In this document: positions 1-64,000 of the stretch, one piece after another
Numbering within the stretch: position 1 is the first letter of the stretch
Layout of the letters: each line of letters starts with the position of its first letter
Assembly: GCA_963742245.1 (NCBI GenBank)
Contig: CAVULG010000007.1
Span: 1,003,834 to 1,067,833, forward strand
Reading direction: 5' to 3'
Length of the DNA: 64,000 nucleotides
Source: an uncultured Acidobacteriota bacterium
Lineage (GTDB): Bacteria; Acidobacteriota; Thermoanaerobaculia; UBA5066; Gp7-AA6
Notes under the pieces: generated by a model
Database searches by the model: none
What the model was told of the DNA's origin: nothing
What the model saw: only the letters and a program-made list of their open reading frames with translations
Position numbers and translations under genes: made by a program

Positions 1-387
1 CTGCCGGCCGGGACGCTGCTGGCCGAGGTGGGAGACGATCGCACGCTCGCCGCCGAGCTCGTGGTCTCGGAACGGCTGCTCGACGACCTCGTGCCCGACG
101 CTCCGGTATCGGCCCTCTTTCGCGGACACCCGCGGCCGGTTCGGGGACGGATCATCTCGGTGTCTTCGGCGGCCCTGGCGCAGCCCGGAACGCCGTCGGC
201 GGGCCGGGATCCCGCGGGGCCGCGGCCCCTGCCGGAGAAGTTCATCGCACTCGCGGTCTTCGACAACGCGGACGGGAGCCTGATTCCGGGCATGAACGGC
301 TACGCCAAGATCTACGGCCGACGCGCCTCCTACGCGAGCCGCGCGTGGAGGGTGCTCAAGCGGTGGGTCCAGTCCGTGGCCTGGTAG
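1..387 (+). CDS. C-terminal part of an HlyD/membrane-fusion-like secretion adaptor (5' end outside window)
   Basis: The frame is open from base 1 (same frame as ORF 28..387). The sequence ...LAAELVVSERLLDDLVPDAPV...GRIISVS...GMNGYAKIYG resembles the beta-barrel/C-terminal end of HlyD-type adaptors. A hairpin terminator follows the stop. Confidence 0.5.
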   Translation: MPAGTLLAEVGDDRTLAAELVVSERLLDDLVPDAPVSALFRGHPRPVRGRIISVSSAALAQPGTPSAGRDPAGPRPLPEKFIALAVFDNADGSLIPGMNGYAKIYGRRASYASRAWRVLKRWVQSVAW

Positions 388-415
388 ACCGTAGACCCCG
401 CCCGCCCCAAATGAA

Positions 416-439
416 AACGCCCCGCCGAAGCGGGGCGTT
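416..439. terminator. Bidirectional stem-loop terminator between convergent genes
   Basis: The stem aacgccccgc pairs with gcggggcgtt around a cgaa loop. On the minus strand it is followed by TTTTCATTT, directly after the stop of the 460..954 gene. On the plus strand it is preceded by an A-run. Confidence 0.6.
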
Positions 440-459
440 GGGAAGAGCCTTCCGAGGAG

Positions 460-954
460 TTAGAAGCTCGCTTTGCCCGCGGCGCGACCGGCAACCGACT
501 TGCCCGCGGCGCGTCCCGCGATCGACTTGCCCGCGGCGCGACCGGCAACCGACTTGCCCGCGGCCCGACCGGCAACCGACTTGCCCGCAGCGCGTCCGGC
601 GACCGACTTGCCCGCAGCGCGACCGGCGACCGACTTGCCCGCAGCGCGTCCCGCGACCGACTTGCCCGCAGCGCGACCGGCGACCGACTTGCCCGCGGCG
701 CGACCGGCGACCGACTTGCCCGCAGCGCGTCCGGCGACCGACTTGCCCGCAGCGCGACCGGCGATCGACTTGCCGGCTGCCCGGCCCGCGATCGACTTGC
801 CCGCCGAGCGCGTGGCGACCGAGTGGCTCGTCGGCGACAGAGCCGGGTTTCCACCGAAGCTCTCGACGCGGATCTCCGGCATGTCCTTGCCCGTGGCTTC
901 CCGGATCTTTTCCTTCTGGGCGTCCGTGAGCTTGATCTTGACTTCGTTTGCCAT
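460..954 (-). CDS. 164-aa repeat protein with a unique 50-aa N-terminus (Gly-Gly at residues 34-35) followed by 12 tandem AAGKS[VI]AGR nonapeptides
   Basis: ATG at 954 is preceded by AGGAGG with an 8-nt spacer. A sigma-54-type promoter lies upstream and a hairpin plus T-run lies downstream. The three alternative frames over the repeat lack comparable start and stop signals. Confidence 0.6.
   Translation of the reverse strand: MANEVKIKLTDAQKEKIREATGKDMPEIRVESFGGNPALSPTSHSVATRSAGKSIAGRAAGKSIAGRAAGKSVAGRAAGKSVAGRAAGKSVAGRAAGKSVAGRAAGKSVAGRAAGKSVAGRAAGKSVAGRAAGKSVAGRAAGKSIAGRAAGKSVAGRAAGKASF
463..804. repeat. Tandem 27-nt repeat, about 12.5 copies, inside the 460..954 CDS
   Basis: Direct reading shows the unit gaccgacttgcccgc[ag]gcgcg[at]ccggc iterated head to tail. 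Scattered synonymous or near-synonymous variants occur (V/I codons, gcaacc vs gcgacc). Confidence 0.9.
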
Positions 955-986
955 TGTCTTTTCCTCCTAGTTGCCATTCCCTAAGG

Positions 987-1001
987 GCAATCTGCGGGCC
1001 A
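987..1001 (-). promoter_or_regulatory. Candidate sigma-54 (-24/-12) promoter for the repeat-peptide gene
   Basis: The minus strand reads TGGCCC-GCAGA-TTGC. The GG and GC elements have the exact spacing of the consensus TGGCAC-N5-TTGC. The site is about 33 nt upstream of the ATG at 954, and the adjacent gene encodes a sigma-54 enhancer-binding protein. Confidence 0.55.
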
Positions 1002-1113
1002 GATTGACGCGTTTTGCAAAGCGTGTGTTTTCAGCAGCTTGACAGAATCAGCCGCATCCGATGCCGCAGTTCAGATGAAACTTTTCCGACGCTCGGTTGA
1101 ATTTTTCATCGGA

Positions 1114-2520
1114 TTAGAGGCCGTACTTCCGGCAGAGGTACTTGATCTGGTTCGGGTCGAGCCCGAGACGACGCGCCGCCTCCGCCTTGATCCCGCCCGC
1201 GGCGGCGATGGCCTCGGAAAGGACTCGCCGTTCGAAAGCCTCCACGGCCGACGCGAAGCTTCCCGCTTCGCCGACCGCCTCGGACGCGACGTCGGCCGGT
1301 GCGGGAGCGGCTGCCCGAAAAGACTTCGGCAGCTCGTCCTCACGGATCTCGTCCGCCTCGGCGAAGAGGACCAGCATCTCGACGACGTGCTGCAGCTCGC
1401 GCACGTTGCCTCGCCACGGGTGAGCGGCGAAACGCGCGAGGACCCCTGGCGAGAGACGCCGGAGCGGCTTGCGGTGCCGGTCGGCGAACATCGCGAGGAA
1501 GTGATCGGCGAGGAGCGGAATGTCCTCCCGGCGCTCGCGCAGCGGCGGCAGTCGGATCGGCACCGTGTGGATCCGGTAGAAGAGATCCTCCCGGAACGTG
1601 CCGGCCGCCACCCGCGCCTCGAGGTTCTCGTTCGTCGCCGAAAGGAGGCGGAAGTCCACCGGGATCGGCCGGCGTCCCCCGACGCGCTCGATGACCCGCG
1701 TCTCGAGCACCCGGAGAAGCTTGGACTGCACGGCCGGCGACAGCGTGCCGATCTCGTCGAGAAAGAGCGTCCCTCCGGCGGCGAGCTCGAAGCGCCCGGG
1801 ACGCGACGCGATCGCGCCGGTGAAGGCGCCCTTCTCGTGCCCGAAGAGCTCCGCCTCGGCGAGGGACTCCGGCAGGGCCGACGCGTTGACCGCCACGAAG
1901 GCGCGGTCGCGGCGGGGGCTCGCGGCGTGGATGGCCTGGGCGACGAGGTCCTTGCCCGTGCCGCTCTCGCCGAGGATCAGAACCGTCGCATCGCTGCCCG
2001 CGACCTTCGCGATGTCGGAAGCGAGCGCGCGCATCGGAGCGCTGCGCCCCACGATCCGACTGGAATCCGGCGTTGCGCGCGCGGCCTGGCGGAGCTCCCG
2101 GTTTTCGACGAGCAGCCGCCGCCTCTCCAGAGCGCGGTTGAGGATCAGGAGAAGCTCCGCCGTGTCGATCGGCTTCTGGAAGAAGTCGAACGCCCCGAGT
2201 GCGATCGCCTGGAGCGCATACTGCCGCTCCCCCTCGCCGGACATCATCACGACGGTCGCCTCGGCGTCGCGATGCCGCACGTGGCGAAGCAGGTCGAGCC
2301 CTTCCTGCACCTGCCCCGAGGGCGGCAGACGCATGTCGAAGAGGTAGAGGTCCGGCTCGGAGGCGCAGAGGCTGCGCCCCTGCGTCGCGTCGCGCGCGGA
2401 GGAGACGGCGAACTTGCCCTTGAGCGCCCAGGTCAACTGCTCGAGCAGATCCGCGTCGTCCTCGACGATGAGGATCCGGCCGAGCGCCGCATCTCGCGGG
2501 GACGGCGGCGTCCCGCTCAC
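1114..2520 (-). CDS. Sigma-54-dependent response regulator (NtrC/Fis family enhancer-binding protein)
   Basis: It has a receiver domain (ILIVEDD...LFDMRLP) and an AAA+ sigma-54 interaction domain (GESGTGKDLVAQAIH, GAFTGA). A C-terminal Fis-type HTH is present (AARRLGLDPNQIKYLCRKYGL). It overlaps the upstream kinase gene by 4 nt. Confidence 0.9.
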   Translation of the reverse strand: MSGTPPSPRDAALGRILIVEDDADLLEQLTWALKGKFAVSSARDATQGRSLCASEPDLYLFDMRLPPSGQVQEGLDLLRHVRHRDAEATVVMMSGEGERQYALQAIALGAFDFFQKPIDTAELLLILNRALERRRLLVENRELRQAARATPDSSRIVGRSAPMRALASDIAKVAGSDATVLILGESGTGKDLVAQAIHAASPRRDRAFVAVNASALPESLAEAELFGHEKGAFTGAIASRPGRFELAAGGTLFLDEIGTLSPAVQSKLLRVLETRVIERVGGRRPIPVDFRLLSATNENLEARVAAGTFREDLFYRIHTVPIRLPPLRERREDIPLLADHFLAMFADRHRKPLRRLSPGVLARFAAHPWRGNVRELQHVVEMLVLFAEADEIREDELPKSFRAAAPAPADVASEAVGEAGSFASAVEAFERRVLSEAIAAAGGIKAEAARRLGLDPNQIKYLCRKYGL

Positions 2521-3248
2521 GACGCTCCCCCGGCGATTCCGGGCAGCGAGAGTCGCACCATGGTTCCCCCGCCCGGCTGCGACAGGATCCGGATCGAGCC
2601 GCGGTGGAACTTGACGATCTGCCCCGCGGTCGAGAGGCCGAGCCCGACGCCGTGCGCCTTCGTGGTCTCGAACGGCTGGAAGAGACGGTCGCGCAGGAAC
2701 TCGGCCGTCATGCCCGCGCCGTTGTCGATGAACTCGACGACGGCGCGCGGGCGGCCCTTCCCCTTCGCCCCGCGGGTGCCCCGGGAATAGCTTCGAACCA
2801 GCACACGGCCGTCGGGGCTCGCCGCCTCCCAGGCATTCTCGAGAAGGCTCGCGAACGCGTCCCCGAGGTAGAACGGATCGGCCCAGATCCGGGGCACTTC
2901 CCCGAGGGCGAGCGACACCTTCGGACCCGCTCCGCCGCCACCGGCGGTTCGTCCTCCACGCCGCGTCGGGCGCTCCGCCAGGCGCTGGATCAGCTCGTTG
3001 ACGTCGAGCTCGACCTTGACGAGCACCGTGTCCTCGCGGGCGGCAAAGCGGCCCGCGATCCCCTCGAGCCGTTCCATGGTGGAAGCGAGCAGATCGCGCA
3101 CCGTGCGCCGGAAGTCGGGGTCCTCCCAGTGCTCGTCGAGGTTGGACAGCAGGAGGCGCAGCCGGAAGGACATGTTCTTGACGTCGTGCACGAGGACCCG
3201 GTCGAGCGCCGTGCGCAGGCGCGAAGAGGAGCCGGGGCGCGACGGCAT
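2517..3248 (-). CDS. Short soluble histidine kinase (HisKA-like H-box plus HATPase_c) with no recognisable sensor or membrane domain
   Basis: The H-box is VHDVKNMSFRLRLLLSNL. The ATPase motifs are IDNGAGM, FQPFETTK and GVGLGL. At 243 aa it is only the transmitter core. Confidence 0.8.
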   Translation of the reverse strand: MPSRPGSSSRLRTALDRVLVHDVKNMSFRLRLLLSNLDEHWEDPDFRRTVRDLLASTMERLEGIAGRFAAREDTVLVKVELDVNELIQRLAERPTRRGGRTAGGGGAGPKVSLALGEVPRIWADPFYLGDAFASLLENAWEAASPDGRVLVRSYSRGTRGAKGKGRPRAVVEFIDNGAGMTAEFLRDRLFQPFETTKAHGVGLGLSTAGQIVKFHRGSIRILSQPGGGTMVRLSLPGIAGGAS

Positions 3249-3276
3249 GAACGGTGGCCCGCGGGCAACCCGCCGG

Positions 3277-4038
3277 CTAGCGGCCCCCGGCCGACGCAGG
3301 CGGGAAGCGCACCTGGACCGCCATCCCGGGCCGGAGCATCGACTTGCTCTCGCGCCGGACCCGCACGACGACCTGGAACGTCCCGCTCGCCGCGTCGACG
3401 GTCGGGCTGATGAACTGCACCTCGCCGGTCGTTTTCGCGTCGGGGAAACGGTCGGGAACGACGTCGACTTTCTCGCCCAGGCGCACCTTCAGGAGGCGGT
3501 CTTCGGGCAGGTAGATCCGCGCCAGCAGGGGCTCGGTCGCGGTGACCTTGAAGAGGGGCTCGCTGCCGTCCTCGATCACCTTCTGGCCGATCCGCGCGTA
3601 TTTCTCGGTCACGACGCCCGCAAACGGCGAGCGGATCACGGCGTAGTCGCGCTGCGTCCGGACGCGCTCCCAGCGCGCGACGGCCACGGCGTACTGCGCC
3701 TTCTTCTCGTCGAGACCCTGGGTGCTCATGACCTGGGAGGTCGCCAGCGACTGCGCCCGGTCGTACTCGGCTTTCTTCAGGTCCATATCCTCTTTGGCCT
3801 CGCGCACGTCCGCGTCGAGCGCCCGCGTGTCGAGGGTCGCGAGCACCTGGCCTTGCGTGACCGCGGAGCCCCGGTCGACCGCGATCGACTCGACGATGCC
3901 GGTGATGCGTGCCGAGACGACCACGTCCTGGTCGACCATGAGGTGCGAGGCGTAGACGTGCTCCGGCACCTGCGGGGACGCGCCGTGCGCGAGAGAACCC
4001 GCAAGGAGTAACAGGCCGGCCGAGAGCGCGCTTTTCAC
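3277..4038 (-). CDS. Periplasmic adaptor / membrane-fusion protein (HlyD/RND-MFP family), short form
   Basis: It has a signal peptide (MKSALSAGLLLLAGSLAHG), a lipoyl-like hairpin (ARITGIVESIAVDRGSAVTQGQVLATLD), a coiled-coil segment and a beta-barrel end. No pump or ABC partner gene is adjacent. Confidence 0.75.
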   Translation of the reverse strand: MKSALSAGLLLLAGSLAHGASPQVPEHVYASHLMVDQDVVVSARITGIVESIAVDRGSAVTQGQVLATLDTRALDADVREAKEDMDLKKAEYDRAQSLATSQVMSTQGLDEKKAQYAVAVARWERVRTQRDYAVIRSPFAGVVTEKYARIGQKVIEDGSEPLFKVTATEPLLARIYLPEDRLLKVRLGEKVDVVPDRFPDAKTTGEVQFISPTVDAASGTFQVVVRVRRESKSMLRPGMAVQVRFPPASAGGR

Positions 4039-4078
4039 GTTTCGAGGAGCGCGGTGATGCTATCGTTTAGGTACGTTC

Positions 4079-4423
4079 ATGTCGATCTCCCTGGCCAACG
4101 ACGCGCCCGCGATCGAGCACAAGGGCCTGCGCGCGAACTTCTCCTGGATCATGACGGACCCGTGGGACGAGCGCCGCCTGGCGGCCTTTCTCATGACCAA
4201 GCACCGCCGCAGCGATTCGGACTGGACGCGGCGTCCGTCGCCGTTCTTCGCATCGCTCGGGCAGGCGACGATCGAATGCTCGGTTCCGGTCGCCCGCCCG
4301 GAGGCGCTGCCCGAGCTCGCCGCCATCCTGACCGGGGAGCTCTCGGGCATCCTGACCGGTGCGAGCCGGATCTACGACCAGATGGTCGCCGGCTCGGACT
4401 GGAAGTCCGTCTCTCCCCCCTGA
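4079..4423 (+). CDS. Hypothetical protein (114 aa)
   Basis: The ORF shows GC3-rich codon usage consistent with the neighbours. I recognise no motif. It is divergent from the MFP gene. Confidence 0.4.
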   Translation: MSISLANDAPAIEHKGLRANFSWIMTDPWDERRLAAFLMTKHRRSDSDWTRRPSPFFASLGQATIECSVPVARPEALPELAAILTGELSGILTGASRIYDQMVAGSDWKSVSPP

Positions 4424-4564
4424 ATCGGCCCGAAAACCGGCCGAGCGCCCCGCGAAAAGCCCCATTTCTGTGGGGTCCAAACCGACACGCGGCGGTATAC
4501 GCTTTCGCCGCCCCGGCCCGGAGATCTCCGGCCGGAACCGGCCAGGGTGCTCCAGGAGGTGGCC

Positions 4565-5692
4565 ATGATTTCGGTTCCCTCGCTTCGCCTGAACCAGTTC
4601 GGGGTCAGGTTTTACGAGGCCCTGCTCTCGGGAGCGGATCTCCAGTCGCTCGTGGGCTTCGAAGTCCTCTCCTTCGGTCCGGGCAGCGAGACGACGCGGG
4701 GCAAGTCCAAGGCCGCCGCCGGCCGCGTCAACTGGGAGTTCCTGGAACGGAAGATCTCGGCCTCCGAGCAGGCCTACCAGCGGCCCATCATCAAGAAGAA
4801 GATCGACGAGCTCGTCGCCTACTACCTCCAGTGCGCGGATTCGGGCACCCTGCCGGCCATCCCCGGATCGGTCCTGCTCGTCTCCGAGCGGCGGCTGGAG
4901 TTCGCGCCCTCGAGCGGCCGGGCCGACTCGGGCTCGCTCAAGCTCCCCGAAGACTCGGGCATCCTGCGGGCCCTGGACGGCCAGCACCGGCTGCTGGCCC
5001 TCCACCAGCTCGCCGAAAAGCACAGCCTGCGGGACTTCCAGGTGCCGGCGGTCGTCTTCGACAGCCTCACGCCCGACCAGGTCGTCGAGCTTTTCGTGAC
5101 GATCAACAGCAAGCACACGAAGCTGAACCCGTCGCATTTGATCTCCCTCGCCGGACGCCGGCTCTACCGGGACGACAACCTCGCGGCGGCGCACGACGTC
5201 ATCCGGACCCTCAACGAGGACGAGGGCTCGCCGCTGAAGGGCTCGATCAAGGTGCTCGGCATCGGCAAGGGCACAGTGACGCAGGCCTCCCTCGCCGACG
5301 AGCTGCGCGACGTCTTCGCGGCGATCGACACCGCCGGCGGCCGCGTCGCGAAGGAGTTCCGGGAGAACTCGCGGCGCTTCTTCCTCAACTACTTCAAGGC
5401 CGCGGCCCGGGCCTTTCCCTCCGCGTTCGCCGGCCGCAAGTACTCGATCAAGAGCTCGACGTCGCTGCGGGCCTTCATCCGCATCGTGCCCTACGTCATC
5501 GCGATGGTCCGCAAGCGCGGCGGCGACGTCTGGTCCGCGGGCGAGCTCGACGCGGCGCTCCGGCCCTGGGCGGAGGCGATCGGCGACCGCCGCTTCGAAA
5601 CCGAAACCGTGTGGAAGGAAAAGCTCACGGGCGGAACCCGCTCCGCGGTCGAGATCCTGGCCCGGGAGCTCCGGCAGGGGCTCAACACCTGA
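4565..5692 (+). CDS. DGQHR-domain protein (DndB-like, ParB/Srx-fold superfamily)
   Basis: The literal DGQHR motif is present (RALDGQHRLLALHQL), together with QRPIIKKKIDELVAYY and FVTINSKHTKLNPSHL blocks typical of DndB/DGQHR proteins. I chose the ATG at 4565 because GGAGG lies 5 nt upstream. The ORF track starts at GTG 4547. Confidence 0.8.
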   Translation: MISVPSLRLNQFGVRFYEALLSGADLQSLVGFEVLSFGPGSETTRGKSKAAAGRVNWEFLERKISASEQAYQRPIIKKKIDELVAYYLQCADSGTLPAIPGSVLLVSERRLEFAPSSGRADSGSLKLPEDSGILRALDGQHRLLALHQLAEKHSLRDFQVPAVVFDSLTPDQVVELFVTINSKHTKLNPSHLISLAGRRLYRDDNLAAAHDVIRTLNEDEGSPLKGSIKVLGIGKGTVTQASLADELRDVFAAIDTAGGRVAKEFRENSRRFFLNYFKAAARAFPSAFAGRKYSIKSSTSLRAFIRIVPYVIAMVRKRGGDVWSAGELDAALRPWAEAIGDRRFETETVWKEKLTGGTRSAVEILARELRQGLNT

Positions 5693-5740
5693 ACCTCCGC
5701 CGGCGCGTTGCGTAATTAATAGCGGAGGTCAGCGAAAAGA

Positions 5741-6331
5741 ATGGCGTTCCTCGGCGGTTGTCTCACGATCCTGGTCGTCGGCGCGGTCTTCGCCGCCATC
5801 TGGGCGATCTGGCGCTACAACAACCTCGTTTCCCTCCGGAACCAGACGGCCAACGGCTGGAAGCAGATCGACGTCCAGCTCAAGCGCCGGCACGACCTGA
5901 TTCCCAACCTCGTGTCGGCGGTGAAGGGCGAGATGCAGTTCGAGCAGGACACGCTCGAGAAGGTCATCCAGGCCCGCAACGCGGCCGCGGGCGCCCGCGG
6001 CGTCGCCGACGCGGCGGACAAGGAGAATGCGCTGACGCAGTCGCTCGGCCGCCTCTTCGCACTGGCCGAGAACTATCCGCAGCTGAAGGCCAACGAGTCG
6101 GTCAAGGCCCTCATGGAAGAGCTCTCCTCGACGGAGAACCGGATCGGCTTCGCGCGCCAGTTCTACAACGACATCGCGACGCGCTACAACACGGCGCAGC
6201 AGGTCTTCCCCGACAACCTGATCGCCCAGACGTTCAAGTTCCAGCCGGTCGAGCTCTTCGAGATCCAGGATCCCGCGGAGCGGGTCGTGCCCAAGGTCGA
6301 CCTGAGCCTGAGGCCGCCTTCTCAGGGGTGA
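5741..6331 (+). CDS. lemA: LemA family protein
   Basis: It has an N-terminal TM helix followed by NLVSLRN...WKQIDVQLKRRHDLIPNLV...ENYPQLKANE...FARQFYND, the LemA signature. Confidence 0.9.
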   Translation: MAFLGGCLTILVVGAVFAAIWAIWRYNNLVSLRNQTANGWKQIDVQLKRRHDLIPNLVSAVKGEMQFEQDTLEKVIQARNAAAGARGVADAADKENALTQSLGRLFALAENYPQLKANESVKALMEELSSTENRIGFARQFYNDIATRYNTAQQVFPDNLIAQTFKFQPVELFEIQDPAERVVPKVDLSLRPPSQG

Positions 6332-7281
6332 CCAACCTCTACGATCAGCAGAAGCGCAACATCGCGAACACGCGGCTCTTCATCGCCGGGTTCGTGATGC
6401 TGCTCGCGATCGTCGGCCTCGGCGCCGACGGCATGCTGTACGTGGGCGGGTTTTCCCCGGGTCTTCCCATCGCGACACTGGGTGCCCTGGCGCTCGGCGG
6501 CTTTTCGGCCGTCTGGTCCCTCCACGGCGGCGACCGTGCGGTGCTCGAGTCCGCGACGGCGATGCCCCTCGACCGCAGCGACCCGAAGCAGAAGATGCTC
6601 GAGAACGTCGTCGAGGAGATCGCGATCGCCGGCGGCCTGCCCAAGCCCGCGATCTACGTGATTCCCGACTCCGACCCCAACGCCTTCGCGACCGGAGTCG
6701 GGCCCGAACGGGCCTCGATCGCCGTCACGCGCGGGCTGCTCGACACGCTCGATCGCGACGAGCTCCAGGGCGTCGTCGCCCACGAGCTCGCGCACGTCAA
6801 GAACTACGACGTGCGGCTCATGACGGTCGTCGCGGCGCTCGCCGGCGCGATCCTCCTGCTCTCGGACTGGAGCCGGCGGGGGCTGCGCTTCGGGCGGCGC
6901 AGCTCCTCGGAGAAAAGCGGAGGCCTCGGCATCCTCTTCGTCCTGCTCTGGATCGTGTCGATCATCCTCGCGCCGATCATCGCCCGGATCGTCTCGCTGG
7001 CCGTGTCGCGCCAGCGGGAATACCTCGCCGACGCCTCGGGTGCGGAGCTGACGCGCAATCCTCTGGGTCTCGCCTCGGCGCTCGAGAAGATCGCGGCGGC
7101 GGTCCAACCGACTCCGTCGATCAAGCAGGGCATCGCGCATCTCTGCATCGAGGATCCGCGCGGCCGCGCCGTCAACGAGCGGCAGGGCTTCTTCGCCGAC
7201 CTCTTCGCGACGCATCCGCCCGTGGAGAAGCGGATCGCGATCCTGCGCGAGATGGCCTACCAGACCGTCCGACCCCGCTGA
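6328..7281 (+). CDS. M48-family zinc metallopeptidase (HtpX-like), membrane bound
   Basis: The HELAHVKNYD (HExxH) motif and TM segments are present. The GTG start at 6328 overlaps the LemA stop (GTGA). The upstream part of ORF 5758..7281 is only the LemA shadow frame. Confidence 0.85.
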   Translation: MTNLYDQQKRNIANTRLFIAGFVMLLAIVGLGADGMLYVGGFSPGLPIATLGALALGGFSAVWSLHGGDRAVLESATAMPLDRSDPKQKMLENVVEEIAIAGGLPKPAIYVIPDSDPNAFATGVGPERASIAVTRGLLDTLDRDELQGVVAHELAHVKNYDVRLMTVVAALAGAILLLSDWSRRGLRFGRRSSSEKSGGLGILFVLLWIVSIILAPIIARIVSLAVSRQREYLADASGAELTRNPLGLASALEKIAAAVQPTPSIKQGIAHLCIEDPRGRAVNERQGFFADLFATHPPVEKRIAILREMAYQTVRPR

Positions 7282-7299
7282 GCGCGGGCCTGGAACCCG

Positions 7300-9198
7300 T
7301 CAGAAGTAGCGGCGGCCGTCGAAGAAGATTCGCAGATACGCGAGGTAGCGGGTCTGGAGAGACGGACCCGGCAGCTCCGGGTGTTCCACGAGCACCGAGG
7401 ACACCGGATGGTCGAACCCCAGGCCGATCTGCACGAACGTCGCGAACGTGTAGCGCGTTCCGTATTCTCGAAACGGCCGATACTCGAGGATGGGAAAGTC
7501 CCACTGCAGGGACTTGACCGCGATCGGGATCAACTCGGGGTCCTCCGGCGGACCCACGGCCGCGAGGAACGCGTCCTTCGTGCCGTAACCGAAGAGCGTC
7601 ACGCCGACTTCGCGGCCGACGACGAACTGCAGGTCGCCGATCCCCGTGGCGATTCTCGCCTGCCACGGGATCAGCCCGCCGTCGGCCGCCGTGATGGCCA
7701 TCTTCTCGAGCGTCTTGGGATCCGTGAACGCCAGCACGGGAGCCGCGAGGAGGAGGTCGCCGGGGATGAGCCAGAACGGCAGTCGCAGGCGGAACTGGAG
7801 TCCCGAGCGCGCCGGGGCGCCCGGAACGAACTGATCGACCAGGGGATCGTCCGAGCACTGCGGGCATCCGCCGGAGGAGCGCGACTGGCTGATGAAGGCG
7901 GCTTCGACGAACACGAGCCCGTCTCCGCTCGAGCCGAGGAGCGCGTCGAGCCCGAGACCGAGGCGCACGCCCACGTCCAGCTGCCCCTGCACGCCGCCCT
8001 CCGAGCCGGGCGTGAACCCCTCGTTGCTCCAGAGGACGGCCCCCCCGCTTGCCACGCCCAGAAACGGGCCGATCTCGGCGCGGAACCGGGGCAGCGCTGC
8101 ATAACCGGGCCCGCGAAACGGAATCGGCGTCGCCCAGAGCACGTCTCGGAAGGGAGTATCGAGGCTCTCGGGCGGGTTCCACACCGGCATTTTCGCCGTG
8201 CGGCAGACGTCGAACGTCCCGTCGGCAACCTCCCTGGGAAGCGACACACCCGCCACGTCGCGGGCTTCCGCCGACTCCGGTCGTCCTGCGGCGACGAACT
8301 GGGCGAGACTGATTGCGACGGCCTTGCCTGCCCGGCGGATGTCGGCATCGCGCGCGTAACCGTCCCCAAAGAGGATCTCTCCGTCTCCCCCCCAGGTCTC
8401 GGCGTCGAGGCCGTTCTGGTTGTAGTAGTCGTGCGTCCCCTTCCGCTCGGCGGCGTTGCCCCACGAGCCGGCGACGTGGCCGGCGGCGAACGAGTCCTCG
8501 AGAAAGTGCAGCCCGAAGAACTCGAGCGCGAGGGCCAGACGCGCCTCGGGACCATCCTGTCCCCCCGCGCGGCTCGCATGCAGCATGGCCGCCGTGTGGA
8601 AGTAGACGTAGATCGCGATCGCGTTCATCTCCCCGGTGAGGGCCTGTTCCGCGTACTCGGCGGGGTCGTCGACGCTTCGGGGCAGCAGGAAGTGGGCGTT
8701 GTTGCCTCCGGCGCGGGTGCTGTACTCGGGATCGGTCCGCTCGAGCCCCAGATCTCCGACGATGCGGACGTTGGTGCTCTCGGCCTCGTTTTTCGAGGAC
8801 GTGAGCCCCGTGCCCATCCGCGCGGCGACGCCGACCACTCTCAGGATCCAATCGCTCTCGAGAATCACGTGAAGCAGGTTTTCGGGCGAGCACGAGTGGT
8901 CTCCGGCGATTGCCGGCCAGGCCGCCAGGTCGATGCAGGCCGGTTTCGGCCCCTGGTCGCCGGCGACGGCTTGTTCGCAGAGCCGGGGCTCGCCGGCGCG
9001 CGCCGAGGCCCAAAGGGCGTCGAGCGCCGCCCGGCTTCGCGGATCGAGCGTCGCGATTCCGCTCGCCGTGATGGCGCGGTGCTCCGGGTAGGTCCACCCC
9101 AGGGCCCACCGTGCCGGAAGCAGGGCCAGGAGACCGATCGCGATCCGCAGCCTCACCCCGCCCCCGGGGAACGCAAAGTGGACGGCGCGGCGGCTCAA
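7300..9198 (-). CDS. Secreted hypothetical protein with a zinc-dependent PLC / S1-P1 nuclease-like N-terminal signature
   Basis: The signal peptide ends ...ARWALG, followed by W-TYPEH. HFLEDSFAAGH has the same H-x3-D-x5-H spacing as the H118/D122/H128 zinc ligands of B. cereus PLC. The long C-terminal part is unassigned. The start is TTG 9198 or GTG 9156. Confidence 0.55.
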   Translation of the reverse strand: MSRRAVHFAFPGGGVRLRIAIGLLALLPARWALGWTYPEHRAITASGIATLDPRSRAALDALWASARAGEPRLCEQAVAGDQGPKPACIDLAAWPAIAGDHSCSPENLLHVILESDWILRVVGVAARMGTGLTSSKNEAESTNVRIVGDLGLERTDPEYSTRAGGNNAHFLLPRSVDDPAEYAEQALTGEMNAIAIYVYFHTAAMLHASRAGGQDGPEARLALALEFFGLHFLEDSFAAGHVAGSWGNAAERKGTHDYYNQNGLDAETWGGDGEILFGDGYARDADIRRAGKAVAISLAQFVAAGRPESAEARDVAGVSLPREVADGTFDVCRTAKMPVWNPPESLDTPFRDVLWATPIPFRGPGYAALPRFRAEIGPFLGVASGGAVLWSNEGFTPGSEGGVQGQLDVGVRLGLGLDALLGSSGDGLVFVEAAFISQSRSSGGCPQCSDDPLVDQFVPGAPARSGLQFRLRLPFWLIPGDLLLAAPVLAFTDPKTLEKMAITAADGGLIPWQARIATGIGDLQFVVGREVGVTLFGYGTKDAFLAAVGPPEDPELIPIAVKSLQWDFPILEYRPFREYGTRYTFATFVQIGLGFDHPVSSVLVEHPELPGPSLQTRYLAYLRIFFDGRRYF

Positions 9199-9482
9199 TC
9201 GAGATCGATGTCGCGAATGGGCTTGGAATCGTCGCCCTTCGTCTTTTCGAAGAGCTCCTGGAACTTCCGGTTCAGCACGTCCTTCTTCGACTTCTCCGCC
9301 TCGATCGACGCGGCGAACTTCTTTTCGCGTTCGTCATCCTGGCCCTTCAGGGCGCCGAGGGCGTCGTCGACGCTCGAGAACTTCCGCGGCGTCTTGGGCG
9401 CCTCGTGCGCGATGACGGCTTTCAACGCCGGATCGATCTTGAGCCGCGCGTTGCAGCAGGGGCAGAGCAGGTCGAAGTCCAT
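9195..9482 (-). CDS. Small hypothetical protein (95 aa) with an N-terminal CPCC motif and a Lys/Glu-rich tail
   Basis: The ORF has good codon bias, and its stop overlaps the start of the downstream gene (TTGA). Confidence 0.55.
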   Translation of the reverse strand: MDFDLLCPCCNARLKIDPALKAVIAHEAPKTPRKFSSVDDALGALKGQDDEREKKFAASIEAEKSKKDVLNRKFQELFEKTKGDDSKPIRDIDLD

Positions 9483-9491
9483 GCGCGCAGT

Positions 9492-9896
9492 CTAATCCCC
9501 CGCTCCGCGCTTGGCGCGGATGCGGTCGCGGCGGTCCCGCTTGTCGGGGCGGCCCGCGTCCCGGCGCGGTGCGAGCAACCGGTCGAGCTTGCGCGCCGCG
9601 ACGATCTCGGGGGCGGCCGGCGGCGTGAGGTCCTCGTAGAGCTCGCGCGCCTGGGCCTTGGGGATCGAATGCGCGGCGAGCCCGCGGACGACGAGGAGCC
9701 GGCGCGCCCCTTCGCGGCCGGCGATGCCGATGCGGTCGCCCGTCCGCACCTCCCGGTGCGCCTTGGCCCGGCTGCCGTTGACGTCCACCTTTCCGCCCTC
9801 GCAGGCGGCCTTGGCCTGCGAGCGGGTCGGGCAGACGCACGCGACGTCGAGCCACACGTCGAGCCGGACGCTCTGCAGCGGCGGGGGCGGAGTCAC
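9492..9896 (-). CDS. S4-domain RNA-binding protein (Hsp15/HslR-like)
   Basis: The sequence VRLDVWLDVACVCPTRSQAKAACEGGKVDVNG..V..GD.I is an S4 fold, followed by a basic tail. The GTG start at 9896 overlaps the stop of the EAL gene (GTGA). The rest of ORF 9492..10721 is a shadow. Confidence 0.75.
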   Translation of the reverse strand: MTPPPPLQSVRLDVWLDVACVCPTRSQAKAACEGGKVDVNGSRAKAHREVRTGDRIGIAGREGARRLLVVRGLAAHSIPKAQARELYEDLTPPAAPEIVAARKLDRLLAPRRDAGRPDKRDRRDRIRAKRGAGD

Positions 9897-10999
9897 GCCT
9901 TCCGCGTGCCGGAGCGAGCCGCGAACCACGCCTTCAGCTCCGGCGTGGGCCCCGGGGGCACCTCGGCGGGACGGGCGAGGAAGTAGCCCTGGGCTCCGTG
10001 CACGCCCTCGGCCGCGCAGACCTCGAGGTCCTCGGCCGACTCGACTCCCTCGGCGATGACCCGGAACGAGAATTCGCGCGAGAGGTCGACCAGGAACTTC
10101 AGGATCGCGCGGCGGCGGGGATCGGTCGCGATGCCGCGGGTGACCTCGCTGTCGACCTTGATGAACTCGGGCTGCAGCGCGTGGCACAGCTGGAGCGTGC
10201 CGTAGCCCGAGGTCACGTCGTCGAGCGCGATCACGGCGCCCAGATCGCGGGGCACCGTCAGAGCGGGAGCGAGGTCGGGCGCCGAGGGCAGCGTCTCGAT
10301 CTCGACGATGTCCAGAACGAGGCGCGCGAAGGAAAGGCCCCGCCGCTCGGCTTCCAATCCGAGGCCGGCGAGCGCATCCTCGGCGCGGCTGATCAGGCGC
10401 GGGTTGACGTTCAGGAACACGAGCGCTCCGTCCGGCAGCCGCGAGACCCCTTCGAGCACGACCGCCCACGCGAAGGTCTCGAAGGCCGGCGCAACGTGCA
10501 GCGCCTCGGCGGCCGGAAAGATCTCCGCGGCCAGGCGCGTGAGACCGCGTCCGCGGCCGCGCAGAAGTCCCTCGTGACCGATCGGGTCTCCCGTCTTCAG
10601 GTCGAAGATGGGTTGGAACTCGACGAAGAACTCGCCCGTCGCGAGCTCGTCGGCGAGCCAGAGCGCGTCGACCTCGGTCCGCGCGCGCGACAGCGTGACG
10701 AGCCGGCTCATCGCGTCCCACTTCGTCTGGCGCAGGTCTTCGGGAGCGACGCGCACGCGGTCGGCGAGCGAGCCGAGGGCCTTCGCGAGCTCGTCGAGGA
10801 AATGCTCGGGTGTGCGTTCCACGAGGAGGCGCCGCGCCCGCCCGTACATCGGGGCGCGAACCCAGTTTCGCCCGAACGCTGCGGCGACCGCGCGTTCGGC
10901 CTCGACCCCGTCGGGTCTCACGAAGACCGCGCGCGCCTTCCGCCAGCGATCAAGCCGGCCAACTGTCTGGCCGTCCAGAACGCCTTCGGATGCCTTCAC
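9893..10999 (-). CDS. EAL-domain protein (putative c-di-GMP phosphodiesterase)
   Basis: The motifs FQPIFDL, NVNP, EIVE, ALDDVTSGYG, KVD, AEGVE and QGYF are characteristic of EAL domains. The start is uncertain, either GTG 10999 or the internal ATG (MYGRARR). Confidence 0.8.
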   Translation of the reverse strand: MKASEGVLDGQTVGRLDRWRKARAVFVRPDGVEAERAVAAAFGRNWVRAPMYGRARRLLVERTPEHFLDELAKALGSLADRVRVAPEDLRQTKWDAMSRLVTLSRARTEVDALWLADELATGEFFVEFQPIFDLKTGDPIGHEGLLRGRGRGLTRLAAEIFPAAEALHVAPAFETFAWAVVLEGVSRLPDGALVFLNVNPRLISRAEDALAGLGLEAERRGLSFARLVLDIVEIETLPSAPDLAPALTVPRDLGAVIALDDVTSGYGTLQLCHALQPEFIKVDSEVTRGIATDPRRRAILKFLVDLSREFSFRVIAEGVESAEDLEVCAAEGVHGAQGYFLARPAEVPPGPTPELKAWFAARSGTRKA

Positions 11000-11048
11000 C
11001 GAACCGATTGTAGACCCCAGAGGCCGGTCCGAGGTCAACCGTTTGCCG

Positions 11049-12592
11049 TCAGCCGAGCTGGCGCAGGCGAGGCCAGAGCGCGCGCAGGGACTGCTTCGGC
11101 TTCCGGCACACGAACACTTCAAAGTGCTGGTAGGGCATCGAGTAGGGATGCGCCACCACGCCGGCGAGCTCCACCTCGTCGAAAAGCGTCCGAAGCGTTT
11201 CGCGGTCGTCGTCGAGCACGATGAGCACTTCGGGTTCCTCCGCGGGCGGCCCCCAGGAGTGGTACGCCAGATGGCCCGAGAGCGCGGGGGGCAATCCGAG
11301 CCGGGGCCCGTACATGTCGATCGCTCCGGCCTGGCCGTAGTTCTGCCCGAAGACCCGGGCGCGCGGCCGTTCGGCCTCCGGCAGGGCTCGGTAGATCGCG
11401 GCGGCCTTCGCGGCCATCTCCTTCCAGCCGAACCGGTCGGCGAGGAGCTGCGGCAGCGGGCCCATGCGGTGGTTCTCGATCGCGGGCGGCTGCATGCCGA
11501 TCGCCTTCGCGTAGCGCACGTACTGCTCCGGCGGCAGGCACGGGAAGGACATCGGCGCAAAGAGGATTCCGCCGGCGACGAGAACCGCTGCACAGACACC
11601 ATAGGCGGGAACGAGCCATGCGCGCCTCGAAGACCGGGCGAGGAATCGCTCGAGCGCGACGCCACCCGCGGCGAAGAGCATCGGGTAGGCCGGAGCGAGG
11701 TAGTAGACCCGGCCGTCCCGAACGAGGAGGATCGCGAGGACGACGAGGTAGACGACGCCGAGCGGCCGGTGGCGCGCCGAGTCGCTCCCGAAGAGAAGCC
11801 ACGCGAGGCCGCCGATCCACACCGGTGCGGTCAGGGGCAGCAGCATGAGGACCTGCTGCCCGAGAAAGGCGAGCGCCGAAAGCTCGACGTTGCGTCCGTC
11901 CTGCCGGATCGCCTCCTGGAGCTCGAAGAACGGGAATCCCTCGCGCACGTTCCAGGCGAGGTTCGGCAGGAACACGAAGAACGCGGCGGCGGCGCCGATC
12001 CAGATCCAGCGGTTCGCAAAGAGCGCCCGGCCGCGCGCCGTCGTCAGGAGCCCGACGACCACGCCGACACCGAAGAGTCCCATCGTGTGCTTGTTGAGAA
12101 GCCCGAGCCCGGCGAGCAGGCCGAAGGCGAGCCAGAGTCGCGGATCCGCTCCAGCGAGGAGCCGGACGAGCAGAAGCGCGCAGGCGGTCCACACGAGCGG
12201 CTCCCAGGCGTTCATCGAGGAGAAGCTGTGCACCGCGAGAAAGATCGGCGCGACCGCGACGCACAGCGCGCCGAGAAGCTGTGCGCGGCGGCCCCCGCCG
12301 AGCGCGCGCGCGAGCAATCCGGTCAGGACAACGAGCGCCGCGCCCGCGATCGCGGGGAGAACACGGATCGCGAAGAGGGAGTCTCCGAGCAGCGCCCGCA
12401 CGGCTGCCGTGAGGGCCGGATGGAAGGGCGGCATGTCGATGTAGCCCCAGGCGAGGTGCTTCGCGCAGGACTCGAAGTAGAGCTCGTCGACGAAGTACTC
12501 GTAGCCGAAGCGGCCCGTCGTCGCCAGGTGCGCCAGGAGCTTCGCGGCCGCGACCAGCCAGACGCCCAGGGCCAGCCGCTCCCCGGCCGGCC

Positions 12593-12596
<4 letters not shown>
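11049..12596 (-). CDS. Family-39 glycosyltransferase (ArnT/PMT-like, polytopic membrane protein)
   Basis: It has many TM helices. The N-terminal YFVDELYF...YIDMPP loop resembles the DE/DxD loop of GT39/GT83 enzymes. The start overlaps the acs stop. Confidence 0.75.
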
Positions 12597-14563
<1,967 letters not shown>

Positions 14564-14578
14564 GAGGATACCAACGGG

Positions 14579-15412
14579 TTACTTGATTGCCCCCACCGTG
14601 AACCCCTGGATGAGTCGGTCGAGGAACAGGTTGTACACGATCGCGACCGGAATGCAGGCGAAGAGGCACGCGGCCATGAGCTCGCCCCAGTAATAGACGT
14701 CGCCGCGCACGAGGAAGATCGGAACGCCGACGCCCACGGTCTGCTTCGAGACGGACGAGATGAACGTCAGCGCGTACACGAATTCCTGCAGCACCAGCGT
14801 GAACGCGAAGATCGAGACCGTGACGAGGCCCGAGAAGGACACCGGCACCACCACCTTCAGGAAGGCCGCAAACGGCGAGAGCCCGTCGACCTGGGCGGCG
14901 TCTTCGAGGTCGCGCGGGATCGACTTGAAAAACCCCATGAGCAGCCACGTCGCGAAGGGAACGGTGAAGGTCGGATAGACGACGATGAGGGCCCACAGCG
15001 AGTCCTGGAGCCCGAGGAGGGCGACGACCCGCGACATCGGGATGAAGAGGAGCGTCGGCGGCACGAGATACATCAGGAACATCCCGATGCCGGCCCGCTC
15101 GCCCCAGCCTCCCGCGCGCCGCGCCAGGCCCCAGGCCGCGGGGACGGCGAGCAGCAGGGTGATCGCCACGACCGCGAGGCCGACGAGGAGCGTGTTGCCG
15201 AGCCAGCGCGGATAGAGGGTCTCCGCGAAGAGAAATCGCCAGTGCTCGAGGGTCGGAGGCTCGTTGAAGAGAAACGGGTTGTTCTTCAGGTCGTAGAGGT
15301 CGCTCGTGCGCTTGAAGGTCGTCAACAGCATCCAGTAGAACGGGAAGGACAGCGCGAGCGCGAAGACCGCCACCACGAGGCGCAGCAGTCGCCGGGACGT
15401 CGCGCGCGCCAC
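14579..15412 (-). CDS. Carbohydrate-type ABC transporter permease (MalG/UgpE-like)
   Basis: It has six TM segments and the EAA loop DLEDAAQVDGLSPFAAFLKVVVP. Confidence 0.9.
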   Translation of the reverse strand: MARATSRRLLRLVVAVFALALSFPFYWMLLTTFKRTSDLYDLKNNPFLFNEPPTLEHWRFLFAETLYPRWLGNTLLVGLAVVAITLLLAVPAAWGLARRAGGWGERAGIGMFLMYLVPPTLLFIPMSRVVALLGLQDSLWALIVVYPTFTVPFATWLLMGFFKSIPRDLEDAAQVDGLSPFAAFLKVVVPVSFSGLVTVSIFAFTLVLQEFVYALTFISSVSKQTVGVGVPIFLVRGDVYYWGELMAACLFACIPVAIVYNLFLDRLIQGFTVGAIK

Positions 15413-16302
15413 CTACGTCACCTCGGTGCGGCGCGCGAGCTTCAACAGGACGATGGCGCCGGCGAGCAGAAGCGGAAAGAGGAAGAGGGAGATCGCGGCG
15501 CCGCCCGCGAGGTCCCCGCCGAGGATGCCCGTGAAGAACGCCAGCGACGGCAGTACCTGCGTCGCATCGGCCGGCCCGCCGCGCGTGAGGATGTAGACCG
15601 CCGTCATGTCCGTGAAGGTGAAGACGACGCCGAAGAGCAGCGCGACGAGCGCGATCGGACGGATCATCGGAAGCGTGATCGTCCAGTGGGTGCGCCAGAA
15701 CCCGGCCCCGTCGACCGCAGCGGCCTCCGGAATGTCGCGCGGGATCGACGTGAGGCCGGCAAGCAGGATCACCGTCGCGAAGGGCAGCGTGCGCCACGTG
15801 TGGACGAGGACGACCGACAGCATCGCGAGCCGGGGCTCCCCCAGCCACATCGGCGGATTCATGGGGTCGACGAGGCCGGCCGCGGCGAGCGTCCAGTTGA
15901 TGACGCTGTAGAGCGAGTCGAGCAGCCACTTCCAGCCGATCGCGCCGAGGGAGATCGGCGCCACCCAGGGCAGGAGCACGAGAAACCGGACGAGCCCGCG
16001 GCCGCGGAAGGCTTCCTTCAGCGACAGCGCGAGGAGGGTGGCGCCGGCGAGCACGAGAACCTGCGACGCGAGGGTGAAGAGGAAGGAATGCGCGAGCGCG
16101 GCCCGGAAAGCGGGAGTCTCCCACGCGCTCCGGAAATTCGCGAGTCCCGCAAAGTGCACCGCGTCGCTTCCGACGCGCGCGTCGCTGACGGCGAGATACA
16201 ACGACAGAAGGACCGGCAGACCGACGAGGAGCGCGACGTAGGCGAACGCAGGCGCGATGAGGGCCGCGGCAAAGGCGCCGTCGCGCGTCCGCTGGACCCG
16301 CC

Positions 16303-16306
<4 letters not shown>
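15413..16306 (-). CDS. Carbohydrate-type ABC transporter permease (MalF/UgpA-like)
   Basis: The EAA loop is IPEAAAVDGAGFWRTHWTITLPMIRP. The GTG start at 16306 overlaps the ATPase stop. The upstream part of ORF 15413..17437 is a shadow of the ATPase gene. Confidence 0.85.
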
Positions 16307-17334
<1,028 letters not shown>

Positions 17335-17350
17335 GTGGTCGGGATTGTAA

Positions 17351-17455
17351 GGGGTCAGTCCTGATTCGTTGATTTCGTCCTTCGTCGAGCGTCCTTCGTC
17401 GAGCGTCGAGGGGGCACTCGGCGCTGCACCAAATCAACGAATCAGGACTGACCCC
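17351..17455. repeat. 105-bp element with perfect 25-bp terminal inverted repeats and an internal 14-nt tandem repeat
   Basis: Sequence 17351-17375 (ggggtcagtcctgattcgttgattt) is the exact reverse complement of 17431-17455. Inside, cgtccttcgtcgag occurs twice in tandem plus a partial copy. The element sits between the regulator stop (17458) and the ABC ATPase start (17334). Confidence 0.85.
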
Positions 17456-17457
17456 CG

Positions 17458-18891
<1,434 letters not shown>

Positions 18892-19021
18892 TCTTGAACC
18901 TCGACGGACTTTACAGCATCCACCGATTTACAAGTATCTGTTTACACACCTTGACATCCTAACTCTCACTAATCACGCTATTTATTGACTCGCACAGTCG
19001 CCGCGTGGTCTTTTGTAAACC
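18892..19021. promoter_or_regulatory. Divergent control region between the RamB-like regulator and aceB, locally AT-rich with reiterated TTTACA motifs
   Basis: TTTACA occurs at 18910, 18927 and 18941, and inverted (TGTAAA) at 19014. A TTGACA hexamer lies at 18951. The composition is clearly less GC-rich than the flanks. Confidence 0.45.
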
Positions 19022-20680
19022 ATGGAGACGACCGCGCCCGACATCGAGACGCCGAAAGCGCCCGCGATTCCATCCGGTTCTCCCGGCTTCGAAGTCCGGG
19101 GTCCGCACGTGGCCGGCCAGCAGCGGGTGCTCTCCTCTTCCGCGCTCTCTTTCGTGGCCATGCTCGAGCGGCGCTTCGGGCCGCGGCGGCGCGCGCTCTT
19201 GAAGCGCCGCCAGGAGGTGCAGGCGAAGCTCGACGCCGGCAGGCTCCCGGATCTGCCGGCCGACACTTCCGAGGTGCGGAGCGGGGATTGGACCGTCGCG
19301 CCGATCCCGCGGGACCTCCTCGACCGCCGCGTGGAGATCACGGGCCCCGTCGATCGCAAGATGGTGATCAACGCCCTCAACTCCGGCGCCTCGGTCTTCA
19401 TGGCGGACTTCGAAGACTCCTGCTCCCCCACCTGGAAGAACCTCGTCGAGGGCCAGCAGAACCTGACCGACGCGATCGAGCGCTCGATCGCGTACGTCTC
19501 CCCCGAAGGCAAGGACTACCGCCTGCGCGAGGACACGGCCACGCTGATGGTCCGGCCGCGCGGCTGGCACCTCGAAGAGAAGCACCTCCTCGTCGACGGC
19601 GCGCCCGTGTCGGCGAGTCTCTTCGACTTCGGGCTCTACTTCTTTCACAACGTGCGGCAGCTCCTGGCCAACGGAACGGGCCCCTACTTCTACCTCCCCA
19701 AGATGGAGAGCCACCTGGAGGCGCGCCTCTGGGCCGACGTCTTCCGCGCCGCGGAGGAGCAGCTCGGGATCGCGCCGGGCACCATCCGGGCGACGGTGCT
19801 CATCGAGACGATCCTCGCGGCGTTCGAGATGGACGAAATCCTCTGGGAGCTGCGCGATTACTCGGCGGGGCTGAACTGCGGGCGCTGGGACTACATCTTC
19901 AGCTTCATCAAGAAATTCCGGTCGCGTCCGGGCTTCGTCCTGCCGGACCGCTCCCTCGTGACCATGACGCGCCACTTCCTCCAGTCCTACTCACGCCTCG
20001 TCGTCGCGACCTGCCACCGCCGGGGCATCCACGCGATGGGCGGGATGGCCGCGCAGATCCCGATCAAGGGCGACGAAGCAGCGAATGCGCGCGCAATGGA
20101 GAAAGTGGCCGAGGACAAGCGGCGCGAGGTTGCCGCGGGACACGACGGAACGTGGGTCGCGCATCCGGGGCTCGTGCCGCTCGCGAAGCAGATCTTCGAC
20201 GCGGGCATGCCGGGTGCGAATCAGATCGGCCGGGACTTGCCTCTTCCGGAGATCGCGCCGATCGGCGCCGCCGACCTTCTCGAGGTGCCGAAGGGCGCGA
20301 TCACCGAAGCCGGCCTGCGCCAGAACGTCAACGTCGGCATCCTGTATCTCGAGGCCTGGCTGCGGGGCTCGGGCTGCGTTCCGCTCTACAACCTGATGGA
20401 GGACGCGGCCACTGCCGAGATCTCCCGCGCCCAGGTCTGGCAGTGGCTCCGGCACGGGGCGAGGCTCGAGGACGGGCGCACGGTCACGCCGGCGCTCTAT
20501 GCCGCCGTGCGCGACGAGGAGCTCGCCGCGATCCGCCGCAACGCCGGCGAGGACGCCTGGCGCGCGGGTTCGAATCGCTTCGAGCGCGCCGCCGCGATCT
20601 TCGACGCGATGGCGACCTCCGAGACCTTCGAGGATTTCCTGACCCTTCCCGCGTACGACGCCCTGATCGAAACGGAATAA
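19022..20680 (+). CDS. aceB: Malate synthase A
   Basis: It is a full-length match to the malate synthase A pattern: [38 protein letters not shown] and THPG. Confidence 0.95.
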
Positions 20681-20693
20681 AGGAGAGACGCCC

Positions 20694-21971
20694 ATGGCCG
20701 CTCAGGATCCCGCCGCCCTCGCACGCTCCTGGTCCTCCGACCCGCGGTGGACGGGGGTCGAGCGCACGTACGGCCCCGAGGACGTCGTGCGCCTCTCCGG
20801 GTCGCTGTCGATCCGGCACACGCTCGCCGAGCGCGGAGCCGCGCGCCTCTGGTCGCTTCTCAACGCCCCTGGCGACGGCTACGTCGCTGCCCTCGGCGCG
20901 CTGACCGGGAACCAGGCGATTCAGCAGGTCAAGGCGGGGCTCGAAGCCATCTATCTCTCGGGCTGGCAGGTCGCGGCCGACGCCAACCTCTCCGGACACA
21001 TGTACCCGGACCAGAGCCTGTATCCGTCGACCTCGGTGCCGCACGTCGTCAAGCGCATCAACCAGGCGCTCCAGCGCGCCGACCAGATCCACACGGCCGA
21101 GGGCAAGAACGGTGTCGACTGGTTCGCGCCGATCGTCGCGGACGCGGAGGCGGGGTTCGGCGGGCCGCTCAACGCCTTCGAGCTGATGAAGGCCATGATC
21201 GAGGCGGGCGCCGCCGCGGTCCACTTCGAGGATCAGCTCGCGTCGGAGAAGAAGTGCGGGCACATGGGCGGCAAGGTCCTGATCCCGACCTCCGCGTTCA
21301 TCCGCACGCTCACGGCGGCGCGGCTGGCGGCCGACGTCTCCGGCGTGCCAACGCTCATCGTCGCGCGCACCGACGCCAACTCGGCGCAGCTGCTGACCTC
21401 GGACGTCGACGAGCGCGACCGGCCGTTTCTCACGGGCGAGCGCACGCCGGAGGGTTTCTTCCGGTTCACCGGCGGGCTCGATTCCGCGATCGCGCGGGGC
21501 CTCGCGTACGCGCCGTACGCCGACCTCATCTGGTGCGAGACGTCGGAGCCGAATCTCTTCGAAGCCAAGCGCTTTGCGGACGCGATCCACGCGAAGTTCC
21601 CGGGCAAGCTCCTCGCTTACAACTGCTCGCCCTCCTTCAACTGGGAGAAGAAGCTCGACGCGGCCACGATCGCGCGCTTCCAGAAGGAGCTCGGCGCGAT
21701 GGGCTACAAGTTCCAGTTCGTCACGCTCGCGGGCTTCCATGCGCTGAACCACTCGATGTTCGAGCTCGCGCGCGCCTACAAGGACGAGGGGATGACGGCG
21801 TACTCGCGGCTCCAACAGGCGGAGTTTTCGAGCGAGCGTCACGGATACACGGCAACGCGGCACCAGCGCGAGGTCGGAACCGGCTACTTCGACGACGTCG
21901 CCAACGTCATCGCGGCGGGCCAGGCCTCAACGGGCGCGCTGGCGGACTCTACGGAAAAGGCTCAGTTCTAG
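20694..21971 (+). CDS. aceA: Isocitrate lyase
   Basis: It carries the catalytic signature [10 protein letters not shown] and is a full-length ICL-like sequence. It starts 13 nt after aceB. Confidence 0.95.
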
Positions 21972-22100
21972 GTCGGAATCTCTTCGCGGCCGGGCGCTGG
22001 ATCCCGGCCGCGGATTTCACGGAGGAACGCTGGATTTCCTCCGCGGGCGAAGCGACGAATCCCACGGGCAGGCGCTGGAACCTGCCCCACCCATCCTTGC

Positions 22101-22130
22101 GGGCGGCCCTTGCGGCCGCCCAATTTTTTT
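22101..22130 (+). terminator. Rho-independent terminator downstream of aceA
   Basis: The stem gggcggcc pairs with ggccgccc around a cttgc loop and is followed by aattttttt. Confidence 0.6.
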
Positions 22131-22191
22131 CATTCCTTCTCGCGCCGCGAACTAGAGTCACAGTGCCGCGAAAATCTGATCCGAGCGGCGG

Positions 22192-23535
22192 CTACTGCCA
22201 CTTCTTGAAGATCCGCTCGACGTCTTTCTGCGCGACGGCCAGGGCGGCCTCGGGTTCGACCTCTCCCCGCGCGACGCGGGCGAACATCGTCGGCACGACG
22301 AAGGTGTTGAAGACTTCGTCGATCGCCGCCGTCGCATAGCCGGGGTATCCCACGTTGGTCGCCCAGTCGAGCACGCCCGCGAGCGCGGAGTACTTGCCGG
22401 GAGGATCGGCCTTCGGATCCTTCGCGAGCCGCTCGGCCAGATCCGGAACGGTCGTGGGGTAGCACGGAAAGTTGTAGAACTCGCTCTCCGTGAAAACCTC
22501 GGCGAAGTGATCGACGAGGTCGACCAGGAACTGCTTGGCCCCGTCGATGTTCTCGGCGAACTTCCAGATGACGTAGCAGTCCATGACGTGCTCGGCGGCG
22601 ATGCGGCGGACGGGGCCCTGGAGCGCCGGCACGAGGCCGATCTTCTTCGCGAGCTCCGGGTTCTCCTTCTCGGCCGTGCGCGTGACCGAGATGGCGTTGC
22701 AGACGAACGACGCGCGGCCCGCGAGCATCATCCGGTTGTTCGAGGCCGGATCCCAAGTGAAGACTTCCGGCGTCATGGCCTCCTTGTAGAGCGCCCGCAC
22801 GTACTCGAGCGCGGCGACGGTCTCCTTCGACTGGAGAACGGGCCGCCCCTCGGTGTCCTGTACGGCGCCGCCGAAGGACCAGAGGACGCCCCGCAGCGCC
22901 ATGTTGGAGTCCATCTCCTGCGAGAGGCCGAGGCCGACGGGGTTGCCGAACTTCTCCCGGATCTTCCGGCCGCCGTCCCGCAGGTCCTCCCAGCTGTTCG
23001 GCCCGTTCGGGTATCCGACTCCACCCCAGAGGTCGATGCGGTAGTTGCCGGGATCCGGCACGAAGGAGTCGGAGAACGCGAAGTACTTGCCGGACTTCGG
23101 ATTCCGCGTCGATTTCTCCGCGAGCGGGATCATCTTGCCGTGTCGCTTTTCGACCTCCGCCACGATGTCGGCGTGATCGATGACCTGGTTTTCGTAGGCC
23201 GCGGGCGGCGAGATGAAGAGGAAGAGATCGTGCCCCTTGCGCGCCGCGGCCTCGGCGGCGCCGCGGGCGTTGATTTCCGTCGCCGCCATGTGGTCGACGA
23301 TGACCTCGGTTCCGTTTTTCGCTCCCCATTCCTTCGTGTAGACGCCGTCGAACCACGCGTCGTAGCCGGGCACGAAGTGGCTCCACTGGAGGATCCGGAG
23401 CGTCTTCTTCGCGCTGGCGGTCTTCTTTTCCGAGGGCGCGCAGGAGAGAACCGGCACGGCGCCGGCCGCGAGCGCCGTTCCGGCCGCCTTCAGGAATTTA
23501 CGCCGCGAGATCCGGGCGCGCTTGATCGCCGTCAT
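22192..23535 (-). CDS. ABC transporter solute-binding lipoprotein (family-1 extracellular solute-binding protein) with a twin-arginine-like signal
   Basis: The signal MTAIKRARISRRKFLKAAG...VLSC combines an RR motif with a lipobox. The body is SBP_bac_1-like. I chose the ATG at 23535 because GGAGGA lies 6 nt upstream. The ORF track starts at 23559. Confidence 0.85.
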   Translation of the reverse strand: MTAIKRARISRRKFLKAAGTALAAGAVPVLSCAPSEKKTASAKKTLRILQWSHFVPGYDAWFDGVYTKEWGAKNGTEVIVDHMAATEINARGAAEAAARKGHDLFLFISPPAAYENQVIDHADIVAEVEKRHGKMIPLAEKSTRNPKSGKYFAFSDSFVPDPGNYRIDLWGGVGYPNGPNSWEDLRDGGRKIREKFGNPVGLGLSQEMDSNMALRGVLWSFGGAVQDTEGRPVLQSKETVAALEYVRALYKEAMTPEVFTWDPASNNRMMLAGRASFVCNAISVTRTAEKENPELAKKIGLVPALQGPVRRIAAEHVMDCYVIWKFAENIDGAKQFLVDLVDHFAEVFTESEFYNFPCYPTTVPDLAERLAKDPKADPPGKYSALAGVLDWATNVGYPGYATAAIDEVFNTFVVPTMFARVARGEVEPEAALAVAQKDVERIFKKWQ

Positions 23536-23604
23536 TCCGTGTCCTCCGTTTGCCGCCACGACAGGAAGCGGGCGCGCCGGGGCGCAAGTCTATAATCGCG
23601 GGCC

Positions 23605-24087
23605 GTGGCCGCCCTCGATCCCGGAACGAAGTTCCCGTCGATCGCGCTCCGGGACGCCGGCGGCGCGCCGGCCGCCATCCCGAGCGGCGAGTCGCTCGTC
23701 GCGGTCTTCAAGACGACCTGCCCGACCTGCGAGCTCACCTGGCCGTACCTCGAACGGCTCCGCGCGATCGGCGACGGACGCGGCCTTCCGATTCTCGCCG
23801 TCTCCCAGGACGATCCGAAGAAGTCGCGGGAGTTCGCGGCGCGCCTGAACACGCGGCTCGACACCGCCTACGACCCGAGTCCCTACCCCGCTTCCGACGC
23901 GCTCGGCCTGACGAACGTCCCGACGATCTTCCGCATCGGCGCCGACGGGGTCGTTGCCGAAACGATCATCGGGTTCGACCGCGAGCGCATGCGCGCGCTC
24001 GCCCGGCGCTCCGCCGCGCACGCCGGCGTTCCCGAAGTCGAAATCTTCCCCCGCGGCGACCCGGCGCCCGCGTTCAAACCCGGTTGA
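23605..24087 (+). CDS. Thioredoxin-fold protein (TlpA/AhpC-TSA-like redoxin) with a CPTC active site
   Basis: It contains FKTTCPTCELTWPYL together with VPTIF, the cis-Pro loop region typical of thioredoxin-like proteins. Confidence 0.7.
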   Translation: MAALDPGTKFPSIALRDAGGAPAAIPSGESLVAVFKTTCPTCELTWPYLERLRAIGDGRGLPILAVSQDDPKKSREFAARLNTRLDTAYDPSPYPASDALGLTNVPTIFRIGADGVVAETIIGFDRERMRALARRSAAHAGVPEVEIFPRGDPAPAFKPG

Positions 24088-24127
24088 GGATCCCGCAACG
24101 CCGGCAGGTAGCCGGAGAAGGCGCCCC

Positions 24128-25696
24128 GTGACCCAGGCATCTCCCAAGCCCCAGACCCTCGGCGAACTGAAGAAGTCCGGCTACGTCCCGCGCGGCGTCA
24201 AGGACGAGCTCCGCGCGAACCTGCGCCGCGCGCTCTCCGCGGGCGAGAGCCCGTTCACGGGGATCCACGGCTACGAGCGGACGGTGCTGCCCTCGCTCTA
24301 CAACGCGATCCTCTCCCGCCACGACCTCCTGCTGCTCGGCCTGCGCGGCCAGGCGAAGACTCGCCTGCTCCGCATGCTCGTGAACCTGCTCGACGCGGAG
24401 ATCCCGGCGATCGCGGGAAGCGAGCTGTCCGAGGACCCGTTCGCGCCGATCACGAAGTACGGCCGGCGGATGCTCGCGGAGAAGGGCGACGCCACGCCGA
24501 TCGTCTGGATCCCGCGCACCGAGCGTTACCGCGAGAAGCTCGCGACGCCGGACGTGACGATTGCCGATCTCATCGGCGACATCGACCCGATCAAGGCCGC
24601 GACCGAGCGCCGCGCGTACTCGGACGAGGAAGTCATCCACTTCGGCATCGTCCCGCGGACCAACCGCGGCATCTTCGCCATCAACGAGCTCCCGGACCTC
24701 CAGCCGCGCATCCAGGTCGGACTGCTCAACATCCTCGAGGAGCGCGATCTCCAGATCCGCGGCTTCCCCGTCCGGATCCCCCTCGACATCCTCCTCGTCT
24801 TCTCGGCCAATCCCGAGGACTACACCAACCGCGGCAACATCATCACGCCGCTGAAGGATCGCATCTCTTCGCAGATCTTCACGCACTACCCCGAGGACGT
24901 GAAGACCGCGGCGAAGATCACGGCGCAGGAGGCCTGGGTCGATCGCGACGGCGGGCCGAAGGTCGAGATCCCGGACCTCTTCCGCGAGCTCGTCGAGGAG
25001 ATCGCCTTCGCCGCGCGGGCCTCGGAGTTCGTCGACCAGTCCTCGGGCGTGTCGGCGCGCATGCCGATCTCGGCGATCGAGATCCTCGCCTCGAACCTGG
25101 AGCGGCGCGGCCTCGTCAACGGTGAAGAAAAAGTCTCGCCCCGACTCTGCGACCTACCTGCGACGCTTCCGGCGATCACCGGAAAAGTCGAGATGGTCTA
25201 CGAGGGCGAGCAGCAGGGCGCCGAGGTCGTCGCCAAGAAGCTGATCGGCGCGGCGGTCAAGAAGCTCTTCGACGCCAAGTTCCCGGCGCCCGACGCCGGC
25301 CGGCCCACGGAGCGGCGGCGCCAGGAGCTCGAGGAAGACGACGAGACCGCCCCGAGCGGTCCCGTGCGCCGGGCACGCCCCGCGCCTCCCCCTCCCGAGA
25401 AAGTCCATCCGCTCTACGAGCCGATCGTGGCGTGGTTCTCGGCCGGAAACCGCGTCACCCTGTCCGACGACGTGCCCTTCGCGGAGCACCTGACGGGATT
25501 GCAGTCGGTGCCGGGCCTGAAGAAGGCGGTCGAGGAGCACTTCTCGCCGGCTTCGAAGGAGGAGCTGGCGATCGGGATGGAGCTCGTGCTCGAAGGGCTC
25601 ACGCAGCACCTGAAGATTGCCCGCGAAGACCTCGACTCGCGGGTCTCGTACACCGAGATGCTGAAGTTCAATCTCGTGAGAAATCGGGCAAATTGA
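24128..25696 (+). CDS. AAA+ ATPase of the ChlI/MoxR-like type (Mg-chelatase-subunit-like), VWA-partnered family
   Basis: It has a P-loop-like LLLLGLRGQAKTRLLR, a Walker B-like GIFAINELPDL, and sensor regions (LLVFSANPEDY, PLKDRI). The start is GTG 24128, since no ATG is available upstream. Confidence 0.8.
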   Translation: MTQASPKPQTLGELKKSGYVPRGVKDELRANLRRALSAGESPFTGIHGYERTVLPSLYNAILSRHDLLLLGLRGQAKTRLLRMLVNLLDAEIPAIAGSELSEDPFAPITKYGRRMLAEKGDATPIVWIPRTERYREKLATPDVTIADLIGDIDPIKAATERRAYSDEEVIHFGIVPRTNRGIFAINELPDLQPRIQVGLLNILEERDLQIRGFPVRIPLDILLVFSANPEDYTNRGNIITPLKDRISSQIFTHYPEDVKTAAKITAQEAWVDRDGGPKVEIPDLFRELVEEIAFAARASEFVDQSSGVSARMPISAIEILASNLERRGLVNGEEKVSPRLCDLPATLPAITGKVEMVYEGEQQGAEVVAKKLIGAAVKKLFDAKFPAPDAGRPTERRRQELEEDDETAPSGPVRRARPAPPPPEKVHPLYEPIVAWFSAGNRVTLSDDVPFAEHLTGLQSVPGLKKAVEEHFSPASKEELAIGMELVLEGLTQHLKIAREDLDSRVSYTEMLKFNLVRNRAN

Positions 25697-26454
25697 CGGC
25701 GAACACCTCCCTCCGCCACCGCATCCTCTCCGGCGAGCGGCTCCTCGGCTGCTTCCTGACGTGGCCGACCGACGGCCTCGCGGAGCTTCTCGCGCAGTCC
25801 CGCTTCGATTTTCTCGTTCTCGATTCCGAGCACGGCTATTTCAATCCCGAGTCCGCCGAGCGCATGGTCCGCGCCGCAGACGCCGCGGGCATTCCCGCGA
25901 TCGTCCGCGTGCCGAACTGCCACGCCTCCTCCGAGGCCGGCCGCGCTCTCGACGCGGGCGCGGCCGGCACGCTCTTCCCGCGCGCCGACGGAGCGCCTCC
26001 CGTGCGCGCCGCGATCGAAAGCGTCAAGTACGCCCCGCCCGGCAAGCGCGGCCTCGCGGGCGTGCGGGCGAACCGCTACGGCAGCGTCCCCTTCGACCAC
26101 TGGGTGCTCGAGGCCAACGAGAACACGGCCGTCGTCATCCAGATCGAGACCGCCGGCGCCCTCAACGCCGTCGAGTCGATCGCCGCCGAGAAGTGGGTCG
26201 ACCTGCTCTTCGTCGGACCCAACGATCTCTCGCAGGCCCTGGGCGTCCCGGGGCACTACGACGACCCCCGCTACGTGGCCGCGCTCGACAAGGTCGCCGC
26301 CGTCGCGCGCGACGCCCACAAGCGGGCGGGCATCATGCTGCGCACGGCGGACCAGATCCCGGGTCTCGCCGAGCGGGGCTACACCGTTTTCACGACAAGC
26401 GACCGCTCGCTCTTCCTCCATGCGGGCAAGCTGTGGAGGGATGCGCTTCGCTGA
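25693..26454 (+). CDS. HpcH/HpaI-family aldolase (2,4-dihydroxyhept-2-enedioate aldolase-like)
   Basis: The motifs DFLVLDSEHG, VRVP, IQIET and FVGPNDLS are typical of HpcH/HpaI aldolases. The putative TTG start at 25693 overlaps the stop of the ATPase gene. Confidence 0.75.
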   Translation: MTANTSLRHRILSGERLLGCFLTWPTDGLAELLAQSRFDFLVLDSEHGYFNPESAERMVRAADAAGIPAIVRVPNCHASSEAGRALDAGAAGTLFPRADGAPPVRAAIESVKYAPPGKRGLAGVRANRYGSVPFDHWVLEANENTAVVIQIETAGALNAVESIAAEKWVDLLFVGPNDLSQALGVPGHYDDPRYVAALDKVAAVARDAHKRAGIMLRTADQIPGLAERGYTVFTTSDRSLFLHAGKLWRDALR

Positions 26455-26479
26455 GTCGGTGCGATAAACTCGTACTCAA

Positions 26480-29400
26480 ATGAAACAGATCCGCCGGGTA
26501 TTCCTTTCCCTGGCAGTGCTGCTTTTGTCGATGCCGTTGCGTGCCCAGTGCACTGGTTGCACGAACCTTTCGTTCGGCCCGGCCGTCCCGTGGTACCCGT
26601 CGGGAGACGCTTCCGATCAGTTCGCGGCTGCGGACTTCGATCAGGACGGCGTGCTCGATGTCGCGCTCCCCGGCCCTCAGGGCGGGTTCATTCTGTACTT
26701 CGGCGACGGCCGCGGGACCTTCCGCTCCCACGCCGTGGTCCCGAGCGACGGCGTGCCGGCCCAGTTCGTGGCGGCCGGAGACTTCGACGGCAACGGGTTC
26801 CCGGATCTCGTGGGCAGCAACTTCGGCACGTTCGCGATCCTCCTGGCGGACGGCATCGGCGGCTTCGCGCCATCGACGACGGGATCGAATGGACGCGGAA
26901 GAGTCCTGGTCGCCGACTTCGACCGGGACGGCCGCGTGGACCTTCTCACCGCGGAAAACTGCCTCCTCGGGGAAGGAGACGGCACGCTTTCCCCTCCCCT
27001 GCCGCTCGCGGGCGGGCCGTATTCGATGCTGATCGCCTCGGGCGATTTCAATGGGGACGCGGTCCTCGACGTCGCAGTCTCGAACATCACCGAAGTGCAC
27101 CTCCTGCTCGGCGATGGGACGGGAGGATTCACCCCGGGAACCATGTTTCCTGCCCCGCCCTCGTTCACCGAAGTTCGCAACGGCGCTGCCGCCGACCTGA
27201 CGGGCGACGGAAATCTCGACCTCGCCCTCGCGATCGATGCCAGCGGCGGAGGGCCCTCGTCGGTTCAGGTCCTCGTCGGCGACGGCACGGGCCAGCTCTC
27301 GCCAGGAGCCTCTCTCCCACTGCCCTACTCTTTTTCCTCGATCGTCGCCGCGGATTTCGACGGCTCCGGCGCGATCGACGTTCTAACGACCGGAGGTCAC
27401 CTGTTTGCCGGCATCGGCGGGGGCGCGCTTGGACCCCCGGTCAATTATGGTTACTCGGCGTGGGGCCTCGCGCCGGGTGACTTCAACCGCGACGGCATCA
27501 CGGACGCCGCCGCCGCGATGCAGGGCGTGGGCATCCTGCTCGGACAGGTGTCGGGCGGGCTGGCCGCGCCGATCCCTAGGCCGTACTTCTACGACGTCTC
27601 GGGGGCGGGTATCGCCGACGTCACGGGCGATGGCGTGCCGGACGTCGTCGCTTCGGTTGCCGCCTTCGCGCTCAATAATTCCATCAGCATTTTCCCGGGC
27701 ACCGGCGGCGCCGGCATTGGTCCGCGGGTCGACTACGCGCTCCCATCTCCGGCCTCGGCGATCACCGTCGCCGAGCTCAAGGAGGACGGCGTTTCGGACG
27801 TCGCGGCGTCGACTGGCGGACAGATTGCCCTTCTCCTCTGGGATGGAGCGAACGGCTTCCTCCCTCCGACGTTTCTCGACACGGCGACTGGCGCTTCCGG
27901 CGTCGCGGCGGGGCTTTTCGACGCCGACGCTCACCAGGACCTGATCTCCGTGGGGAGCGGCCTGGACCTGCGGCTCGGCGACGGCACCGGAGGGTTCGAG
28001 GACCCCGTCGTCGTCTCCGACGTTCTCGCACACGCGCTGCTCGCTCTGGACTTCAACGGCGACGGAAAGACAGACATTGCCGCGTTTGGCGGCGCGATTC
28101 ACCTCTTCCTCGGGCACGGCGACGGCACCTTCGACGCGGAGGTCCTCTCTCAGCTGCCCGGCTTCACGGATGTCTACGCGGCCGCCGATTTTGACGGCGA
28201 CGGCTTCCTCGACCTGGCCTTCGGCGGCGTCGGGGAGATCCCGGTGATCTTCGGCGACGGCGGCGGAGGCTTCTCGGCGCCCTTGTTGGTTCCGGCCGGC
28301 AATCTGTCGGGGTACATCAACCCAGCCGCCGGCGACGTCGACGGCGACGGCGATGCCGATCTCCTGGTCGCCGCGCGCGAGGAAGACCTCGCGGTCGTCA
28401 TTACGGGCAACGGCGACGGGACGTTCGAGATCCCGAGCTCCTGGCGCGTCTCCCGCTATCCGGCTCGGCCGGCCCTGGGAGATCTCGATCTCGACGGCAA
28501 GCTCGACCTCGTCACGCTCGGTGACTACGTAAGCGTTCTTCGCAACAGCCAGTGCGAGGCGCGTCGGCTCGGAACGCCGACTGACGTCTCGAAGTGCGCC
28601 GCTCCGAGCCTGCCGTTTCCGATCCAGCCGGCTGTGGGCGTCTACGACGACGGCGGCAATGTGATCACCTGCCATACAGAAGCCGTCTCGGCGTCGATCG
28701 TACCCGGCACGGGTACGCCGGGCGCCCTTCTCGCCGGAACGACGGACGTCGCTTACGTCGCGGGAGTCGCAACCTACGCGGACCTTTCGATCGGGCCGGT
28801 CGGTGCCGGCTACGTGTTGGAGTTTTCGCATCCTGTCCTCGGCGTCACCCGCAGCCGCTCGTTCACCGTGGGCGAGCCGCCTCAGGCACCTCAGGCCACT
28901 AACAGCGGACCGTTCTGCCAGGGGCAGACCCTGAACCTCTATGCGACGACCGTTCCCGGAGCCGTCTATCGATGGACCGGTCCCGGCGGATTCTCTTCGA
29001 CCGCGCAGAGCCCATCGATCCCCGCCGCGGGCGCTGGAGCGGCCGGTGTCTACTCCGTGATCGCACTCGTGGACGGCTGCGCGTCGGCTGCGACGGATAC
29101 GACCGTCGCGATGCTGCCGCCCACTCCGGGTCCGGCGATCCGGGGCGCTCTCCAGATCTGCGCGGGCAGCCGCCTACTCCTCCACGTTGACGACGGAGCC
29201 TTCCATCACACTTGGTTCCACAACGGAGTGCCGATCGAAGGCGCGACCGGCCCGGAGTACTCCGCCGCGGAAATGTCCGTCGGCGACACCGGTGAATACA
29301 CCGCGTCCTCTGCGGACGCGACGGGCTGCACGACCGCCGTTTCGGATCCCGTCACAGTCACTCTGGACTTCTGCCATGCGGAGGCGCACGCGCTGTCGGT

Positions 29401-30286
29401 CGACCCGCAGGGCAACGGAATCCTCGAGCCCGCCGAGACGGCGGTCATCAACCCGACCTGGCAAAACAACGACATCGTCGACCTCGCGTTGTCCGGAGTC
29501 CTCGGAGTCTTCACCGGCCTCGCCGGAGGCAGCTACGTCATCGACGAGGGCACGGCAAACTACGGAGTCCTCGCTCCGGGAGCCCAGGGCGACTGCCTCT
29601 CAAACGCGGACTGCCATGTCGTGACCGTCAGCGCGCCCGGCGCTCGCCCAGCTCTGCATTGGGACGCGTTTCTCGACGAAACGCCCGGGGCGGATCCGGC
29701 GCACACCTGGCAGCTCCACGTAGGCGCGAGCTTTGCCGACGTCCCTCCGGCGCATCCCTTCTATGCCGCGGTCGAGACGGTGCTCCACCATGGAGTGACC
29801 AACGGTTGCACGCCGACGGACTACTGTCCGGCTTCCGGCGTGACGCGCGCCCAGATGGCCGTGCTGCTGTTGAGAGCGCGTTTCGGGCCCCAGTTCGTTC
29901 CGCCGCCGGCAAGCGGAATGCGATTCGCCGACGTTCCTGCCGACGCGTTCGCCGCGGCCTGGATCGAGTACCTCGCGCAGATCGGCGTAACGGCCGGCTG
30001 CGGCAACGGCAACTATTGCCCGAGCACGGTCGTCAACCGCGCGCAGATGGCGGTCTTCCTCCTCCGCACCGCCTTCATCACCCCACCGAATTGCACTGGC
30101 CTGTTCGGAGACGTACCGTGTCCGGACGGCTTCGCCGTCAACTACATCGAGCACCTGCACACCTTGGGCGTCACCGGCGGATGTAACGCCGTTCCGCTGC
30201 TTTACTGCCCGGGCAATCCCAACAAACGCGGGCAGATGGCGGTCTTCTTGACGCGCACATTCGGTCTCACACTCTACGGGCCGTAG
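26480..30286 (+). CDS. 1268-aa secreted FG-GAP/VCBS-repeat protein with Ig-like modules, a conserved middle domain and a triple Cys-containing SLH-like C-terminal cassette
   Basis: It has a signal peptide and many FG-GAP-type repeats (ADFD.DG..D....G....LLGDGTGGF). Two Ig-like modules follow (YRWTGPGGF...GVYSV). The C-terminal cassette spans about 29732-30283. Confidence 0.9.
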   Translation: MKQIRRVFLSLAVLLLSMPLRAQCTGCTNLSFGPAVPWYPSGDASDQFAAADFDQDGVLDVALPGPQGGFILYFGDGRGTFRSHAVVPSDGVPAQFVAAGDFDGNGFPDLVGSNFGTFAILLADGIGGFAPSTTGSNGRGRVLVADFDRDGRVDLLTAENCLLGEGDGTLSPPLPLAGGPYSMLIASGDFNGDAVLDVAVSNITEVHLLLGDGTGGFTPGTMFPAPPSFTEVRNGAAADLTGDGNLDLALAIDASGGGPSSVQVLVGDGTGQLSPGASLPLPYSFSSIVAADFDGSGAIDVLTTGGHLFAGIGGGALGPPVNYGYSAWGLAPGDFNRDGITDAAAAMQGVGILLGQVSGGLAAPIPRPYFYDVSGAGIADVTGDGVPDVVASVAAFALNNSISIFPGTGGAGIGPRVDYALPSPASAITVAELKEDGVSDVAASTGGQIALLLWDGANGFLPPTFLDTATGASGVAAGLFDADAHQDLISVGSGLDLRLGDGTGGFEDPVVVSDVLAHALLALDFNGDGKTDIAAFGGAIHLFLGHGDGTFDAEVLSQLPGFTDVYAAADFDGDGFLDLAFGGVGEIPVIFGDGGGGFSAPLLVPAGNLSGYINPAAGDVDGDGDADLLVAAREEDLAVVITGNGDGTFEIPSSWRVSRYPARPALGDLDLDGKLDLVTLGDYVSVLRNSQCEARRLGTPTDVSKCAAPSLPFPIQPAVGVYDDGGNVITCHTEAVSASIVPGTGTPGALLAGTTDVAYVAGVATYADLSIGPVGAGYVLEFSHPVLGVTRSRSFTVGEPPQAPQATNSGPFCQGQTLNLYATTVPGAVYRWTGPGGFSSTAQSPSIPAAGAGAAGVYSVIALVDGCASAATDTTVAMLPPTPGPAIRGALQICAGSRLLLHVDDGAFHHTWFHNGVPIEGATGPEYSAAEMSVGDTGEYTASSADATGCTTAVSDPVTVTLDFCHAEAHALSVDPQGNGILEPAETAVINPTWQNNDIVDLALSGVLGVFTGLAGGSYVIDEGTANYGVLAPGAQGDCLSNADCHVVTVSAPGARPALHWDAFLDETPGADPAHTWQLHVGASFADVPPAHPFYAAVETVLHHGVTNGCTPTDYCPASGVTRAQMAVLLLRARFGPQFVPPPASGMRFADVPADAFAAAWIEYLAQIGVTAGCGNGNYCPSTVVNRAQMAVFLLRTAFITPPNCTGLFGDVPCPDGFAVNYIEHLHTLGVTGGCNAVPLLYCPGNPNKRGQMAVFLTRTFGLTLYGP

Positions 30287-30295
30287 AATCGGCCC

Positions 30296-31381
30296 GTGCG
30301 CTACCGCTACTCCGACTTCCCGCTCGATCTCCTCCGCGAGCTCCTGACGTACCAGGAGCTCGTCAAGCTCTTCCTGCAGCTCGTCCTCCAGGCGGGAGGC
30401 GACGTCGAAGAGGCGCTGCGGTGGATGAAGTACCTCCAGGATCGCGGCATGATCGACGAGAACATCGACCTCGACGAGTTCCGGCAGGAGCTTCAGAAGA
30501 ACGAGATGGTCGAGGACCGCGGCGGGCAGCTCGCGCTCTCGGCCGCCGGCGAGCGGCGCATCCGGCGTTCCGCCCTCGAGGAGATATTCACCTCGCTCAC
30601 GAAGTCGGGATCCGGCTACCACGCGGTGCCGCGCGCGGGCGGGGGCGGCGAGCTGCTGCCCGAGACGCGGCCCTACGAGTTCGGCGACAACCCGAGCGCG
30701 ATCGACGGCGTCCGGTCGATCGGCAACGCCGTGCGCCGAGACGCCGCCGACATCGCCCTGAAGGCCGACGACTTCGAAGTGCACGAGGAGGAGCACCTGA
30801 CCTCCTGCGCGACCGTCCTTGCGATCGACATCTCGCACTCGATGATCCTCTACGGCGAGGACCGCTTCACGCCGGCCAAGAAGGTCGCTTTAGCGATGGT
30901 CGAGCTGATCCAGTCCAAGTACCCGAAGGACTCGATCGACGTGCTGCTCTTCGGCGACGACGCCAGGCGCGTCCCAATCTCCGAGATCTCGAAGACCCAG
31001 GTCGGGCCGTTCCACACCAACACCAAGGCCGGTCTCGCGCTCGCGCGCAAGCTCCTCGTCCATCGCAAGAACCCCAACAAGCAGGTCCTCCTCATCACCG
31101 ACGGCAAGCCCTCGGCAATCTGGGAGCGCGGCCGGCTCTACAAGAACCCGTTCGGGCTGGATCTGAAGATCGTCAACCGCACGCTCGAAGAGGCCGACGC
31201 CTGCCGGCGCGACGGAATCACGATCACGACCTTCATGATCGCGACCGACACCTATCTCGTCGAGTTCGTGGACAAGCTGACGAAGATCAACCGCGGCCGC
31301 GCGTACTACGCGTCGCCGTACAACCTGGCGGAGTTTCTGTTTACGGACTACATCCGGAACCGGAAGAAGTTCCTGCACTGA
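30296..31381 (+). CDS. Cytoplasmic VWA-domain protein with an intact MIDAS motif, the predicted partner of the AAA+ ATPase at 24128
   Basis: The MIDAS motif is VLAIDISHSM (DxSxS), followed by ...LITDGKPSA. There is no signal peptide. The GTG start lies 9 nt after the FG-GAP gene stop. Confidence 0.85.
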   Translation: MRYRYSDFPLDLLRELLTYQELVKLFLQLVLQAGGDVEEALRWMKYLQDRGMIDENIDLDEFRQELQKNEMVEDRGGQLALSAAGERRIRRSALEEIFTSLTKSGSGYHAVPRAGGGGELLPETRPYEFGDNPSAIDGVRSIGNAVRRDAADIALKADDFEVHEEEHLTSCATVLAIDISHSMILYGEDRFTPAKKVALAMVELIQSKYPKDSIDVLLFGDDARRVPISEISKTQVGPFHTNTKAGLALARKLLVHRKNPNKQVLLITDGKPSAIWERGRLYKNPFGLDLKIVNRTLEEADACRRDGITITTFMIATDTYLVEFVDKLTKINRGRAYYASPYNLAEFLFTDYIRNRKKFLH

Positions 31382-31518
31382 GGGATCCGCTTGGATCTGT
31401 CGCCCGGAACGCTGTCCCCGGCGTCCCTCGGTGCCATCCTCACTCCATACTGGACTCTCGTACAGGTCCGGGTGTATACGTCCGGCATCCATCTCTGGGA
31501 ACCCCCGCAGGAGGCGCC

Positions 31519-33645
31519 GTGAAGTTTTGCAACGCGGTCCTGTGTCTCGTCTTCGCCGCGCTCGCCGGTCCCGCTCTCGGTCAGTCACCCCCGCTCCAGC
31601 CCGAGTTCCAGGTCTCGCAGGGCACGCTCTACTACCAATACTCCTACGGGGTGGCGATCGATCGCACCGGCCAATTCGTCGTCTGCTGGTCGAGCTATAC
31701 GGAAACGGATTCCAACTACGACGTGCTGGGCCGCCTCTACGACCCGGCCGGCGCGCCGGTCGGGGGCGAGTTCGAGATCGACGCGTCCACGGCCAATCAG
31801 ATCGGCGGGGACGTCGCCAAGGATGCGTCGGGAGCGTTCGTCGTCGTGTGGCAGGACGCGGACACCCAGCTCCAGGCCCGGCGTTTCGACGCCGACGGGA
31901 CGCCGCGGGGCCCGGCGTTTCCGGTGACGACTTCGACGCTCCCGGTCTCGGACTCCTACGTCGCGTCCGACGCCTCGGGCCGCTTCGCGGTGGCCTGGAC
32001 GCGGCTCGACCCGAGCTCGTCCTTCGACGTGGTCGCGCGGCTCTTCGACTCCGCGGGCGCCCCGCTGACCGGTGAGCTGCCGATCAACTCCTACACGACG
32101 GGGTCGCAGCGCACGCGCGGCGTGGGAATGTCCAACAACCATTTCGTCCTGGTTTGGGGAGGCGACGGCTTCGGAGGCCCCGGCGTCTGGACCCGCAGTT
32201 TCGTCGCCAATGGCACGCCGTTGACGGACGACCTCCAGGTCAACCAGGGATCCCTGCTCTTCAACCCCCCTGAAGCGAGTGTTGCGATGAGTGAGCCCGG
32301 AACGTTCGTGGTGGTCTGGGACGGCCTCGTCGCTGCGAACACCCTCGGGGTCTTCGGGCGGCGCTACGATCTCGCCGGCCTGCCGATCGACGACCAGTTC
32401 ATGGTCAACACGACCTACACGACGGGCTACCAGGGATCCTCTCGCATCGCGGCAGACCGCCACGGCAACTTCATCGTCTCCTGGACCGGGAGGCCGAGCG
32501 ACGGCGACGCCGCCGGAGTTCTCGCACGCACGTACGACCGCTTCGGCGTCGCGCAGAGCGCGGACTTCGTCGTCAACACGACGGCGACCGGCTATCAGTA
32601 CAACTCGCAGGTCGCGCTCAACGAGGCGGGCACGTTCGTCGTCACCTGGTCATCTCCCGATGCGTCTTACTACGGCGTGGTCGGGCGCCGGAGCGCCGCG
32701 CGGGCCGCGCCGGAGATCACGATCCAGAACGCCGTGCTCCGGCAGGGAAGCACGGATTCCGTAATCGAACCCGGCGACGCGGTGCTGCTCCGGACCGCGT
32801 GGGCCAACGAATCGACGACTCCACTCGGTCTCACCGGAGCCGCCGCCGATTTCTCCGGCCCCCCCGGGGCGACGTACACCACGATCGTGGCCACGGCCGA
32901 CTACGGAGCGATCGCGGCTTCGTCGACCGGCACCTGTCTCGACGGCGCCGGCAACTGCTATGCCGTCGAAGTCTCGGCCCCCGCGGTGCGCCCGGCCCAG
33001 CACTGGGACACGAAGCTCCAGGAGAGTCTCTCGATCGGCATGCCTCACACGTGGGTCCTTCACATTGGCGAGAGCTTTCCTGACGTCCCGACCAGCCACA
33101 TCTTCTATGCGTTCATCGAAACGCTCTTCCACAACGGCATCACCGGCGGCTGCGCGGGAGGCGACTACTGCCCGGGCAACCCGGTCACGCGCGCCCAGAT
33201 GGCCGTCTTCCTGCTCAAGTCCAAGTTCGGCGAAGCGCACGTTCCGCTCCCTTGCACGGGGACCGTCTTCACCGACGTCCCTTGCACCGGCGGGCCGTTC
33301 GATCCGTGGATCGAGGAGCTCGCCGCCTTGCAGATCACGGGAGGCTGCGGCGGAGGGCTCTACTGCCCCAACAACCCCGTTAACCGGCAGCAGATGTCCG
33401 TGTTCCTGCTCAAAACCCTCGAGGGCGCCGCCTATGTGCCTCCGCCCTGCACCGACCCGCCGCCGTTCGACGACGTGCCGTGCCAGAACGGGTTCTCGAT
33501 CTGGATCAACGAGCTCGCCTCCCGCGCCATCACGGGAGGCTGTTCCGTGACGCCGCCTCTCTACTGTCCGGCCAATCCCAACAACCGCGGCCAGATGGCG
33601 GTCTTCCTGACCAAGACTTTCGGACTCGTTCTTTACGGGGGTTGA
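31519..33645 (+). CDS. Paralog A: signal peptide, seven 'EFQVN' modules, middle domain and triple Cys-SLH-like cassette
   Basis: The GTG start at 31519 is preceded by GCAGGAGG. The signal peptide is VKFCNAVLCLVFAALAGPALGQ. Seven units of about 50 aa show a recurring [ED]F.VN...T...Q....VA.d..G.FVV.W........g...R.[FY]d..G.P pattern. The cassette spans 33073-33642. Confidence 0.85.
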   Translation: MKFCNAVLCLVFAALAGPALGQSPPLQPEFQVSQGTLYYQYSYGVAIDRTGQFVVCWSSYTETDSNYDVLGRLYDPAGAPVGGEFEIDASTANQIGGDVAKDASGAFVVVWQDADTQLQARRFDADGTPRGPAFPVTTSTLPVSDSYVASDASGRFAVAWTRLDPSSSFDVVARLFDSAGAPLTGELPINSYTTGSQRTRGVGMSNNHFVLVWGGDGFGGPGVWTRSFVANGTPLTDDLQVNQGSLLFNPPEASVAMSEPGTFVVVWDGLVAANTLGVFGRRYDLAGLPIDDQFMVNTTYTTGYQGSSRIAADRHGNFIVSWTGRPSDGDAAGVLARTYDRFGVAQSADFVVNTTATGYQYNSQVALNEAGTFVVTWSSPDASYYGVVGRRSAARAAPEITIQNAVLRQGSTDSVIEPGDAVLLRTAWANESTTPLGLTGAAADFSGPPGATYTTIVATADYGAIAASSTGTCLDGAGNCYAVEVSAPAVRPAQHWDTKLQESLSIGMPHTWVLHIGESFPDVPTSHIFYAFIETLFHNGITGGCAGGDYCPGNPVTRAQMAVFLLKSKFGEAHVPLPCTGTVFTDVPCTGGPFDPWIEELAALQITGGCGGGLYCPNNPVNRQQMSVFLLKTLEGAAYVPPPCTDPPPFDDVPCQNGFSIWINELASRAITGGCSVTPPLYCPANPNNRGQMAVFLTKTFGLVLYGG

Positions 33646-33649
33646 GAAG

Positions 33650-35782
33650 ATGATGCGAACAGCTCGCCCGATAGCCCTCCAAGGGTTCGCGGTCTTGCTC
33701 CTGGCAACGCTCGCCCTCGCCCCACCCGCCCTCGCCCAAACGCCGCCGATGCTTCCGGAGTTCCAGGTCAACACGCAGACCGACGACTACCAGGAGTGCA
33801 ACGGCGTGGCGGTGGACAAGACCGGCCGTTTCGTCGTGGCCTGGTCGGGATACGACGCGACGGCGCAGAGCGACCTGGCGTTCGGGCGCCTCTACGACCA
33901 GTCCGGAGCTCCCGAGACCGGGGAGTTTCCGTTCGGCACTCCTTCCGGAGTGCCCAACCAGTCCGAAGCGACCGTCGCCAAGGACGCCTCCGGGAGGTTC
34001 GTCGCGGTGTGGCAACAGGGCGACGACGTCTTCGCGCGTCGGTTCGACGTCGACGGCACACCGCTCGGCGACGCGTTCCCGGTCAATACGTCGACCCTGA
34101 GCGCCGATTCGCCGCAGGTGGACTCCGACGATTCCGGCAATTTCGCCATCGTCTGGACGGCCACCGGCACGAGCGACGAAGTCGCGGCACGGATCTTCGA
34201 CAGCTCCGGAGCCGCGGTCACGGACGAGTTCATCGCGAATTCCTATACGACCAACATCCAGGATGCCGGGGGCATTGCGGCATACGGCAGCGGCTTCGTC
34301 GTTACGTGGGGCGGCCAGGGCGCGGGCGGTCCCGGGATCTTCGCGCGAGCCTTCGACGCCGCAGGGGCCCCGCTCGGCGGCGACTTCAAGGTCAACGAGG
34401 GGCTTCTCCTCAACGCGGTGACCGGGAGCGACGTAGCCGTGGACTCCGTCGGCAATTTCGTCGTCGTCTGGGCAGGGTTCGTGGCCCCGAGCTACGAAGG
34501 CATCTTCGCGCGGCGCTACAACCCGGCGGGCTTTCCGTTGGGCGGAGACTTCCCGGTCAGCGAGGCGGCCACCGACACCCAGGGCGGCGCCCACGTGAAG
34601 TCCGACCACGCGGGCAACTTCATCGTGGCCTGGACGCACCAGGACGGCGACGGCGACGGGTCCGGCATCGTCGCGCGGCGCTACAACCGCTTCGGACAGC
34701 CGGTGACACCGGCGTTCGTCGTCAACGAGGGGACGGACGAGGATCAGTACCACGCCAACGTCGCGCTGAATGACGCCGGTGATTTCGTCGTGACCTGGAG
34801 CTCGCCGGACGCCGATTACTACGGCACCTTCGGGCGGCGCAGCGGCGTGGGCGCTTCGTCGCCGATCACCGTGGCGACCGATACCGTCGGCAACCTGAGC
34901 TCCGTGCTCGAGCCGGGCGAGTCCGTGCGGGTGGAAACAGCCTGGGTCAACCATACGGATTCCACGGTCGCCGTGACCGGAACCGCGACCGGCGTCTCTG
35001 GACCGGCGAGCGCGAGCGTCACGCTCGACGACGCGGCGGCCGACTACGGAATGATCACGGCGGACTCCATCGGACCCTGCAACGGGACGGGAGACTGCTA
35101 CGCGATCACCGTGTCGGATCCCGCCGTGCGCCCGGTTCAGCACTGGGACGTGCTGCTGCACGAGACCCTGAGCGTCGGCGTGCCCCACACCTGGGTGCTT
35201 CACGTCGGCGAAAGTTTCCCCGACGTGCCGACCGACAACATCTTCTATGCCTTCATCGAGACCCTCTTCCACAACGGCGTGACCGGAGGCTGCTTCGGCG
35301 GCGGCTACTGCCCGACCAATCCCGTGACCCGCGCCCAGATGGCCGTGTTCCTCCTCAAGGCCAAGTTCGGCTCTGCCCACATCCCTCCGCCCTGCACCGG
35401 GCTCGTCTTCGGCGACGTCCCCTGCACGGGCAGCCCCTTCGATCCCTGGATCGAGGAGCTCGCGCGCCTCGGGGTCACGGGTGGCTGCGGAGGCGGTTTC
35501 TATTGCCCCGGCAACAACGTGACGCGTCAGCAGATGGCGGTGTTCCTGCTCAAGACACTGGAGGGATCGGCGTATGTCCCTCCGCCCTGCGTCGTACCGC
35601 AGTTCGACGACGTCCCCTGCGACAACGGGTTCGCCATCTGGATCAACGAGCTCTACGCCCGCGGAATCACGGGCGGTTGCTCGGCCATGCCCCCTCTGTA
35701 CTGCCCAACCAATCCCAACAACCGCGGCCAGATGGCCGCCTTCCTCTCCAACATGTTCGGACTCGCGCTCTATGGGGGTTGA
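33650..35782 (+). CDS. Paralog B, same architecture as paralog A
   Basis: It starts 4 nt after paralog A. It has a signal peptide (...ALAPPALAQ), seven modules, and a cassette ending SNMFGLALYGG. Confidence 0.85.
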   Translation: MMRTARPIALQGFAVLLLATLALAPPALAQTPPMLPEFQVNTQTDDYQECNGVAVDKTGRFVVAWSGYDATAQSDLAFGRLYDQSGAPETGEFPFGTPSGVPNQSEATVAKDASGRFVAVWQQGDDVFARRFDVDGTPLGDAFPVNTSTLSADSPQVDSDDSGNFAIVWTATGTSDEVAARIFDSSGAAVTDEFIANSYTTNIQDAGGIAAYGSGFVVTWGGQGAGGPGIFARAFDAAGAPLGGDFKVNEGLLLNAVTGSDVAVDSVGNFVVVWAGFVAPSYEGIFARRYNPAGFPLGGDFPVSEAATDTQGGAHVKSDHAGNFIVAWTHQDGDGDGSGIVARRYNRFGQPVTPAFVVNEGTDEDQYHANVALNDAGDFVVTWSSPDADYYGTFGRRSGVGASSPITVATDTVGNLSSVLEPGESVRVETAWVNHTDSTVAVTGTATGVSGPASASVTLDDAAADYGMITADSIGPCNGTGDCYAITVSDPAVRPVQHWDVLLHETLSVGVPHTWVLHVGESFPDVPTDNIFYAFIETLFHNGVTGGCFGGGYCPTNPVTRAQMAVFLLKAKFGSAHIPPPCTGLVFGDVPCTGSPFDPWIEELARLGVTGGCGGGFYCPGNNVTRQQMAVFLLKTLEGSAYVPPPCVVPQFDDVPCDNGFAIWINELYARGITGGCSAMPPLYCPTNPNNRGQMAAFLSNMFGLALYGG

Positions 35783-35800
35783 TGAACGAGGAGGTCCGTT

Positions 35801-36006
35801 GTGAAGTCTCTCAGCCTCTCGATCCTCGCTCTCGCCTGCTGCTTTGCCCTGCCGTCAGCGGCTCTCGGACAAATCCCGGCCTTCCTCCCCGAGTTCCAGG
35901 TCAACACGGCTGCGCCGGACTACATCACCTTCAAAACGTCGCGATGGGACACTACGGCGAGTTCGTCGTGGTCTGGACCGAAAAATTCCTGAGGAGGGAC
36001 GCGTGA
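35801..36006 (+). pseudogene. 5' remnant of a paralog (signal peptide plus first module) with an internal frameshift
   Basis: The frame from 35801 reads VKSLSLSILALACCFALPSAALGQIPAFLPEFQVNTAAPDY. The rest of the module (HLQNVAMGHYGEFVVVWTEK) continues in another frame and stops at 36006, overlapping the GTG start of paralog C. Confidence 0.5.
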
Positions 36007-38165
36007 AGATCGGCGCCCGATTCGCGGTTCTCGTGTGCACGGGACTTGTCGTCGCCGAAGGCGCTCGCGCCCAGGTCCCGGTCTTCCTGCCCGAGTTCCC
36101 GATCGTCGCGAACGAAACGGTGTACCGAGCCTTGAACGGCATCGTCATGAACCCGGGAGGTGAATTCGTCGTGGTCTGGGGACAGGACAACGGAGGGGGC
36201 AGCGCGTACGACGTGATGGGCCGACGCTTCGATGGCCTGACGGTACCCCTCGGCGACCCCGCCCCGTTGACCGGCGCAACCAGCGGTCGGCAATGCTGCG
36301 CGTCCGTCGCGAAGAACGCCTCGGGCACATTCGTCCTCGTGTGGAACGACGTCGGCGACGACCTCCGCGGCCGGCGATTCGAGGCGGACGGCACGCCGCA
36401 AGGCGGCAGCTTCCAGGTCAATTCGTCGAGCGCCCCCGGCACTTCTTACTTCGGCCTTCCCGATGTCGCTCTGGACGCCTCCGGCAACTTCGTCGTGACC
36501 TGGAGTTTGTTCGGCGCGGGTGGCGACTTCAGCGTAATGGCCAGGCGCTTCGACCGCGCCGGAGACCCGCTCGGCGACGACTTCGTGGTCAACCAGTACA
36601 CCACCGGCTACCAGTCCGGCTCGCGAGTGGCTGCGTCGTCCGGAGGATTCGTCGTGACCTGGATCGGCGAGGGCAACGGCACGACGCATGGTGTTTTCGG
36701 CCGGCTGTACGACGCCGCGGGAGACCCCGTGACGAACGATTTCCCGGTTCATGCAACTCCCCCCGTCTCTCCCGGCCTTCCGGGCGTGGCGATGAATGCG
36801 GCCGGCGACTTCGTCGTCGCGTGGCATGACAACGGGGACTACACGTCCAGCACCGTGCAGGCACGACGGTGGAACGCGTCCGGAGCTCCGGCGAGCGGGG
36901 TGTTTCCCGTCAGCGGCGGGTCGCCCGGCGTCTTCAACTCGGGTCCGCACTTGGCCTCGGATTCCGCCGGCAACTTCCTGGTCGTCTGGACCCGGTCGAT
37001 CCAGGCTCTCGGTGAGGGGATTTCCACGCCCGTGGGGCGCTTCTTCGGAGCCGACGGGAGCCTGGGCGGCAACGAGTTCCAGATCAATGAAGTCACCACC
37101 GGATCCCAGTCCAATCCGCTGGTCTCCTTGAACGACGACGGAGCCTTCGTCGTGGCGTTTTTGAGCAGTCCCAGCTACCTGGTGTACGAGAACAAGGGCC
37201 GGAAGAGCGGGTTGCGCTCGAGTCCGGTGATCGTGGTCGACCCGAACGCGGGCGTCTCGTCGCCGAACGGTGGGGGCAACGGCATCCTCGAGCCTGGAGA
37301 GACGGTGGTCCCGCGGACCGCATGGACCAACGACACCGCGGCAGGAACGACCGTATCGGGCACCGCCGTCGGATTCACCGGCCCTCCGGGCGCCGCCTAT
37401 GCCATCCTCGACAGCACATCCTCGTACGGGACGATACCGGCCGGAACGACCACCACATGCGTCGGCGGCGTGGATTGCTATTCGATCTCCGTCTCGGATC
37501 CGACCGTACGGCCATCTCCCCACTGGGACGCCCGCCTCCAGGAGCTGCTGAGCGTGGGTGTGCCTCACACCTGGAACCTCCACGTGGGCGGGAGCTTCGC
37601 CGACGTGCCTACCGGGAACCTCTTCTATCCGTTCATCGAAAACCTCTTTCACAACAACGTCACTGCAGGCTGTGCGGGAGGCGGTTACTGCCCCAACAAT
37701 GCGGTCACGCGCGCGCAGATGGCGGTGTTTCTCCTGAAGGCAAGGTTCGGCGCCGCGCACGTGCCGCCGACCTGCACCGGAACCGTGTTCGATGACGTTC
37801 CCTGTTCGGGCGGCCCCTTCGACCCGTGGATCGAGGAGCTCGCGGCGCTCAACGTCACGGGCGGTTGTGGCGGCGGCAACTACTGCCCCAACAACCCGGT
37901 CACCCGTCAGCAGATGGCCGTGTTCCTTTTGAGGACTCTCAAGGGCTCCGGATACCTCCCGCCCGATTGCTCGGGCATCTTCGACGACGTTCCGTGTACG
38001 CCGGGAGAGGGGTTCTCCGACTGGATCGAGGAGCTCGCCAACCGCGGCATCACCGGCGGCTGCTCCGTCACCCCGCCCCTCTACTGCCCGACCAATCCGA
38101 ACAACCGGGGTCAGATGGCCGTCTTCCTGACCAAGACGTTTGGCCTCGTGCTCTACGGGGGTTGA
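36003..38165 (+). CDS. Paralog C, same architecture with more divergent modules
   Basis: The GTG start at 36003 is preceded by GAGGAGG. The signal peptide is VKIGARFAVLVCTGLVVAEGARAQ. It has seven modules and a cassette ending TKTFGLVLYGG. Confidence 0.85.
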   Translation: MKIGARFAVLVCTGLVVAEGARAQVPVFLPEFPIVANETVYRALNGIVMNPGGEFVVVWGQDNGGGSAYDVMGRRFDGLTVPLGDPAPLTGATSGRQCCASVAKNASGTFVLVWNDVGDDLRGRRFEADGTPQGGSFQVNSSSAPGTSYFGLPDVALDASGNFVVTWSLFGAGGDFSVMARRFDRAGDPLGDDFVVNQYTTGYQSGSRVAASSGGFVVTWIGEGNGTTHGVFGRLYDAAGDPVTNDFPVHATPPVSPGLPGVAMNAAGDFVVAWHDNGDYTSSTVQARRWNASGAPASGVFPVSGGSPGVFNSGPHLASDSAGNFLVVWTRSIQALGEGISTPVGRFFGADGSLGGNEFQINEVTTGSQSNPLVSLNDDGAFVVAFLSSPSYLVYENKGRKSGLRSSPVIVVDPNAGVSSPNGGGNGILEPGETVVPRTAWTNDTAAGTTVSGTAVGFTGPPGAAYAILDSTSSYGTIPAGTTTTCVGGVDCYSISVSDPTVRPSPHWDARLQELLSVGVPHTWNLHVGGSFADVPTGNLFYPFIENLFHNNVTAGCAGGGYCPNNAVTRAQMAVFLLKARFGAAHVPPTCTGTVFDDVPCSGGPFDPWIEELAALNVTGGCGGGNYCPNNPVTRQQMAVFLLRTLKGSGYLPPDCSGIFDDVPCTPGEGFSDWIEELANRGITGGCSVTPPLYCPTNPNNRGQMAVFLTKTFGLVLYGG

Positions 38166-38283
38166 TCCGGTCTGACCCGGCCGGGCCGGAAAAATCGCTT
38201 CTCTCAATATCAGTGCCCAACGAGGCCTTTCTCCGTGTAATAGTCCGCCCTGTCCCTGAGTACAGTTCGATCCAGGAGGATTC

Positions 38284-40453
38284 ATGAGGAAGCTGGTTCT
38301 CGCTTCGCTCGGCGCCTTCGCGATCGCGACGTTCGCCGCCGCCCAGGCTCCGGTCTTCGGCCCCGAGTTCCAGGTCAACACGTACACGACCAACCATCAG
38401 TATGGCGCGACAGTCGCGAACGTCGGACCGACAGGTAATTTCGTCGTCGCTTGGAACGACCAGGGCCAGGTCGACGGCGACCTAGGCGGAATCCGCGCTC
38501 GATTGTTCGACGTGACGGGCTCTCCGCTGGGCGGGGAGTTCCCGGTCAATGCGATCGGCACGAACGACCAGGGGCTCGCCCGCGTCGGCTCGAACGCCAA
38601 CGGCGACTTCGTCGTGACGTGGACGGACAACGGCACCTCGCCGACCGGTGCTTACCAGATTTACGCGCGGCGGTTCAGCTCCACCGGGACCCCCCAGGGC
38701 GGCAACATTGCAGTCAACACCTACACGACCGGTGACCAGAGACTGTCGAGCGTCGCGCTCGACGCGGCGGGCAACTTCGTCGTGGTCTGGCGGAGCGTTG
38801 GACAAGATGGACCGGATCGAGGGGTATTCGGGCAGCTGTTCGATAACGCGGGCGCGAAGGTTGGTGCGGAGTTCCAGGTCAACCAGTTCACGACCGGCCA
38901 TCAGCAAAACCAGCGCGTCGTGAGGCGGCCGAGCGGGGAGTTCATGGTCGTCTGGCAGAGCCCGCAGGACGTCCAGGCTACCGCCATCATGGCGCGTCGA
39001 TACCTGGCAAATGGCACACCCGTGGCCGGCGAGTTCCAGGTCAATACGCGGGAGGCGGGATACCAATACCTTCCCGACGCGGCGTACTTCGGAGACGGCA
39101 GCGCGATCATCGTGTGGACGAGCTACGCCCAGGACGGATCGCACGGCGGCGTCTACGGACAGCGCCTCGATGCATCCGGAGCCAGCTCGGGCCCGAGTTC
39201 AACGTCAACACGTACACGACCAACTTCCAGGGGCGCCCTTCGGTGGCGACGGGGCCCGATGGGGACTTCGCCGTCATCTGGCAGAGCGACCTGCAGGATG
39301 GCGACAATCTCGGGGTCGGGGCCCAGCAGTTCGACTCGACCGGCAAGCGGCTGGGCGTCGAGCTCCCGGTCAATGAATTCACTACGGGTCTGCAGGGAGG
39401 GGCCGCCGTCGCGGCCCAGCCGAACGGACAGTACGTCGCGGTCTGGGACAGCGTGAACGACGGCGACCTCAGCAGCGTCTCGGCGCGGCTGGCCGGCTTC
39501 CCGAAGGTCGAGCCGATGACGGTCGACGTGCTCCATCCCGGGCTCGTCGCGGGCGGCTCGAACGGCAACGGCGTCATGGAGCCGGACGAGGCGGTCAGCG
39601 TCGAGCCGGCGTACACGAACAAGTCCGACGACCCGCTTCCGCTGACCGGCACCGCCACAAACCTGCGCGGGACTGCCCGGGCCGACCTACAGCATTCTCG
39701 ACGGCTCCGCCGACTACGGGACCATCGCACCGGGCGCGACCAACGATTGCATCGGCCTTACGATCGAGTGCTTTTCGATGATGGTCTCCGGAACGCGGCC
39801 CGCGCAGCACTGGGACGCGGCCTTCGACGAGACGTTCTCCTACGAGGGCTTCACCCGCATCGCCGCGCTCCACGTCGGCGGCAGCTTCCCCGACGTGCCG
39901 CAGAACGCGCTTCTATCCGTTCATCGAGAACCTCTTCCACAACGGCGTGACGGGCGGCTGCTTCGGAGGCGGATACTGCCCCGGCAACAACGTCACGCGC
40001 GCCCAGATGGCGGTCTTTCTCCTCAAGTCCCGCTGGGGCGCCGGCTTCATTCCCGCGCCGGCGACGGGTACGGCCTTCATCGACGTGCCCGCCGGTCGAC
40101 CCTTTCGCGCCGTGGATCGAGGAGCTCGTCCGCGAGGGCGTCACGGCCGGCTGCGGCGGCGGCATGTACTGCCCGGGCAACAACCGGTCACGCGCCAGCA
40201 GATGGCGATCTTCCTGCTCAAGACGAAGTACGGCGCGGATTACGTGCCGCCTGCGGGCACGGGAATCTTCGGCGACGTCGCCGGGTGCCCCGGCCTCGTC
40301 TGCGACCACATCGAGGCGCTCTACAACCAGGGCATCACCGGCGGCTGCCAGGTCAACCCGGTTCTGCTTTACTGCCCCACCAATCCGAACCTGCGCCAGC
40401 AGATGGCCGTCTTCCTCGTGAAGACGTTCGGGCTGCAACTGTACGGTGAATAG
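38284..40453 (+). pseudogene. Paralog D, whose reading frame is broken about 5 times in its 3' half (a true pseudogene or a consensus artefact)
   Basis: It is intact from 38284 to about 39183 (signal peptide MRKLVLASLGAFAIATFAAAQA plus modules 1-5). The homologous sequence then continues in other frames (ORFs 39114.., 39778.., 39947.., 40164..), with switches near 39183, 39670, 39905, 40090 and 40185. It ends VKTFGLQLYGE. Confidence 0.8.
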
Positions 40454-40480
40454 AGGGCGCCAGCTCGATCGGCGCGTTTC

Positions 40481-42652
40481 ATGAGAAAGCCCTGACGTTC
40501 GTCGACCGGTCTTCACGCTCGCGCGCTCGCGGCGTGCGTGAGGCACCCGTGATCGGCCCGGAGTTCCAGGTCAACACCACCACGGCCGGCATGCAGTACG
40601 GCGCCGGCGGTCGCCGATATCGGGCCCGACTCCAACTTCGTGATCTGTGGTCGGCGGGCGGAGGACAGGACGGCGATCAGACCTCGGCATCTTCGGGCGG
40701 CATGTTCGATGCGACGGGCACCCCTATCGGCGGCGAGATTCCAGTCAACGCCGTGCCCGCCGGGTGACCAGGACCTGATGGAGTCCAGTCGAACTCGGCC
40801 GGGAATTTCGTCGTGGCATGGACGGTACGCGAGCGGAGCGCCCGGTTACGAGATCCGCGCGCGCCGGTTCGACCCCTCGGGCAGCGCCCCAGGGCGTCGA
40901 AATCGTCGTCAACACGTATACGAGCGAGGTCCAGGGTCGTACCCGGACGTCGCGCATCGACAACACCGGCAATTTCGTGGTCGTGTGGACGAGCGGGCAG
41001 GGCCACGACGGCGACGGCTACGGTGTCTTCGGGCCGCCGGTACGACAACGAACGGAGATCCGATCGGGGGGGATTTCAGCTCAACGAGCAGACGACGGGT
41101 TCCCAGACTCTGCCCCGAATTGCGATGGCCCCCGCCGGAGACTTCATCGTCGCGTGGCAGAGCCCGCAGGATCTCTCGGACGGCGGAGTCGTCGCCCGGC
41201 GCTTCGCGTCGAACGGCAGCCCTCTCGGCGGCGAGTTCCTCGTCAATCGAACCGAGCAGCTGGAGCAGGGCGAGCCGGACGTCGCACTGGATCCGGCGGG
41301 AAACTCGATCATCGTGTGGACGAGCTACGGGCAGGACGGCGACGGACCCGGTGTCTACGGCCAGCGCCTCGATCCTTCTGGAAGCAAGTCGGTCCGGAGT
41401 TCAACGTCAACACCGTCACCACCTCCTTCCAGGGCCAGCCTCGGGTCGCCGCGTCTCCGAGCCCGGATCGCTCCGTCGTCGCATACCAGAGCAACAGCGG
41501 GGCCGATCCGGGAATAGCGAACCAGGCATTTGACCAGACGGGCCGGCGTTTCATGGAGGAGCTGCCGGTGCAGTCCTACGGAACCGGGGCCCAGATCCAG
41601 CCCGCGATCGCCGCACAGCCGAACGGCCAGGTCGTCATCGCATGGAGCAGCGAAGCCGTCGACGGGTCGGAGTTCGGCATCGCGGCGCGCGTCGGAGGGT
41701 ATCCGCGCGTCGAGCTCACGCGCGTCGACGTGGCCCACTCGATCGGGGAGTCTCCGAACGGAGCGGCGAACAACAACGGCGTGCTGGAGGTCGGAGAGCA
41801 CGTGAACGTCGAGCCCGCGTACCGGAACCTCGGAACCGCGCCGCTCGCCTTGACCGAAACCCTGACGGGCATCCTGGGCGACACGGGGCCGACGTATACG
41901 ATCGACGACGACACCGCGGACTACGCCACCCTCGATCCGAATGAGCTCGACGACTGCTTCGGGAACGCGGGAGGCTGCTTCACGATCGGAGCCGTCGGGG
42001 AGCGCCCCGAAGCGCAACACGCGGACATCCAGCTCTCCCTGGAGCTGTCGTACCACGCCTTCGAGAGGGCGGCGACCGTGCACATCGGAGAGAGCTTCGC
42101 CGACGTACCGGTCACCAACCCCTTCTATGCGTTCGTCGAGAACCTTTTCCACAACGAGGTCACGGGCGGCTGTGCGGGCGGCGGCTACTGCCCCGGCAAC
42201 ATCGTCACCCGCGCGCAGATGGCGGTTTTCCTGATGAAATCGCGCTGGGGGGCCGGATTCATCCCCGCCCCGGCCACGGGAACCGCGTTTCCGGACGTTT
42301 CCGCGGACAATCCCTTCGCCCCGTGGATCGAGGAACTCGTGCGGGAGGGCATCACAGCGGGCTGCGGCGCCGGCCTCTACTGCCCGAACAATCCCGTGAC
42401 CCGCCAGCAGATGGCCGTCTTCCTGCTCAAGACGAAGAACGGAGCGGATTACATCCCGCCGAACGGCATCGGCCTGTTCGACGACGTCGAGCCCTGCCCG
42501 GGGATCGTCTGCAACTTCATCGAGGAGCTCTACAACCAGAACGTCACCGGCGGGTGCAACCCGAGTCCCCTTTCGTATTGCCCGGGCAATCCGTGGTTCG
42601 CCAGCAGATGGCCGTCTTCCTCGTGAAAACGTTCGGGCTCCAGCTCAACTGA
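40481..42652 (+). pseudogene. Paralog E, with many frame breaks in its 5' half and one near the 3' end (a true pseudogene or a consensus artefact)
   Basis: ATG at 40481 (MRK..) is followed by a degraded signal peptide. Modules are recognisable across three frames up to about 41385. The sequence is then intact from 41390 to about 42590 (ORF 40818..42626 frame). A last switch precedes ...VRQQMAVFLVKTFGLQLN. Confidence 0.75.
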
Positions 42653-42676
42653 CCCGACGATCTTGAGGATTGGTTA

Positions 42677-42700
42677 AAGGGCCGCCTCGGCGGCCCTTTT
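42677..42700 (+). terminator. Rho-independent terminator after the paralog array
   Basis: The stem aagggccgcc pairs with ggcggccctt and is followed by ttcatt. Confidence 0.5.
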
Positions 42701-42740
42701 CATTAGAATCCGCTCAATCCGTCACAAAGGGGGTATCCCG

Positions 42741-44471
42741 ATGCGTTCCCGCATTTCTGCGCTCGTTGCCGCCGCCGTGCTGGCCGCCGCCGCTCCCGCG
42801 TCCGCCGCATTTCACGAGATCCACGTCAAGGAGGTCTTCGCGGGCAGCCAGGCCCACCCGAACGCCCAGTACGTCCTTCTCCAGGCCTACAGCCTCGGCC
42901 AGAGCGCGGTCACCGGCCACAGTGTGACGACGTTCGACATCCTTGGCGCGTCGACGGGGACGTTCACCTTCCTTGGCCCCGTCGGCAACGGGGCCGACCA
43001 GATGACGATCTTCGTGGCGACCGCCGAGGCCGCCACGATCTTCGGCATCACCGCCGACCTGGCGATGACCGCCGTGCTCAATCCCAACGGCGGCAAGGTG
43101 TGCTGGGACGGCGCCACCATCGACAGCTGCTTCGTTTGGGGCGGATACGTCGGCTCCGACGTCGGAACGCCCTACAACGTGCCGGGCGGCCTCATCCGCG
43201 GGTATGCCGCGCAACGCCGCCTCGACATCTGCGGCGTCGACGACGAGCTCGAAGCCTGCGACGACACCGACGACAGCGCCAACGACTGGATCACTGTCGT
43301 CCCGCAGCCCATCAAGAACAACGGCACGCCCGGCCAGACGCCGCCGGCGACCTGCGGCAACAACACGGTCGAGGGTCTCGAGAGCTGCGACGACGGCGAC
43401 ACCGAGGGCGGCGACGGCTGCTCCGCCGTCTGCAAGCTCGAGCCCGCCGACCTCATCCCTTCAACGCTCGCCGTCGACATGGTGGACGTCTCGCCCGACA
43501 TCTCCAACATCAACGGCGTCTTCGAACCGGGCGAGACCGTTCGCATCCAACCGACCTGGACTTACACCGGCACGCCCGACGTCGTCCTGACGGGACAGGT
43601 GACCAACTTCACCGGTCCGACGACGGTCTCGCCGCCGAACCCCCGGTACAGGGTTTCCGACGGAGCCGCCGAATACGGGGACGTGTCGATGGGCGACTTC
43701 GTCTCCTGCGCCACGGGGTCCAACTGCTACCTCATCCACGCCGATGCGCTGGGTGCGCGCCCGGCCCAGCACTGGGACGCGACGATCGACGAGATCATGG
43801 ACGCCACGCAGTTCGCTCTCGGCGCCCTGCCCAACCACGGCGTCCAGACTTGGACCCTGCATCTCGGCAACAGCTTCGCCGACGTGCCATCGGACCTTCC
43901 CACGCCGCACCCCTTCTACGCATTCATCGAGAATCTCTTCCACAACGAAATCACCGGAGGCTGCGCAGGCGGCAACTACTGCCCCGCCAATCCCGTCACA
44001 CGCGCGCAGATGGCCGTGTTCCTGCTCAAGGCGAGCCTCGGCGCGGACTACCTTCCCCCGCCCTGCACCGGAACGGTGTTCGGGGACGTGCTCTGCCTCC
44101 CCGGCAACACCTTCGATTCCTGGATCGAAGACCTCGCTGACCGCGGCATCACGAGCGGATGCGGGAACGGCAACTACTGCCCCGGCAACCCGGTGACCCG
44201 GGCACAGATGGCGGTGTTTCTCCTGAGGGCCCTCGAAGGCTCCGCGTACGACCCGCCGGACTGCACGCAGCTCTTCGAAGACGTGCCCTGCACGCCAGGG
44301 GCGGGATTTTCCGACTGGATCAGCGAGCTCTTCGAGCGCGAGATCACGGGCGGCTGCTCGTCGGTGCCGCTGCTTTACTGCCCGGACAACCCGAACAACC
44401 GCGGTCAGATGGCGGTCTTTCTCGTGAAGACGTTCGGGCTGCTGCTCTACGGTTTGCCGGCCGCGAACTGA
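42741..44471 (+). CDS. Secreted protein with an LTD-like N-terminal domain, a Cys-rich CGN..E.CDDG repeat, the middle domain and the triple Cys-SLH-like cassette
   Basis: It has a signal peptide (...AAAPASAA). FHEIHVKEVFAGS...AQYVLLQ is lamin-tail-domain-like. CGNNTVEGLESCDDGDTEGGDGCSAVCKLE resembles the myxococcal cysteine-rich repeat. The cassette ends VKTFGLLLYGLPAAN. Confidence 0.85.
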   Translation: MRSRISALVAAAVLAAAAPASAAFHEIHVKEVFAGSQAHPNAQYVLLQAYSLGQSAVTGHSVTTFDILGASTGTFTFLGPVGNGADQMTIFVATAEAATIFGITADLAMTAVLNPNGGKVCWDGATIDSCFVWGGYVGSDVGTPYNVPGGLIRGYAAQRRLDICGVDDELEACDDTDDSANDWITVVPQPIKNNGTPGQTPPATCGNNTVEGLESCDDGDTEGGDGCSAVCKLEPADLIPSTLAVDMVDVSPDISNINGVFEPGETVRIQPTWTYTGTPDVVLTGQVTNFTGPTTVSPPNPRYRVSDGAAEYGDVSMGDFVSCATGSNCYLIHADALGARPAQHWDATIDEIMDATQFALGALPNHGVQTWTLHLGNSFADVPSDLPTPHPFYAFIENLFHNEITGGCAGGNYCPANPVTRAQMAVFLLKASLGADYLPPPCTGTVFGDVLCLPGNTFDSWIEDLADRGITSGCGNGNYCPGNPVTRAQMAVFLLRALEGSAYDPPDCTQLFEDVPCTPGAGFSDWISELFEREITGGCSSVPLLYCPDNPNNRGQMAVFLVKTFGLLLYGLPAAN

Positions 44472-44526
44472 TCGACGACCGACGCCTCCCGCCGACCCCA
44501 CGGCGCGACTCCTGTAGTCTCGCGCC

Positions 44527-44994
44527 GTGGGGACGCTTCTGGCCGCCGCCGCAGGGCTGATTGCGCTCGGCGGCGCCGCCGTCCTGGTCCCTCGCCTCCT
44601 CATCACGCGGGCGCAGGATCGCCTCGCGCGGCGCCTCCTCGAAGGCGCTCCCGACGGCTTCCGCCTCCTGACCCGGGCCGAACGGGTCAATGGTCCGTAC
44701 CGTCGTACACCCGGGATTCTCGGTCTGACCGGAAACGCCGTGGTCTTCGAGGGTCTCTTCGGCGAGAACGAAACCCTGCCGACCTCCCGCATCGAGAAAA
44801 TCGCCACAGGCCAGCGCCTCGCCTCCGGGCGGAGGCTCCTGCGGCTCGAGGTCCTGCGTTTCACGAGCACCGGCGGCGAGAAACTCGAGTTCGTCCTGCC
44901 ACGCGCGTCGGCCGGCGCGTGGCGGAGCCACCTCGGCCTCTGGGCCGGGGCGCAGCGGCTGGCCGCGGCCGACGAGGTCACGCCGGGCCGCTAG
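44527..44994 (+). CDS. Hypothetical membrane-anchored protein (155 aa)
   Basis: It has a GTG start and an N-terminal TM helix. The start codon lies inside a 13-bp perfect stem (44497-44509 pairing with 44520-44532), so the start and the expression are uncertain. Confidence 0.4.
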   Translation: MGTLLAAAAGLIALGGAAVLVPRLLITRAQDRLARRLLEGAPDGFRLLTRAERVNGPYRRTPGILGLTGNAVVFEGLFGENETLPTSRIEKIATGQRLASGRRLLRLEVLRFTSTGGEKLEFVLPRASAGAWRSHLGLWAGAQRLAAADEVTPGR

Positions 44995-45020
44995 GATTCC
45001 TTCGCTATAGTCAGCCGGCC

Positions 45021-45971
45021 ATGAAACCTCGCTTCGCCGCTTTTCTCGCCGCCGCGTTCGGAGCGGCGGCCACGATGAGTGCCCAGACGCCGGCGGAGCC
45101 GCGTCTCCTCGCTCCCGGCATCGTCTCGACCGGCGACATCGAGTTCAGCCCCGCGCTCACGCCCGACGGGAAGACGCTCTACTTCACCAAGGGCAGCCCT
45201 GGCATGAAGCGCGCGATGTGGATCGTCGTTTCGAGGCTCCAGAACGGTGCATGGACGGCGCCGGAGATCGCACCGTTCTCGGGGCGTTACAACGACATCG
45301 ATCCGACGATCTCTCCCGACGGGAAGCGCCTGTTCTTCGCGTCGACGCGTCCCACGGAAGGCACCGCACCGAAGAAGGACTTCGACCTCTGGGTCATGGA
45401 GAAGACGGCCTCCGGCTGGAGTGAGCCGCGGAACCTCGGCTCCCCCGTCAACAGCTCCGGCTCGGAAACGACGACGTCGGTCGCTTCCGACGGCACGCTC
45501 TACATCGGGGCATCCGGCCGGGAAGGAGGCCCGCGGACGGGGCGAAGGCTCTACCGTGCGCGGTGGGCGAATGGCGGCTACGAAGCTCCGGAGGCGCTGC
45601 TCGCTCCCGTGGACGGAGGCGAGGAGGACTCCAACCAATACGTCTCTCCCGACGGCCGCTTCATGATCTTCATGTCTCGCCGGCAGGGAGCGGACGCGCG
45701 TCTCTACGTCACATACCTCGAGAGCGGCGCCTGGTCGAGCCCGGCTCCGATCGACGCGCCATGGAACGCCGCCTACGCGCCGTACACTCCGCTGCTCTCC
45801 CCTGACGGGAAGACCTTCTACTTCACGAGCCAGAGAGGCGCCTTCGACGAGGCTCCGTTCGCTCCAATGCCGTACGATCGGTTCCTGAAGGCGATCCGCG
45901 CTCCCGGCAACGGACTCGCCGACATCTACGAGCTTCCCGTCGAGGCCCTCGCGCTGCGCGCCCCGCGCTAG
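45021..45971 (+). CDS. Periplasmic TolB-like / PD40 (WD40-like) beta-propeller repeat protein
   Basis: It has a signal peptide and repeated [SP]PDGK.L[YF]F.S motifs, which is the PD40 repeat. Confidence 0.8.
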   Translation: MKPRFAAFLAAAFGAAATMSAQTPAEPRLLAPGIVSTGDIEFSPALTPDGKTLYFTKGSPGMKRAMWIVVSRLQNGAWTAPEIAPFSGRYNDIDPTISPDGKRLFFASTRPTEGTAPKKDFDLWVMEKTASGWSEPRNLGSPVNSSGSETTTSVASDGTLYIGASGREGGPRTGRRLYRARWANGGYEAPEALLAPVDGGEEDSNQYVSPDGRFMIFMSRRQGADARLYVTYLESGAWSSPAPIDAPWNAAYAPYTPLLSPDGKTFYFTSQRGAFDEAPFAPMPYDRFLKAIRAPGNGLADIYELPVEALALRAPR

Positions 45972-45989
45972 CGCTCGCCGATTCTCGCG

Positions 45990-47659
45990 ATGCACGAAGA
46001 GACGGCGCTCATCGCGACGATCGCCGGCGGACTCGGACTCGCGTTCCTCTTCGGGCTCGTCGCCGTGCGTCTCAGGCTGCCGCCCCTCGTCGGCTATCTG
46101 CTGGCCGGCGTGGCCGTCGGGCCGTTCACGCCCGGGTTCGTGGCCGACGCGGGGCTCGCGTCGCAGCTCGCCGAGATCGGCGTCATCCTGCTGATGTTCG
46201 GCGTCGGGCTGCACTTCTCGCCCGCCGACCTCTTGGCCGTGCGGCGCATCGCCGTGCCCGGGCGCCATCGCGCAGATCGCGGCGGCCACGGTCCTCGGCG
46301 TGTTCGTCTCGCACCTCTGGGGCTGGTCGTGGGGATCGGGACTGGTGTTCGGCCTCTGCCTGTCGGTCGCGAGCACCGTCGTGCTGCTGCGAGCGCTCGA
46401 GGACCGCGGCAGCGCTCGAGACCGGCGACGGACGGATCGCCGTCGGCTGGCTGATCGTCGAGGACCTCGCTGACGGTGCTCGTCGCTCGTGCTTCTGCCG
46501 GCGCTCGGCGACGCCGCTCGGCGGAGACGCGGCGAGCGGCCGCGCCCGACGCGGACCCGTCGGCGCGGCGATCGCGCTGGCACGCTCGCCAAGGTCGCGG
46601 CGTTCGTCGGCGCTCATGCTCGTCGTCGGACGCCGGGCGGTCCCCTGGCTCCTCGAGCGCGTCGCCCGCACCGGGTCGCGCGAGCTCTTCACGCTGGCCG
46701 TGCTCGCGATCGCCCTCGGCATCGCCGTCGGGCGCTGCGTCGCTCTTCGGCGTCTCGTTCGCGCTGGGCGCGTTCTTCGCCGGCGTCGTGATCAGCGAGT
46801 CCGACCTCGCCACCAAGGCCGCCTCCGACGCGCTGCCGCTCCAGGACGCTTTCGCCGTGCTCTTCTTCGTGTCGGTCGGGATGCTGTTCGATCCGATGAT
46901 CCTCGTGCGCGAGCCACTCGAGGTGCTCGCGCGTCGTCGCTGATCATCATGGTCGGCAAGTCGCTCGCGGCGCTCGCCATCGTCCTCGCGTTCCGCCAGC
47001 CCCTCCACACCGCGCTCACCATCTCGGCGAGCCTGGCGCAGATCGGCGAGTTCTCGTTCATCCTCGCCGCTCTCGGCCTGTCGCTGGGACTGCTGCCTCC
47101 CGATGCCCAGAGTCTGATCGTCGCCGGCGCGCTGATCTCGATCACGCTCAACCCACTCATGTTCGCCGCGATCGCCTCGATCGAGTCCCGGCTCGCGACG
47201 CAAAGGCCCGCCCGGATGACACAGGACATCGCGATTCCGAGGCAATTACGCGCGCACACGGTGCTCGTCGGACACGGCCGCGTCGGAGGGCGGGTGGCCG
47301 CCGCGCTCGGTGCCCACGGCCTGCCATTCGTCGTGGTGGAGGCCGACCTCGACAGCGCGACCGTCCTCCTCAAGCAGGGCATTCCGGTCGTTTACGGCGA
47401 CGCGGCCCGGCCCGGCGTGCTCGAGCACGCCGGTGTCAAGGACGCCCGCCTCCTCGTGATCACGGCCCCGGACGCCTTCCAGGCCCGGGCCGCGATCGAG
47501 CTGGCGCGACGCGCGCAACCCGAGATCGACATCGTCGTTCGCACCCACAGCGACGCCGAGCTCGAATTCCTCGAGGGCAAGAACGTCGGAAGGGCGGTCA
47601 TGGGCGAGCACGAGCTCGCCGAAGCCATGGCCCGCTACGCTCTGGAAAGACTCGGGTAG
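45990..47659 (+). pseudogene. Cation:proton antiporter (CPA2, YbaL/KefB-like) with a C-terminal RCK/TrkA-N domain, broken by about 6 frame shifts between 46260 and 46930
   Basis: The N-terminus is MHEETALIATIAGGLGLAFLFG...GVILLMFGVGLHFS. The homologous sequence continues in alternating frames (ORFs 45990.., 46476.., 46616..). It is intact from about 46940 through the Rossmann-type HTVLVGHGRVGG domain. Confidence 0.8.
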
Positions 47660-47686
47660 GTGTATACCCTCCTTCAGGAGGATCCG

Positions 47687-48436
47687 ATGCCTGTTCTCCG
47701 CGCTCTATTCGTTGGCTTCGCCCTCACGGCTCTGATCGGCCTTGGAACCGCATCCGCCCAGTCTTACGGCCTCGGGGACCAGGTCCTCACGTTGCCTCCG
47801 GCAGCGTTTCGAGACTCGAATAGTTCCGCCCACAGCTTCTTGAATTTGTTCATCGATGCGTATCTCTACCCAAGCTTGACGGATGGAACAGCTGACCTGA
47901 TGGCTCCCCTGACGCTCCCGAACGGCGCCGAGATCTTTCAGATGTGCCTCTACAGCAATCTCCCCGGATCCGGCTCAGCGAGCGCCGGGATCAGCGTATC
48001 GAAGCTCGTTCCAGGCGGGGAAAGCCCTTTCGTGTCAATCGTCCCGGGTTCCGTGCTTTTCGACAGCACCGCGACCGGCTACCGCGTCCTGTGTACGGAT
48101 CCCTTCTCGTACGTTTTTCACGACTCCGCGGATGTCGACGGGGTTCCTGGTGGGGATCTCATCGCCCACTACGTCCGCGCCACCTTGAGCGGTGCATCCG
48201 CCGGTTTTGGCGGCGTCCGCATCGCCTGGCGCCGCCAGGTCTCCCCGCCGCCCGGGTCGCCGACGTTCGGCGACGTCCCGCCCCTGGACCCGGCCTTCTC
48301 GTTCATCGAGGCCCTCGTCGCCTCGGGAGTCACGGTGGGATGCGGTGGCGGGAACTACTGCCCCGACAGCCCGATCACGCGGCGGCAGATGGCCGTTTTT
48401 CTGGCGAAAGCGCTGGGCCTGCACTGGCCGTTCTGA
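47687..48436 (+). CDS. Small secreted protein with an unknown N-terminal domain and a single Cys-SLH-like repeat
   Basis: ATG at 47687 is preceded by CAGGAGGA, and it has a signal peptide. The C-terminus is FGDVPPLDPAFSFIEALVASGVTVGCGGGNYCPDSPITRRQMAVFLAKALGL. Confidence 0.75.
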   Translation: MPVLRALFVGFALTALIGLGTASAQSYGLGDQVLTLPPAAFRDSNSSAHSFLNLFIDAYLYPSLTDGTADLMAPLTLPNGAEIFQMCLYSNLPGSGSASAGISVSKLVPGGESPFVSIVPGSVLFDSTATGYRVLCTDPFSYVFHDSADVDGVPGGDLIAHYVRATLSGASAGFGGVRIAWRRQVSPPPGSPTFGDVPPLDPAFSFIEALVASGVTVGCGGGNYCPDSPITRRQMAVFLAKALGLHWPF

Positions 48437-48440
48437 CTCG

Positions 48441-48469
48441 TGGCTGTGGGGGGTGGACTCGAACCACCG
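48441..48469 (-). repeat. 29-nt exact copy of the 3' end of tRNA-Asn (att-like direct repeat), not a complete tRNA
   Basis: Sequence 48441-48469 (tggctgtggggggtggactcgaaccaccg) is identical to 50196-50224. It covers CCA, discriminator, acceptor 3' strand and T-arm. The upstream sequence cannot form the D or anticodon arms. Confidence 0.8.
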
Positions 48470-48486
48470 GGTGAGCGAGTCCTGCC

Positions 48487-49959
48487 TCATGCCGGCAACT
48501 GACCGTCTTCCGACTTTCGATAGGCGTGGCTGTCGTGATCCAGGGCTCCAGCCGGGAGCCAATTCCAAAGTGCTCCGAGGTCTTTGCGCACCTGGTCGGC
48601 GTAGAAAGCGGGCAGCGTGGCGGTCTCCTGGGCGAAATAGCGCTGGACGTCCTTGTCGCCGTCGAGCCGCCGCCGCAGTTCCCCGTAGTGCGCGAGCCGG
48701 CCAAATCCTTCCGACGAGACTGCCCGGACCACGTTCAGCCAGCGCGGGATCGTCATCCTGGTCGCTCGGAAACGATTCACGATGGCGCGTCCCGAAAACG
48801 TGTGCCTGGTCAGACTGATGACGTGGTCGTAGAAGTCACGCCAGGAGTAGTTCTTCGGCTTGATGTTCATGGCGTGATTGTTGTCGAGAAAGTGGAATGG
48901 GAATGGAAGCACGCGATTGGCGCGCTGGTATTGGAGGTTCAACGGCGCCGCCCTTCCGAACGCGGAGAGAAGCGAATAGCCGGGGAACGCCCCGGGAGTC
49001 ATGTCCACGAAGCGTTTCGTCAGCTCGAACGGCTCCTCCCCCTCGTCCGAGTCGAGCCCGAGCACGAAGTTGGTCTGGACGTAGGGGACGTATTTCTGGA
49101 TCAGGTTGACGTGCTCGGAGACCTGGCGGACTTTGTCGATTCCCTTGAGCTGGCCGGTCTTGGACTTGTTGCCGAGCTCGTACCACGATTCGACGCCGGG
49201 CAGCAGGACCTTGAATCCGCTGTGCTGGAGCCGCTTCAGATGCGGCTCCGACAGGAGAGACAGGCTGCTTTCCGCGACGAAATCAATCCGGTTGGGCGGC
49301 ACCGCCCGGTCGATCGCGTCCAGGTAGTCGTCGAATTGAACCCCGAAGTTCGGGTCGTGCCAGCCGACGCGCGGCCGCTTCAGGGTCTTCAGGAGGAACC
49401 GCAGGTCATCGGAGAGAACACCCAGGTCGAGCGGCTGATACGGGACGACCGAATCGATACAAAAGCTGCAGGTGTAGGGACACCCCAGACTGCCGATCAT
49501 CGGCACGAGCTTGAACAGCGGGGCCTTCCGGAGCGTCGGCTCGATGAACTTCCAGCGCTCGCGCACGCCCGGGAGGGATACAGGCTGCCGCTTCGCCGCA
49601 AGGTGCACGCCGATCGGCCGGTGCGGAGAGCATTCCCGCAGCACCTCACGGATCAGAGTGTGGTCGGTGAAGCCGAGGACATAGTCGAAGTACTTCCGGG
49701 CGTCCTCCGGGTAGCAGCGGGCGTGCGGACCACCCAGGACAGTGACGGCTCCCTTCGATCGGAAGAGGTTGGAGAGCGCATAGGCGAGGAGGGCGGCCTC
49801 CGTGAACGCGCCGATGAAGACGAGATCGACCTGCTCCGGCAGTTCGTCGGCCAGGTCCTCGAGACCGGTGTAGCAGACGAAGGTGACCTCGTGCCCTTCC
49901 GCTTCGCACCACGTCGCCACGACCTGCGGCATGATGCTGGCGAGGTTCGCGTTCATCAC
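48487..49959 (-). CDS. B12-binding-domain radical SAM protein, N-terminus unresolved
   Basis: It has the CPYTCSFC (CxxxCxxC) cluster motif and an N-terminal cobalamin-binding-like Rossmann segment. The frame stays open and protein-like (..RKLRIGVIDLVTKGPTRALYARV) for 27 or more codons upstream of the first GTG/ATG. Confidence 0.85.
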   Translation of the reverse strand: MMNANLASIMPQVVATWCEAEGHEVTFVCYTGLEDLADELPEQVDLVFIGAFTEAALLAYALSNLFRSKGAVTVLGGPHARCYPEDARKYFDYVLGFTDHTLIREVLRECSPHRPIGVHLAAKRQPVSLPGVRERWKFIEPTLRKAPLFKLVPMIGSLGCPYTCSFCIDSVVPYQPLDLGVLSDDLRFLLKTLKRPRVGWHDPNFGVQFDDYLDAIDRAVPPNRIDFVAESSLSLLSEPHLKRLQHSGFKVLLPGVESWYELGNKSKTGQLKGIDKVRQVSEHVNLIQKYVPYVQTNFVLGLDSDEGEEPFELTKRFVDMTPGAFPGYSLLSAFGRAAPLNLQYQRANRVLPFPFHFLDNNHAMNIKPKNYSWRDFYDHVISLTRHTFSGRAIVNRFRATRMTIPRWLNVVRAVSSEGFGRLAHYGELRRRLDGDKDVQRYFAQETATLPAFYADQVRKDLGALWNWLPAGALDHDSHAYRKSEDGQLPA

Positions 49960-50195
49960 GCGCGCGTACAGGGCGCGCGTGGGCCCTTTGGTGACGAGAT
50001 CGATGACGCCGATTCGGAGCTTACGCGCAGGGCCTACGATGGCAACTCCTTGGAACGGCTCATTGATACCTCCGCGGTTCTCACTGGCGACCCCAGCCCC
50101 GCAGCACGAGAGCGAGCCGACTCGCGCTCGTCCATCCTATGACAAACCGGGAGCTGCTTCCTCGGCCCTCGAAGGGACCGCCGCGGGCCGACGGT

Positions 50196-50271
50196 TGGCT
50201 GTGGGGGGTGGACTCGAACCACCGACCTTCCGGTTAACAGCCGGACGTTGTACCAGCTCAACTACCCCACA
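50196..50271 (-). tRNA. tRNA-Asn(GTT): tRNA-Asn (anticodon GTT), CCA encoded
   Basis: The manual cloverleaf is as follows. Acceptor TGTGGGG/CCCCACA, D stem GTTG/CAAC, and anticodon stem TCCGG/CCGGA with loop CTGTTAA. The variable region is AGGTC, the T arm is GGTGG-TTCGAGT-CCACC, and the discriminator is G followed by CCA. Confidence 0.9.
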
Positions 50272-50284
50272 GCAGCGAGAACCA

Positions 50285-51142
50285 TCATACCGGCGGGAGG
50301 AACGCGACGACCCGCGACGCGAGCGGCTCCGGGATCGCCCGAAGCGCCTCGCGGATCTCCTCGACCCGGTAGCGCTGCGAGAAGTGCGTCAAAACGAGGG
50401 CCTCGTTTTCGAAGTGATCGGCGCGGGCGAGGATGTCGTCGAGATGGATGTGGGCGTACTCGCGCGCCCGCGAAACGTCCTCGGGCAGCACGAACGAGCA
50501 CTCGAGCAGGAGCACGCGCGCGCGCAGGATCTCCGGCGCTGCGTCGAAGATCTCTTCCCCGCAGTCGCCGGGGTACGCGAGGAGGGGAACCTCCTCGCGG
50601 CGTGTGACCGTCACGCCGCGCCGCCGCAGGTCCGCGATCTCCTCGCCGGGCTTTCCGGCGAGCTCCTCGAGGAGCTTCTGCTTCACCTCCGAAAAGAGGT
50701 AACCCACGGTCGGCACGCGGTGGCGGCCGGGCAGGATCGTCAGCTCGAGGTCGTTGCGGAACGCAAACCGCTGTCCCGGCGAGGCTGCAACGAGCTCGGT
50801 ACCGTAGTCGATTCTCTCGAGACGTTCGCAGGCCGCGATCCAGATGGCGACGTCGGGAGCCGCCTCCGCGGGAACGAACACGCGCGCGGGCGGAAGTGCT
50901 GCCAGACGCCGCCGCGAGGCGTGGTGCGCAAGCCCCGCCATGTGGTCGAGGTGGCCGTGCGTTACGCAGACGTTGGCGTAACCGACCGTGTCCTCGGGCG
51001 CGCGGCCGAACTCGAGCAAGGTCCGGAAACCCGGCAGCTTGTAGAACGACTCGTGCCCCGCGATCGAGACGCCCTCGATCGCGATGCCGGCCGCGTCGAC
51101 GGCGACCCGCCCTCGCCCGCCCGGGTAGTCCGTCAGCCCCAC
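50285..51142 (-). CDS. MBL-fold metallo-hydrolase (RNase Z/ElaC-like short form)
   Basis: It has the motif VTHGHLDHMAG (HxHxDH) plus downstream His/Asp ligand positions, and a GTG start. Confidence 0.8.
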   Translation of the reverse strand: MGLTDYPGGRGRVAVDAAGIAIEGVSIAGHESFYKLPGFRTLLEFGRAPEDTVGYANVCVTHGHLDHMAGLAHHASRRRLAALPPARVFVPAEAAPDVAIWIAACERLERIDYGTELVAASPGQRFAFRNDLELTILPGRHRVPTVGYLFSEVKQKLLEELAGKPGEEIADLRRRGVTVTRREEVPLLAYPGDCGEEIFDAAPEILRARVLLLECSFVLPEDVSRAREYAHIHLDDILARADHFENEALVLTHFSQRYRVEEIREALRAIPEPLASRVVAFLPPV

Positions 51143-51174
51143 GCGGGCAGGCTAATGCAGGCCGGACCGAAGCC

Positions 51175-54100
51175 CTACGGAATCTCGAATGCCTTCACGA
51201 AGAAAGTCGCGAGCTGCTCCCGGCGCACTCCGTCGGTCGGGCAGAAACGGCCGCCGCCGCAGCCGGCGGTGATTCCCGACGCCGCGAGCGCGTTGATCCA
51301 ATCGACGTAAGGGCCTCCGGGACAGGGCACGTCGGAAAAGACCGTCCCCTGGCATGGCGGCGGCGCATATCCCCCCACGTGCGTGCGCTTCAAAAGCAGA
51401 ACGGCCAGCTGCGCCCGCGTCAAAGGCTGCGCCGGGCAGTAGTTGCCGCCGCCGCAGCCGGCGATGAGGCCCGTCCCGTAGATCGAGTTGATCCAGTCGA
51501 CGAACGGGCCTCCGGGACACGGGACATCCTGGAACACGGTTCCGCTGCAGGACGGGGGCACGTACGTGCCGTTGTAACCCTTGGAGAAGAAGACCGCCGC
51601 CTGCCCGCGCGTGACGAGCGCCGCCGGACAGAAGGACGCGACGCCGCAACCCGCGCTCATCCGGTCGCGGAAGAACCGGGCGATGTCGTCATGATGCGGA
51701 TTCGAGCCCGGCACATCGAGGAAGTCGGTGACCCAGACCGCGGGCAACGTGGCGAACAAGCCGCCCGGGTTCGTCACGGTCAGGTCGTAGAGCGAAGCCG
51801 GCGCAAGAGGCGGGGTCGAGATCTGGATGCGGGTGGAATCGAGAACGTCGCCGGAGGCGTCGGCGCCTCCGAGCGTGGCGGTGGCACCGGTCAGGAAGAA
51901 GGCACCCGTCACGGTCGATTCGGTTCCTCCCGCTGCAGGGCCCGAGAATGGCCCCATTCCCTGAATCACCGGCTGTGGTGTCCGCGTCGGCGTGTTGGTG
52001 GCGGTGATGCGCCCGCCGGTGCGGGTCTGGGTCGGGGTCGGGCCGGTCGGCGTCGGCGAAGGCGTGATCGTGGCGGTCCGGGTGGCGCTCGGCAAGCTGG
52101 GTGTCGGCGACGGCACTCCGTCCGCGGCGATGCGGGCCACGAACGCATCGTGGCCGCCCTGCTGCTCGAGCCCGGGGCCGACGAGCGGGAGAAAGGTCGC
52201 GGCCGACGACGTGGTGTAGCCCGCGACGTAAGCGTCGCCCGACGCGGCGACGGCGACCGCGGTCGCTCCGTCGAAGCCCTCGCCCCCGATGAATCCGCAG
52301 TAGTCGACGGACGCACCGCTCGCGGCAATCCGTCCGACGAATGCTTCGGACTGTCCGTTGGAGGTCAGACGCGGACCCGAAACGACGGCAAAGGCGGGAT
52401 CCCAGGTCATCCCGGCAAAGACGGCGCGTCCGGCGGCATCGACCGCCAAGCCGTTGCACTCAGCGCCCGCGCCGCCGCCGATGTAACCGCAGTAGGCCAG
52501 GGCGGCTCCCCCGGGCTGGATCTTCGCCACGAAACCAAGGTCTCCAAAGCTCGATGTCGTGAGGGAAGGCCCCACGACCACCGGGAAGGAATCCTCCCTC
52601 GAGCTCGTGGTTCCGCCGACATAGGCGGCTCCGGCGCCATCGACGGCGATTCCGTAAACGTAGTCTTGGCCCGTCCCGCCGATGTAGCCGCAGTAGTCGA
52701 GGCCGGTCCCGGTCGCGTTCACGCGAGCGACGAAGGCGTCGGCCGGACCGGGTTGATGAGACACGAGCGCCGGCCCGACGACAACCGGGAAGGTCGCTTC
52801 GCTCGACGTCGTCGACCCCCCGACGTAGGCGTTTCCGTCACCATCGACGGCGACGGACTCCGCGAAATCCCCATCCTCCCCGGCGATGTAGCCTGCGTAG
52901 ACGAAGCCAGTGCCATCCGCCTTCACCTTCGCGATGAAGGCGTCAACATCACCCCCGTTCGTCAGGCTCGGACCCACCTCAGCAGGAAAGCCCGGGTTCC
53001 CAAAAGCGTTCGGATTGGTGGTGCCAACGACGTACGCATGCCCTTCCGAGTCCACGGCGACAGCATCTGCCCCGTCGCCGCCCGTGCCGCCGATGAACCC
53101 CGAGTACTCGAGCGTCGTTCCCGAGAAACTCAGCCGCGCGACAAAGGCATCGCCTCCCCCTCCGCAGGTCGTCTCGGGCCCGACCGTGGTCGGAAAGCCC
53201 GTTCCGCAGTAGGTGCTCCCGGTGACGTACGCCCGACCCAGGGCATCCACTGCCACCCCCGAGGCGTCGTCATTCCCGATACCACCGAGGTAGCCGCAGT
53301 ACTCGAGCCCGCTTCCGTCGGCCCGGATCTTCGCGACGAAAGCATCGTCGTAGCCTCCGTTGAACGTGAGGTCCGGCCCGACGTCGACCGGCATGCCGGC
53401 GGCATTCGAGTGTCCCGCGACGTACGCATTGCCCTGGGCATCGACCGCGATCGCCTCTGGAACGTCCGCGCCCGGCCCGCCGATGTATCCCGCATACACG
53501 AAGATCGCCGGGTCGATGACGAGCTCGCGGCCGTGGTCATACGGTCCGACGTCGAATCGGACGCGCTTCGACTCCGGATCGAGCGCGTAGGCGACCGTGA
53601 CGGCCCGCCGTGTTCCGCCGACTTCCTGAAAGGCGACGGGACGGTCTTCGAAGAAGCCACCCGCCGGTGTCCGCACTTCGAGACGCCCGCCCTCGTCGAC
53701 ACGCACCTCCTGTGCGCCGTGGTAGTCGATTCCGATCGTGTCCGGATCGCTACCGGCAGCGACGGTGAACGTGGCCTTGAGGCGGCGATCGTCGCCGGTA
53801 TATTCGAGGTCGATGCCCGGCCAGAGCCCCCGGTACCGGATGGCCGCATAGGCGGGGACACCGGTTGCCCAGCTTTCGCGCGGTCCGCGAAAGTAGCTCA
53901 CGGCGCTCGTCGATCGACCGACCGGCTCCCAGGCGCCCCTCCGGGCGCCGACGAACTCGGTCTTGACGGCCCATCGCTTGGCCGGGCTGTCCTTACGGCT
54001 CGCCGGGATCACGGTGCGATCCCGGTCGGCTGGCTGGTGAGAAGCGTCCGTCAGAGCAAATACAACCCCGTCCGAACCGAAAAAGACCGAAGTGTTCAGA

Positions 54101-54324
54101 CCCTGGACCGCGAAGGCCGCACGCGGATCGAGCTGGCCGCGATTCGCGACGAATGCCAGAGGAACTGGCTGGCGCGGCAGCGCCGTCGCGCGGGCACGAA
54201 TCGCACTGGCCGAGGCTTGCGGAAGGCGCGCATCACGGCGATCAGCACGACGAGCGTCCCACAGGACCAGACACGCGAGCGCTCCGAGCGCGACCAGGGT
54301 TCGTACGTGAACCGAACGTCCCAC
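51175..54324 (-). CDS. 1049-aa secreted SBBP beta-propeller-repeat protein with an IPT/TIG domain and the triple Cys-SLH-like cassette
   Basis: The N-terminal PLAFVANRGQLD...region is DUF7948-like. It has many Y.GYIGG.G.D.a.aiAVD..GnAYV.G.T repeats (SBBP) and a Thr/Pro linker. An IPT-like segment follows, then three repeats ending FFVKAFEIP. Confidence 0.85.
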   Translation of the reverse strand: MGRSVHVRTLVALGALACLVLWDARRADRRDARLPQASASAIRARATALPRQPVPLAFVANRGQLDPRAAFAVQGLNTSVFFGSDGVVFALTDASHQPADRDRTVIPASRKDSPAKRWAVKTEFVGARRGAWEPVGRSTSAVSYFRGPRESWATGVPAYAAIRYRGLWPGIDLEYTGDDRRLKATFTVAAGSDPDTIGIDYHGAQEVRVDEGGRLEVRTPAGGFFEDRPVAFQEVGGTRRAVTVAYALDPESKRVRFDVGPYDHGRELVIDPAIFVYAGYIGGPGADVPEAIAVDAQGNAYVAGHSNAAGMPVDVGPDLTFNGGYDDAFVAKIRADGSGLEYCGYLGGIGNDDASGVAVDALGRAYVTGSTYCGTGFPTTVGPETTCGGGGDAFVARLSFSGTTLEYSGFIGGTGGDGADAVAVDSEGHAYVVGTTNPNAFGNPGFPAEVGPSLTNGGDVDAFIAKVKADGTGFVYAGYIAGEDGDFAESVAVDGDGNAYVGGSTTSSEATFPVVVGPALVSHQPGPADAFVARVNATGTGLDYCGYIGGTGQDYVYGIAVDGAGAAYVGGTTSSREDSFPVVVGPSLTTSSFGDLGFVAKIQPGGAALAYCGYIGGGAGAECNGLAVDAAGRAVFAGMTWDPAFAVVSGPRLTSNGQSEAFVGRIAASGASVDYCGFIGGEGFDGATAVAVAASGDAYVAGYTTSSAATFLPLVGPGLEQQGGHDAFVARIAADGVPSPTPSLPSATRTATITPSPTPTGPTPTQTRTGGRITATNTPTRTPQPVIQGMGPFSGPAAGGTESTVTGAFFLTGATATLGGADASGDVLDSTRIQISTPPLAPASLYDLTVTNPGGLFATLPAVWVTDFLDVPGSNPHHDDIARFFRDRMSAGCGVASFCPAALVTRGQAAVFFSKGYNGTYVPPSCSGTVFQDVPCPGGPFVDWINSIYGTGLIAGCGGGNYCPAQPLTRAQLAVLLLKRTHVGGYAPPPCQGTVFSDVPCPGGPYVDWINALAASGITAGCGGGRFCPTDGVRREQLATFFVKAFEIP

Positions 54325-54363
54325 GCGGCCTCCTCCCGAAACGGCCCGCTGCCGATCCGGCGA

Positions 54364-54513
54364 TCAGCGAGAAATTGAAACTTCGGAATTCGGCGAGCGA
54401 CCCCGAGCCTGATTCTCGATCGAATTCAGCGCGATCGAGGCCGCCGCGGCCCAGATCGCTGCGGCCAGCGCCAGCGCCGCCGCTATCTTCAAGGACCATC
54501 CTGCTCGTGACAT
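54364..54513 (-). CDS. Possible 49-aa small membrane protein upstream of the SBBP gene
   Basis: ATG at 54513 is preceded by GGGAGG. It has one hydrophobic helix (LKIAAALALAAAIWAAAASIAL). It is below the ORF-track size cutoff and there is no other support. Confidence 0.25.
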   Translation of the reverse strand: MSRAGWSLKIAAALALAAAIWAAAASIALNSIENQARGRSPNSEVSISR

Positions 54514-54679
54514 CGTCGCCTCCCGGCGACACTAAGCGCAATGCCCGTACCAATCCGCCTGCGCGCCTGCAAATCGCAACAATTCAGCAAGTTGACTCAA
54601 CGGCGACACGGACAACCGAGCGTCCAGTACCGCCGAGTGTAACGAACAGTGACAGGGCGCGGGCATTACCCTATCGCCC

Positions 54680-55720
54680 GTGCGCGTCGACCTCTTCGAC
54701 TACGACCTGCCTGCGGACCGCATCGCGCAGGAACCGCGTCTGCGCGGCTCGAGCCGGTTACTCACGCTCGACCGCGCGACCGGAGCGATCGCGCACCGCA
54801 AGATCGCCGACCTCCCGGAGCTTCTCCGCCCGAACGATCTGCTCGTCCGCAACGACGTGCGCGTGCGTCCGGCGCGGCTCTACGGCCGCGACGCGCACGG
54901 CCGCCTCGTCGAGATCTTTCTGCTCTCCCGGATCGACGGCGATCCGTCGCGCTGGCACGCGCTCGCGAAGCCCGGCCGGCGCGCCAGAGCCGGGACACGC
55001 ATCGCATTCGATGAAGGCCTCACCGCCGACGTCGTGGAGGTCGCCGCAGACGGAAGCCGCGAGGTGCGCTTCGACCGTCCGCTCGACGACGCGATCCTCG
55101 GACGCATCGGACACACTCCCCTGCCGCCGTACATCCGACGGGATCCCGGCGCCGCCGACCGTCCCTCGGATCGCGACGCCTACCAGACGGTCTTCGCGCG
55201 CGAACCGCTCGCGGTTGCCGCGCCGACCGCGGGCCTCCACTTCACCGAGGAGATCCTGTCGGCCATCCGCGCCCGCGGCGTCGCGATCGCCGACCTGACG
55301 CTCGCCGTGGGAGCGGGCACCTTCAAGCCCGTGACGGCGGAGGACACCGACGCGCACGTGCTGCCGCCCGAGGACGTCGCGATCCCCCAAGGGACCCGAT
55401 CCGCAATCGCGCACGCGAAGGCGGAGGGCCGCCGCGTCGTCGCCGTCGGCACGACCGTTGCCCGTTCCCTCGAAGCCGCCGCGCGATTGCCGGATGCCGG
55501 CCTTGCGGAACAGCGCTTCGCCACGGACGTCTTCATCACCCCGGGCTTCGAATTCCGGGCCGTCGACGCGCTCCTGACGAACTTCCACCTCCCCCGCTCG
55601 ACCCTCCTGATGCTCGTCTCGGCCTTCGCGGGACGGGAGTCCATCCTCGCGGCCTACACCGAAGCCGTGCGCGAGGGCTACCTCTTCTATTCCTTCGGCG
55701 ACGCGATGCTGATCGGGTGA
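54680..55720 (+). CDS. queA: S-adenosylmethionine:tRNA ribosyltransferase-isomerase
   Basis: It is a full-length QueA pattern: FDYDLP..IAQEP, PLPPYI, YQTVFA, PTAGLHFT, VGAGTF, GTT..R.LE and LLTNFH.P.S.L..L. Confidence 0.95.
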   Translation: MRVDLFDYDLPADRIAQEPRLRGSSRLLTLDRATGAIAHRKIADLPELLRPNDLLVRNDVRVRPARLYGRDAHGRLVEIFLLSRIDGDPSRWHALAKPGRRARAGTRIAFDEGLTADVVEVAADGSREVRFDRPLDDAILGRIGHTPLPPYIRRDPGAADRPSDRDAYQTVFAREPLAVAAPTAGLHFTEEILSAIRARGVAIADLTLAVGAGTFKPVTAEDTDAHVLPPEDVAIPQGTRSAIAHAKAEGRRVVAVGTTVARSLEAAARLPDAGLAEQRFATDVFITPGFEFRAVDALLTNFHLPRSTLLMLVSAFAGRESILAAYTEAVREGYLFYSFGDAMLIG

Positions 55721-55756
55721 TCGTTTGACCGCGCGCCCGATACAATCGAGCCGTTC

Positions 55757-57193
55757 ATGAAGGGCGCGGCCCGCGGGCTCGGGTACCCGGCCTCCGTTCT
55801 CGTCGTCGCGGCGACGGTCGGACTGCTGAAGCTCCTGCCCGATTTGGCGGAGGCCTCGGCCGCACTGCTGCTTCTGCTCGCCGTCTTCCTCTGCGCCTCG
55901 GTCTGGCAGAGCGGCCCCGGCGTCGTGGCGGCACTTCTCGCGACAGCCGCGTTCAACTACTTTTTTCTGCCGCCGCTCCACACCTTCACCATCCACGACC
56001 CGCGCAACGTCGTCGCGCTCTTCGTCTTTCTGGTGTCGGGACTGCTGATCGGCAGACTGTCCGCGCTCGCCCGACGGCGCCTGGCCCTGCTCGAGGCCGA
56101 GCGGCGCGATCTGCTGGCGCTGACGCAGCTCTCCCAGGGCTTCCTCTCGGACACGAACCGCGAGACGCTCGTCGGCGTCGCCGCGGATCGCCTCCGCCAG
56201 GCCCTCGACGGCGCGCAGGTCGGCATCCTGCTCGCGGACGAGAAGGGCGCGCTCTCGCAGCGCATCGAGACGACGCCGATCGCGTACCGCGAGGACATCG
56301 CGGAGCTCGCGTTCCGACAGGGCAACTCCGCGGCATTTCCGTCCGAGCTCGGCGGAACCGACATCTACCTGCCGATTCCCGTCGGCGTCCAGCGGGCGGG
56401 CGTGCTCGTGGCGCGCGGCCTCCGCACGAGCGAGCGGATGGCCGAGGCCTGCGCGCTCCTTCTGGGGCTCGCCGTCGAACGCGAGCGCTTCCTGCGGCTG
56501 GCGCGCGCCGCGGAGGAGACGCGGACGAGCGACCAGATGAAGTCGACGCTGCTCGCGCAGCTCGCCCACGACCTGAAGACCCCGGTCGCTGCCGCTCGCG
56601 GGGCGATCGAGAACTGGGAGGCGGGCGCCGGCGCGTCCGAAGGCTCGGCGCTGGCGCGCGAGCAGCTCGCGACCCTCGACCGGCGCCTGACCGAGCTCAT
56701 GGAGGTCGTCCGTCTCGACTCCGGCGCCGCGCGGCCGCATCCGGAGCGCGTCGCCTGCGGCGAGATCGTCGAAGCGGCCGTGGCGCGCTTCGGCGACGCC
56801 CTCGCGGCCCACACGCTCTACCTCGAACCGCCGGCCGAGGGACTGACCGTCGAGGTCGACCCCGCCCAGGTCACCGAAGCGCTGGGTCACGGTCTGGAGA
56901 ACGCCGCGCGCTACTCGCCCGAGGGGACGACGATCCACGTGGGCGTCGAGACCGACGCGCGCGAGGTCTTCTTTCGCGTGTCCGATCAGGGTCGCGGCGT
57001 CCCGCCCGCGGACCGCGAGCGCGTCTTCGAACGGTTCGTCCGGCTGGAGGACACGCGCGCGCAGCCCGGCAGCGGGCTCGGGCTCTTCATCGCGAGAAGC
57101 CTCGTCGAATTGAACGGCGGGCGACTCCGCCTGGCGGAGGCCGAGGGCGGCGGCGCGCTCTTCGAGATCGCGTTTCCCAGGGCGAGCGCGTGA
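55757..57193 (+). CDS. Sensor histidine kinase with a DUF4118 membrane domain (KdpD C-terminal-half type), lacking the KdpD N-terminal/Usp domains
   Basis: It has a four-TM DUF4118-like N-terminus (FNYFFLPPLHTFTI), the H-box LLAQLAHDLKTPV, and HATPase motifs (DQGRGV, GSGLGL). It overlaps the downstream regulator gene by 4 nt. Confidence 0.85.
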   Translation: MKGAARGLGYPASVLVVAATVGLLKLLPDLAEASAALLLLLAVFLCASVWQSGPGVVAALLATAAFNYFFLPPLHTFTIHDPRNVVALFVFLVSGLLIGRLSALARRRLALLEAERRDLLALTQLSQGFLSDTNRETLVGVAADRLRQALDGAQVGILLADEKGALSQRIETTPIAYREDIAELAFRQGNSAAFPSELGGTDIYLPIPVGVQRAGVLVARGLRTSERMAEACALLLGLAVERERFLRLARAAEETRTSDQMKSTLLAQLAHDLKTPVAAARGAIENWEAGAGASEGSALAREQLATLDRRLTELMEVVRLDSGAARPHPERVACGEIVEAAVARFGDALAAHTLYLEPPAEGLTVEVDPAQVTEALGHGLENAARYSPEGTTIHVGVETDAREVFFRVSDQGRGVPPADRERVFERFVRLEDTRAQPGSGLGLFIARSLVELNGGRLRLAEAEGGGALFEIAFPRASA

Positions 57194-57870
57194 GCCGCAT
57201 TCTCGTCGCCGACGACGAGCCCGCGATTCGCAAAGTCGTCCGGGATGCGTTCGAGCGCGCGGGGCACGAAGTCGCCGCGGCGATCGACGGGCAGGAGGCT
57301 CTGGAGGCCTTCGAGAAGGCCGGCGCGGATCTCGTCGTGACGGACCTCGCGATGCCGCGGCTCGGCGGCCTCGAGCTCGTGCAGGAGATCCGGCGGCGCT
57401 CGCCCGTTCCGATCCTGGTCCTCACGGTGCGCAAGGAAGAACGCGAAAAAGTGCGCCTGCTCGATGCGGGCGCTGACGACTTCGTCACGAAGCCCTTCGG
57501 CGTGGCCGAGCTGCTCGCCCGGGCGCGCGCGCTCCTCCGGAGGCGCGAGGCAGCGAAGAGTCCGGGCGTCACGCGCTGGGGCGACATCGAAGTGGAGCCG
57601 GAGGCGCGCGCGATCCGCAAGGCCGGGCGCCCCGTCCACCTCACGCCCCTCGAGTTCTCGATCCTGCTTGCGCTCATGAGCAAGCCCGGGGCGGTCTGGA
57701 CGCACCGGCAGCTGCTCGCGGCCGTCTGGGGGACGACGGCCGGCGTCACCAACGACACGCTCCGGGTCCACATGGGAAGTCTGCGGCGCAAGCTCGAGGA
57801 CGACCCGAACCGGCCGCGCTGGTTTCAGACCGAACCCTGGGTGGGCTACCGCTTCTCGCCCGACGCCTAG
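57190..57870 (+). CDS. kdpE: OmpR-family response regulator, likely KdpE
   Basis: It has a receiver domain (ILVADDEP...VVTDLAMP) and a winged-helix domain (LTPLEFSILLALMSKPG...WVGYRF). It is adjacent to the DUF4118 kinase and the kdp structural genes. Confidence 0.75.
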   Translation: MSRILVADDEPAIRKVVRDAFERAGHEVAAAIDGQEALEAFEKAGADLVVTDLAMPRLGGLELVQEIRRRSPVPILVLTVRKEEREKVRLLDAGADDFVTKPFGVAELLARARALLRRREAAKSPGVTRWGDIEVEPEARAIRKAGRPVHLTPLEFSILLALMSKPGAVWTHRQLLAAVWGTTAGVTNDTLRVHMGSLRRKLEDDPNRPRWFQTEPWVGYRFSPDA

Positions 57871-58126
57871 GCACCTCGGCGCGCTCCGTCTTCCGCGTTT
57901 CTTTCGGCAATCCTCCGGACTTCTTTTCGCCCGGGGCGGGATGCTCCTGCCATGGCAAACAGGTCGAAGGCCATCGCAACGGCGGTCGCGGCCTTCGGAC
58001 TTCTCTTCGCTGGCGGCGTTCTCGGTTCGCTCGACCCGGCCCACGAGCTCGGGCTGGTCCTCGGAGGCTTTCTCGGCTACGTGATCTGCGGAGCCCGCGC
58101 GATGGCGCTCTGGCACGTCGGCGACG

Positions 58127-58834
58127 GTGTGTTCGAGCGGCGCCGGCACGCGCGCCGGCGTGGCCGTGGCCGCCGTGGCCTTCACCGCCGTGGCCTCGGC
58201 GGCCTCCGCACAGCAGACGATCTTCAACGTCCCCTCGGCCGATGTGCTCGAACCGGGCAAGGTCTATCTCGAGGTCGACGAGCTCTTCCGGCCGACCGAT
58301 CCCGAGTTCTCTTCGACGACTGTTCGCGGGGTGTTCGGCGTCCTGCCGCGCATGGAAGCGGGCGTCAACTTCGGAGGCCTGAACGCTCCCGGGCCGGTGA
58401 TTCCGACCGCGACGGTCGCCGTGAAGATTCAGCCCGTGCGCATCGGCGAGTTCGCCCTGACGGCGGGCGGCAACGGCCTCTTCTTCCTGAAGGGAAGCCA
58501 GGACGGCAACCCGGCGGGTCTGGGATACGGCTTCGCGTCCTACCGCATCCCGAAGCTCGGGACGCGCATCGAGCTCGGTGGCTGGTACTCGTCGGCCGGC
58601 TATGCGCTGCCGCGGAGCACCGGCGGGGCCCTCGCGACCTTCGAGCAGCCGCTCCGTGGGTCAAGGGCCTCACCGTCGCCGCGGACTGGTGGAGCGGCGA
58701 GAACTCCATCGGCTACGTCAGCCCGGGCCTCATCTACGCGCTTCGGAAACTGGACCGCCTACGCCGCCTACTCGATCAAGAACGGCGATTCGCGCGGCAA
58801 CGGCGGCCTGATCGAGCTCGGTTACCTCTTCTGA
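58127..58834 (+). pseudogene. Porin-like outer-membrane beta-barrel protein upstream of kdpF/kdpA, broken by 2 frame switches
   Basis: It has a signal-like N-terminus (...AVASAASAQQ), and alternating amphipathic strands that end in ...GNGGLIELGYLF with a C-terminal Phe. The segment VKGLTVAADWWSGENSIGYVSPGLIYA lies in another frame (about 58645-58745). Confidence 0.5.
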
Positions 58835-58850
58835 TTCGAAGGAGGCCGAA

Positions 58851-58934
58851 GTGCTGGACCTGGTTTTTCTCGCGGCGACCGTCGTTCTCTTCGGGCTCGC
58901 GGTCGTTTACACGCGCCGCTGCGACCGCATCTGA
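58851..58934 (+). CDS. 27-aa hydrophobic mini-protein preceding kdpF
   Basis: The GTG start is preceded by GAAGGAGG with a 5-nt spacer. The product is VLDLVFLAATVVLFGLAVVYTRRCDRI, a single TM helix. The stop lies within the SD of the next mini-ORF. Confidence 0.35.
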   Translation: MLDLVFLAATVVLFGLAVVYTRRCDRI

Positions 58935-58947
58935 GGAGGAGGCTTCG

Positions 58948-59037
58948 ATGGGATGGGAAGACGTTCTGGGGCTCGCCGTGAGCCTTTTCCTGCTCGGGTA
59001 TCTGCTCCGCGCGATGGTGCGGGCGGAGAAGGCCTGA
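58948..59037 (+). CDS. kdpF: K+-transporting ATPase subunit F
   Basis: It encodes a 29-aa single-TM peptide, MGWEDVLGLAVSLFLLGYLLRAMVRAEKA. It is preceded by GAGGAGGAGG and ends 4 nt before kdpA, which is the typical KdpF size and position. Confidence 0.6.
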   Translation: MGWEDVLGLAVSLFLLGYLLRAMVRAEKA

Positions 59038-59041
59038 CGCC

Positions 59042-60772
59042 ATGACCACGCTTGCGATCCTCGAGCTCCTGCTCTTCCTGGCGATCATCGCCGCGATCAC
59101 GCCGCTTCTGGGGCGCTACATGGCGAACGTCTTCTCGGGCCGCAGGACGCTCCTCGACCGCGTCCTCGGGCCCGTCGAGCGCGCGATCTACCGCCTCTGC
59201 CGCGTCGACGCCGCGAAGGACCAGACCTGGATCGAGTGGACCGTCACGATGCTCGCCGTCAACGCGGCCTCGCTCGTCGCCTCTACGCGATGCAGCGGCT
59301 CCAGAAGTGGCTGCCCTTCAACCCCAACGGCTTCGGGCCGGTCTCACCGGACTCCTCGTGGAACACCGCCGTCTCCTTCACCACCAACACCAACTGGCAG
59401 GGCTACTCCGGCGAATCGACGATGTCCCACCTCACGCAGATGGCGGGACTGGCCGTCCACAACTTCCTGTCCGCGGCAACGGGGATCGCGATCGCCGTGG
59501 CCGTGATCCGGGGCGTGGCGCGCGAGAAGGCGAGGGGAATCGGGAACTTCTGGTCCGACTGCACGCGCGCGATACTCTTCGTGCTCCTGCCCTTCTCGTT
59601 TCTCGCCGCCCTCTTCTTCGTCTCGCGGGGCGTGGTGCAGAATTTCCGGCCGGACGTCGTCGTCACGACGGTCGAGGGCGGCGCAGCAGAGGATCGCCCA
59701 GGGCCCCGTCGCCTCGCAGGAGGCGATCAAGGAGTTCGGCACCAACGGCGGCGGATTCTTCAACGCGAACTCGGCGCATCCGTACGAGAACCCGACGCCC
59801 GGGACCAACTTCGTGCAGATCGTCCTGATCTTCGCGATCGGCGGCCGGCCTGACGAACACGCTCGGACGGATGACCGGCTCGCCGCGCCACGGCTGGGCC
59901 GTCTTCGCGGCGATGGCGGTCCTGTTCGTGGCCGGGGCGCTCATCGCCGGCTACGCCGAGCAGAAGGGCAATCCCATCCACCAGGCGGCCGGTGTGGCCG
60001 CGGCGCCGACGGCCGGAGGCACGGGCGGCAACATGGAGGGCAAGGAGGTCCGATTCGGCATCGGCGACTCCGACCCTCTTCGCCACCGTGACCACGCTCG
60101 GCTCCTGCGGCGCGGTCAACTCGATGCACGACTCCTACACGCCGATCGGCGGCCTCATCCCGCTCGCCAACATCGCCTCCGGGGAAATCATCTTCGGCGG
60201 CGTGGGCGCGGGGCTCTACGGGATGTTCCTCTTCATCGTCCTGTCGGTCTTCATCGCCGGCCTCATGGTGGGGCGGACGCCCGAGTACCTCGGCAAGAAG
60301 ATCGAAGCCCACGAGGTGAAGCTCGCGATGCTCTCGGTCCTCGTCCTCACCTTCTGCATCCTCGGATTCACCGCCGCCGCGTCGGTGCTCCCCGCGGGCC
60401 TCGCCGGCCGCAACAACATGGGCCCGCACGGCTTCTCCGAGATCCTCTACGCCTACACCTCGGGCGCCGGGAACAACGGCTCGGCGTTCGCCGGTCTCTC
60501 CGCCAACACGCCCTTCTACAACACGACCCTCGGACGTCGACATGTTCTTCGGACGCTTCTTCATGCTGATTCCGATCCTCGGCATCGCCGGCTCGCTCGC
60601 GGGGAAGAAACGGGTGCCCGAGTCGGCCGGGACGTTCCCGGTGACGGGGCCGATCTTCACGATCCTGCTCGTCGGGGTCATCCTGATCGTCGGCGCGCTG
60701 ACGTTCTTTCCCGCCTTCGCCCTCGGACCGCTCGTCGAGCAGCTGCTGATGGCCGCGGGAACTCTCTTCTAG
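59042..60772 (+). pseudogene. kdpA: K+-transporting ATPase subunit A, reading frame broken about 5 times (true pseudogene or consensus artefact)
   Basis: KdpA-like sequence is collinear with E. coli KdpA but spread over ORFs 59042.., 59236.., 59052-frame, 59871.., 59992-frame and 60542... Conserved blocks include [55 protein letters not shown] and [12 protein letters not shown]. Confidence 0.85.
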
Positions 60773-60780
60773 AGGAGGAC

Positions 60781-62811
<2,031 letters not shown>

Positions 62812-62824
62812 GAGGAGACCGCAC

Positions 62825-63406
62825 ATGAAGCTCGCGATCCGATCGATTCTCTACGTCGTCGCCCTGACGGTGCTCTTCGGCGGCCTCTACCCTGCCGCCG
62901 TGACCGGCGTGGCCCAGCTCCTGTGGAAGGACGAGGCCAACGGCTCGCTCGTCCTGGTCGACGGACGCCCCGTGGGCTCCGCGCTCATCGGCCAGAGCTT
63001 CACGCAGGAGCGATACCTCCGGCCGCGGCCCTCCGCCGCGGGAAAGGACGGCTACGACGCCGCGGCCTCCTCGGGCCGGAACAAGGGCCCCACCGATGCG
63101 GGGCTGGCCAAGGCCATTGCGGAAGCCGTGGCGGCGGCGCGCGCGGATCGGCCGGGCGACACGCGACCCGTCCCGGCGGACCTCGTCACCGCTTCGGCTT
63201 CCGGGCTCGATCCGCACCTCTCCCCCGACGCCGCGCTCTGGCAGGCGGCGCGGATCGCCAGGGCGCGCGGCGTCCCCGAGGACCGGGTCGCCGCCGTTAT
63301 CCGCCGGCACGTCGAGCCGCGCACCCTCGGGTTGCTCGGCGAGCCCCGGGTCAACGTGCTGCTGACGAACCTCGACCTCGACAAAGCGCTTCCGGCCAGC
63401 CCCTAG
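62825..63406 (+). CDS. kdpC: K+-transporting ATPase subunit C
   Basis: It has an N-terminal TM helix followed by GSLV...G..VGS.LIGQ.F....F..RPSA...Y.....SG.N.GP...L, and ends SASGLDPHISP-like. This is a full KdpC pattern. Confidence 0.9.
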   Translation: MKLAIRSILYVVALTVLFGGLYPAAVTGVAQLLWKDEANGSLVLVDGRPVGSALIGQSFTQERYLRPRPSAAGKDGYDAAASSGRNKGPTDAGLAKAIAEAVAAARADRPGDTRPVPADLVTASASGLDPHLSPDAALWQAARIARARGVPEDRVAAVIRRHVEPRTLGLLGEPRVNVLLTNLDLDKALPASP

Positions 63407-63414
63407 AATTGACC

Positions 63415-64000
63415 ATGCCTCAGGAGGAAACGCGCCGCACCTCGCCGGACGTCTTCCTCCGGCTTCTCGAGAAGTCCCGCCGCGGCAAGCTCAAGATCTA
63501 CATCGGCCACGCGGCCGGCGTCGGGAAGACGTACCAGATGCTCGAGGACGCCCAGGCGCTCAAGAAGCAGGGCGTCGACGTCGTCGCCGGGCTCGTCGAG
63601 ACGCACGGGCGCGCCGAGACCGCCGAGCGCGCGGGCGGCCTCGAGACCGTGCCGCGGCGCACGCTCGTCTACAAGGGCAAGGAGCTTGCCGAGATGGACC
63701 TGCCGGCGATCCTCGTTCGCAAGCCCGAGGTCGCGCTCGTCGACGAGCTCGCGCATTCCAACGTCCCCGGCACGGAGAACTTGAAGCGCTACCAGGACGT
63801 CGAGGACCTGCTCGAGGCGGGTATCTCGGTCATGACGGCCGTGAACATCCAGCATTTCGAGTCGGTCCAGGACATCGTGTCGCGCGTGACCGGCGTCGAC
63901 GTCCAGGAGCGCGTGCCCGACCGCATCCTGCGGCAGGCCGACGCGATCGTGAACGTCGACCTCCCGTCCGAAGAGCTCCAGGAACGCCTGCGCGCCGGCA
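63415..64000 (+). CDS. kdpD: KdpD N-terminal sensor domain protein (3' end outside window)
   Basis: It begins MPQEETRRTSPDVFL..RGKLKIYIGHAAGVGKTYQMLEDA...VVAGLVETHGRAET..., the KdpD N-terminal P-loop domain. The frame is open to base 64000, so total length and domain content are unknown. Confidence 0.85.
   Translation, partial: MPQEETRRTSPDVFLRLLEKSRRGKLKIYIGHAAGVGKTYQMLEDAQALKKQGVDVVAGLVETHGRAETAERAGGLETVPRRTLVYKGKELAEMDLPAILVRKPEVALVDELAHSNVPGTENLKRYQDVEDLLEAGISVMTAVNIQHFESVQDIVSRVTGVDVQERVPDRILRQADAIVNVDLPSEELQERLRAG

Follow-up and report, generated by a model that had tools for sequence, protein, structure and literature searches.

The window, by which we mean the whole 64-kb stretch of DNA analysed, contains nine genes (P1 to P9) that share a cysteine-containing S-layer homology (Cys-SLH) module at their C-terminal ends, in most cases repeated as a cassette of three:

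P1, 26480-30286, plus strand: signal peptide, FG-GAP repeats, Ig_7, middle beta-sandwich, three Cys-SLH modules
P1 parts, plus strand: middle beta-sandwich, 29387-29731; three Cys-SLH modules, 29732-30286 (modules located by HMM)
P2, 31519-33645, plus strand: signal peptide, predicted 7-bladed beta-propeller, middle beta-sandwich, three Cys-SLH modules
P2 parts, plus strand: middle beta-sandwich, 32731-33075; three Cys-SLH modules, 33076-33645 (AF2 models, Pfam)
P3, 33650-35782, plus strand: paralogue of P2 with propeller; middle domain, 34871-35215; cassette, 35216-35782
P4, 36003-38165, plus strand: paralogue of P2 with propeller; middle domain, 37251-37595; cassette, 37596-38165
P5, 38284-40453, plus strand: P2-like architecture with at least five frameshifts; cassette, about 39890-40453
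P6, 40481-42652, plus strand: P2-like architecture with at least three frameshifts; middle domain, 41751-42095; cassette, 42096-42652
P7, 42741-44471, plus strand: signal peptide, N-terminal domain, Cys-rich acidic repeat, middle domain, three Cys-SLH modules
P7 parts, plus strand: middle domain, 43497-43874; three Cys-SLH modules, 43875-44471 (modules located by HMM)
P8, 47687-48436, plus strand: signal peptide, N-terminal domain of ~170 aa, single Cys-SLH module, 48266-48412
P9, 51175-54324, minus strand: DUF7948, SBBP beta-propeller repeats, IPT/TIG, three Cys-SLH modules, 51175-51723; no middle domain

We built an HMM of the ~50-aa module from 16 seed copies picked by regular expression, and used it to search the six-frame translation of the whole window. 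All 25 copies of the module fell inside the nine genes to which the earlier note on this DNA had assigned it, with three copies in each of eight genes and one in P8, and no module was detected elsewhere in the 64 kb. The HMM returned 27 hits for the 25 copies, since two frameshifted copies were each split. Per-module domain E-values of 1e-10 to 1e-31 rule out chance or low complexity as the source of the modules. The linker motif PPPCTG.VF.DVPC between modules and the ...NNRGQMAVFLTKTFGL.LYGG-stop ending of the last copy were both present as had been described. By contrast, P5 and P6 had been listed as ORFs, and neither is continuous: P5 has stops in the frame assigned to it, changes of frame detectable by tblastn, and modules spread over the frames. 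The frameshifts in both genes are single-base indels, mostly adjoining short G/C runs.

Signal-peptide-like sequences were found at all eight of the N-termini that could be read. Consistent with the proposal that the cassette is attached to unrelated N-terminal domains, Pfam reported FG-GAP_3 (1.4e-55) and Ig_7 in P1, DUF7948 (2.8e-52), SBBP and TIG in P9, and the Cys-rich repeat TIGR02232 / DUF4215 in P7 (TIGR02232 at 1.1e-10); an LTD domain, also proposed for P7, was not reported by Pfam. The N-terminal domain of P8 matched no Pfam family, and ~10 proteins of the P8 type are encoded in related loci. The cassettes are better conserved than the regions that precede them, with P3 and P2 sharing 80% identity in the cassette and 51% in the N-terminal part. 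Gene conversion does not account for the close similarity of the cassettes of P1-P4 and P7: where residues are identical, the frequency with which their codons are identical too differs little between the cassette (0.50-0.65) and the N-terminal parts (0.52-0.55), indicating that the higher cassette identity reflects purifying selection rather than recent gene conversion.

A middle domain of ~115-130 aa, predicted to be a beta-sandwich, directly precedes the cassette in P1-P7, the seven of nine proteins expected to have it, and is missing from P8 and P9. This domain matched no Pfam family, even at E ≤ 10, and we found no description of it in the literature. A profile search with the middle domain alone recovered 18 short fragments. 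In the loci that we fetched, the middle domain was coupled to the cassette in 101 of 109 ORFs, with a gap of 1 aa in 99 of them.

The module had been called SLH-like on the basis of its overall pattern; we found the homology to be stronger than that. All nine proteins exceed the Pfam PF00395 gathering cut-off of 20.8 bits, with scores between 22.7 and 45.8 bits (P1, 38.6; P2, 39.8; P7, 45.8; P8, 30.2; P9, 29.4), PF00395 also matches 67 of 69 sampled homologues (E ≤ 1e-4), and all but one of the best 120 database matches to the cassette are already annotated PF00395. A cassette profile gave alignments spanning the three modules to Sap (6BT4, E 7e-12; 3PYW), SbsB (4AQ1) and, weakly, OmpM (8BYM; E 2e-3). 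Canonical Bacillota triple-SLH proteins are 26-38% identical by tblastn, over up to 96% of the cassette. Structure prediction agrees with these matches. The AF2 model of P2 (pLDDT 87, pTM 0.81) has six helices arranged as three pairs (151-159/179-191, 216-224/244-256 and 281-289/311-322), and the best Foldseek match is 3PYW, with an E-value of 1.3e-8, a target-normalised TM-score of 0.82 and an rmsd of 2.9 Å, followed by 6BT4 and then SpaA structures (E about 1e-5). The full-length model gives the same 3PYW match. Thus, an AlphaFold-type prediction, which the earlier note had suggested, returns the SLH fold, with two-helix modules packed as a three-pronged spindle. We conclude that the cassette module is a genuine SLH domain of the family Pfam PF00395 / PROSITE PS51272, and that the Cys-SLH is a subfamily-level variant of this known domain.

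The number of cysteines per cassette, put at about 10, is exactly 10 in P2, P3, P4, P7 and P9; it is eight in P1, where the first linker Cys pair is missing, and two in P8. In the P2 protein as a whole, cysteines are at residues 473/480, 545/551, 579/589, 610/616, 644/655 and 675/683. Modules 2 and 3 have four cysteines each, whereas module 1 and P8 have two, with spacings of C-x5-7-C and C-x9-10-C. Among 631 non-redundant modules, two loop cysteines, at SLH positions 30 and 36, are 97-100% conserved. These do not replace the canonical G-Y-x-D-G-x-F segment, as had been thought; loop length is kept in modules 1 and 2, with cysteines at two flanking positions, and the loop of module 3 usually has ~2 extra residues. 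The second pair lies on either side of the F-x-D-V-P segment with which modules 2 and 3 begin, and its two members come and go together: 144 modules have both linker cysteines, 74 have neither and seven have only one (Fisher p = 2e-50). This covariation in presence and absence suggests that the cysteines are paired as disulfides.

Trp13, Gly29 and Arg43 are markers of an active SLH groove (Blackler et al. 2018, PMC6081394). The equivalents of Gly29 and Arg43 are 100% conserved across the 631 modules, the Arg in first, middle and last modules alike; the Gly, near-universal in SLH domains, is the second Gly of the GIIxG motif, which here reads G-[IV]-T-[GA]-G. The position aligned with Trp13 is not Trp; there is Phe (74-90%) and/or Tyr at the start of the helix, followed three residues further on by a Trp (92-96%) in the case of modules 2 and 3. 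The terminal Glu of the TRAE motif is Gln in 95-99% of modules, giving TRAQ, TRQQ or NRGQ. Since SLH3 of SpaA is naturally TRAQ, and the TRAE Glu makes no contact with the ligand (PMC6081394), Gln at this position does not disqualify the module as SLH. Nonetheless, the systematic change of Glu to Gln, together with the loss of Trp at position 13, suggests that the ligand may differ.

The cassette had been viewed as lineage-specific, and it extends well beyond this genome and its close relatives, with more than 5,000 protein clusters and at least 37 MAGs. The 80 best-matching genomic loci belong without exception to Acidobacteriota/Thermoanaerobaculia, and are spread over 37 MAGs. Some homologues have multiples of three, with six or nine modules. 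The modular attachment to unrelated N-terminal domains seen in the window recurs in the homologues. Among the partner domains are PhoX, GSDH, reprolysin-type proteases, DUF4434, beta-helix domains and a propeller that resembles the PLL and CV39L lectins (Foldseek). In a plasmid collection we detected canonical Bacillota SLH only, and no Cys form. We found no publication that deals with cysteines of this kind in SLH domains, or with SLH from Acidobacteriota, in keeping with the claim of an undescribed variant. Databases already tag such proteins PF00395 or 'S-layer homology domain'.

Sap of B. anthracis (3PYW; 6BT4 with a pyruvylated SCWP unit), which likewise has three tandem modules of ~55 aa, is the best match to the cassette both by sequence profile and by fold. 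The two align in the F-x-D-V-P start, the G-[IV]-x-x-G loop that includes Gly29, the Phe/Tyr-x-Pro, and the T-R-A-x helix start that includes Arg43. However, the SLH region of Sap has no cysteines, whereas the cassette has Cys30 and Cys36 in every module and extra pairs in modules 2 and 3, and Sap has TRAE where the cassette has TRAQ, TRQQ or NRGQ. Moreover, the Sap cassette is at the N-terminus of a Gram-positive S-layer protein, whereas the cassette described here is C-terminal, from Acidobacteriota, and joined to passengers that are not S-layer-like. P. alvei SpaA and SlhA (6CWC, 7SV4; PMC6081394) have the same fold, and two of their groove markers, Gly29 and Arg43, are invariant here. SlhA, a large non-S-layer protein, resembles our proteins in having its triple SLH C-terminally. 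SpaA, whose ligand is 4,6-pyruvyl-ManNAc, has no disulfides and has two functional grooves of three, whereas Gly29 and Arg43 are present in all three modules of the cassette.

OmpM / Slp / SlpA of diderm Terrabacteria (8BYM) also have SLH in the envelope, with only the weak profile match noted above, and show that SLH can act in the periplasm, and that its ligand can be modified peptidoglycan instead of a pyruvylated polymer. Each OmpM chain has a single, N-terminal SLH, a coiled-coil stalk and a beta-barrel in the outer membrane, and the protein trimerises; the cassette proteins lack a barrel and mostly have three SLH, located C-terminally, in each chain. Their N-terminal parts, being FG-GAP, beta-propeller, Ig-like and IPT/TIG, do not resemble an OmpM/Slp-type tether. 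In Gram-positive S-layer or wall-anchored exoproteins such as Sap, SpaA, SlhA and SbsB, a triple SLH occupies one terminus of an exported protein, in monoderms whose SCWP is linked to peptidoglycan. Triple SLH and signal peptides occur here too, but the relatives are Acidobacteriota/Thermoanaerobaculia of the kingdom Pseudomonadati, which are expected to be diderm. OmpM is reported to be absent from Gracilicutes, and a survey of outer-membrane tethering reported SLH with CsaB to be practically absent there (bioRxiv 10.1101/2021.05.31.446380). Single-SLH proteins such as LysBT1 are reported to trimerise into an SLH spindle (PMC12285257); the cysteines discussed in that paper are unrelated to the Cys pairs of the cassette.

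Based on homology and the conserved groove residues, we propose, with a probability of roughly 0.6, that the cassette is a non-covalent, disulfide-stabilised anchor that would hold exported proteins on an anionic glycan in the envelope of the cell that makes them. The cassette is a trimer of true SLH domains, predicted to have the three-pronged-spindle fold, in which the Cys30-Cys36 pair would staple the groove-lining loop beside SLH-Gly29, and the second pair in modules 2 and 3 brackets the F-x-D-V-P N-terminal segment. Given the Sec-type signal peptides, oxidation of the cysteines would take place after export from the cytoplasm. The predicted grooves between the three domains retain Gly29, Arg43 and probably the aromatic at the start of helix 1, residues that bind the anionic pyruvyl-ketal sugar in Sap and SpaA, making attachment to an anionic envelope glycan the most likely function. 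The cargo would comprise beta-propellers, FG-GAP proteins and enzymes, a diversity of partners that is as expected for an anchoring module, with a polymer linked to peptidoglycan, or some other polysaccharide of the envelope, as the putative receptor.

The partner domains could be read differently. With PhoX, GSDH, reprolysin-type proteases, DUF4434, beta-helix and PLL/CV39L-like propellers among them, the cassette might be a lectin- or CBM-like module that binds non-self glycans, such as those of biofilm matrix, exopolysaccharide, other cells or substrates. The TRAQ motif and missing Trp13 leave room for another ligand, and the lineage is outside the clades with established SLH and CsaB wall anchoring. 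We nevertheless consider this function, by which enzymes and propeller lectins would be held on substrate and not on the cell, unlikely, because none of the three modules varies at Gly29 or Arg43, because a single cassette on dozens of paralogues with unrelated passengers is the classic pattern of a self-anchor, and because the ligand of every characterised SLH trimer is the wall polymer, or modified peptidoglycan, of the producer itself (PMC6081394; bioRxiv 10.1101/2021.05.31.446380). A role in protein-protein assembly or oligomerisation, as in scaffold docking or a lattice, with cysteines that provide rigidity or intermolecular cross-links, would fit the cassettes of six or nine modules, and single-module proteins such as P8, which would need to trimerise to form an SLH spindle, as LysBT1 does. 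This role is very improbable: the strictly conserved residues are those of the glycan groove, covariation of the Cys pairs is confined to single modules or linkers, which fits intramolecular pairing, and among the ORFs scanned in the window there is no evident gene for a scaffold partner. The four cysteines each in modules 2 and 3 could also ligate Zn or Fe instead of forming disulfides, a notion that scarcely survives the presence of only two cysteines in module 1 and P8, the 74 modules that have lost the linker pair as a unit and kept the loop pair, which points to two independent pairs, spacings that are not of the CxxC type, and the export of the proteins.

Where and to what an envelope anchor of this kind would attach can be stated less firmly. 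In diderms, a Sec-exported protein that undergoes no further secretion stays in the periplasm, so the cassette proteins may or may not be displayed at the surface; in the presumed diderm host, the compartment may be the periplasmic face of the wall or the cell surface. The scanned ORFs of the 64-kb window include neither csaB, encoding the pyruvyl transferase, nor wall-polymer genes. Because the host belongs to Pseudomonadati/Gracilicutes, where SLH and CsaB are reported to be practically absent, a canonical pyruvylated wall polymer should not be assumed. More tentatively, Thermoanaerobaculia might have a large SLH display of their own, in which each genome would encode many exported proteins bound to a novel anionic envelope glycan by a disulfide-locked SLH trimer, often via a dedicated and previously undescribed beta-sandwich adaptor.

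SLH anchoring has been worked out in Bacillota and diderm Terrabacteria. Here, a class of Acidobacteriota has abundant SLH cassettes of a distinct form, with conserved Cys pairs, on enzymes, propellers and adhesin-like domains. If the cassette is a mere sequence variant with the usual function, these data amount to routine annotation of a subfamily. If it binds an envelope polymer, it would be a natural disulfide-stabilised SLH scaffold for display applications, would help to predict the exoproteomes of Acidobacteriota from soil and sediment that have not been cultured, and would point to an unrecognised receptor for wall or surface glycans in this phylum.

The earlier note had described nine genes for exported proteins, P1-P9, that end in the same cysteine-bearing SLH-like module, usually as a C-terminal run of three modules of ~50 aa (the cassette). 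A module HMM built from 16 copies and run over the window translated in all six frames recovered 25 copies (domain E-values 1e-10 to 1e-31), three in each of eight genes and one in P8, and none outside the nine genes, confirming that the module is common to all nine and mostly triplicated. That description also proved right for the linker motif, the ...FGL.LYGG C-terminus and the number of cysteines per cassette (10 in P2, P3, P4, P7 and P9; 8 in P1; 2 in P8). The proposal of nine ORFs held for seven genes, which were intact in the ORF listing and by direct translation; P5 and P6 have no continuous ORF, as judged from translation and from tblastn with P3 and P4.

26480-30286, plus strand: P1, intact
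31519-33645, plus strand: P2, intact
33650-35782, plus strand: P3, intact
36003-38165, plus strand: P4, intact
38284-40453, plus strand: P5, frame broken, at least 5 frame changes
40481-42652, plus strand: P6, frame broken, at least 3 frame changes
42741-44471, plus strand: P7, intact
47687-48436, plus strand: P8, intact
51175-54324, minus strand: P9, intact

The frameshifts in P5 and P6 are single-base indels, mostly adjoining short G/C runs. A Kef-type antiporter gene (45990-47659) is also split over frames, and the C-terminal part of KdpA reads with KdpB as a single 978-aa ORF (59875-62811). Orthologous genes are also split in the closest relatives, which are long-read MAGs. Given these other shifted genes and split orthologues, assembly error looks at least as likely as pseudogenisation. 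P1 is flanked by genes for a MoxR-like AAA_5 ATPase (23954-25696) and a VWA-domain protein (30296-31381); in locus L002, which is syntenic with the window, a VWA gene likewise lies directly upstream of the SLH-gene array, and P1 may be an insertion between the AAA/VWA pair. An ORF unconnected with the cassette, at 4424-5692 upstream of a LemA gene, encodes a DndB-like (DNA-sulfur-modification-associated) / GmrSD_N-like domain.

Four agreeing lines of evidence establish that the module is a real SLH domain, as its sequence pattern had suggested. First, all nine proteins scored 22.7-45.8 bits against PF00395 (Pfam gathering score 20.8); NCBIfam had no more specific model, and the only matches there were to the SLH portion of a multi-domain model that is unrelated. 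Second, a profile from an alignment of the middle domain, which precedes the cassette in P1-P7, and the cassette (35 sequences) covered all three modules of the B. anthracis Sap SLH trimers (6BT4, E 7e-12; 3PYW), and also matched SbsB and, weakly, OmpM. Third, every tblastn match among plasmids was a canonical Bacillota 'S-layer homology domain-containing protein' (26-38% identity over at most 96% of the cassette). Fourth, AlphaFold2 predicted the last 329 residues of P2 as a beta-sandwich and, after it, three pairs of helices (pLDDT 87, pTM 0.81), and Foldseek superposed the helical region on 3PYW (E 1.3e-8, target-normalised TM-score 0.82, rmsd 2.9 Å), with 6BT4 and then a dozen SpaA-SLH structures as the next matches. 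The full-length P2 model recovered the same match.

The 631 non-redundant modules in which we assessed conservation came from the window, 120 database matches and 82 fetched loci. SLH-Gly29 and SLH-Arg43, which together with Trp13 mark a ligand-competent groove (Blackler et al. 2018, PMC6081394), were each conserved in 100% of modules. Trp13 is not kept as Trp; Phe or Tyr stands at the helix start, and modules 2 and 3 have a Trp three positions further on. In 95-99% of modules Gln takes the place of the TRAE Glu; the same TRAQ occurs naturally in SpaA SLH3, and the Glu makes no ligand contact (PMC6081394). The loop after GIIxG is of canonical length in modules 1 and 2 and usually two residues longer in module 3; in 97-100% of modules Cys occupies the positions that flank it, SLH 30 and 36 (G-C-x-G-G-x-Y-C-P). 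A second pair, the linker pair (PPxC...DVPC), has one Cys on either side of the F-x-D-V-P segment that opens modules 2 and 3. In module 3 of P5 (40268-40426) and of P6 (42477-42631) this pair has moved to DV..C-P-G-[LI]-V-C, just before helix 1, as also in homologues P0054 and P0075. DUF7569 (PF24453) matched a 16-residue stretch within the module of two homologues, P0004 (residues 88-103; 25.4 bits, sub-threshold) and P0069 (residues 186-201; 31.3 bits, above the 27-bit cut-off), and the G-C...Y-C-P loop motif may be common to both families.

The cassette had been proposed to sit on unrelated N-terminal domains. Pfam annotation of 69 representative homologues bore this out, with partners including IPT/TIG (19), FG-GAP, GSDH, PhoX, Vgb-lyase-type propeller, reprolysin proteases, proprotein-convertase P domain, beta-helix, DUF4434 and others. 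Three architecture classes recurred among the fetched loci: a variable N-terminal region, the middle domain and three SLH modules (101 ORFs, in 99 of which the gap between middle domain and module 1 is exactly 1 aa); IPT/TIG followed by three modules, as in P9; and a small unknown domain of ~170 aa with a 'W.RQVSPAP' junction and one module, as in P8 and ~10 more. For these single-module proteins an SLH spindle would require trimerisation. Small exported proteins of the P8 type (L064, L040, L067, L029, L001) often adjoin triple-cassette genes. The middle domain is confidently predicted as an Ig-like beta-sandwich (AlphaFold2); Pfam yielded no match to it even with the threshold relaxed to E<=10, and its fold matches were only generic (Foldseek, E ~1e-3). 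A Cys pair and the motifs RP..HWD and LH.G.SF are invariant, and the conserved His/His/Asp could be a metal or ligand site.

29387-29731: middle domain
32731-33075: middle domain
34871-35215: middle domain
37251-37595: middle domain
41751-42095: middle domain
43497-43874: middle domain

The N-terminal ~370 residues of P2-P6, five paralogues in tandem, are predicted to form a beta-propeller (AlphaFold2; P2 region 31585-32670), probably seven-bladed given seven ~50-aa sequence repeats. By Foldseek, the P2 model is similar to propellers of the sialidase type and to those of the lectins PLL and CV39L; the region matched no Pfam family and only weakly, below threshold, the NCBIfam LIC12048 lipoprotein model. 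Identity between paralogues is 57-80% in the cassette versus 37-51% in the N-terminal regions. Synonymous-codon identity does not differ between the two, so we rejected recent gene conversion as the cause of cassette homogeneity; on this codon comparison, purifying selection maintains the cassette.

A word-indexed search found 5,131 clusters (90% identity) at E<=1e-3 among 5,335 candidates. Among the best 120 of these, all but one were already annotated with PF00395, 114 had three modules, and 354 of 360 modules had the loop Cys pair. An exhaustive search of 1.84 billion representatives at 50% identity gave 101,093 matches at E<=1e-3, corresponding to SLH at large, 33,404 at 1e-10 and 5,297 at 1e-30. 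The best 150 representatives had exactly three modules in 135 cases (a few had 6 or 9), a C-terminal cassette in 131, an N-terminal one in ~10, the middle domain in 50, and the Cys pair in 478 of 491 modules. A collection with one genome per species contained at least 578 loci encoding a relative, and the 80 top-scoring ones are all from Acidobacteriota/Thermoanaerobaculia MAGs, 37 different ones counted from isolate names, several with 4-5 loci each. An uncultured Thermoanaerobaculia-like acidobacterium is accordingly the most likely source of the window. At least two complete cassette genes were present in 19 of 81 fetched ~7-kb loci.

All eight N-termini readable in the window resemble Sec signal peptides. 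Given the observed homology, predicted fold, conservation of groove residues, export signals and modular build, the best-supported reading is a disulfide-stapled SLH trimer that would hold exported proteins non-covalently on an anionic glycan of the producer's envelope; we put this reading at a probability of roughly 0.6, with disulfide formation, ligand and compartment all putative. The relatives belong to Pseudomonadati and are expected to be diderm, a survey reports SLH/CsaB to be practically absent from Gracilicutes (10.1101/2021.05.31.446380), and no pyruvyl transferase was seen among the scanned ORFs of the 64-kb window; anchoring is therefore proposed with caution. It is possible, if unlikely, that the cassette instead binds non-self glycans such as matrix or substrate, and a role in protein assembly is improbable. 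Metal ligation by the cysteines is the least probable alternative, since the linker cysteines are gained and lost jointly (both in 144 modules, neither in 74, one in 7; Fisher p = 2e-50) and the loop pair persists where the linker pair is absent, a pattern that favours two separate pairs, each intramolecular, over a four-Cys metal site. For the stapled trimer, the putative Cys30-Cys36 disulfide would directly adjoin Gly29, whose backbone flips upon ligand binding in SpaA (PMC6081394); a possible effect, by our own inference, is to pre-organise or stabilise the groove loop.

Assignment to the SLH family is not new, as databases already label these proteins SLH. The literature searched contained no description of the conserved Cys pattern, of the consistent use of TRAQ, of the beta-sandwich domain fused so closely to the cassette or of the size of the SLH expansion in an acidobacterial class, in line with the suggestion that the Cys variant and the middle domain were undescribed. 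The core function would be the one expected for SLH domains; it is the phylogenetic setting and the scale that make the finding more than routine.

Follow-up and report, generated by a model that had tools for sequence, protein, structure and literature searches.

A tandem array of SLH-anchored proteins with an unnamed, predicted seven-bladed propeller head in an uncultured Acidobacteriota bacterium

A stretch of 64,000 nt from an uncultured Acidobacteriota bacterium (the window) carries five co-directional paralogs (A to E) on the plus strand at positions 31519-42652, plus the 5' stub of a sixth copy. The paralogs have a common plan, a signal peptide followed by seven units of ~50 aa, and every array copy ends in an Ig-like domain and three S-layer homology (SLH) repeats. 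This architecture, the predicted fold of the units, the size of their family, the identity of the SLH repeats, the variation in copy number and the face-biased divergence are established; the binding function, the class of ligand and the cellular compartment are what we infer. In the explanation that we favor, and consider probable though far from certain, the locus would encode a set of wall-anchored binding heads that evolves by birth and death. The proteins would be exported by the Sec pathway and tethered to the cell wall, with the seven-bladed propeller as head, the Ig-like beta-sandwich as spacer and the SLH triplet as anchor. By analogy to solved SLH trimers, the triplet would bind a pyruvylated, peptidoglycan-linked glycan non-covalently via the Arg and Gly of each groove. 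The propeller would be a non-enzymatic ligand-binding module, lectin- or adhesin-like, and its working surface would be the face that carries two loops, strand1-strand2 ('NTYTTxxQ') and strand3-strand4 ('QDGS'). The array would change by tandem duplication, divergence and loss, so that its copies would present different binding faces.

Paralog A (31519..33645, plus strand) is an intact ORF of 708 aa with a GTG start. It encodes a signal peptide (31519-31581), the seven-bladed propeller (31582-32700; seven anchors, seven blade-HMM hits and an AF2 model), an Ig-like beta-sandwich (~32710-33066, from an AF2 model of the cassette) and three SLH repeats (~33070-33642, by Pfam, AF2 and Foldseek), all on the plus strand. 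The seven-unit block covers residues ~22-394 only, and residues ~395-708 make up the Ig-like domain and the SLH repeats. Paralogs B (33650..35782, plus strand, 710 aa) and C (36003..38165, plus strand, 720 aa from a GTG) are intact and of the same architecture according to ORF, Pfam and blade-HMM analyses; C is the most divergent member within the A/B/C clade. Paralog D (38284..40453, plus strand), which has the most canonical 'EFQVNTYTT' blades, is full length with five single-base indels, as judged from frameshift-aware alignment, tblastn and seven blade hits. Paralog E (40481..42652, start approximate, plus strand) is also full length, contains at least seven single-base indels and gave six blade hits, its first blade being broken. 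An earlier note, made by a model from the sequence, had described five tandem paralogs and a remnant at these positions. The ORFs, the blade HMM and the stub ORF bear out this layout; as genes, only A, B and C are intact, whereas the assembled D and E are both interrupted, by a total of at least 12 single-base indels. The spacers, previously given as 4-118 nt, are indeed 4 nt (A-B), 118 nt (C-D) and ~27 nt (D-E), but B and C lie 220 nt apart because the stub sits inside this spacer. Likewise, the A-Q cleavage site ascribed to each copy is found in B, C and D, whereas A and the stub have G-Q. The array proteins carry a Sec-type signal peptide only; no lipobox, beta-barrel or sorting tail was found in them.

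The stub (35801..35992, plus strand) is preceded by a Shine-Dalgarno sequence, AGGAGG (35789-35794), and begins with GTG at 35801. Its ORF encodes a signal peptide followed by 'IPAFLPEFQVNTAAPDY'. After a single frameshift near 35925, three-frame reading resumes as 'VAMGHYGEFVVVWTEK', with a weak blade-HMM match at 35932-35982, and ends just before the start of C. Besides the signal peptide, the stub has kept an initial portion of blade 1. The indels of D were located by frameshift-aware alignment near 39184, 39669, 39904, 40097 and 40182. After their correction, D has zero in-frame stops and all motifs, and its propeller is 72% identical to the intact orthologs of the syntenic locus L001. In E, we counted at least 7 and up to ~15 single-base indels, and an apparent in-frame stop near 40750 vanishes with an alternative two-indel reading. 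The earlier note had missed these indels in D and E, as well as the range of copy numbers in related MAGs.

The indels, together with the stub between B and C, could mean that some or all of the array arose in assembly or is a functionless pseudogene graveyard, and the closest relatives, which come from long-read MAGs, are frameshifted too. We regard this explanation as highly improbable. A, B and C are intact, the syntenic array of L001 consists of five intact genes, and the corrected D gene is free of stop codons and complete in its motifs. Moreover, ordinary genes adjoining the array are also frameshifted, and KdpA and KdpB are fused in one ORF (59875-62808), which argues for consensus errors rather than decay. 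The breaks in D and E are probably assembly errors; the two may be dead genes. The number of copies also held up: DNA identity between them is at most 75%, and in the 3' halves only, so the array does not reflect collapsed or duplicated reads, and the tandem layout is also found in independent MAGs.

The F[VA]V.W anchor occurs exactly seven times in A, in B and in C, at intervals of ~53 aa. A single-blade HMM applied to the six-frame translation found seven blades per paralog in A to D and six in E (per-blade E-values of 1e-7 to 1e-24), and none elsewhere in the six frames of the whole window except for the stub. This agrees with the seven units counted previously in A to D. E had been called too broken to count; indels do disrupt its 5' part, but in addition to the six blades found by the HMM, the indel-broken blade 1 could be read by eye as 'PEFQVNTTTAGMQY'. 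The blade consensus is EFQVNTYTTxxQxxPxVAxDxxGNFVVVWxSxxQDGSxxGVFGQRFDxxGxPxG. An AF2 model of the seven-unit block of A gave one closed all-beta domain (pLDDT 93.4, pTM 0.93), in which DSSP assigned seven times three long strands and one short strand. The N-terminal 'PEFQV' is predicted as a short strand (residues 9-10), and the chain stops three strands into the last unit, a pattern that would fit closure of the ring by the N-terminal strand. Foldseek against the PDB returned 532 matches at E<=1e-3, the best 50 of these 532 being propellers throughout, and the best full-length matches are seven-bladed (the PL42 lyase 7esk and the lectins CV39L and PHL; TMq 0.56-0.64). These model-based results support the proposal that the seven units form one seven-bladed beta-propeller.

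The top Foldseek match is an enzyme, the PL42 L-rhamnose-alpha-1,4-D-glucuronate lyase FoRham1 (7esn/7esk; E 1e-10, TMq 0.61-0.63), and sialidases are also among the matches. Could the propellers be wall-anchored enzymes, such as polysaccharide lyases or glycosidases, and the array a CAZyme set of differing specificities? SLH-anchored glycanases are familiar from Firmicutes (for example PMC6556019), and a few relatives of the head give weak GH43-type Pfam matches. But the fungal FoRham1, although seven-bladed and of similar size, is only 12-13% identical to the head, and its TM-score is no better than that of propeller lectins. A single active site, as in FoRham1, needs blade-specific conserved residues, whereas all positions conserved at >=80% in our family recur in every blade and none is blade-specific, so there is no sign of such a site. 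No catalytic signature was found among the conserved positions of the head, and most conserved loop motifs are gone from A, B and C. We therefore consider an enzymatic role unlikely. Membership in polysaccharide lyase family 42 itself was rejected on the low identity, the missing sequence match and the lack of blade-specific residues.

The propeller has no name in the databases that we searched. No Pfam (2025) or NCBIfam (2026) family covers residues 22-394 of A, B and C at E<=1, and the domain stayed uncovered in 78 aligned relatives and the top profile hits, with scattered sub-threshold matches only. The named propeller repeats FG-GAP, VCBS, SBBP, NHL, Kelch, WD40, PD40, BNR/Asp-box and GH43-like did not reach their curated cut-offs; NHL matched weakly in one of the 78 relatives. 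Among PDB sequences, no relative was found with a single sequence or with the family profile at E<=10, and the blade motif occurs in no searchable paper. The suggestion of an unnamed seven-bladed propeller is thus upheld on both counts. At the same time, the family is large: a word-index search gave more than 1,520 matches, and a family profile search matched 68,458 protein clusters (at 50% identity), 25,714 at E<=1e-30. Among the clusters are giant multi-propeller proteins, up to 7.9 kaa long and matched in many stretches each; named members belong to Planctomycetota, Desulfobacterota, Alphaproteobacteria and Bacteroidota, in line with the earlier note, in which similar repeats were ascribed to large exoproteins of other phyla. 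Elsewhere, the family propeller occurs in fusions with dockerin, T9SS sorting-tail, FG-GAP or SLH modules, which are extracytoplasmic, adhesin-like contexts. Stand-alone members lie among unrelated housekeeping genes with no informative operon partner. Family-wide, conservation is highest in the proposed binding loops, as might be expected from a structural role or ion binding no less than from a shared ligand. In sequence, the head family is new; its fold and its anchor are both of known types.

The PLL/PHL lectins and CV39L (Photorhabdus, Chromobacterium) resemble the head in blade number and overall fold (TMq 0.56-0.64). Like it, they have ~50-aa blades with the same motif per blade, as expected for multivalent binding. 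They are soluble stand-alone lectins, whereas the array heads sit on an SLH anchor; no sequence relationship is detectable (11-14% identity in structural alignment). With fold-level similarity only and no PDB sequence match, membership of the head in these lectin families is not supported. The window also encodes an FG-GAP/VCBS propeller (26480-30286, plus strand), an SBBP propeller (51178-54363, minus strand) and a PD40 propeller (44919-45971). These are likewise exported repeats of comparable blade length and similar genomic habit, some of them on the same SLH cassette, but their motif differs, and hmmscan at E<=1 assigned the heads of A, B and C to none of them. Weak local matches were obtained to a Leptospira LIC12048-family lipoprotein (NF038383; E 5e-6, ~130 residues of a 1441-position model) and a PDIAV-motif lipoprotein (NF053835; E ~3e-3). 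By these matches, the spirochaete lipoproteins may contain related blades, but the matches fall far short of the curated cut-offs (24 vs 700 bits), and the models are whole-protein equivalogs, not domain definitions. The Methanosarcina surface-layer YVTN propeller (Jing et al. 2002, cited in PMC8559796), compared by literature only, is also seven-bladed, envelope-displayed and multi-paralog, but archaeal, of a different repeat family and anchored in a different mode.

The C-terminal Ig-like and triple-SLH cassette, and the neighbors sharing it, had escaped the earlier note. Genes that flank the array on either side encode the same cassette with different heads. The upstream gene (26480..30286, plus strand) encodes a head of FG-GAP/VCBS repeats and Ig (Pfam), followed by a cassette that is 48% identical to that of B, and has a syntenic ortholog in L001; the downstream gene (42741..44471, plus strand) has a cysteine-rich acidic repeat head (TIGR02232/DUF4215) on the same cassette. 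A Pfam survey found at least nine SLH proteins in the window. Pfam SLH (PF00395; PS51272 in PROSITE) scores 39.8, 30.3 and 38.8 bits in A, B and C, respectively (cut-off 20.8), and homologs of the cassette are annotated by their sources as 'S-layer homology domain-containing protein'. The AF2 model of the A cassette (pLDDT 92.6) shows six helices in three pairs. In Foldseek it matches Sap-SLH 3pyw (TMt 0.80, rmsd 3.3), 6bt4 (TMt 0.81) and SpaA-SLH complexes with pyruvylated ManNAc, and the predicted fold is that of the pseudo-threefold three-helix-bundle SLH spindle. SLH ligand contacts involve the Arg of a TRAE motif and the second Gly of a GIIxG motif (PMC6081394). Across 77 cassettes, the TRAE-type Arg is invariant in all three repeats (R164, R229, R296) and the GIIxG-type Gly in repeats 1 (G150) and 3 (G280); repeat 2 has only the near-invariant glycines G215 and G217 at this position. 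All five copies have TRAE-equivalent motifs (TRAQ, (T/N)RQQ, NRGQ/LRQQ), in which Glu is replaced by Gln. At these positions, the array cassettes appear to retain the ligand-contact residues of SLH domains. No pyruvyl transferase was found among the ~25 window ORFs surveyed by Pfam.

In combining a modular head with three tandem SLH repeats, the array resembles the Firmicutes SLH proteins B. anthracis Sap, P. alvei SpaA/SlhA and C. thermocellum SLAP, the last with a C-terminal triplet. The predicted three-pronged spindle and the conserved Arg of all three repeats and Gly of repeats 1 and 3 are further likenesses, and the TRAQ variant also occurs in SLH3 of SpaA. Unlike in these proteins, the head is an unnamed propeller and the host a diderm, the repeats each carry a Cys pair (GGCxxGxYCP) as well as PPxC/DVPC motifs, which hint at disulfides, and the triplet is always preceded by an Ig-like domain in which H, D, E and H are invariant. 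With S-layer lattice proteins, the array has only the anchor type in common.

The SLH anchor argues for wall attachment. Acidobacteriota are a diderm phylum, so the anchor does not decide between periplasm and cell surface, and a Sec signal with SLH could place the proteins in the periplasm. They might then be periplasmic peptidoglycan-associated envelope components or S-layer-type subunits, and the paralogs structural variants rather than recognition modules. The Sec-type signal as sole export feature and the number of SLH proteins in the window are consistent with this, as is the periplasmic location of SLH domains in the diderms studied to date, according to work on OmpM and SlpA; the SLH trimer is also the classic S-layer anchor (PMC8559796). 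We give this explanation a minor but appreciable chance, as the behavior of the genes is atypical of housekeeping envelope parts. The copy number of the array varies among related Acidobacteriota MAGs from one to at least 12: L002/L009 combined have at least 12 in tandem, L001 has five, with a clade membership different from this array, and other MAGs have 1-5. Divergence is fast and face-biased, genes are lost, and the array genes are conserved at 47-72%, compared to 94% for the neighboring VWA gene. Furthermore, the dockerin and T9SS tails found elsewhere in the family are extracellular contexts.

These observations fit better with our favored explanation, a changing repertoire of wall-anchored heads. 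The copies fall into two deep clades, A/B/C and D/E, with orthologs of each in other MAGs, which supports an old expansion, as proposed before. The accompanying claim that the expansion is being maintained holds in part, with one copy now a stub and D and E frameshifted in the assembly. Between close copies of the A/B clade, identity is 0.40 in same-face loops, 0.60 in opposite-face loops and 0.63 in strands, the same-face assignment being derived from strand order; the values for the C clade are 0.31, 0.62 and 0.58. Since loops are often more variable than strands in general, we argue face-specific divergence only by the contrast with the opposite-face loops. By this comparison, close copies appear to differ most on one predicted propeller face. 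Diversifying surface recognition, as previously suggested, is thus plausible in view of the one-face variation, but SLH in a diderm does not settle the compartment.

Taken together, no family model, structure or literature has existed for a domain that is found in tens of thousands of protein clusters. It spans soil Acidobacteriota, Planctomycetota, Desulfobacterota, Proteobacteria and Bacteroidota and occurs in some of the largest bacterial proteins. With a confident fold model and a clear blade consensus, the family can readily be defined, and the intact, compact gene sets (A-C; five genes in L001) make it easy to test. This leaves current understanding in place; it closes a gap and does not open a new category. 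In some Acidobacteriota, the triple-SLH cassette serves as a general display module for many heads, which raises a question of envelope topology for an abundant, poorly cultured soil phylum. More tentatively, the 'NTYTT' propeller could be a major uncharted multivalent glycan- or surface-binding family, here recruited onto an SLH cassette as a fast-turnover envelope-receptor repertoire. Such a family would comprise at least 68,000 clusters, with seven polar/aromatic loop pairs per domain as putative binding sites; the host would be a Thermoanaerobaculia-like Acidobacteriota, the cassette would be disulfide-braced, and the binding face would vary between copies and strains. If this is true, a diderm bacterial phylum would have an equivalent of variable lectin repertoires.

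The locus (window 31519-42652; G+C of the window ~68%) contains five co-directional paralogs on the forward strand, of which A (31519-33645), B (33650-35782) and C (36003-38165) are uninterrupted ORFs encoding 708-720 amino acids, while D (38284-40453) and E (about 40481-42652) are frameshifted as assembled. The N terminus of A, B and C is a typical Sec signal peptide; Q-x-P-x-[LF]-x-P-E-F comes next and leads into seven units, each about 50-57 amino acids long, and the F[VA]V.W anchor occurs exactly seven times per protein at a spacing of ~53 amino acids. A single-blade HMM, applied to the window translated in six frames, gave seven matches each in A, B, C and D and six in E (E-values of 1e-7 to 1e-24 per blade), the first blade of E being present but broken by indels. 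Outside the five paralogs, this six-frame scan found no blades in the window apart from one weak match between B and C. Blades of one protein share 33-40% identity in A-D. A promoter/terminator scan was uninformative, with no promoters predicted and fewer terminator-like sites than in shuffled sequence, and a look-up of the exact sequence of protein B returned no record.

The weak match between B and C is a genuine remnant of a copy (35801-35992). A Shine-Dalgarno sequence, AGGAGG (35789-35794), precedes a GTG start at 35801, which opens a 63-codon ORF encoding a signal peptide and 'IPAFLPEFQVNTAAPDY'. Past one frameshift, the reading resumes as 'VAMGHYGEFVVVWTEK', and the copy ends just 5' of the start of C. 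This stub is a direct trace of copy loss. Taken with the ORFs, the anchor counts and the blade matches, it bears out the tandem array of seven-unit paralogs plus remnant described in the earlier note. Assembly duplication as the origin of the copies was excluded, because their DNA identity within the window is at most 75% and is limited to their 3' halves.

The frameshifts in D and E were analyzed by frameshift-aware alignment of intact orthologs to the DNA. D needed five single-base corrections (two deletions, three insertions); once corrected, the reading frame contains all the motifs and no stop codon, and the first 296 residues of the protein share 72% identity with its orthologs. E needed at least seven single-base corrections, or up to about 15 with another guide sequence, and its sole apparent stop vanishes under an alternative two-indel reading. 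Since the indel sites lie outside homopolymer and short-repeat tracts, phase variation is unlikely and was rejected as their cause. Ordinary neighbor genes are frameshifted as well: relative to the orthologs in L001, a locus from another genome, the MoxR-like AAA (AAA_5) gene is broken near 24499 and a solute-binding protein gene near 22890-22988. Furthermore, in ORF 59875-62808 KdpB is joined to the C-terminal portion of KdpA; Pfam did not recover KdpA fragments from the ORFs chosen upstream of 59875, so that for this case of assembly error the fused ORF is the sole evidence. The broken neighbors suggest single-base consensus errors across the assembly, and the nearest relatives are long-read MAGs with similar breaks. 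On both grounds we lean slightly towards consensus errors in D and E, with true pseudogenes somewhat less probable. The density of the indels is uneven, with none in A-C and the FG-GAP gene (about 10 kb), five in D and 7-15 in E. Uniform sequencing error does not account for this distribution, nor does simple decay; possible explanations are heterogeneity among strains or a low read coverage of D and E.

The earlier note had proposed that the seven units form an unnamed seven-bladed propeller and had suggested structure prediction as a check. We modelled this head with AlphaFold2 on a 78-sequence alignment and obtained a single all-beta domain (mean pLDDT 93.4, pTM 0.93) in which every unit is predicted to supply four strands, three of them long and one short. 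Foldseek against the PDB gave 532 matches at E<=1e-3, with propellers throughout the 50 matches listed. The best full-length matches are seven-bladed, namely the PL42 lyase 7esk (TMq 0.63) and the lectins CV39L (0.64) and PHL (0.56-0.59), each with at most 15% identity to the head. These proteins share its shape, but no relation was detected at the sequence level. Neither Pfam-A (2025) nor NCBIfam (June 2026) has a model for the head domain, as judged from scans of the window proteins, 78 relatives and the best profile matches; faint sub-threshold matches were restricted to two Leptospira lipoprotein equivalogs. The predicted fold and the lack of a Pfam or NCBIfam model thus agree with the proposal on both counts. 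Sequence searches of the PDB gave just a chance MarR match with the single sequence (E 0.63) and no chain at E<=10 with the family profile. In the searchable literature the motif strings gave chance matches only, and papers on the Leptospira lipoprotein LIC12048 describe screens for vaccine candidates or for localisation that yield no data on function. None of the known beta-propeller lineages in a paper on their amplification (PMC9218822) matches the EFQVNTYTT-type motif. 'CopC' matches in 17 of the 78 relatives and other odd Pfam matches were discounted as weak scores added up over the repeats: in proteins scanned one by one, no single stretch passes, and the CopC matches in the 78 aligned relatives were presumed to arise in the same way. 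Therefore, although a beta-propeller fold is predicted, the head failed the membership test for every named repeat family that could be tested.

The family is very large. A word-index search returned more than 1,520 relatives, mostly 33-42% identical across the whole domain. When 1.84 billion cluster representatives were scanned with the family HMM, 68,458 matched at E<=1e-3, and 25,714 of them also passed E<=1e-30. The consensus of its seven repeats in the 78-sequence alignment is EFQVNTYTTxxQxxPxVAxDxxGNFVVVWxSxxQDGSxxGVFGQRFDxxGxPxG. The top-ranked matches (P0121-P0270) are giants of 2,000-7,900 amino acids in which the profile matches as many as about 29 stretches; some of these proteins also bear a dockerin, FG-GAP repeats or a T9SS sorting tail. 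Annotations read 'hypothetical', 'beta strand repeat-containing' or 'dockerin/VCBS repeat-containing', and named sources include Isosphaera (Planctomycetota), Desulfobulbaceae, Falsihalocynthiibacter (Rhodobacterales) and Bacteroidota. Similar repeats do occur in large exoproteins of other phyla, as the earlier note had stated. The stand-alone members P0038 and P0094 (locus L018, 8001-10652) consist of a signal peptide and the propeller only (~415 amino acids). Next to each lies another gene of comparable length (403-417 amino acids); beyond this neighbor, no recurrent partner or functional hint was found near the stand-alone members.

Every copy carries a second module (residues ~395-708), an Ig-like domain and three SLH repeats, which the earlier note had overlooked while describing the seven-unit head correctly. 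The SLH repeats of this cassette score above the Pfam cut-off. Its AlphaFold2 model (77-sequence alignment, pLDDT 92.6) shows a beta-sandwich of nine strands and, after it, six helices; in Foldseek, these helices match the SLH trimers from B. anthracis Sap (3pyw, TMt 0.80) and from P. alvei SpaA. SLH ligand binding needs the TRAE-motif Arg and, within the GIIxG motif, the second Gly (PMC6081394). The Arg is kept in all 15 SLH repeats of A-E (as TRAQ, T/NRQQ or NRGQ), and R164, R229, R296, G150 and G280 are invariant in 77 cassettes, with repeat 2 having merely the near-invariant glycines G215 and G217 at the GIIxG-type position. The anchor passes each SLH feature that could be tested. An invariant Cys pair (GGCxxGxYCP) is also present in each SLH repeat of the 77 cassettes. 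In the Ig-like domain (residues ~395-517 of A, window 32701-33070), H101, D103, E108 and H121 are likewise invariant in these cassettes, within the pattern HWD..L.E.L....HTW.LH.G.SF.DVP that precedes the SLH triplet; these residues could be a metal site or an interface with the SLH spindle.

The cassette is carried by more than 5,000 proteins, several of them titled 'S-layer homology domain-containing protein [Thermoanaerobaculia bacterium]'. In the window, it also terminates an FG-GAP protein upstream of the array (26480-30286, forward strand) and a cysteine-rich-repeat protein downstream (42741-44471, forward strand). The SLH terminus of a DUF7948-SBBP-TIG protein (51178-54363, reverse strand) is more divergent, sharing 38-44% identity with the cassette, a further SLH protein is encoded at 47660-48436 (forward strand), and the 64-kb window holds at least nine SLH-bearing genes. 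Because other proteins end in the same cassette, the array is one part of a larger system with various heads on one anchor. No sign of gene conversion between cassettes was detected (67-70% amino acid identity between paralogs, 72% to orthologs).

A genome scan with protein B, by a method that reaches close relatives alone, found relatives in Acidobacteriota MAGs only. L001 is syntenic with the window, with MoxR-like AAA, FG-GAP-SLH and VWA genes followed by five intact propeller-SLH genes. Identity between window and L001 is 94% for VWA, 47% for FG-GAP-SLH and 52-72% for the propeller genes. MoxR-like AAA and VWA genes are partners and usually adjacent. Here the two (23912-25693 and 30296-31381) are separated by the FG-GAP-SLH gene and also by an HpcH/HpaI aldolase-like ORF (25432-26454), and L001 has the matching AAA/FG-GAP-SLH/VWA layout (2801-9883). 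Elsewhere in the window we noted an acetate/fatty-acid use block (12596-21968) with acetyl-CoA synthetase, ABC transporter parts, malate synthase, isocitrate lyase and a ScfR-type regulator (HTH + M78 + ScfRs), and an ORF with a DndB (DNA-sulfur-modification-associated) domain (4424-5689, E 4e-14).

Copy number varies widely among related genomes, as a survey suggested in the earlier note revealed. Two loci overlapping on contig CAWAKL010000011.1 of MAG MFD02360.bin.3.432 (L002, 3000-23100; L009, 1-20139) together hold an uninterrupted run of at least 12 tandem copies, some frameshifted, and other MAGs have 1, 2, 3 or 4-5. A rough neighbor-joining tree separates two deep clades, A/B/C with one L001 copy and D/E with four. 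The split is older than these genomes, and gains and losses are lineage-specific, in line with the old expansion that had been proposed. The closest copy pairs are too divergent for reliable dS.

We then located the differences between copies on the propeller by labelling the positions of A by their place in the blade, according to the model strands, and measuring identity among close copies. The strand1-2 ('NTYTTxxQ') and strand3-4 ('QDGS') loops must share one face of the blade if it is four-stranded and antiparallel as modelled. Identity in these same-face loops, the opposite-face loops and the strands is 0.40, 0.60 and 0.63 in the A/B clade, 0.31, 0.62 and 0.58 in the C clade, and 0.69, 0.80 and 0.81 in the D clade. 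Variation is gathered on one face. Family-wide, the same two loops hold the most conserved polar and aromatic residues, and in A, B and C their consensus is largely lost. Conservation confined to a single blade was seen at no position, which speaks against one catalytic centre and makes an enzymatic role for the propeller heads less likely.

The array proteins are laid out as exported head, spacer and anchor, their SLH triplet has largely intact binding residues, and the locus gains and loses copies. We propose that the triplet would hold the protein non-covalently on a pyruvylated, peptidoglycan-linked glycan, that the propeller would act as a lectin- or adhesin-like binding module through its variable face, and that the paralogs would supply differing specificities. 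The dockerin, T9SS tails and giant multi-propeller architectures in the family are consistent with such an extracellular binding role. The chief uncertainty is topology: Acidobacteriota possess an outer membrane, and the array proteins contain no feature explaining passage across it. For this reason, a periplasmic, wall-associated role is a serious rival to extracellular binding.

Taken together, the most fitting description of the head combines a known fold and a known anchor with a sequence family that is new and very large; the tandem multigene arrangement is of a familiar evolutionary type. The array and the head family leave current concepts unchallenged, and it would be worthwhile to define the family formally and to carry out a single study of structure or binding.

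Follow-up and report, generated by a model that had tools for sequence, protein, structure and literature searches.

A single radical SAM gene between two copies of a tRNA-Asn 3′ end, probably a decayed integration remnant in an uncultured Thermoanaerobaculia bacterium

How does a single gene come to lie between an intact tRNA gene and a second copy of that tRNA gene's 3′ end, and can it still move? The question is raised by a segment of about 1.7 kb (48470-50195) in the genome of an uncultured soil bacterium of the Thermoanaerobaculia. The window, the whole 64,000-nt stretch of DNA that was analysed, lies on a 1.27-Mb contig of a metagenome-assembled genome, and the features of the locus are collected in Table 1. 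An earlier, sequence-only reading had proposed that the segment is a mini-island, or the scar of an integration, that lacks an integrase. This proposal is supported by single-copy sites in relatives, by comparison with the related genome G015, by the occurrence of the gene elsewhere, and by an integrase remnant in the congener G021. Thus, 48441-50195 is probably a decayed, integrase-less module left by a tyrosine-integrase element at the 3′ end of tRNA-Asn.

Table 1. Features of the tRNA-Asn locus, with positions in the window.
Feature	Position	Strand	Basis
SLH-domain protein SLH258, 258 aa, chromosomal flank	47660..48436	+	Syntenic with G015
Distal exact copy of tRNA-Asn positions 48-76, attR-like core	48441..48469	-	Repeat search
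17-nt junction, GGCAGGACTCGCTCACC	48470..48486	-	Homologous to C-terminal tail coding sequence of G001 orthologue
Radical SAM gene, B12-binding type, CxxxCxxC = CPYTCSFC	48487..50040	-	Family searches, orthologue alignment
Leader travelling with the radical SAM gene	50047..50173	-	Alignments
Trailer 3′ of tRNA-Asn, 22 nt, ACCGTCGGCCCGCGGCGGTCCC	50174..50195	-	Flank comparison
Proximal repeat copy, last 29 nt of tRNA-Asn	50196-50224	-	Exact-match search
Intact tRNA-Asn(GTT), putative attL side	50196..50271	-	ARAGORN; Rfam tRNA, 69 bits
MBL-fold, RNase Z-like gene, conserved flank 5′ of tRNA	50285..51142	-	Family search, synteny

The 29-mer TGGCTGTGGGGGGTGGACTCGAACCACCG occurs twice in direct orientation, and the two copies agree at 29/29 nt. 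It comprises the T-arm, the 3′ acceptor strand, and the CCA, and has a sharp edge at tRNA position 48. None of 100 shuffled sequences matched it, even allowing 3 mismatches, and the 3.76-Mb assembly holds no copies beyond these two, where the chance expectation is none; the recurrence reported earlier is therefore confirmed. The intact gene is the sole tRNA called by ARAGORN within the window. Neither ARAGORN nor Rfam calls a tRNA at the distal copy, in agreement with the earlier claim that it cannot fold into one. This copy is closely confined, 4 nt from the stop codon of SLH258 and 17 nt from that of the radical SAM gene. Partial copies of tRNA-Asn are also present in G017, G015, and G021, and their edge recurs at positions 48-53.

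It is hardly credible that the arrangement is an assembly chimera at the repeated tRNA sequence, or a decayed tandem tRNA duplication. The genome is metagenome-assembled, and of the two junctions independent reads cover the proximal one only: short contigs from public soil runs, in which the locus is present at ~2x, agree with the assembly at every position across the tRNA/leader junction (50104-50254) and around the start of the gene (49962-50112), and exact metagenome scans gave zero matches to the distal junction or the predicted empty site. However, a 29-nt repeat is unable to mislead a long-read assembly with a contig of this length, the proximal junction is confirmed, and both flanks are syntenic with relatives. 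The earlier reading had also asked whether the distal copy belonged to a degraded tRNA duplicate; comparison with the congener G001 identifies the DNA 5′ of it as the coding end of the radical SAM gene instead.

The enclosed DNA consists of the radical SAM frame and about 150 nt of leader. Family searches of the segment found no integrase, excisionase, or other mobility gene, and together with ORF analysis they bear out the description of it as carrying one gene only. An ORF antisense to the radical SAM gene was rejected as a real gene on the basis of its shadow-frame pattern of GC by codon position and its lack of a family match. The radical SAM frame is open from 50046 down to the stop codon at 48487-48489. 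The ancestral start position (50026-50028) reads GCG in the window, the only upstream in-frame candidate is ATC at 50038-50040, and a canonical start codon, GTG, first appears at 49957-49959.

Comparison with relatives defines the surroundings of the segment. In G015 the gene order is PD40-Kef-SLH258-tRNA-Asn-MBL-queA-histidine kinase and the radical SAM gene is absent; synteny of the tRNA-Asn with MBL-queA-histidine kinase is kept in at least 15 congeners. The breakpoint relative to G015 falls 4 nt after the SLH258 stop codon. Besides its gain, the window lacks 416 bp that are present in G015, made up of a trailer, the degenerate remains of an old tRNA copy, and a small ORF for a zinc-ribbon protein, so that a clean insertion into an ancestor resembling G015 does not describe the site. 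The suggestion that the insertion landed inside a cluster of Cys-SLH genes holds in part: SLH258 is syntenic in G015, but the 1049-aa SLH gene (51175-54324) between the MBL gene and queA is absent from all relatives examined and is itself a lineage-specific insertion. All of the relatives are different species, with protein identities of about 75-87% in the flanking genes, and the event is therefore not datable. Raw output from tblastx synteny comparisons was swamped by high-GC noise, and was usable at thresholds of at least 90 bits and at least 45% identity.

The contrast between empty and occupied sites, proposed earlier as a check, is evident across the genus. Among congeners with this tRNA-Asn, the 3′ end occurs only once in 32 of 36. 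The radical SAM gene is present in 11/25 genus genomes, the surroundings of its orthologues change with almost every genome, and for nearly every pair of genomes homology does not extend past the limits of the gene. These comparisons show the gene to be accessory and positionally mobile.

The two edges of the module differ in character. On the tRNA side, the 22-nt trailer resembles the tRNA-Asn trailers of more distant congeners (G019 and G006), not those of the closest subclade. The leader can be aligned with homologous leaders in G001, L087, L178, and L179, and has a −10-like TAGGAT (50134-50139) and an AAGGAG (50046-50051); a consensus sigma-70 scan found no full promoter in it, and Rfam no riboswitch. 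On the other side, the homology of GGCAGGACTCGCTCACC to the gene tail in G001 indicates that the right edge of the module cuts into the ancestral gene end, and the stop codon arose through a 1-nt deletion relative to G001. Comparison with G001 gave no recognisable att arm at this junction and, with the junction inside the ancestral gene tail, an intact attR is not demonstrable. A likeness between GGACTCGCTCAC, before the distal core, and GACTCGGACAC, the arm repeat of tRNA-Lys modules, was rejected as a chance resemblance because that stretch is coding tail in G001.

The same gene occurs in tRNA-bounded modules elsewhere. In G001 it lies between tRNA-Ala repeats of 40-63 nt, and with its shared leader it begins 11-22 nt past the tRNA end both there and in the window, at two different tRNAs. 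In another congener, G023, it forms module 5 of a 13-module, 45-kb tRNA-Lys(CTT) array, whose copies have a T-stem edge. The tRNA-like repeat of this array was considered as a tmRNA end and proved to be the tRNA-Lys(CTT) 3′ end; no Rfam tRNA was found near it. A conserved arm of ~60 nt precedes the tRNA end in 11/13 modules, including the radical SAM module, and module 1 holds a truncated integrase, the sole integrase remnant of the array. The arms of G001, G017, and G023 are 78-94% conserved. In two of three genomes of the genus g4 (G030 and G034) the radical SAM stop codon abuts a tRNA-Lys 3′ end, L090 has a partial copy of tRNA-Arg 390 bp upstream of the gene, and a type-B copy of the gene, itself within a tRNA-Lys module, has an old scar that resembles tRNA-Asp. 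Overall, 5 of ~21 independent contexts have a T-arm plus CCA motif no more than 500 bp from the gene, compared with about 0.25 expected. In other phyla, a search of 80 loci for direct repeats flanking the gene gave nothing above chance, and tRNA genes within 4 kb occurred at about chance frequency; the tRNA association is thus demonstrated among Thermoanaerobaculia loci only.

These arrangements raise an alternative in which the module is a working integrase-less cassette, moved by an integrase in trans and hopping between tRNA loci in the manner of an integron cassette. The repeated placement of gene and leader just past two different tRNAs, the array with its conserved arms and one integrase remnant, the similarity of arms between genomes, and the nested scar of the type-B copy are all consistent with it. 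As an account of the window module it is nevertheless unlikely: the arm is missing at the distal core, the right edge truncates the gene tail, and movement among different tRNAs requires different cores. Moreover, public reads and contigs (at ~2x for this locus) contained neither an excised circle nor an empty site of this strain, and a candidate integrase is absent from the 75%-complete assembly. A broader version of the idea is possible, if doubtful: DNA downstream of tRNAs in Thermoanaerobaculia may form an integron-like platform of short, mostly integrase-less modules (arm plus tRNA 3′ end), in arrays of up to 13, shuffled between tRNAs by integrases acting in trans. The radical SAM gene would then be a favoured cassette, found at tRNA-Asn, -Ala, -Lys, and -Arg ends and at a degenerate tRNA-Asp-like scar.

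Evidence for integrases comes from relatives. The orthologous tRNA-Asn of G021 (contig C3) is followed by a 1.64-kb module that contains one cargo gene and a truncated integrase, a C-terminal part of 155 aa (PHROG_1, E 3.8e-9), which touches the distal tRNA copy. The genome G038, from the same order, has an intact 8.5-kb element at another tRNA-Asn gene, with a 45-nt repeat and a 419-aa integrase ORF (PF00589, 99 bits); no similarity was found between this integrase and the G021 remnant. In the 75%-complete assembly of the window's own genome, the only tyrosine recombinases are a pair of Xer-like genes and one integron integrase, the latter encoded on another contig (C9) and not beside the module, and no cognate integrase for the 29-mer was seen in this assembly. 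The genome has three more tRNA 3′-end repeats, at tRNA-Leu, tRNA-Pro, and tRNA-Glu, one of which bounds a module of 4.3 kb that has no integrase and whose GC3 is clearly foreign.

The composition of the segment was a further check proposed at the outset, and it did not mark the segment as foreign. The GC3 of the radical SAM gene (0.833) falls in the 26th percentile of the genome and its synonymous codon usage in the 40th, and the low total GC of the segment comes from codon position 2. Native-like codon usage points to a close relative, or the same genome, as donor. In this respect, entry of the gene without an integrase has to be weighed, by RecA-dependent (Campbell-type) or homology-facilitated illegitimate recombination in which tRNA-Asn served as a homology anchor only. 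Such a route fits a same-genus donor, a gene tree that follows species subclades, and a distal copy whose edges are flush with neighbouring stop codons and have no att arms. It is quite improbable, as a stretch of 29 nt is short for an exchange mediated by RecA, the edge of the repeat matches that of other tRNA-Asn copies and the T-stem edge in the tRNA-Lys array, and the equivalent module in G021 holds an integrase remnant.

Integration by a tyrosine-integrase element followed by decay can be described in a series of steps. The element would have carried the T-arm, acceptor strand, and CCA of the tRNA, and recombination would have rebuilt the tRNA at one end (attL), the displaced 3′ end becoming the 29-nt copy that marks the opposite end (attR). 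In related modules the integrase and its att arm both sit between cargo and distal copy; here they may later have been deleted, in an event that also took a few codons from the tail of the radical SAM gene. A single cargo gene, self-contained and still preceded by its leader, would then have been left. We infer the former integrase, this order of events, and the present immobility of the module; it is presumably a fixed, or at most cis- or trans-mobilisable, remnant comparable to a cis-mobilisable element (CIME). The CIME concept derives from streptococcal ICEs, and its pattern of core repeats on both sides of a segment without a mobility gene is found here.

Similar systems have been described in other bacteria. 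The ssrA genomic islands of Dehalococcoides are tandem islands that target tRNA/tmRNA genes and include cis-mobilisable remnants (PMC3146451). They share with the present modules an intact RNA gene and direct 3′-end repeats that bound each island, tandem stacking downstream of the RNA gene, a short conserved motif adjoining each repeat, and some modules without integration genes, read as cis-mobilisable or fixed remnants. They differ in that their recombinase module is of the serine type and their ssrA repeat is 20 nt long, whereas here the remnants are of tyrosine integrases, several tRNA genes are used, and the window module is one 1.7-kb gene with its arm gone. Tycheposons of Prochlorococcus are tyrosine-recombinase elements at a handful of tRNA genes (bioRxiv 10.1101/2020.12.28.424599). 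There too, newer arrivals push older ones outward, and partial tRNAs, fragmented integrases, and cargo modules are seen, but in a different phylum and ecology from these soil bacteria; no replication and integration module of the tycheposon type was found here. Integron cassettes are also single promoter-plus-gene or gene-only modules that end in a recombination site and form arrays, and the window's genome encodes an integron integrase, yet the resemblance is functional only. The module has no attC (the tRNA copy follows the stop codon after only 17 nt), it is not near intI/attI, and its repeats are tRNA 3′ ends.

The segment alone is an ordinary integration scar, and its value lies in what it points to about gene flux in Thermoanaerobaculia. 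Integration events of this ordinary kind are unusually frequent in this soil group. In this little-studied class of Acidobacteriota, accessory genes appear to travel for the most part in modules anchored at tRNA genes, which range from 0.1-kb scars to the 45-kb array and mostly have no integrase of their own. The tRNA repeats give exact module boundaries, which are useful for pangenome analysis of the class.

One recurrent passenger of these modules is the uncharacterised radical SAM enzyme. As in class B (cobalamin-dependent) enzymes, a candidate N-terminal B12-binding-type domain is followed by a CxxxCxxC core, but both Pfam matches are below their curated cut-offs (PF02310, 26.3 against 32.1 bits; PF04055, 23.9 against 29.5 bits). 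Single-sequence and profile queries gave no PDB match, literature searches gave no match to this enzyme, and the AlphaFold model (pLDDT 53.6) was too poor for a structure search. The CPYTCSFC motif is invariant in 15 homologues. The enzyme is 70-91% identical across many phyla, where its gene always stands alone, and neighbourhood comparisons found no conserved neighbour of its orthologues. The module boundaries given by the tRNA repeats also suggest that the enzyme is self-sufficient, with one gene providing the whole trait, so that expressing it in a heterologous host would be a sensible way to learn what it does.

The last 29 nt of tRNA-Asn(GTT), positions 48-76 of the tRNA (T-arm, 3' acceptor strand and CCA), recur exactly and in the same orientation at a distal site, as the sequence-only reading had reported, and the two copies enclose 1,726 bp with a single gene, on the minus strand. 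None of 100 shuffled sequences matched the 29-mer, even with three mismatches allowed, and the whole assembly (3.76 Mb) holds only these two copies. ARAGORN and Rfam call no tRNA at the distal copy, in agreement with the earlier view that it cannot fold as one. On its 5' side lies the terminal part of a protein-coding gene rather than a degraded tRNA. In public soil runs, short-read contigs agree fully with the assembly at the proximal junction and in the gene start region; the distal junction lies outside that coverage. Integrase, excisionase and transposase genes are all absent from the segment, again as first read. A long antisense ORF shows a codon-position GC pattern typical of a shadow frame and has no family matches.

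The order of the MBL-fold RNase Z-like gene, queA and a histidine kinase gene 5' of tRNA-Asn is kept in every congener examined, and the 3' side varies from genome to genome. Empty sites are common: the tRNA-Asn 3' end was found in 36 of 44 genomes of the genus and is single-copy in 32 of these. The relative G015 has the order PD40-Kef-SLH258-tRNA-Asn-MBL-queA-HK, which is that of the window minus the radical SAM gene. The two sequences diverge exactly 4 nt past the stop codon of the 258-aa SLH-domain gene, and 416 bp of G015 are missing in the window: a trailer rich in hairpins, an old and degenerate copy of tRNA-Asn, and a short ORF of zinc-ribbon type. With these 416 bp absent, the event at this locus amounts to a gain plus a loss. 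The multi-copy exceptions are the window's own genome, G017 (four copies, 117-bp period), G044 (two copies, 120 bp apart) and contig C3 of G021; two copies listed on different contigs of G006 were taken as an assembly duplicate.

The G017 copies form a pseudo-tRNA-Asn tandem array of three to four units; in each, a GC-rich hairpin insert separates the anticodon arm from the T-arm, acceptor strand and CCA that follow. G015, G001 and G022 have the zinc-ribbon ORF (CxxC...CxxC; also L067 and L073) on the downstream side of tRNA-Asn, and the window lacks it; two genomes of genus g4 carry an unrelated small one directly ahead of their radical SAM gene. A palindromic element of ~60 nt (GGCTCCCGC...CCTCCC..TTCGG..GGGAGAC...GCG), which looks REP-like or MITE-like, recurs in several congeners within the variable stretches that follow tRNA genes (tRNA-Asn trailers L065, L068, L070, L079 and L082, and the G023 array, L031). 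On the other side, a lineage-specific insertion of 3.2 kb, the 1049-aa DUF7948/beta-propeller/SLH gene, separates MBL from queA; all of the 15 or more relatives have about 300 bp between these two genes.

The same gene is found next to other tRNAs. In G001 it follows tRNA-Ala, from which two mini-units of 160 bp separate it, both terminated by a partial tRNA-Ala; 3' of it lies a further partial tRNA-Ala of 63 nt, with a single mismatch and at most 40 nt of uninterrupted identity. In G023 a ~95-nt repeat, of which the final 28 nt correspond to the tRNA-Lys(CTT) 3' end, flanks it within an array of an intact tRNA-Lys and 13 modules of 0.27-7.2 kb, 45 kb in total. A conserved ~60-nt arm with a doubled GACTCGGACAC motif precedes the tRNA end in 11 of the 13, including the radical SAM module; tRNA-Lys modules of G001 and G017 have this arm too, at 78-94% identity. 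An integrase fragment is confined to module 1, where a truncated tyrosine integrase directly precedes the arm. Judged by eye, the array cargo is transporter-, kinase-, surface-protein- and sigma-factor-like, together with the radical SAM gene. The window genome's own tRNA-Lys is unoccupied. In two of three g4 genomes (G030, G034) the stop codon of the radical SAM gene directly adjoins the 3' end of tRNA-Lys; G036, the third, keeps just 10 nt of it beside the stop codon, and ~3.2 kb of other DNA separates gene from tRNA. Further traces are a partial tRNA-Arg(CCG) 390 bp upstream of the gene at locus L090, and a degenerate tRNA-Asp-like scar in the 3' flank of the G023 copy, with a weaker resemblance at the same place in G017. 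Of about 21 independent Thermoanaerobaculia contexts, 5 have a T-arm+CCA motif no more than 500 bp from the gene, where ~0.25 would be expected from a genome-wide motif density of 12 per Mb; no tRNA association was seen in 80 loci, mostly from other phyla.

Of 25 genomes of the genus, 11 carry orthologues with 74-89% protein identity, as do other families of the order; orthologues with 70-91% identity occur in >500 species of many phyla, always stand-alone and with unrelated neighbours. The family (L087-L166 and the tree) spans at least ten phylum-level lineages, including Acidobacteriota, Gemmatimonadota, Bacteroidota, Poribacteria, KSB1, Myxococcota and Planctomycetota. After filtering, almost all genome pairs show similarity only up to the two ends of the gene, and only near-identical species share flanks. 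In the nucleotide tree the window copy groups with G001, G022 and L087, and the tRNA-Asn is identical in the window, G001 and G022, so the sequence tracks species subclades and the position does not. By these comparisons the gene is mobile. One Gemmatimonadota sequence nests within the Thermoanaerobaculia clade, suggesting recent inter-phylum transfer or mis-binning. In three close relatives (L180, L089, L091) a 460-aa secreted protein, by appearance with an outer-membrane-barrel-like end (...SVSYVF), directly follows the gene; it is absent from the window's genome.

At the orthologous tRNA-Asn on contig C3 of G021, a partial copy of 26 nt delimits a module of 1.64 kb with one secreted-protein gene and a 155-aa ORF. 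This ORF, which touches the distal copy, represents an integrase C-terminus (PHROG_1, E 3.8e-9; PF00589 17 bits, below cut-off). G038, a genome of the same order, has an intact element of 8.5 kb at another tRNA-Asn(GTT) gene, with a 45-nt direct repeat and a 419-aa integrase ORF adjoining the tRNA (PF00589, 99 bits). Together they indicate that canonical integration operates on tRNA-Asn genes in the order and decays to structures like that in the window.

An integration scar without an integrase, as first proposed, is kept as the simplest account of the segment, which would belong to the tRNA-anchored islands as a cis-mobilisable or fixed remnant. The T-arm/acceptor core of tRNA-Asn would have received a tyrosine-integrase element. 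The element's integrase and att arm, parts that related modules have between cargo and distal core (G021 C3; G023 module 1), would then have been deleted, clipping the tail of the radical SAM gene and leaving the cargo gene with its own leader. The missing arm speaks against any present movement of the module through an integrase acting in trans. Such islands and remnants are a known class, with comparable cases in the Dehalococcoides ssrA islands (PMC3146451) and the tycheposon islands (10.1101/2020.12.28.424599). What deserves follow-up is the wider pattern, in which modules, most of them without an integrase, form long arrays and one orphan enzyme recurs at several different tRNAs.

The product has weak Pfam matches to B12-binding and Radical_SAM domains and the cluster motif CPYTCSFC, and a leader of ~150 nt accompanies the gene in other genomes too. 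Where relatives have their start codon, directly before a conserved RKLRIG segment, the window reads GCG. Among 21 relatives the start is CTG in 14, TTG in four, GTG in two and ATG in one; this CTG predominance is itself unusual. The sole upstream in-frame candidate is an ATC, 5 nt after AAGGAG, and use of the first canonical start, a GTG, would cost the B12-type domain its first strand. At the 3' end, the stop codon arises from a 1-nt deletion relative to G001, and the distal tRNA copy starts 17 nt past it, within G001's tail-coding sequence. The remaining frame has no disruption and shares 88-91% identity with its nearest relatives, which suggests that the gene is either weakly expressed or only recently disabled.

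The expected compositional deviation was not borne out. GC dips to 0.60-0.65 in the segment against about 0.69, and the dip comes from codon position 2; among 1,165 long genes of the genome, GC3 (0.833) is at the 26th percentile and synonymous codon usage at the 40th. Such native-like values would fit a compositionally similar donor genome, a source elsewhere in the same genome or long residence.

Two Xer-like genes (PF00589, 173 and 162 bits) and an integron integrase are the only tyrosine recombinases of the 75%-complete assembly; many genomes of the order have recombinases whose Pfam score is close to that of the integron integrase. Further tRNA 3'-end repeats were located at three loci of this genome, and the GC3 of the tRNA-Pro(GGG) module (0.66) is at the 0.2nd percentile.

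Positions of features in the window (no prefix) and in other contigs or loci
Feature	Position	Strand	Remark
tRNA-Asn(GTT)	50196-50271	minus	single tRNA in the 64-kb window (ARAGORN)
Distal 29-nt copy	48441-48469	minus	
Radical SAM frame	open 50046 down to stop codon 48487-48489	minus	
Relatives' start position	50026-50028	minus	
Upstream ATC	50038-50040		
First GTG	49957-49959		
DUF7948/beta-propeller/SLH gene	51175-54324		
Zinc-ribbon ORF, G015	L066:7585-7790		
460-aa secreted protein	L180:3327-4709		
Pseudo-tRNA-Asn array, G017	L080:8077-8500 (G017:C2:3170456-3170880)		
tRNA-Lys array, G023	C4:123200-167858 (L172-L174)		
Integron integrase, own genome	C9:24269-25480 (L086:4269-5480)		outside window; TIGR02249, 443 bits
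tRNA 3'-end repeats, own genome	C7:80729-85161 (L085); C7:31870-32120; C7:134384-134720		
tRNA-Leu(CAG) scar, own genome			partial copy 143 bp downstream
tRNA-Glu(TTC) scar, own genome			two tandem 130-bp units
tRNA-Pro(GGG) module, own genome			4.3 kb, low GC, S8 peptidase and 262-aa ORF, no integrase
tmRNA genes, own genome	C9:472803-473165; C10:403150-403512		

The same MAG has two tmRNA genes, with the tags AANNSNFALAA and ADSHEYALAA, which points to either a real second ssrA or contamination.
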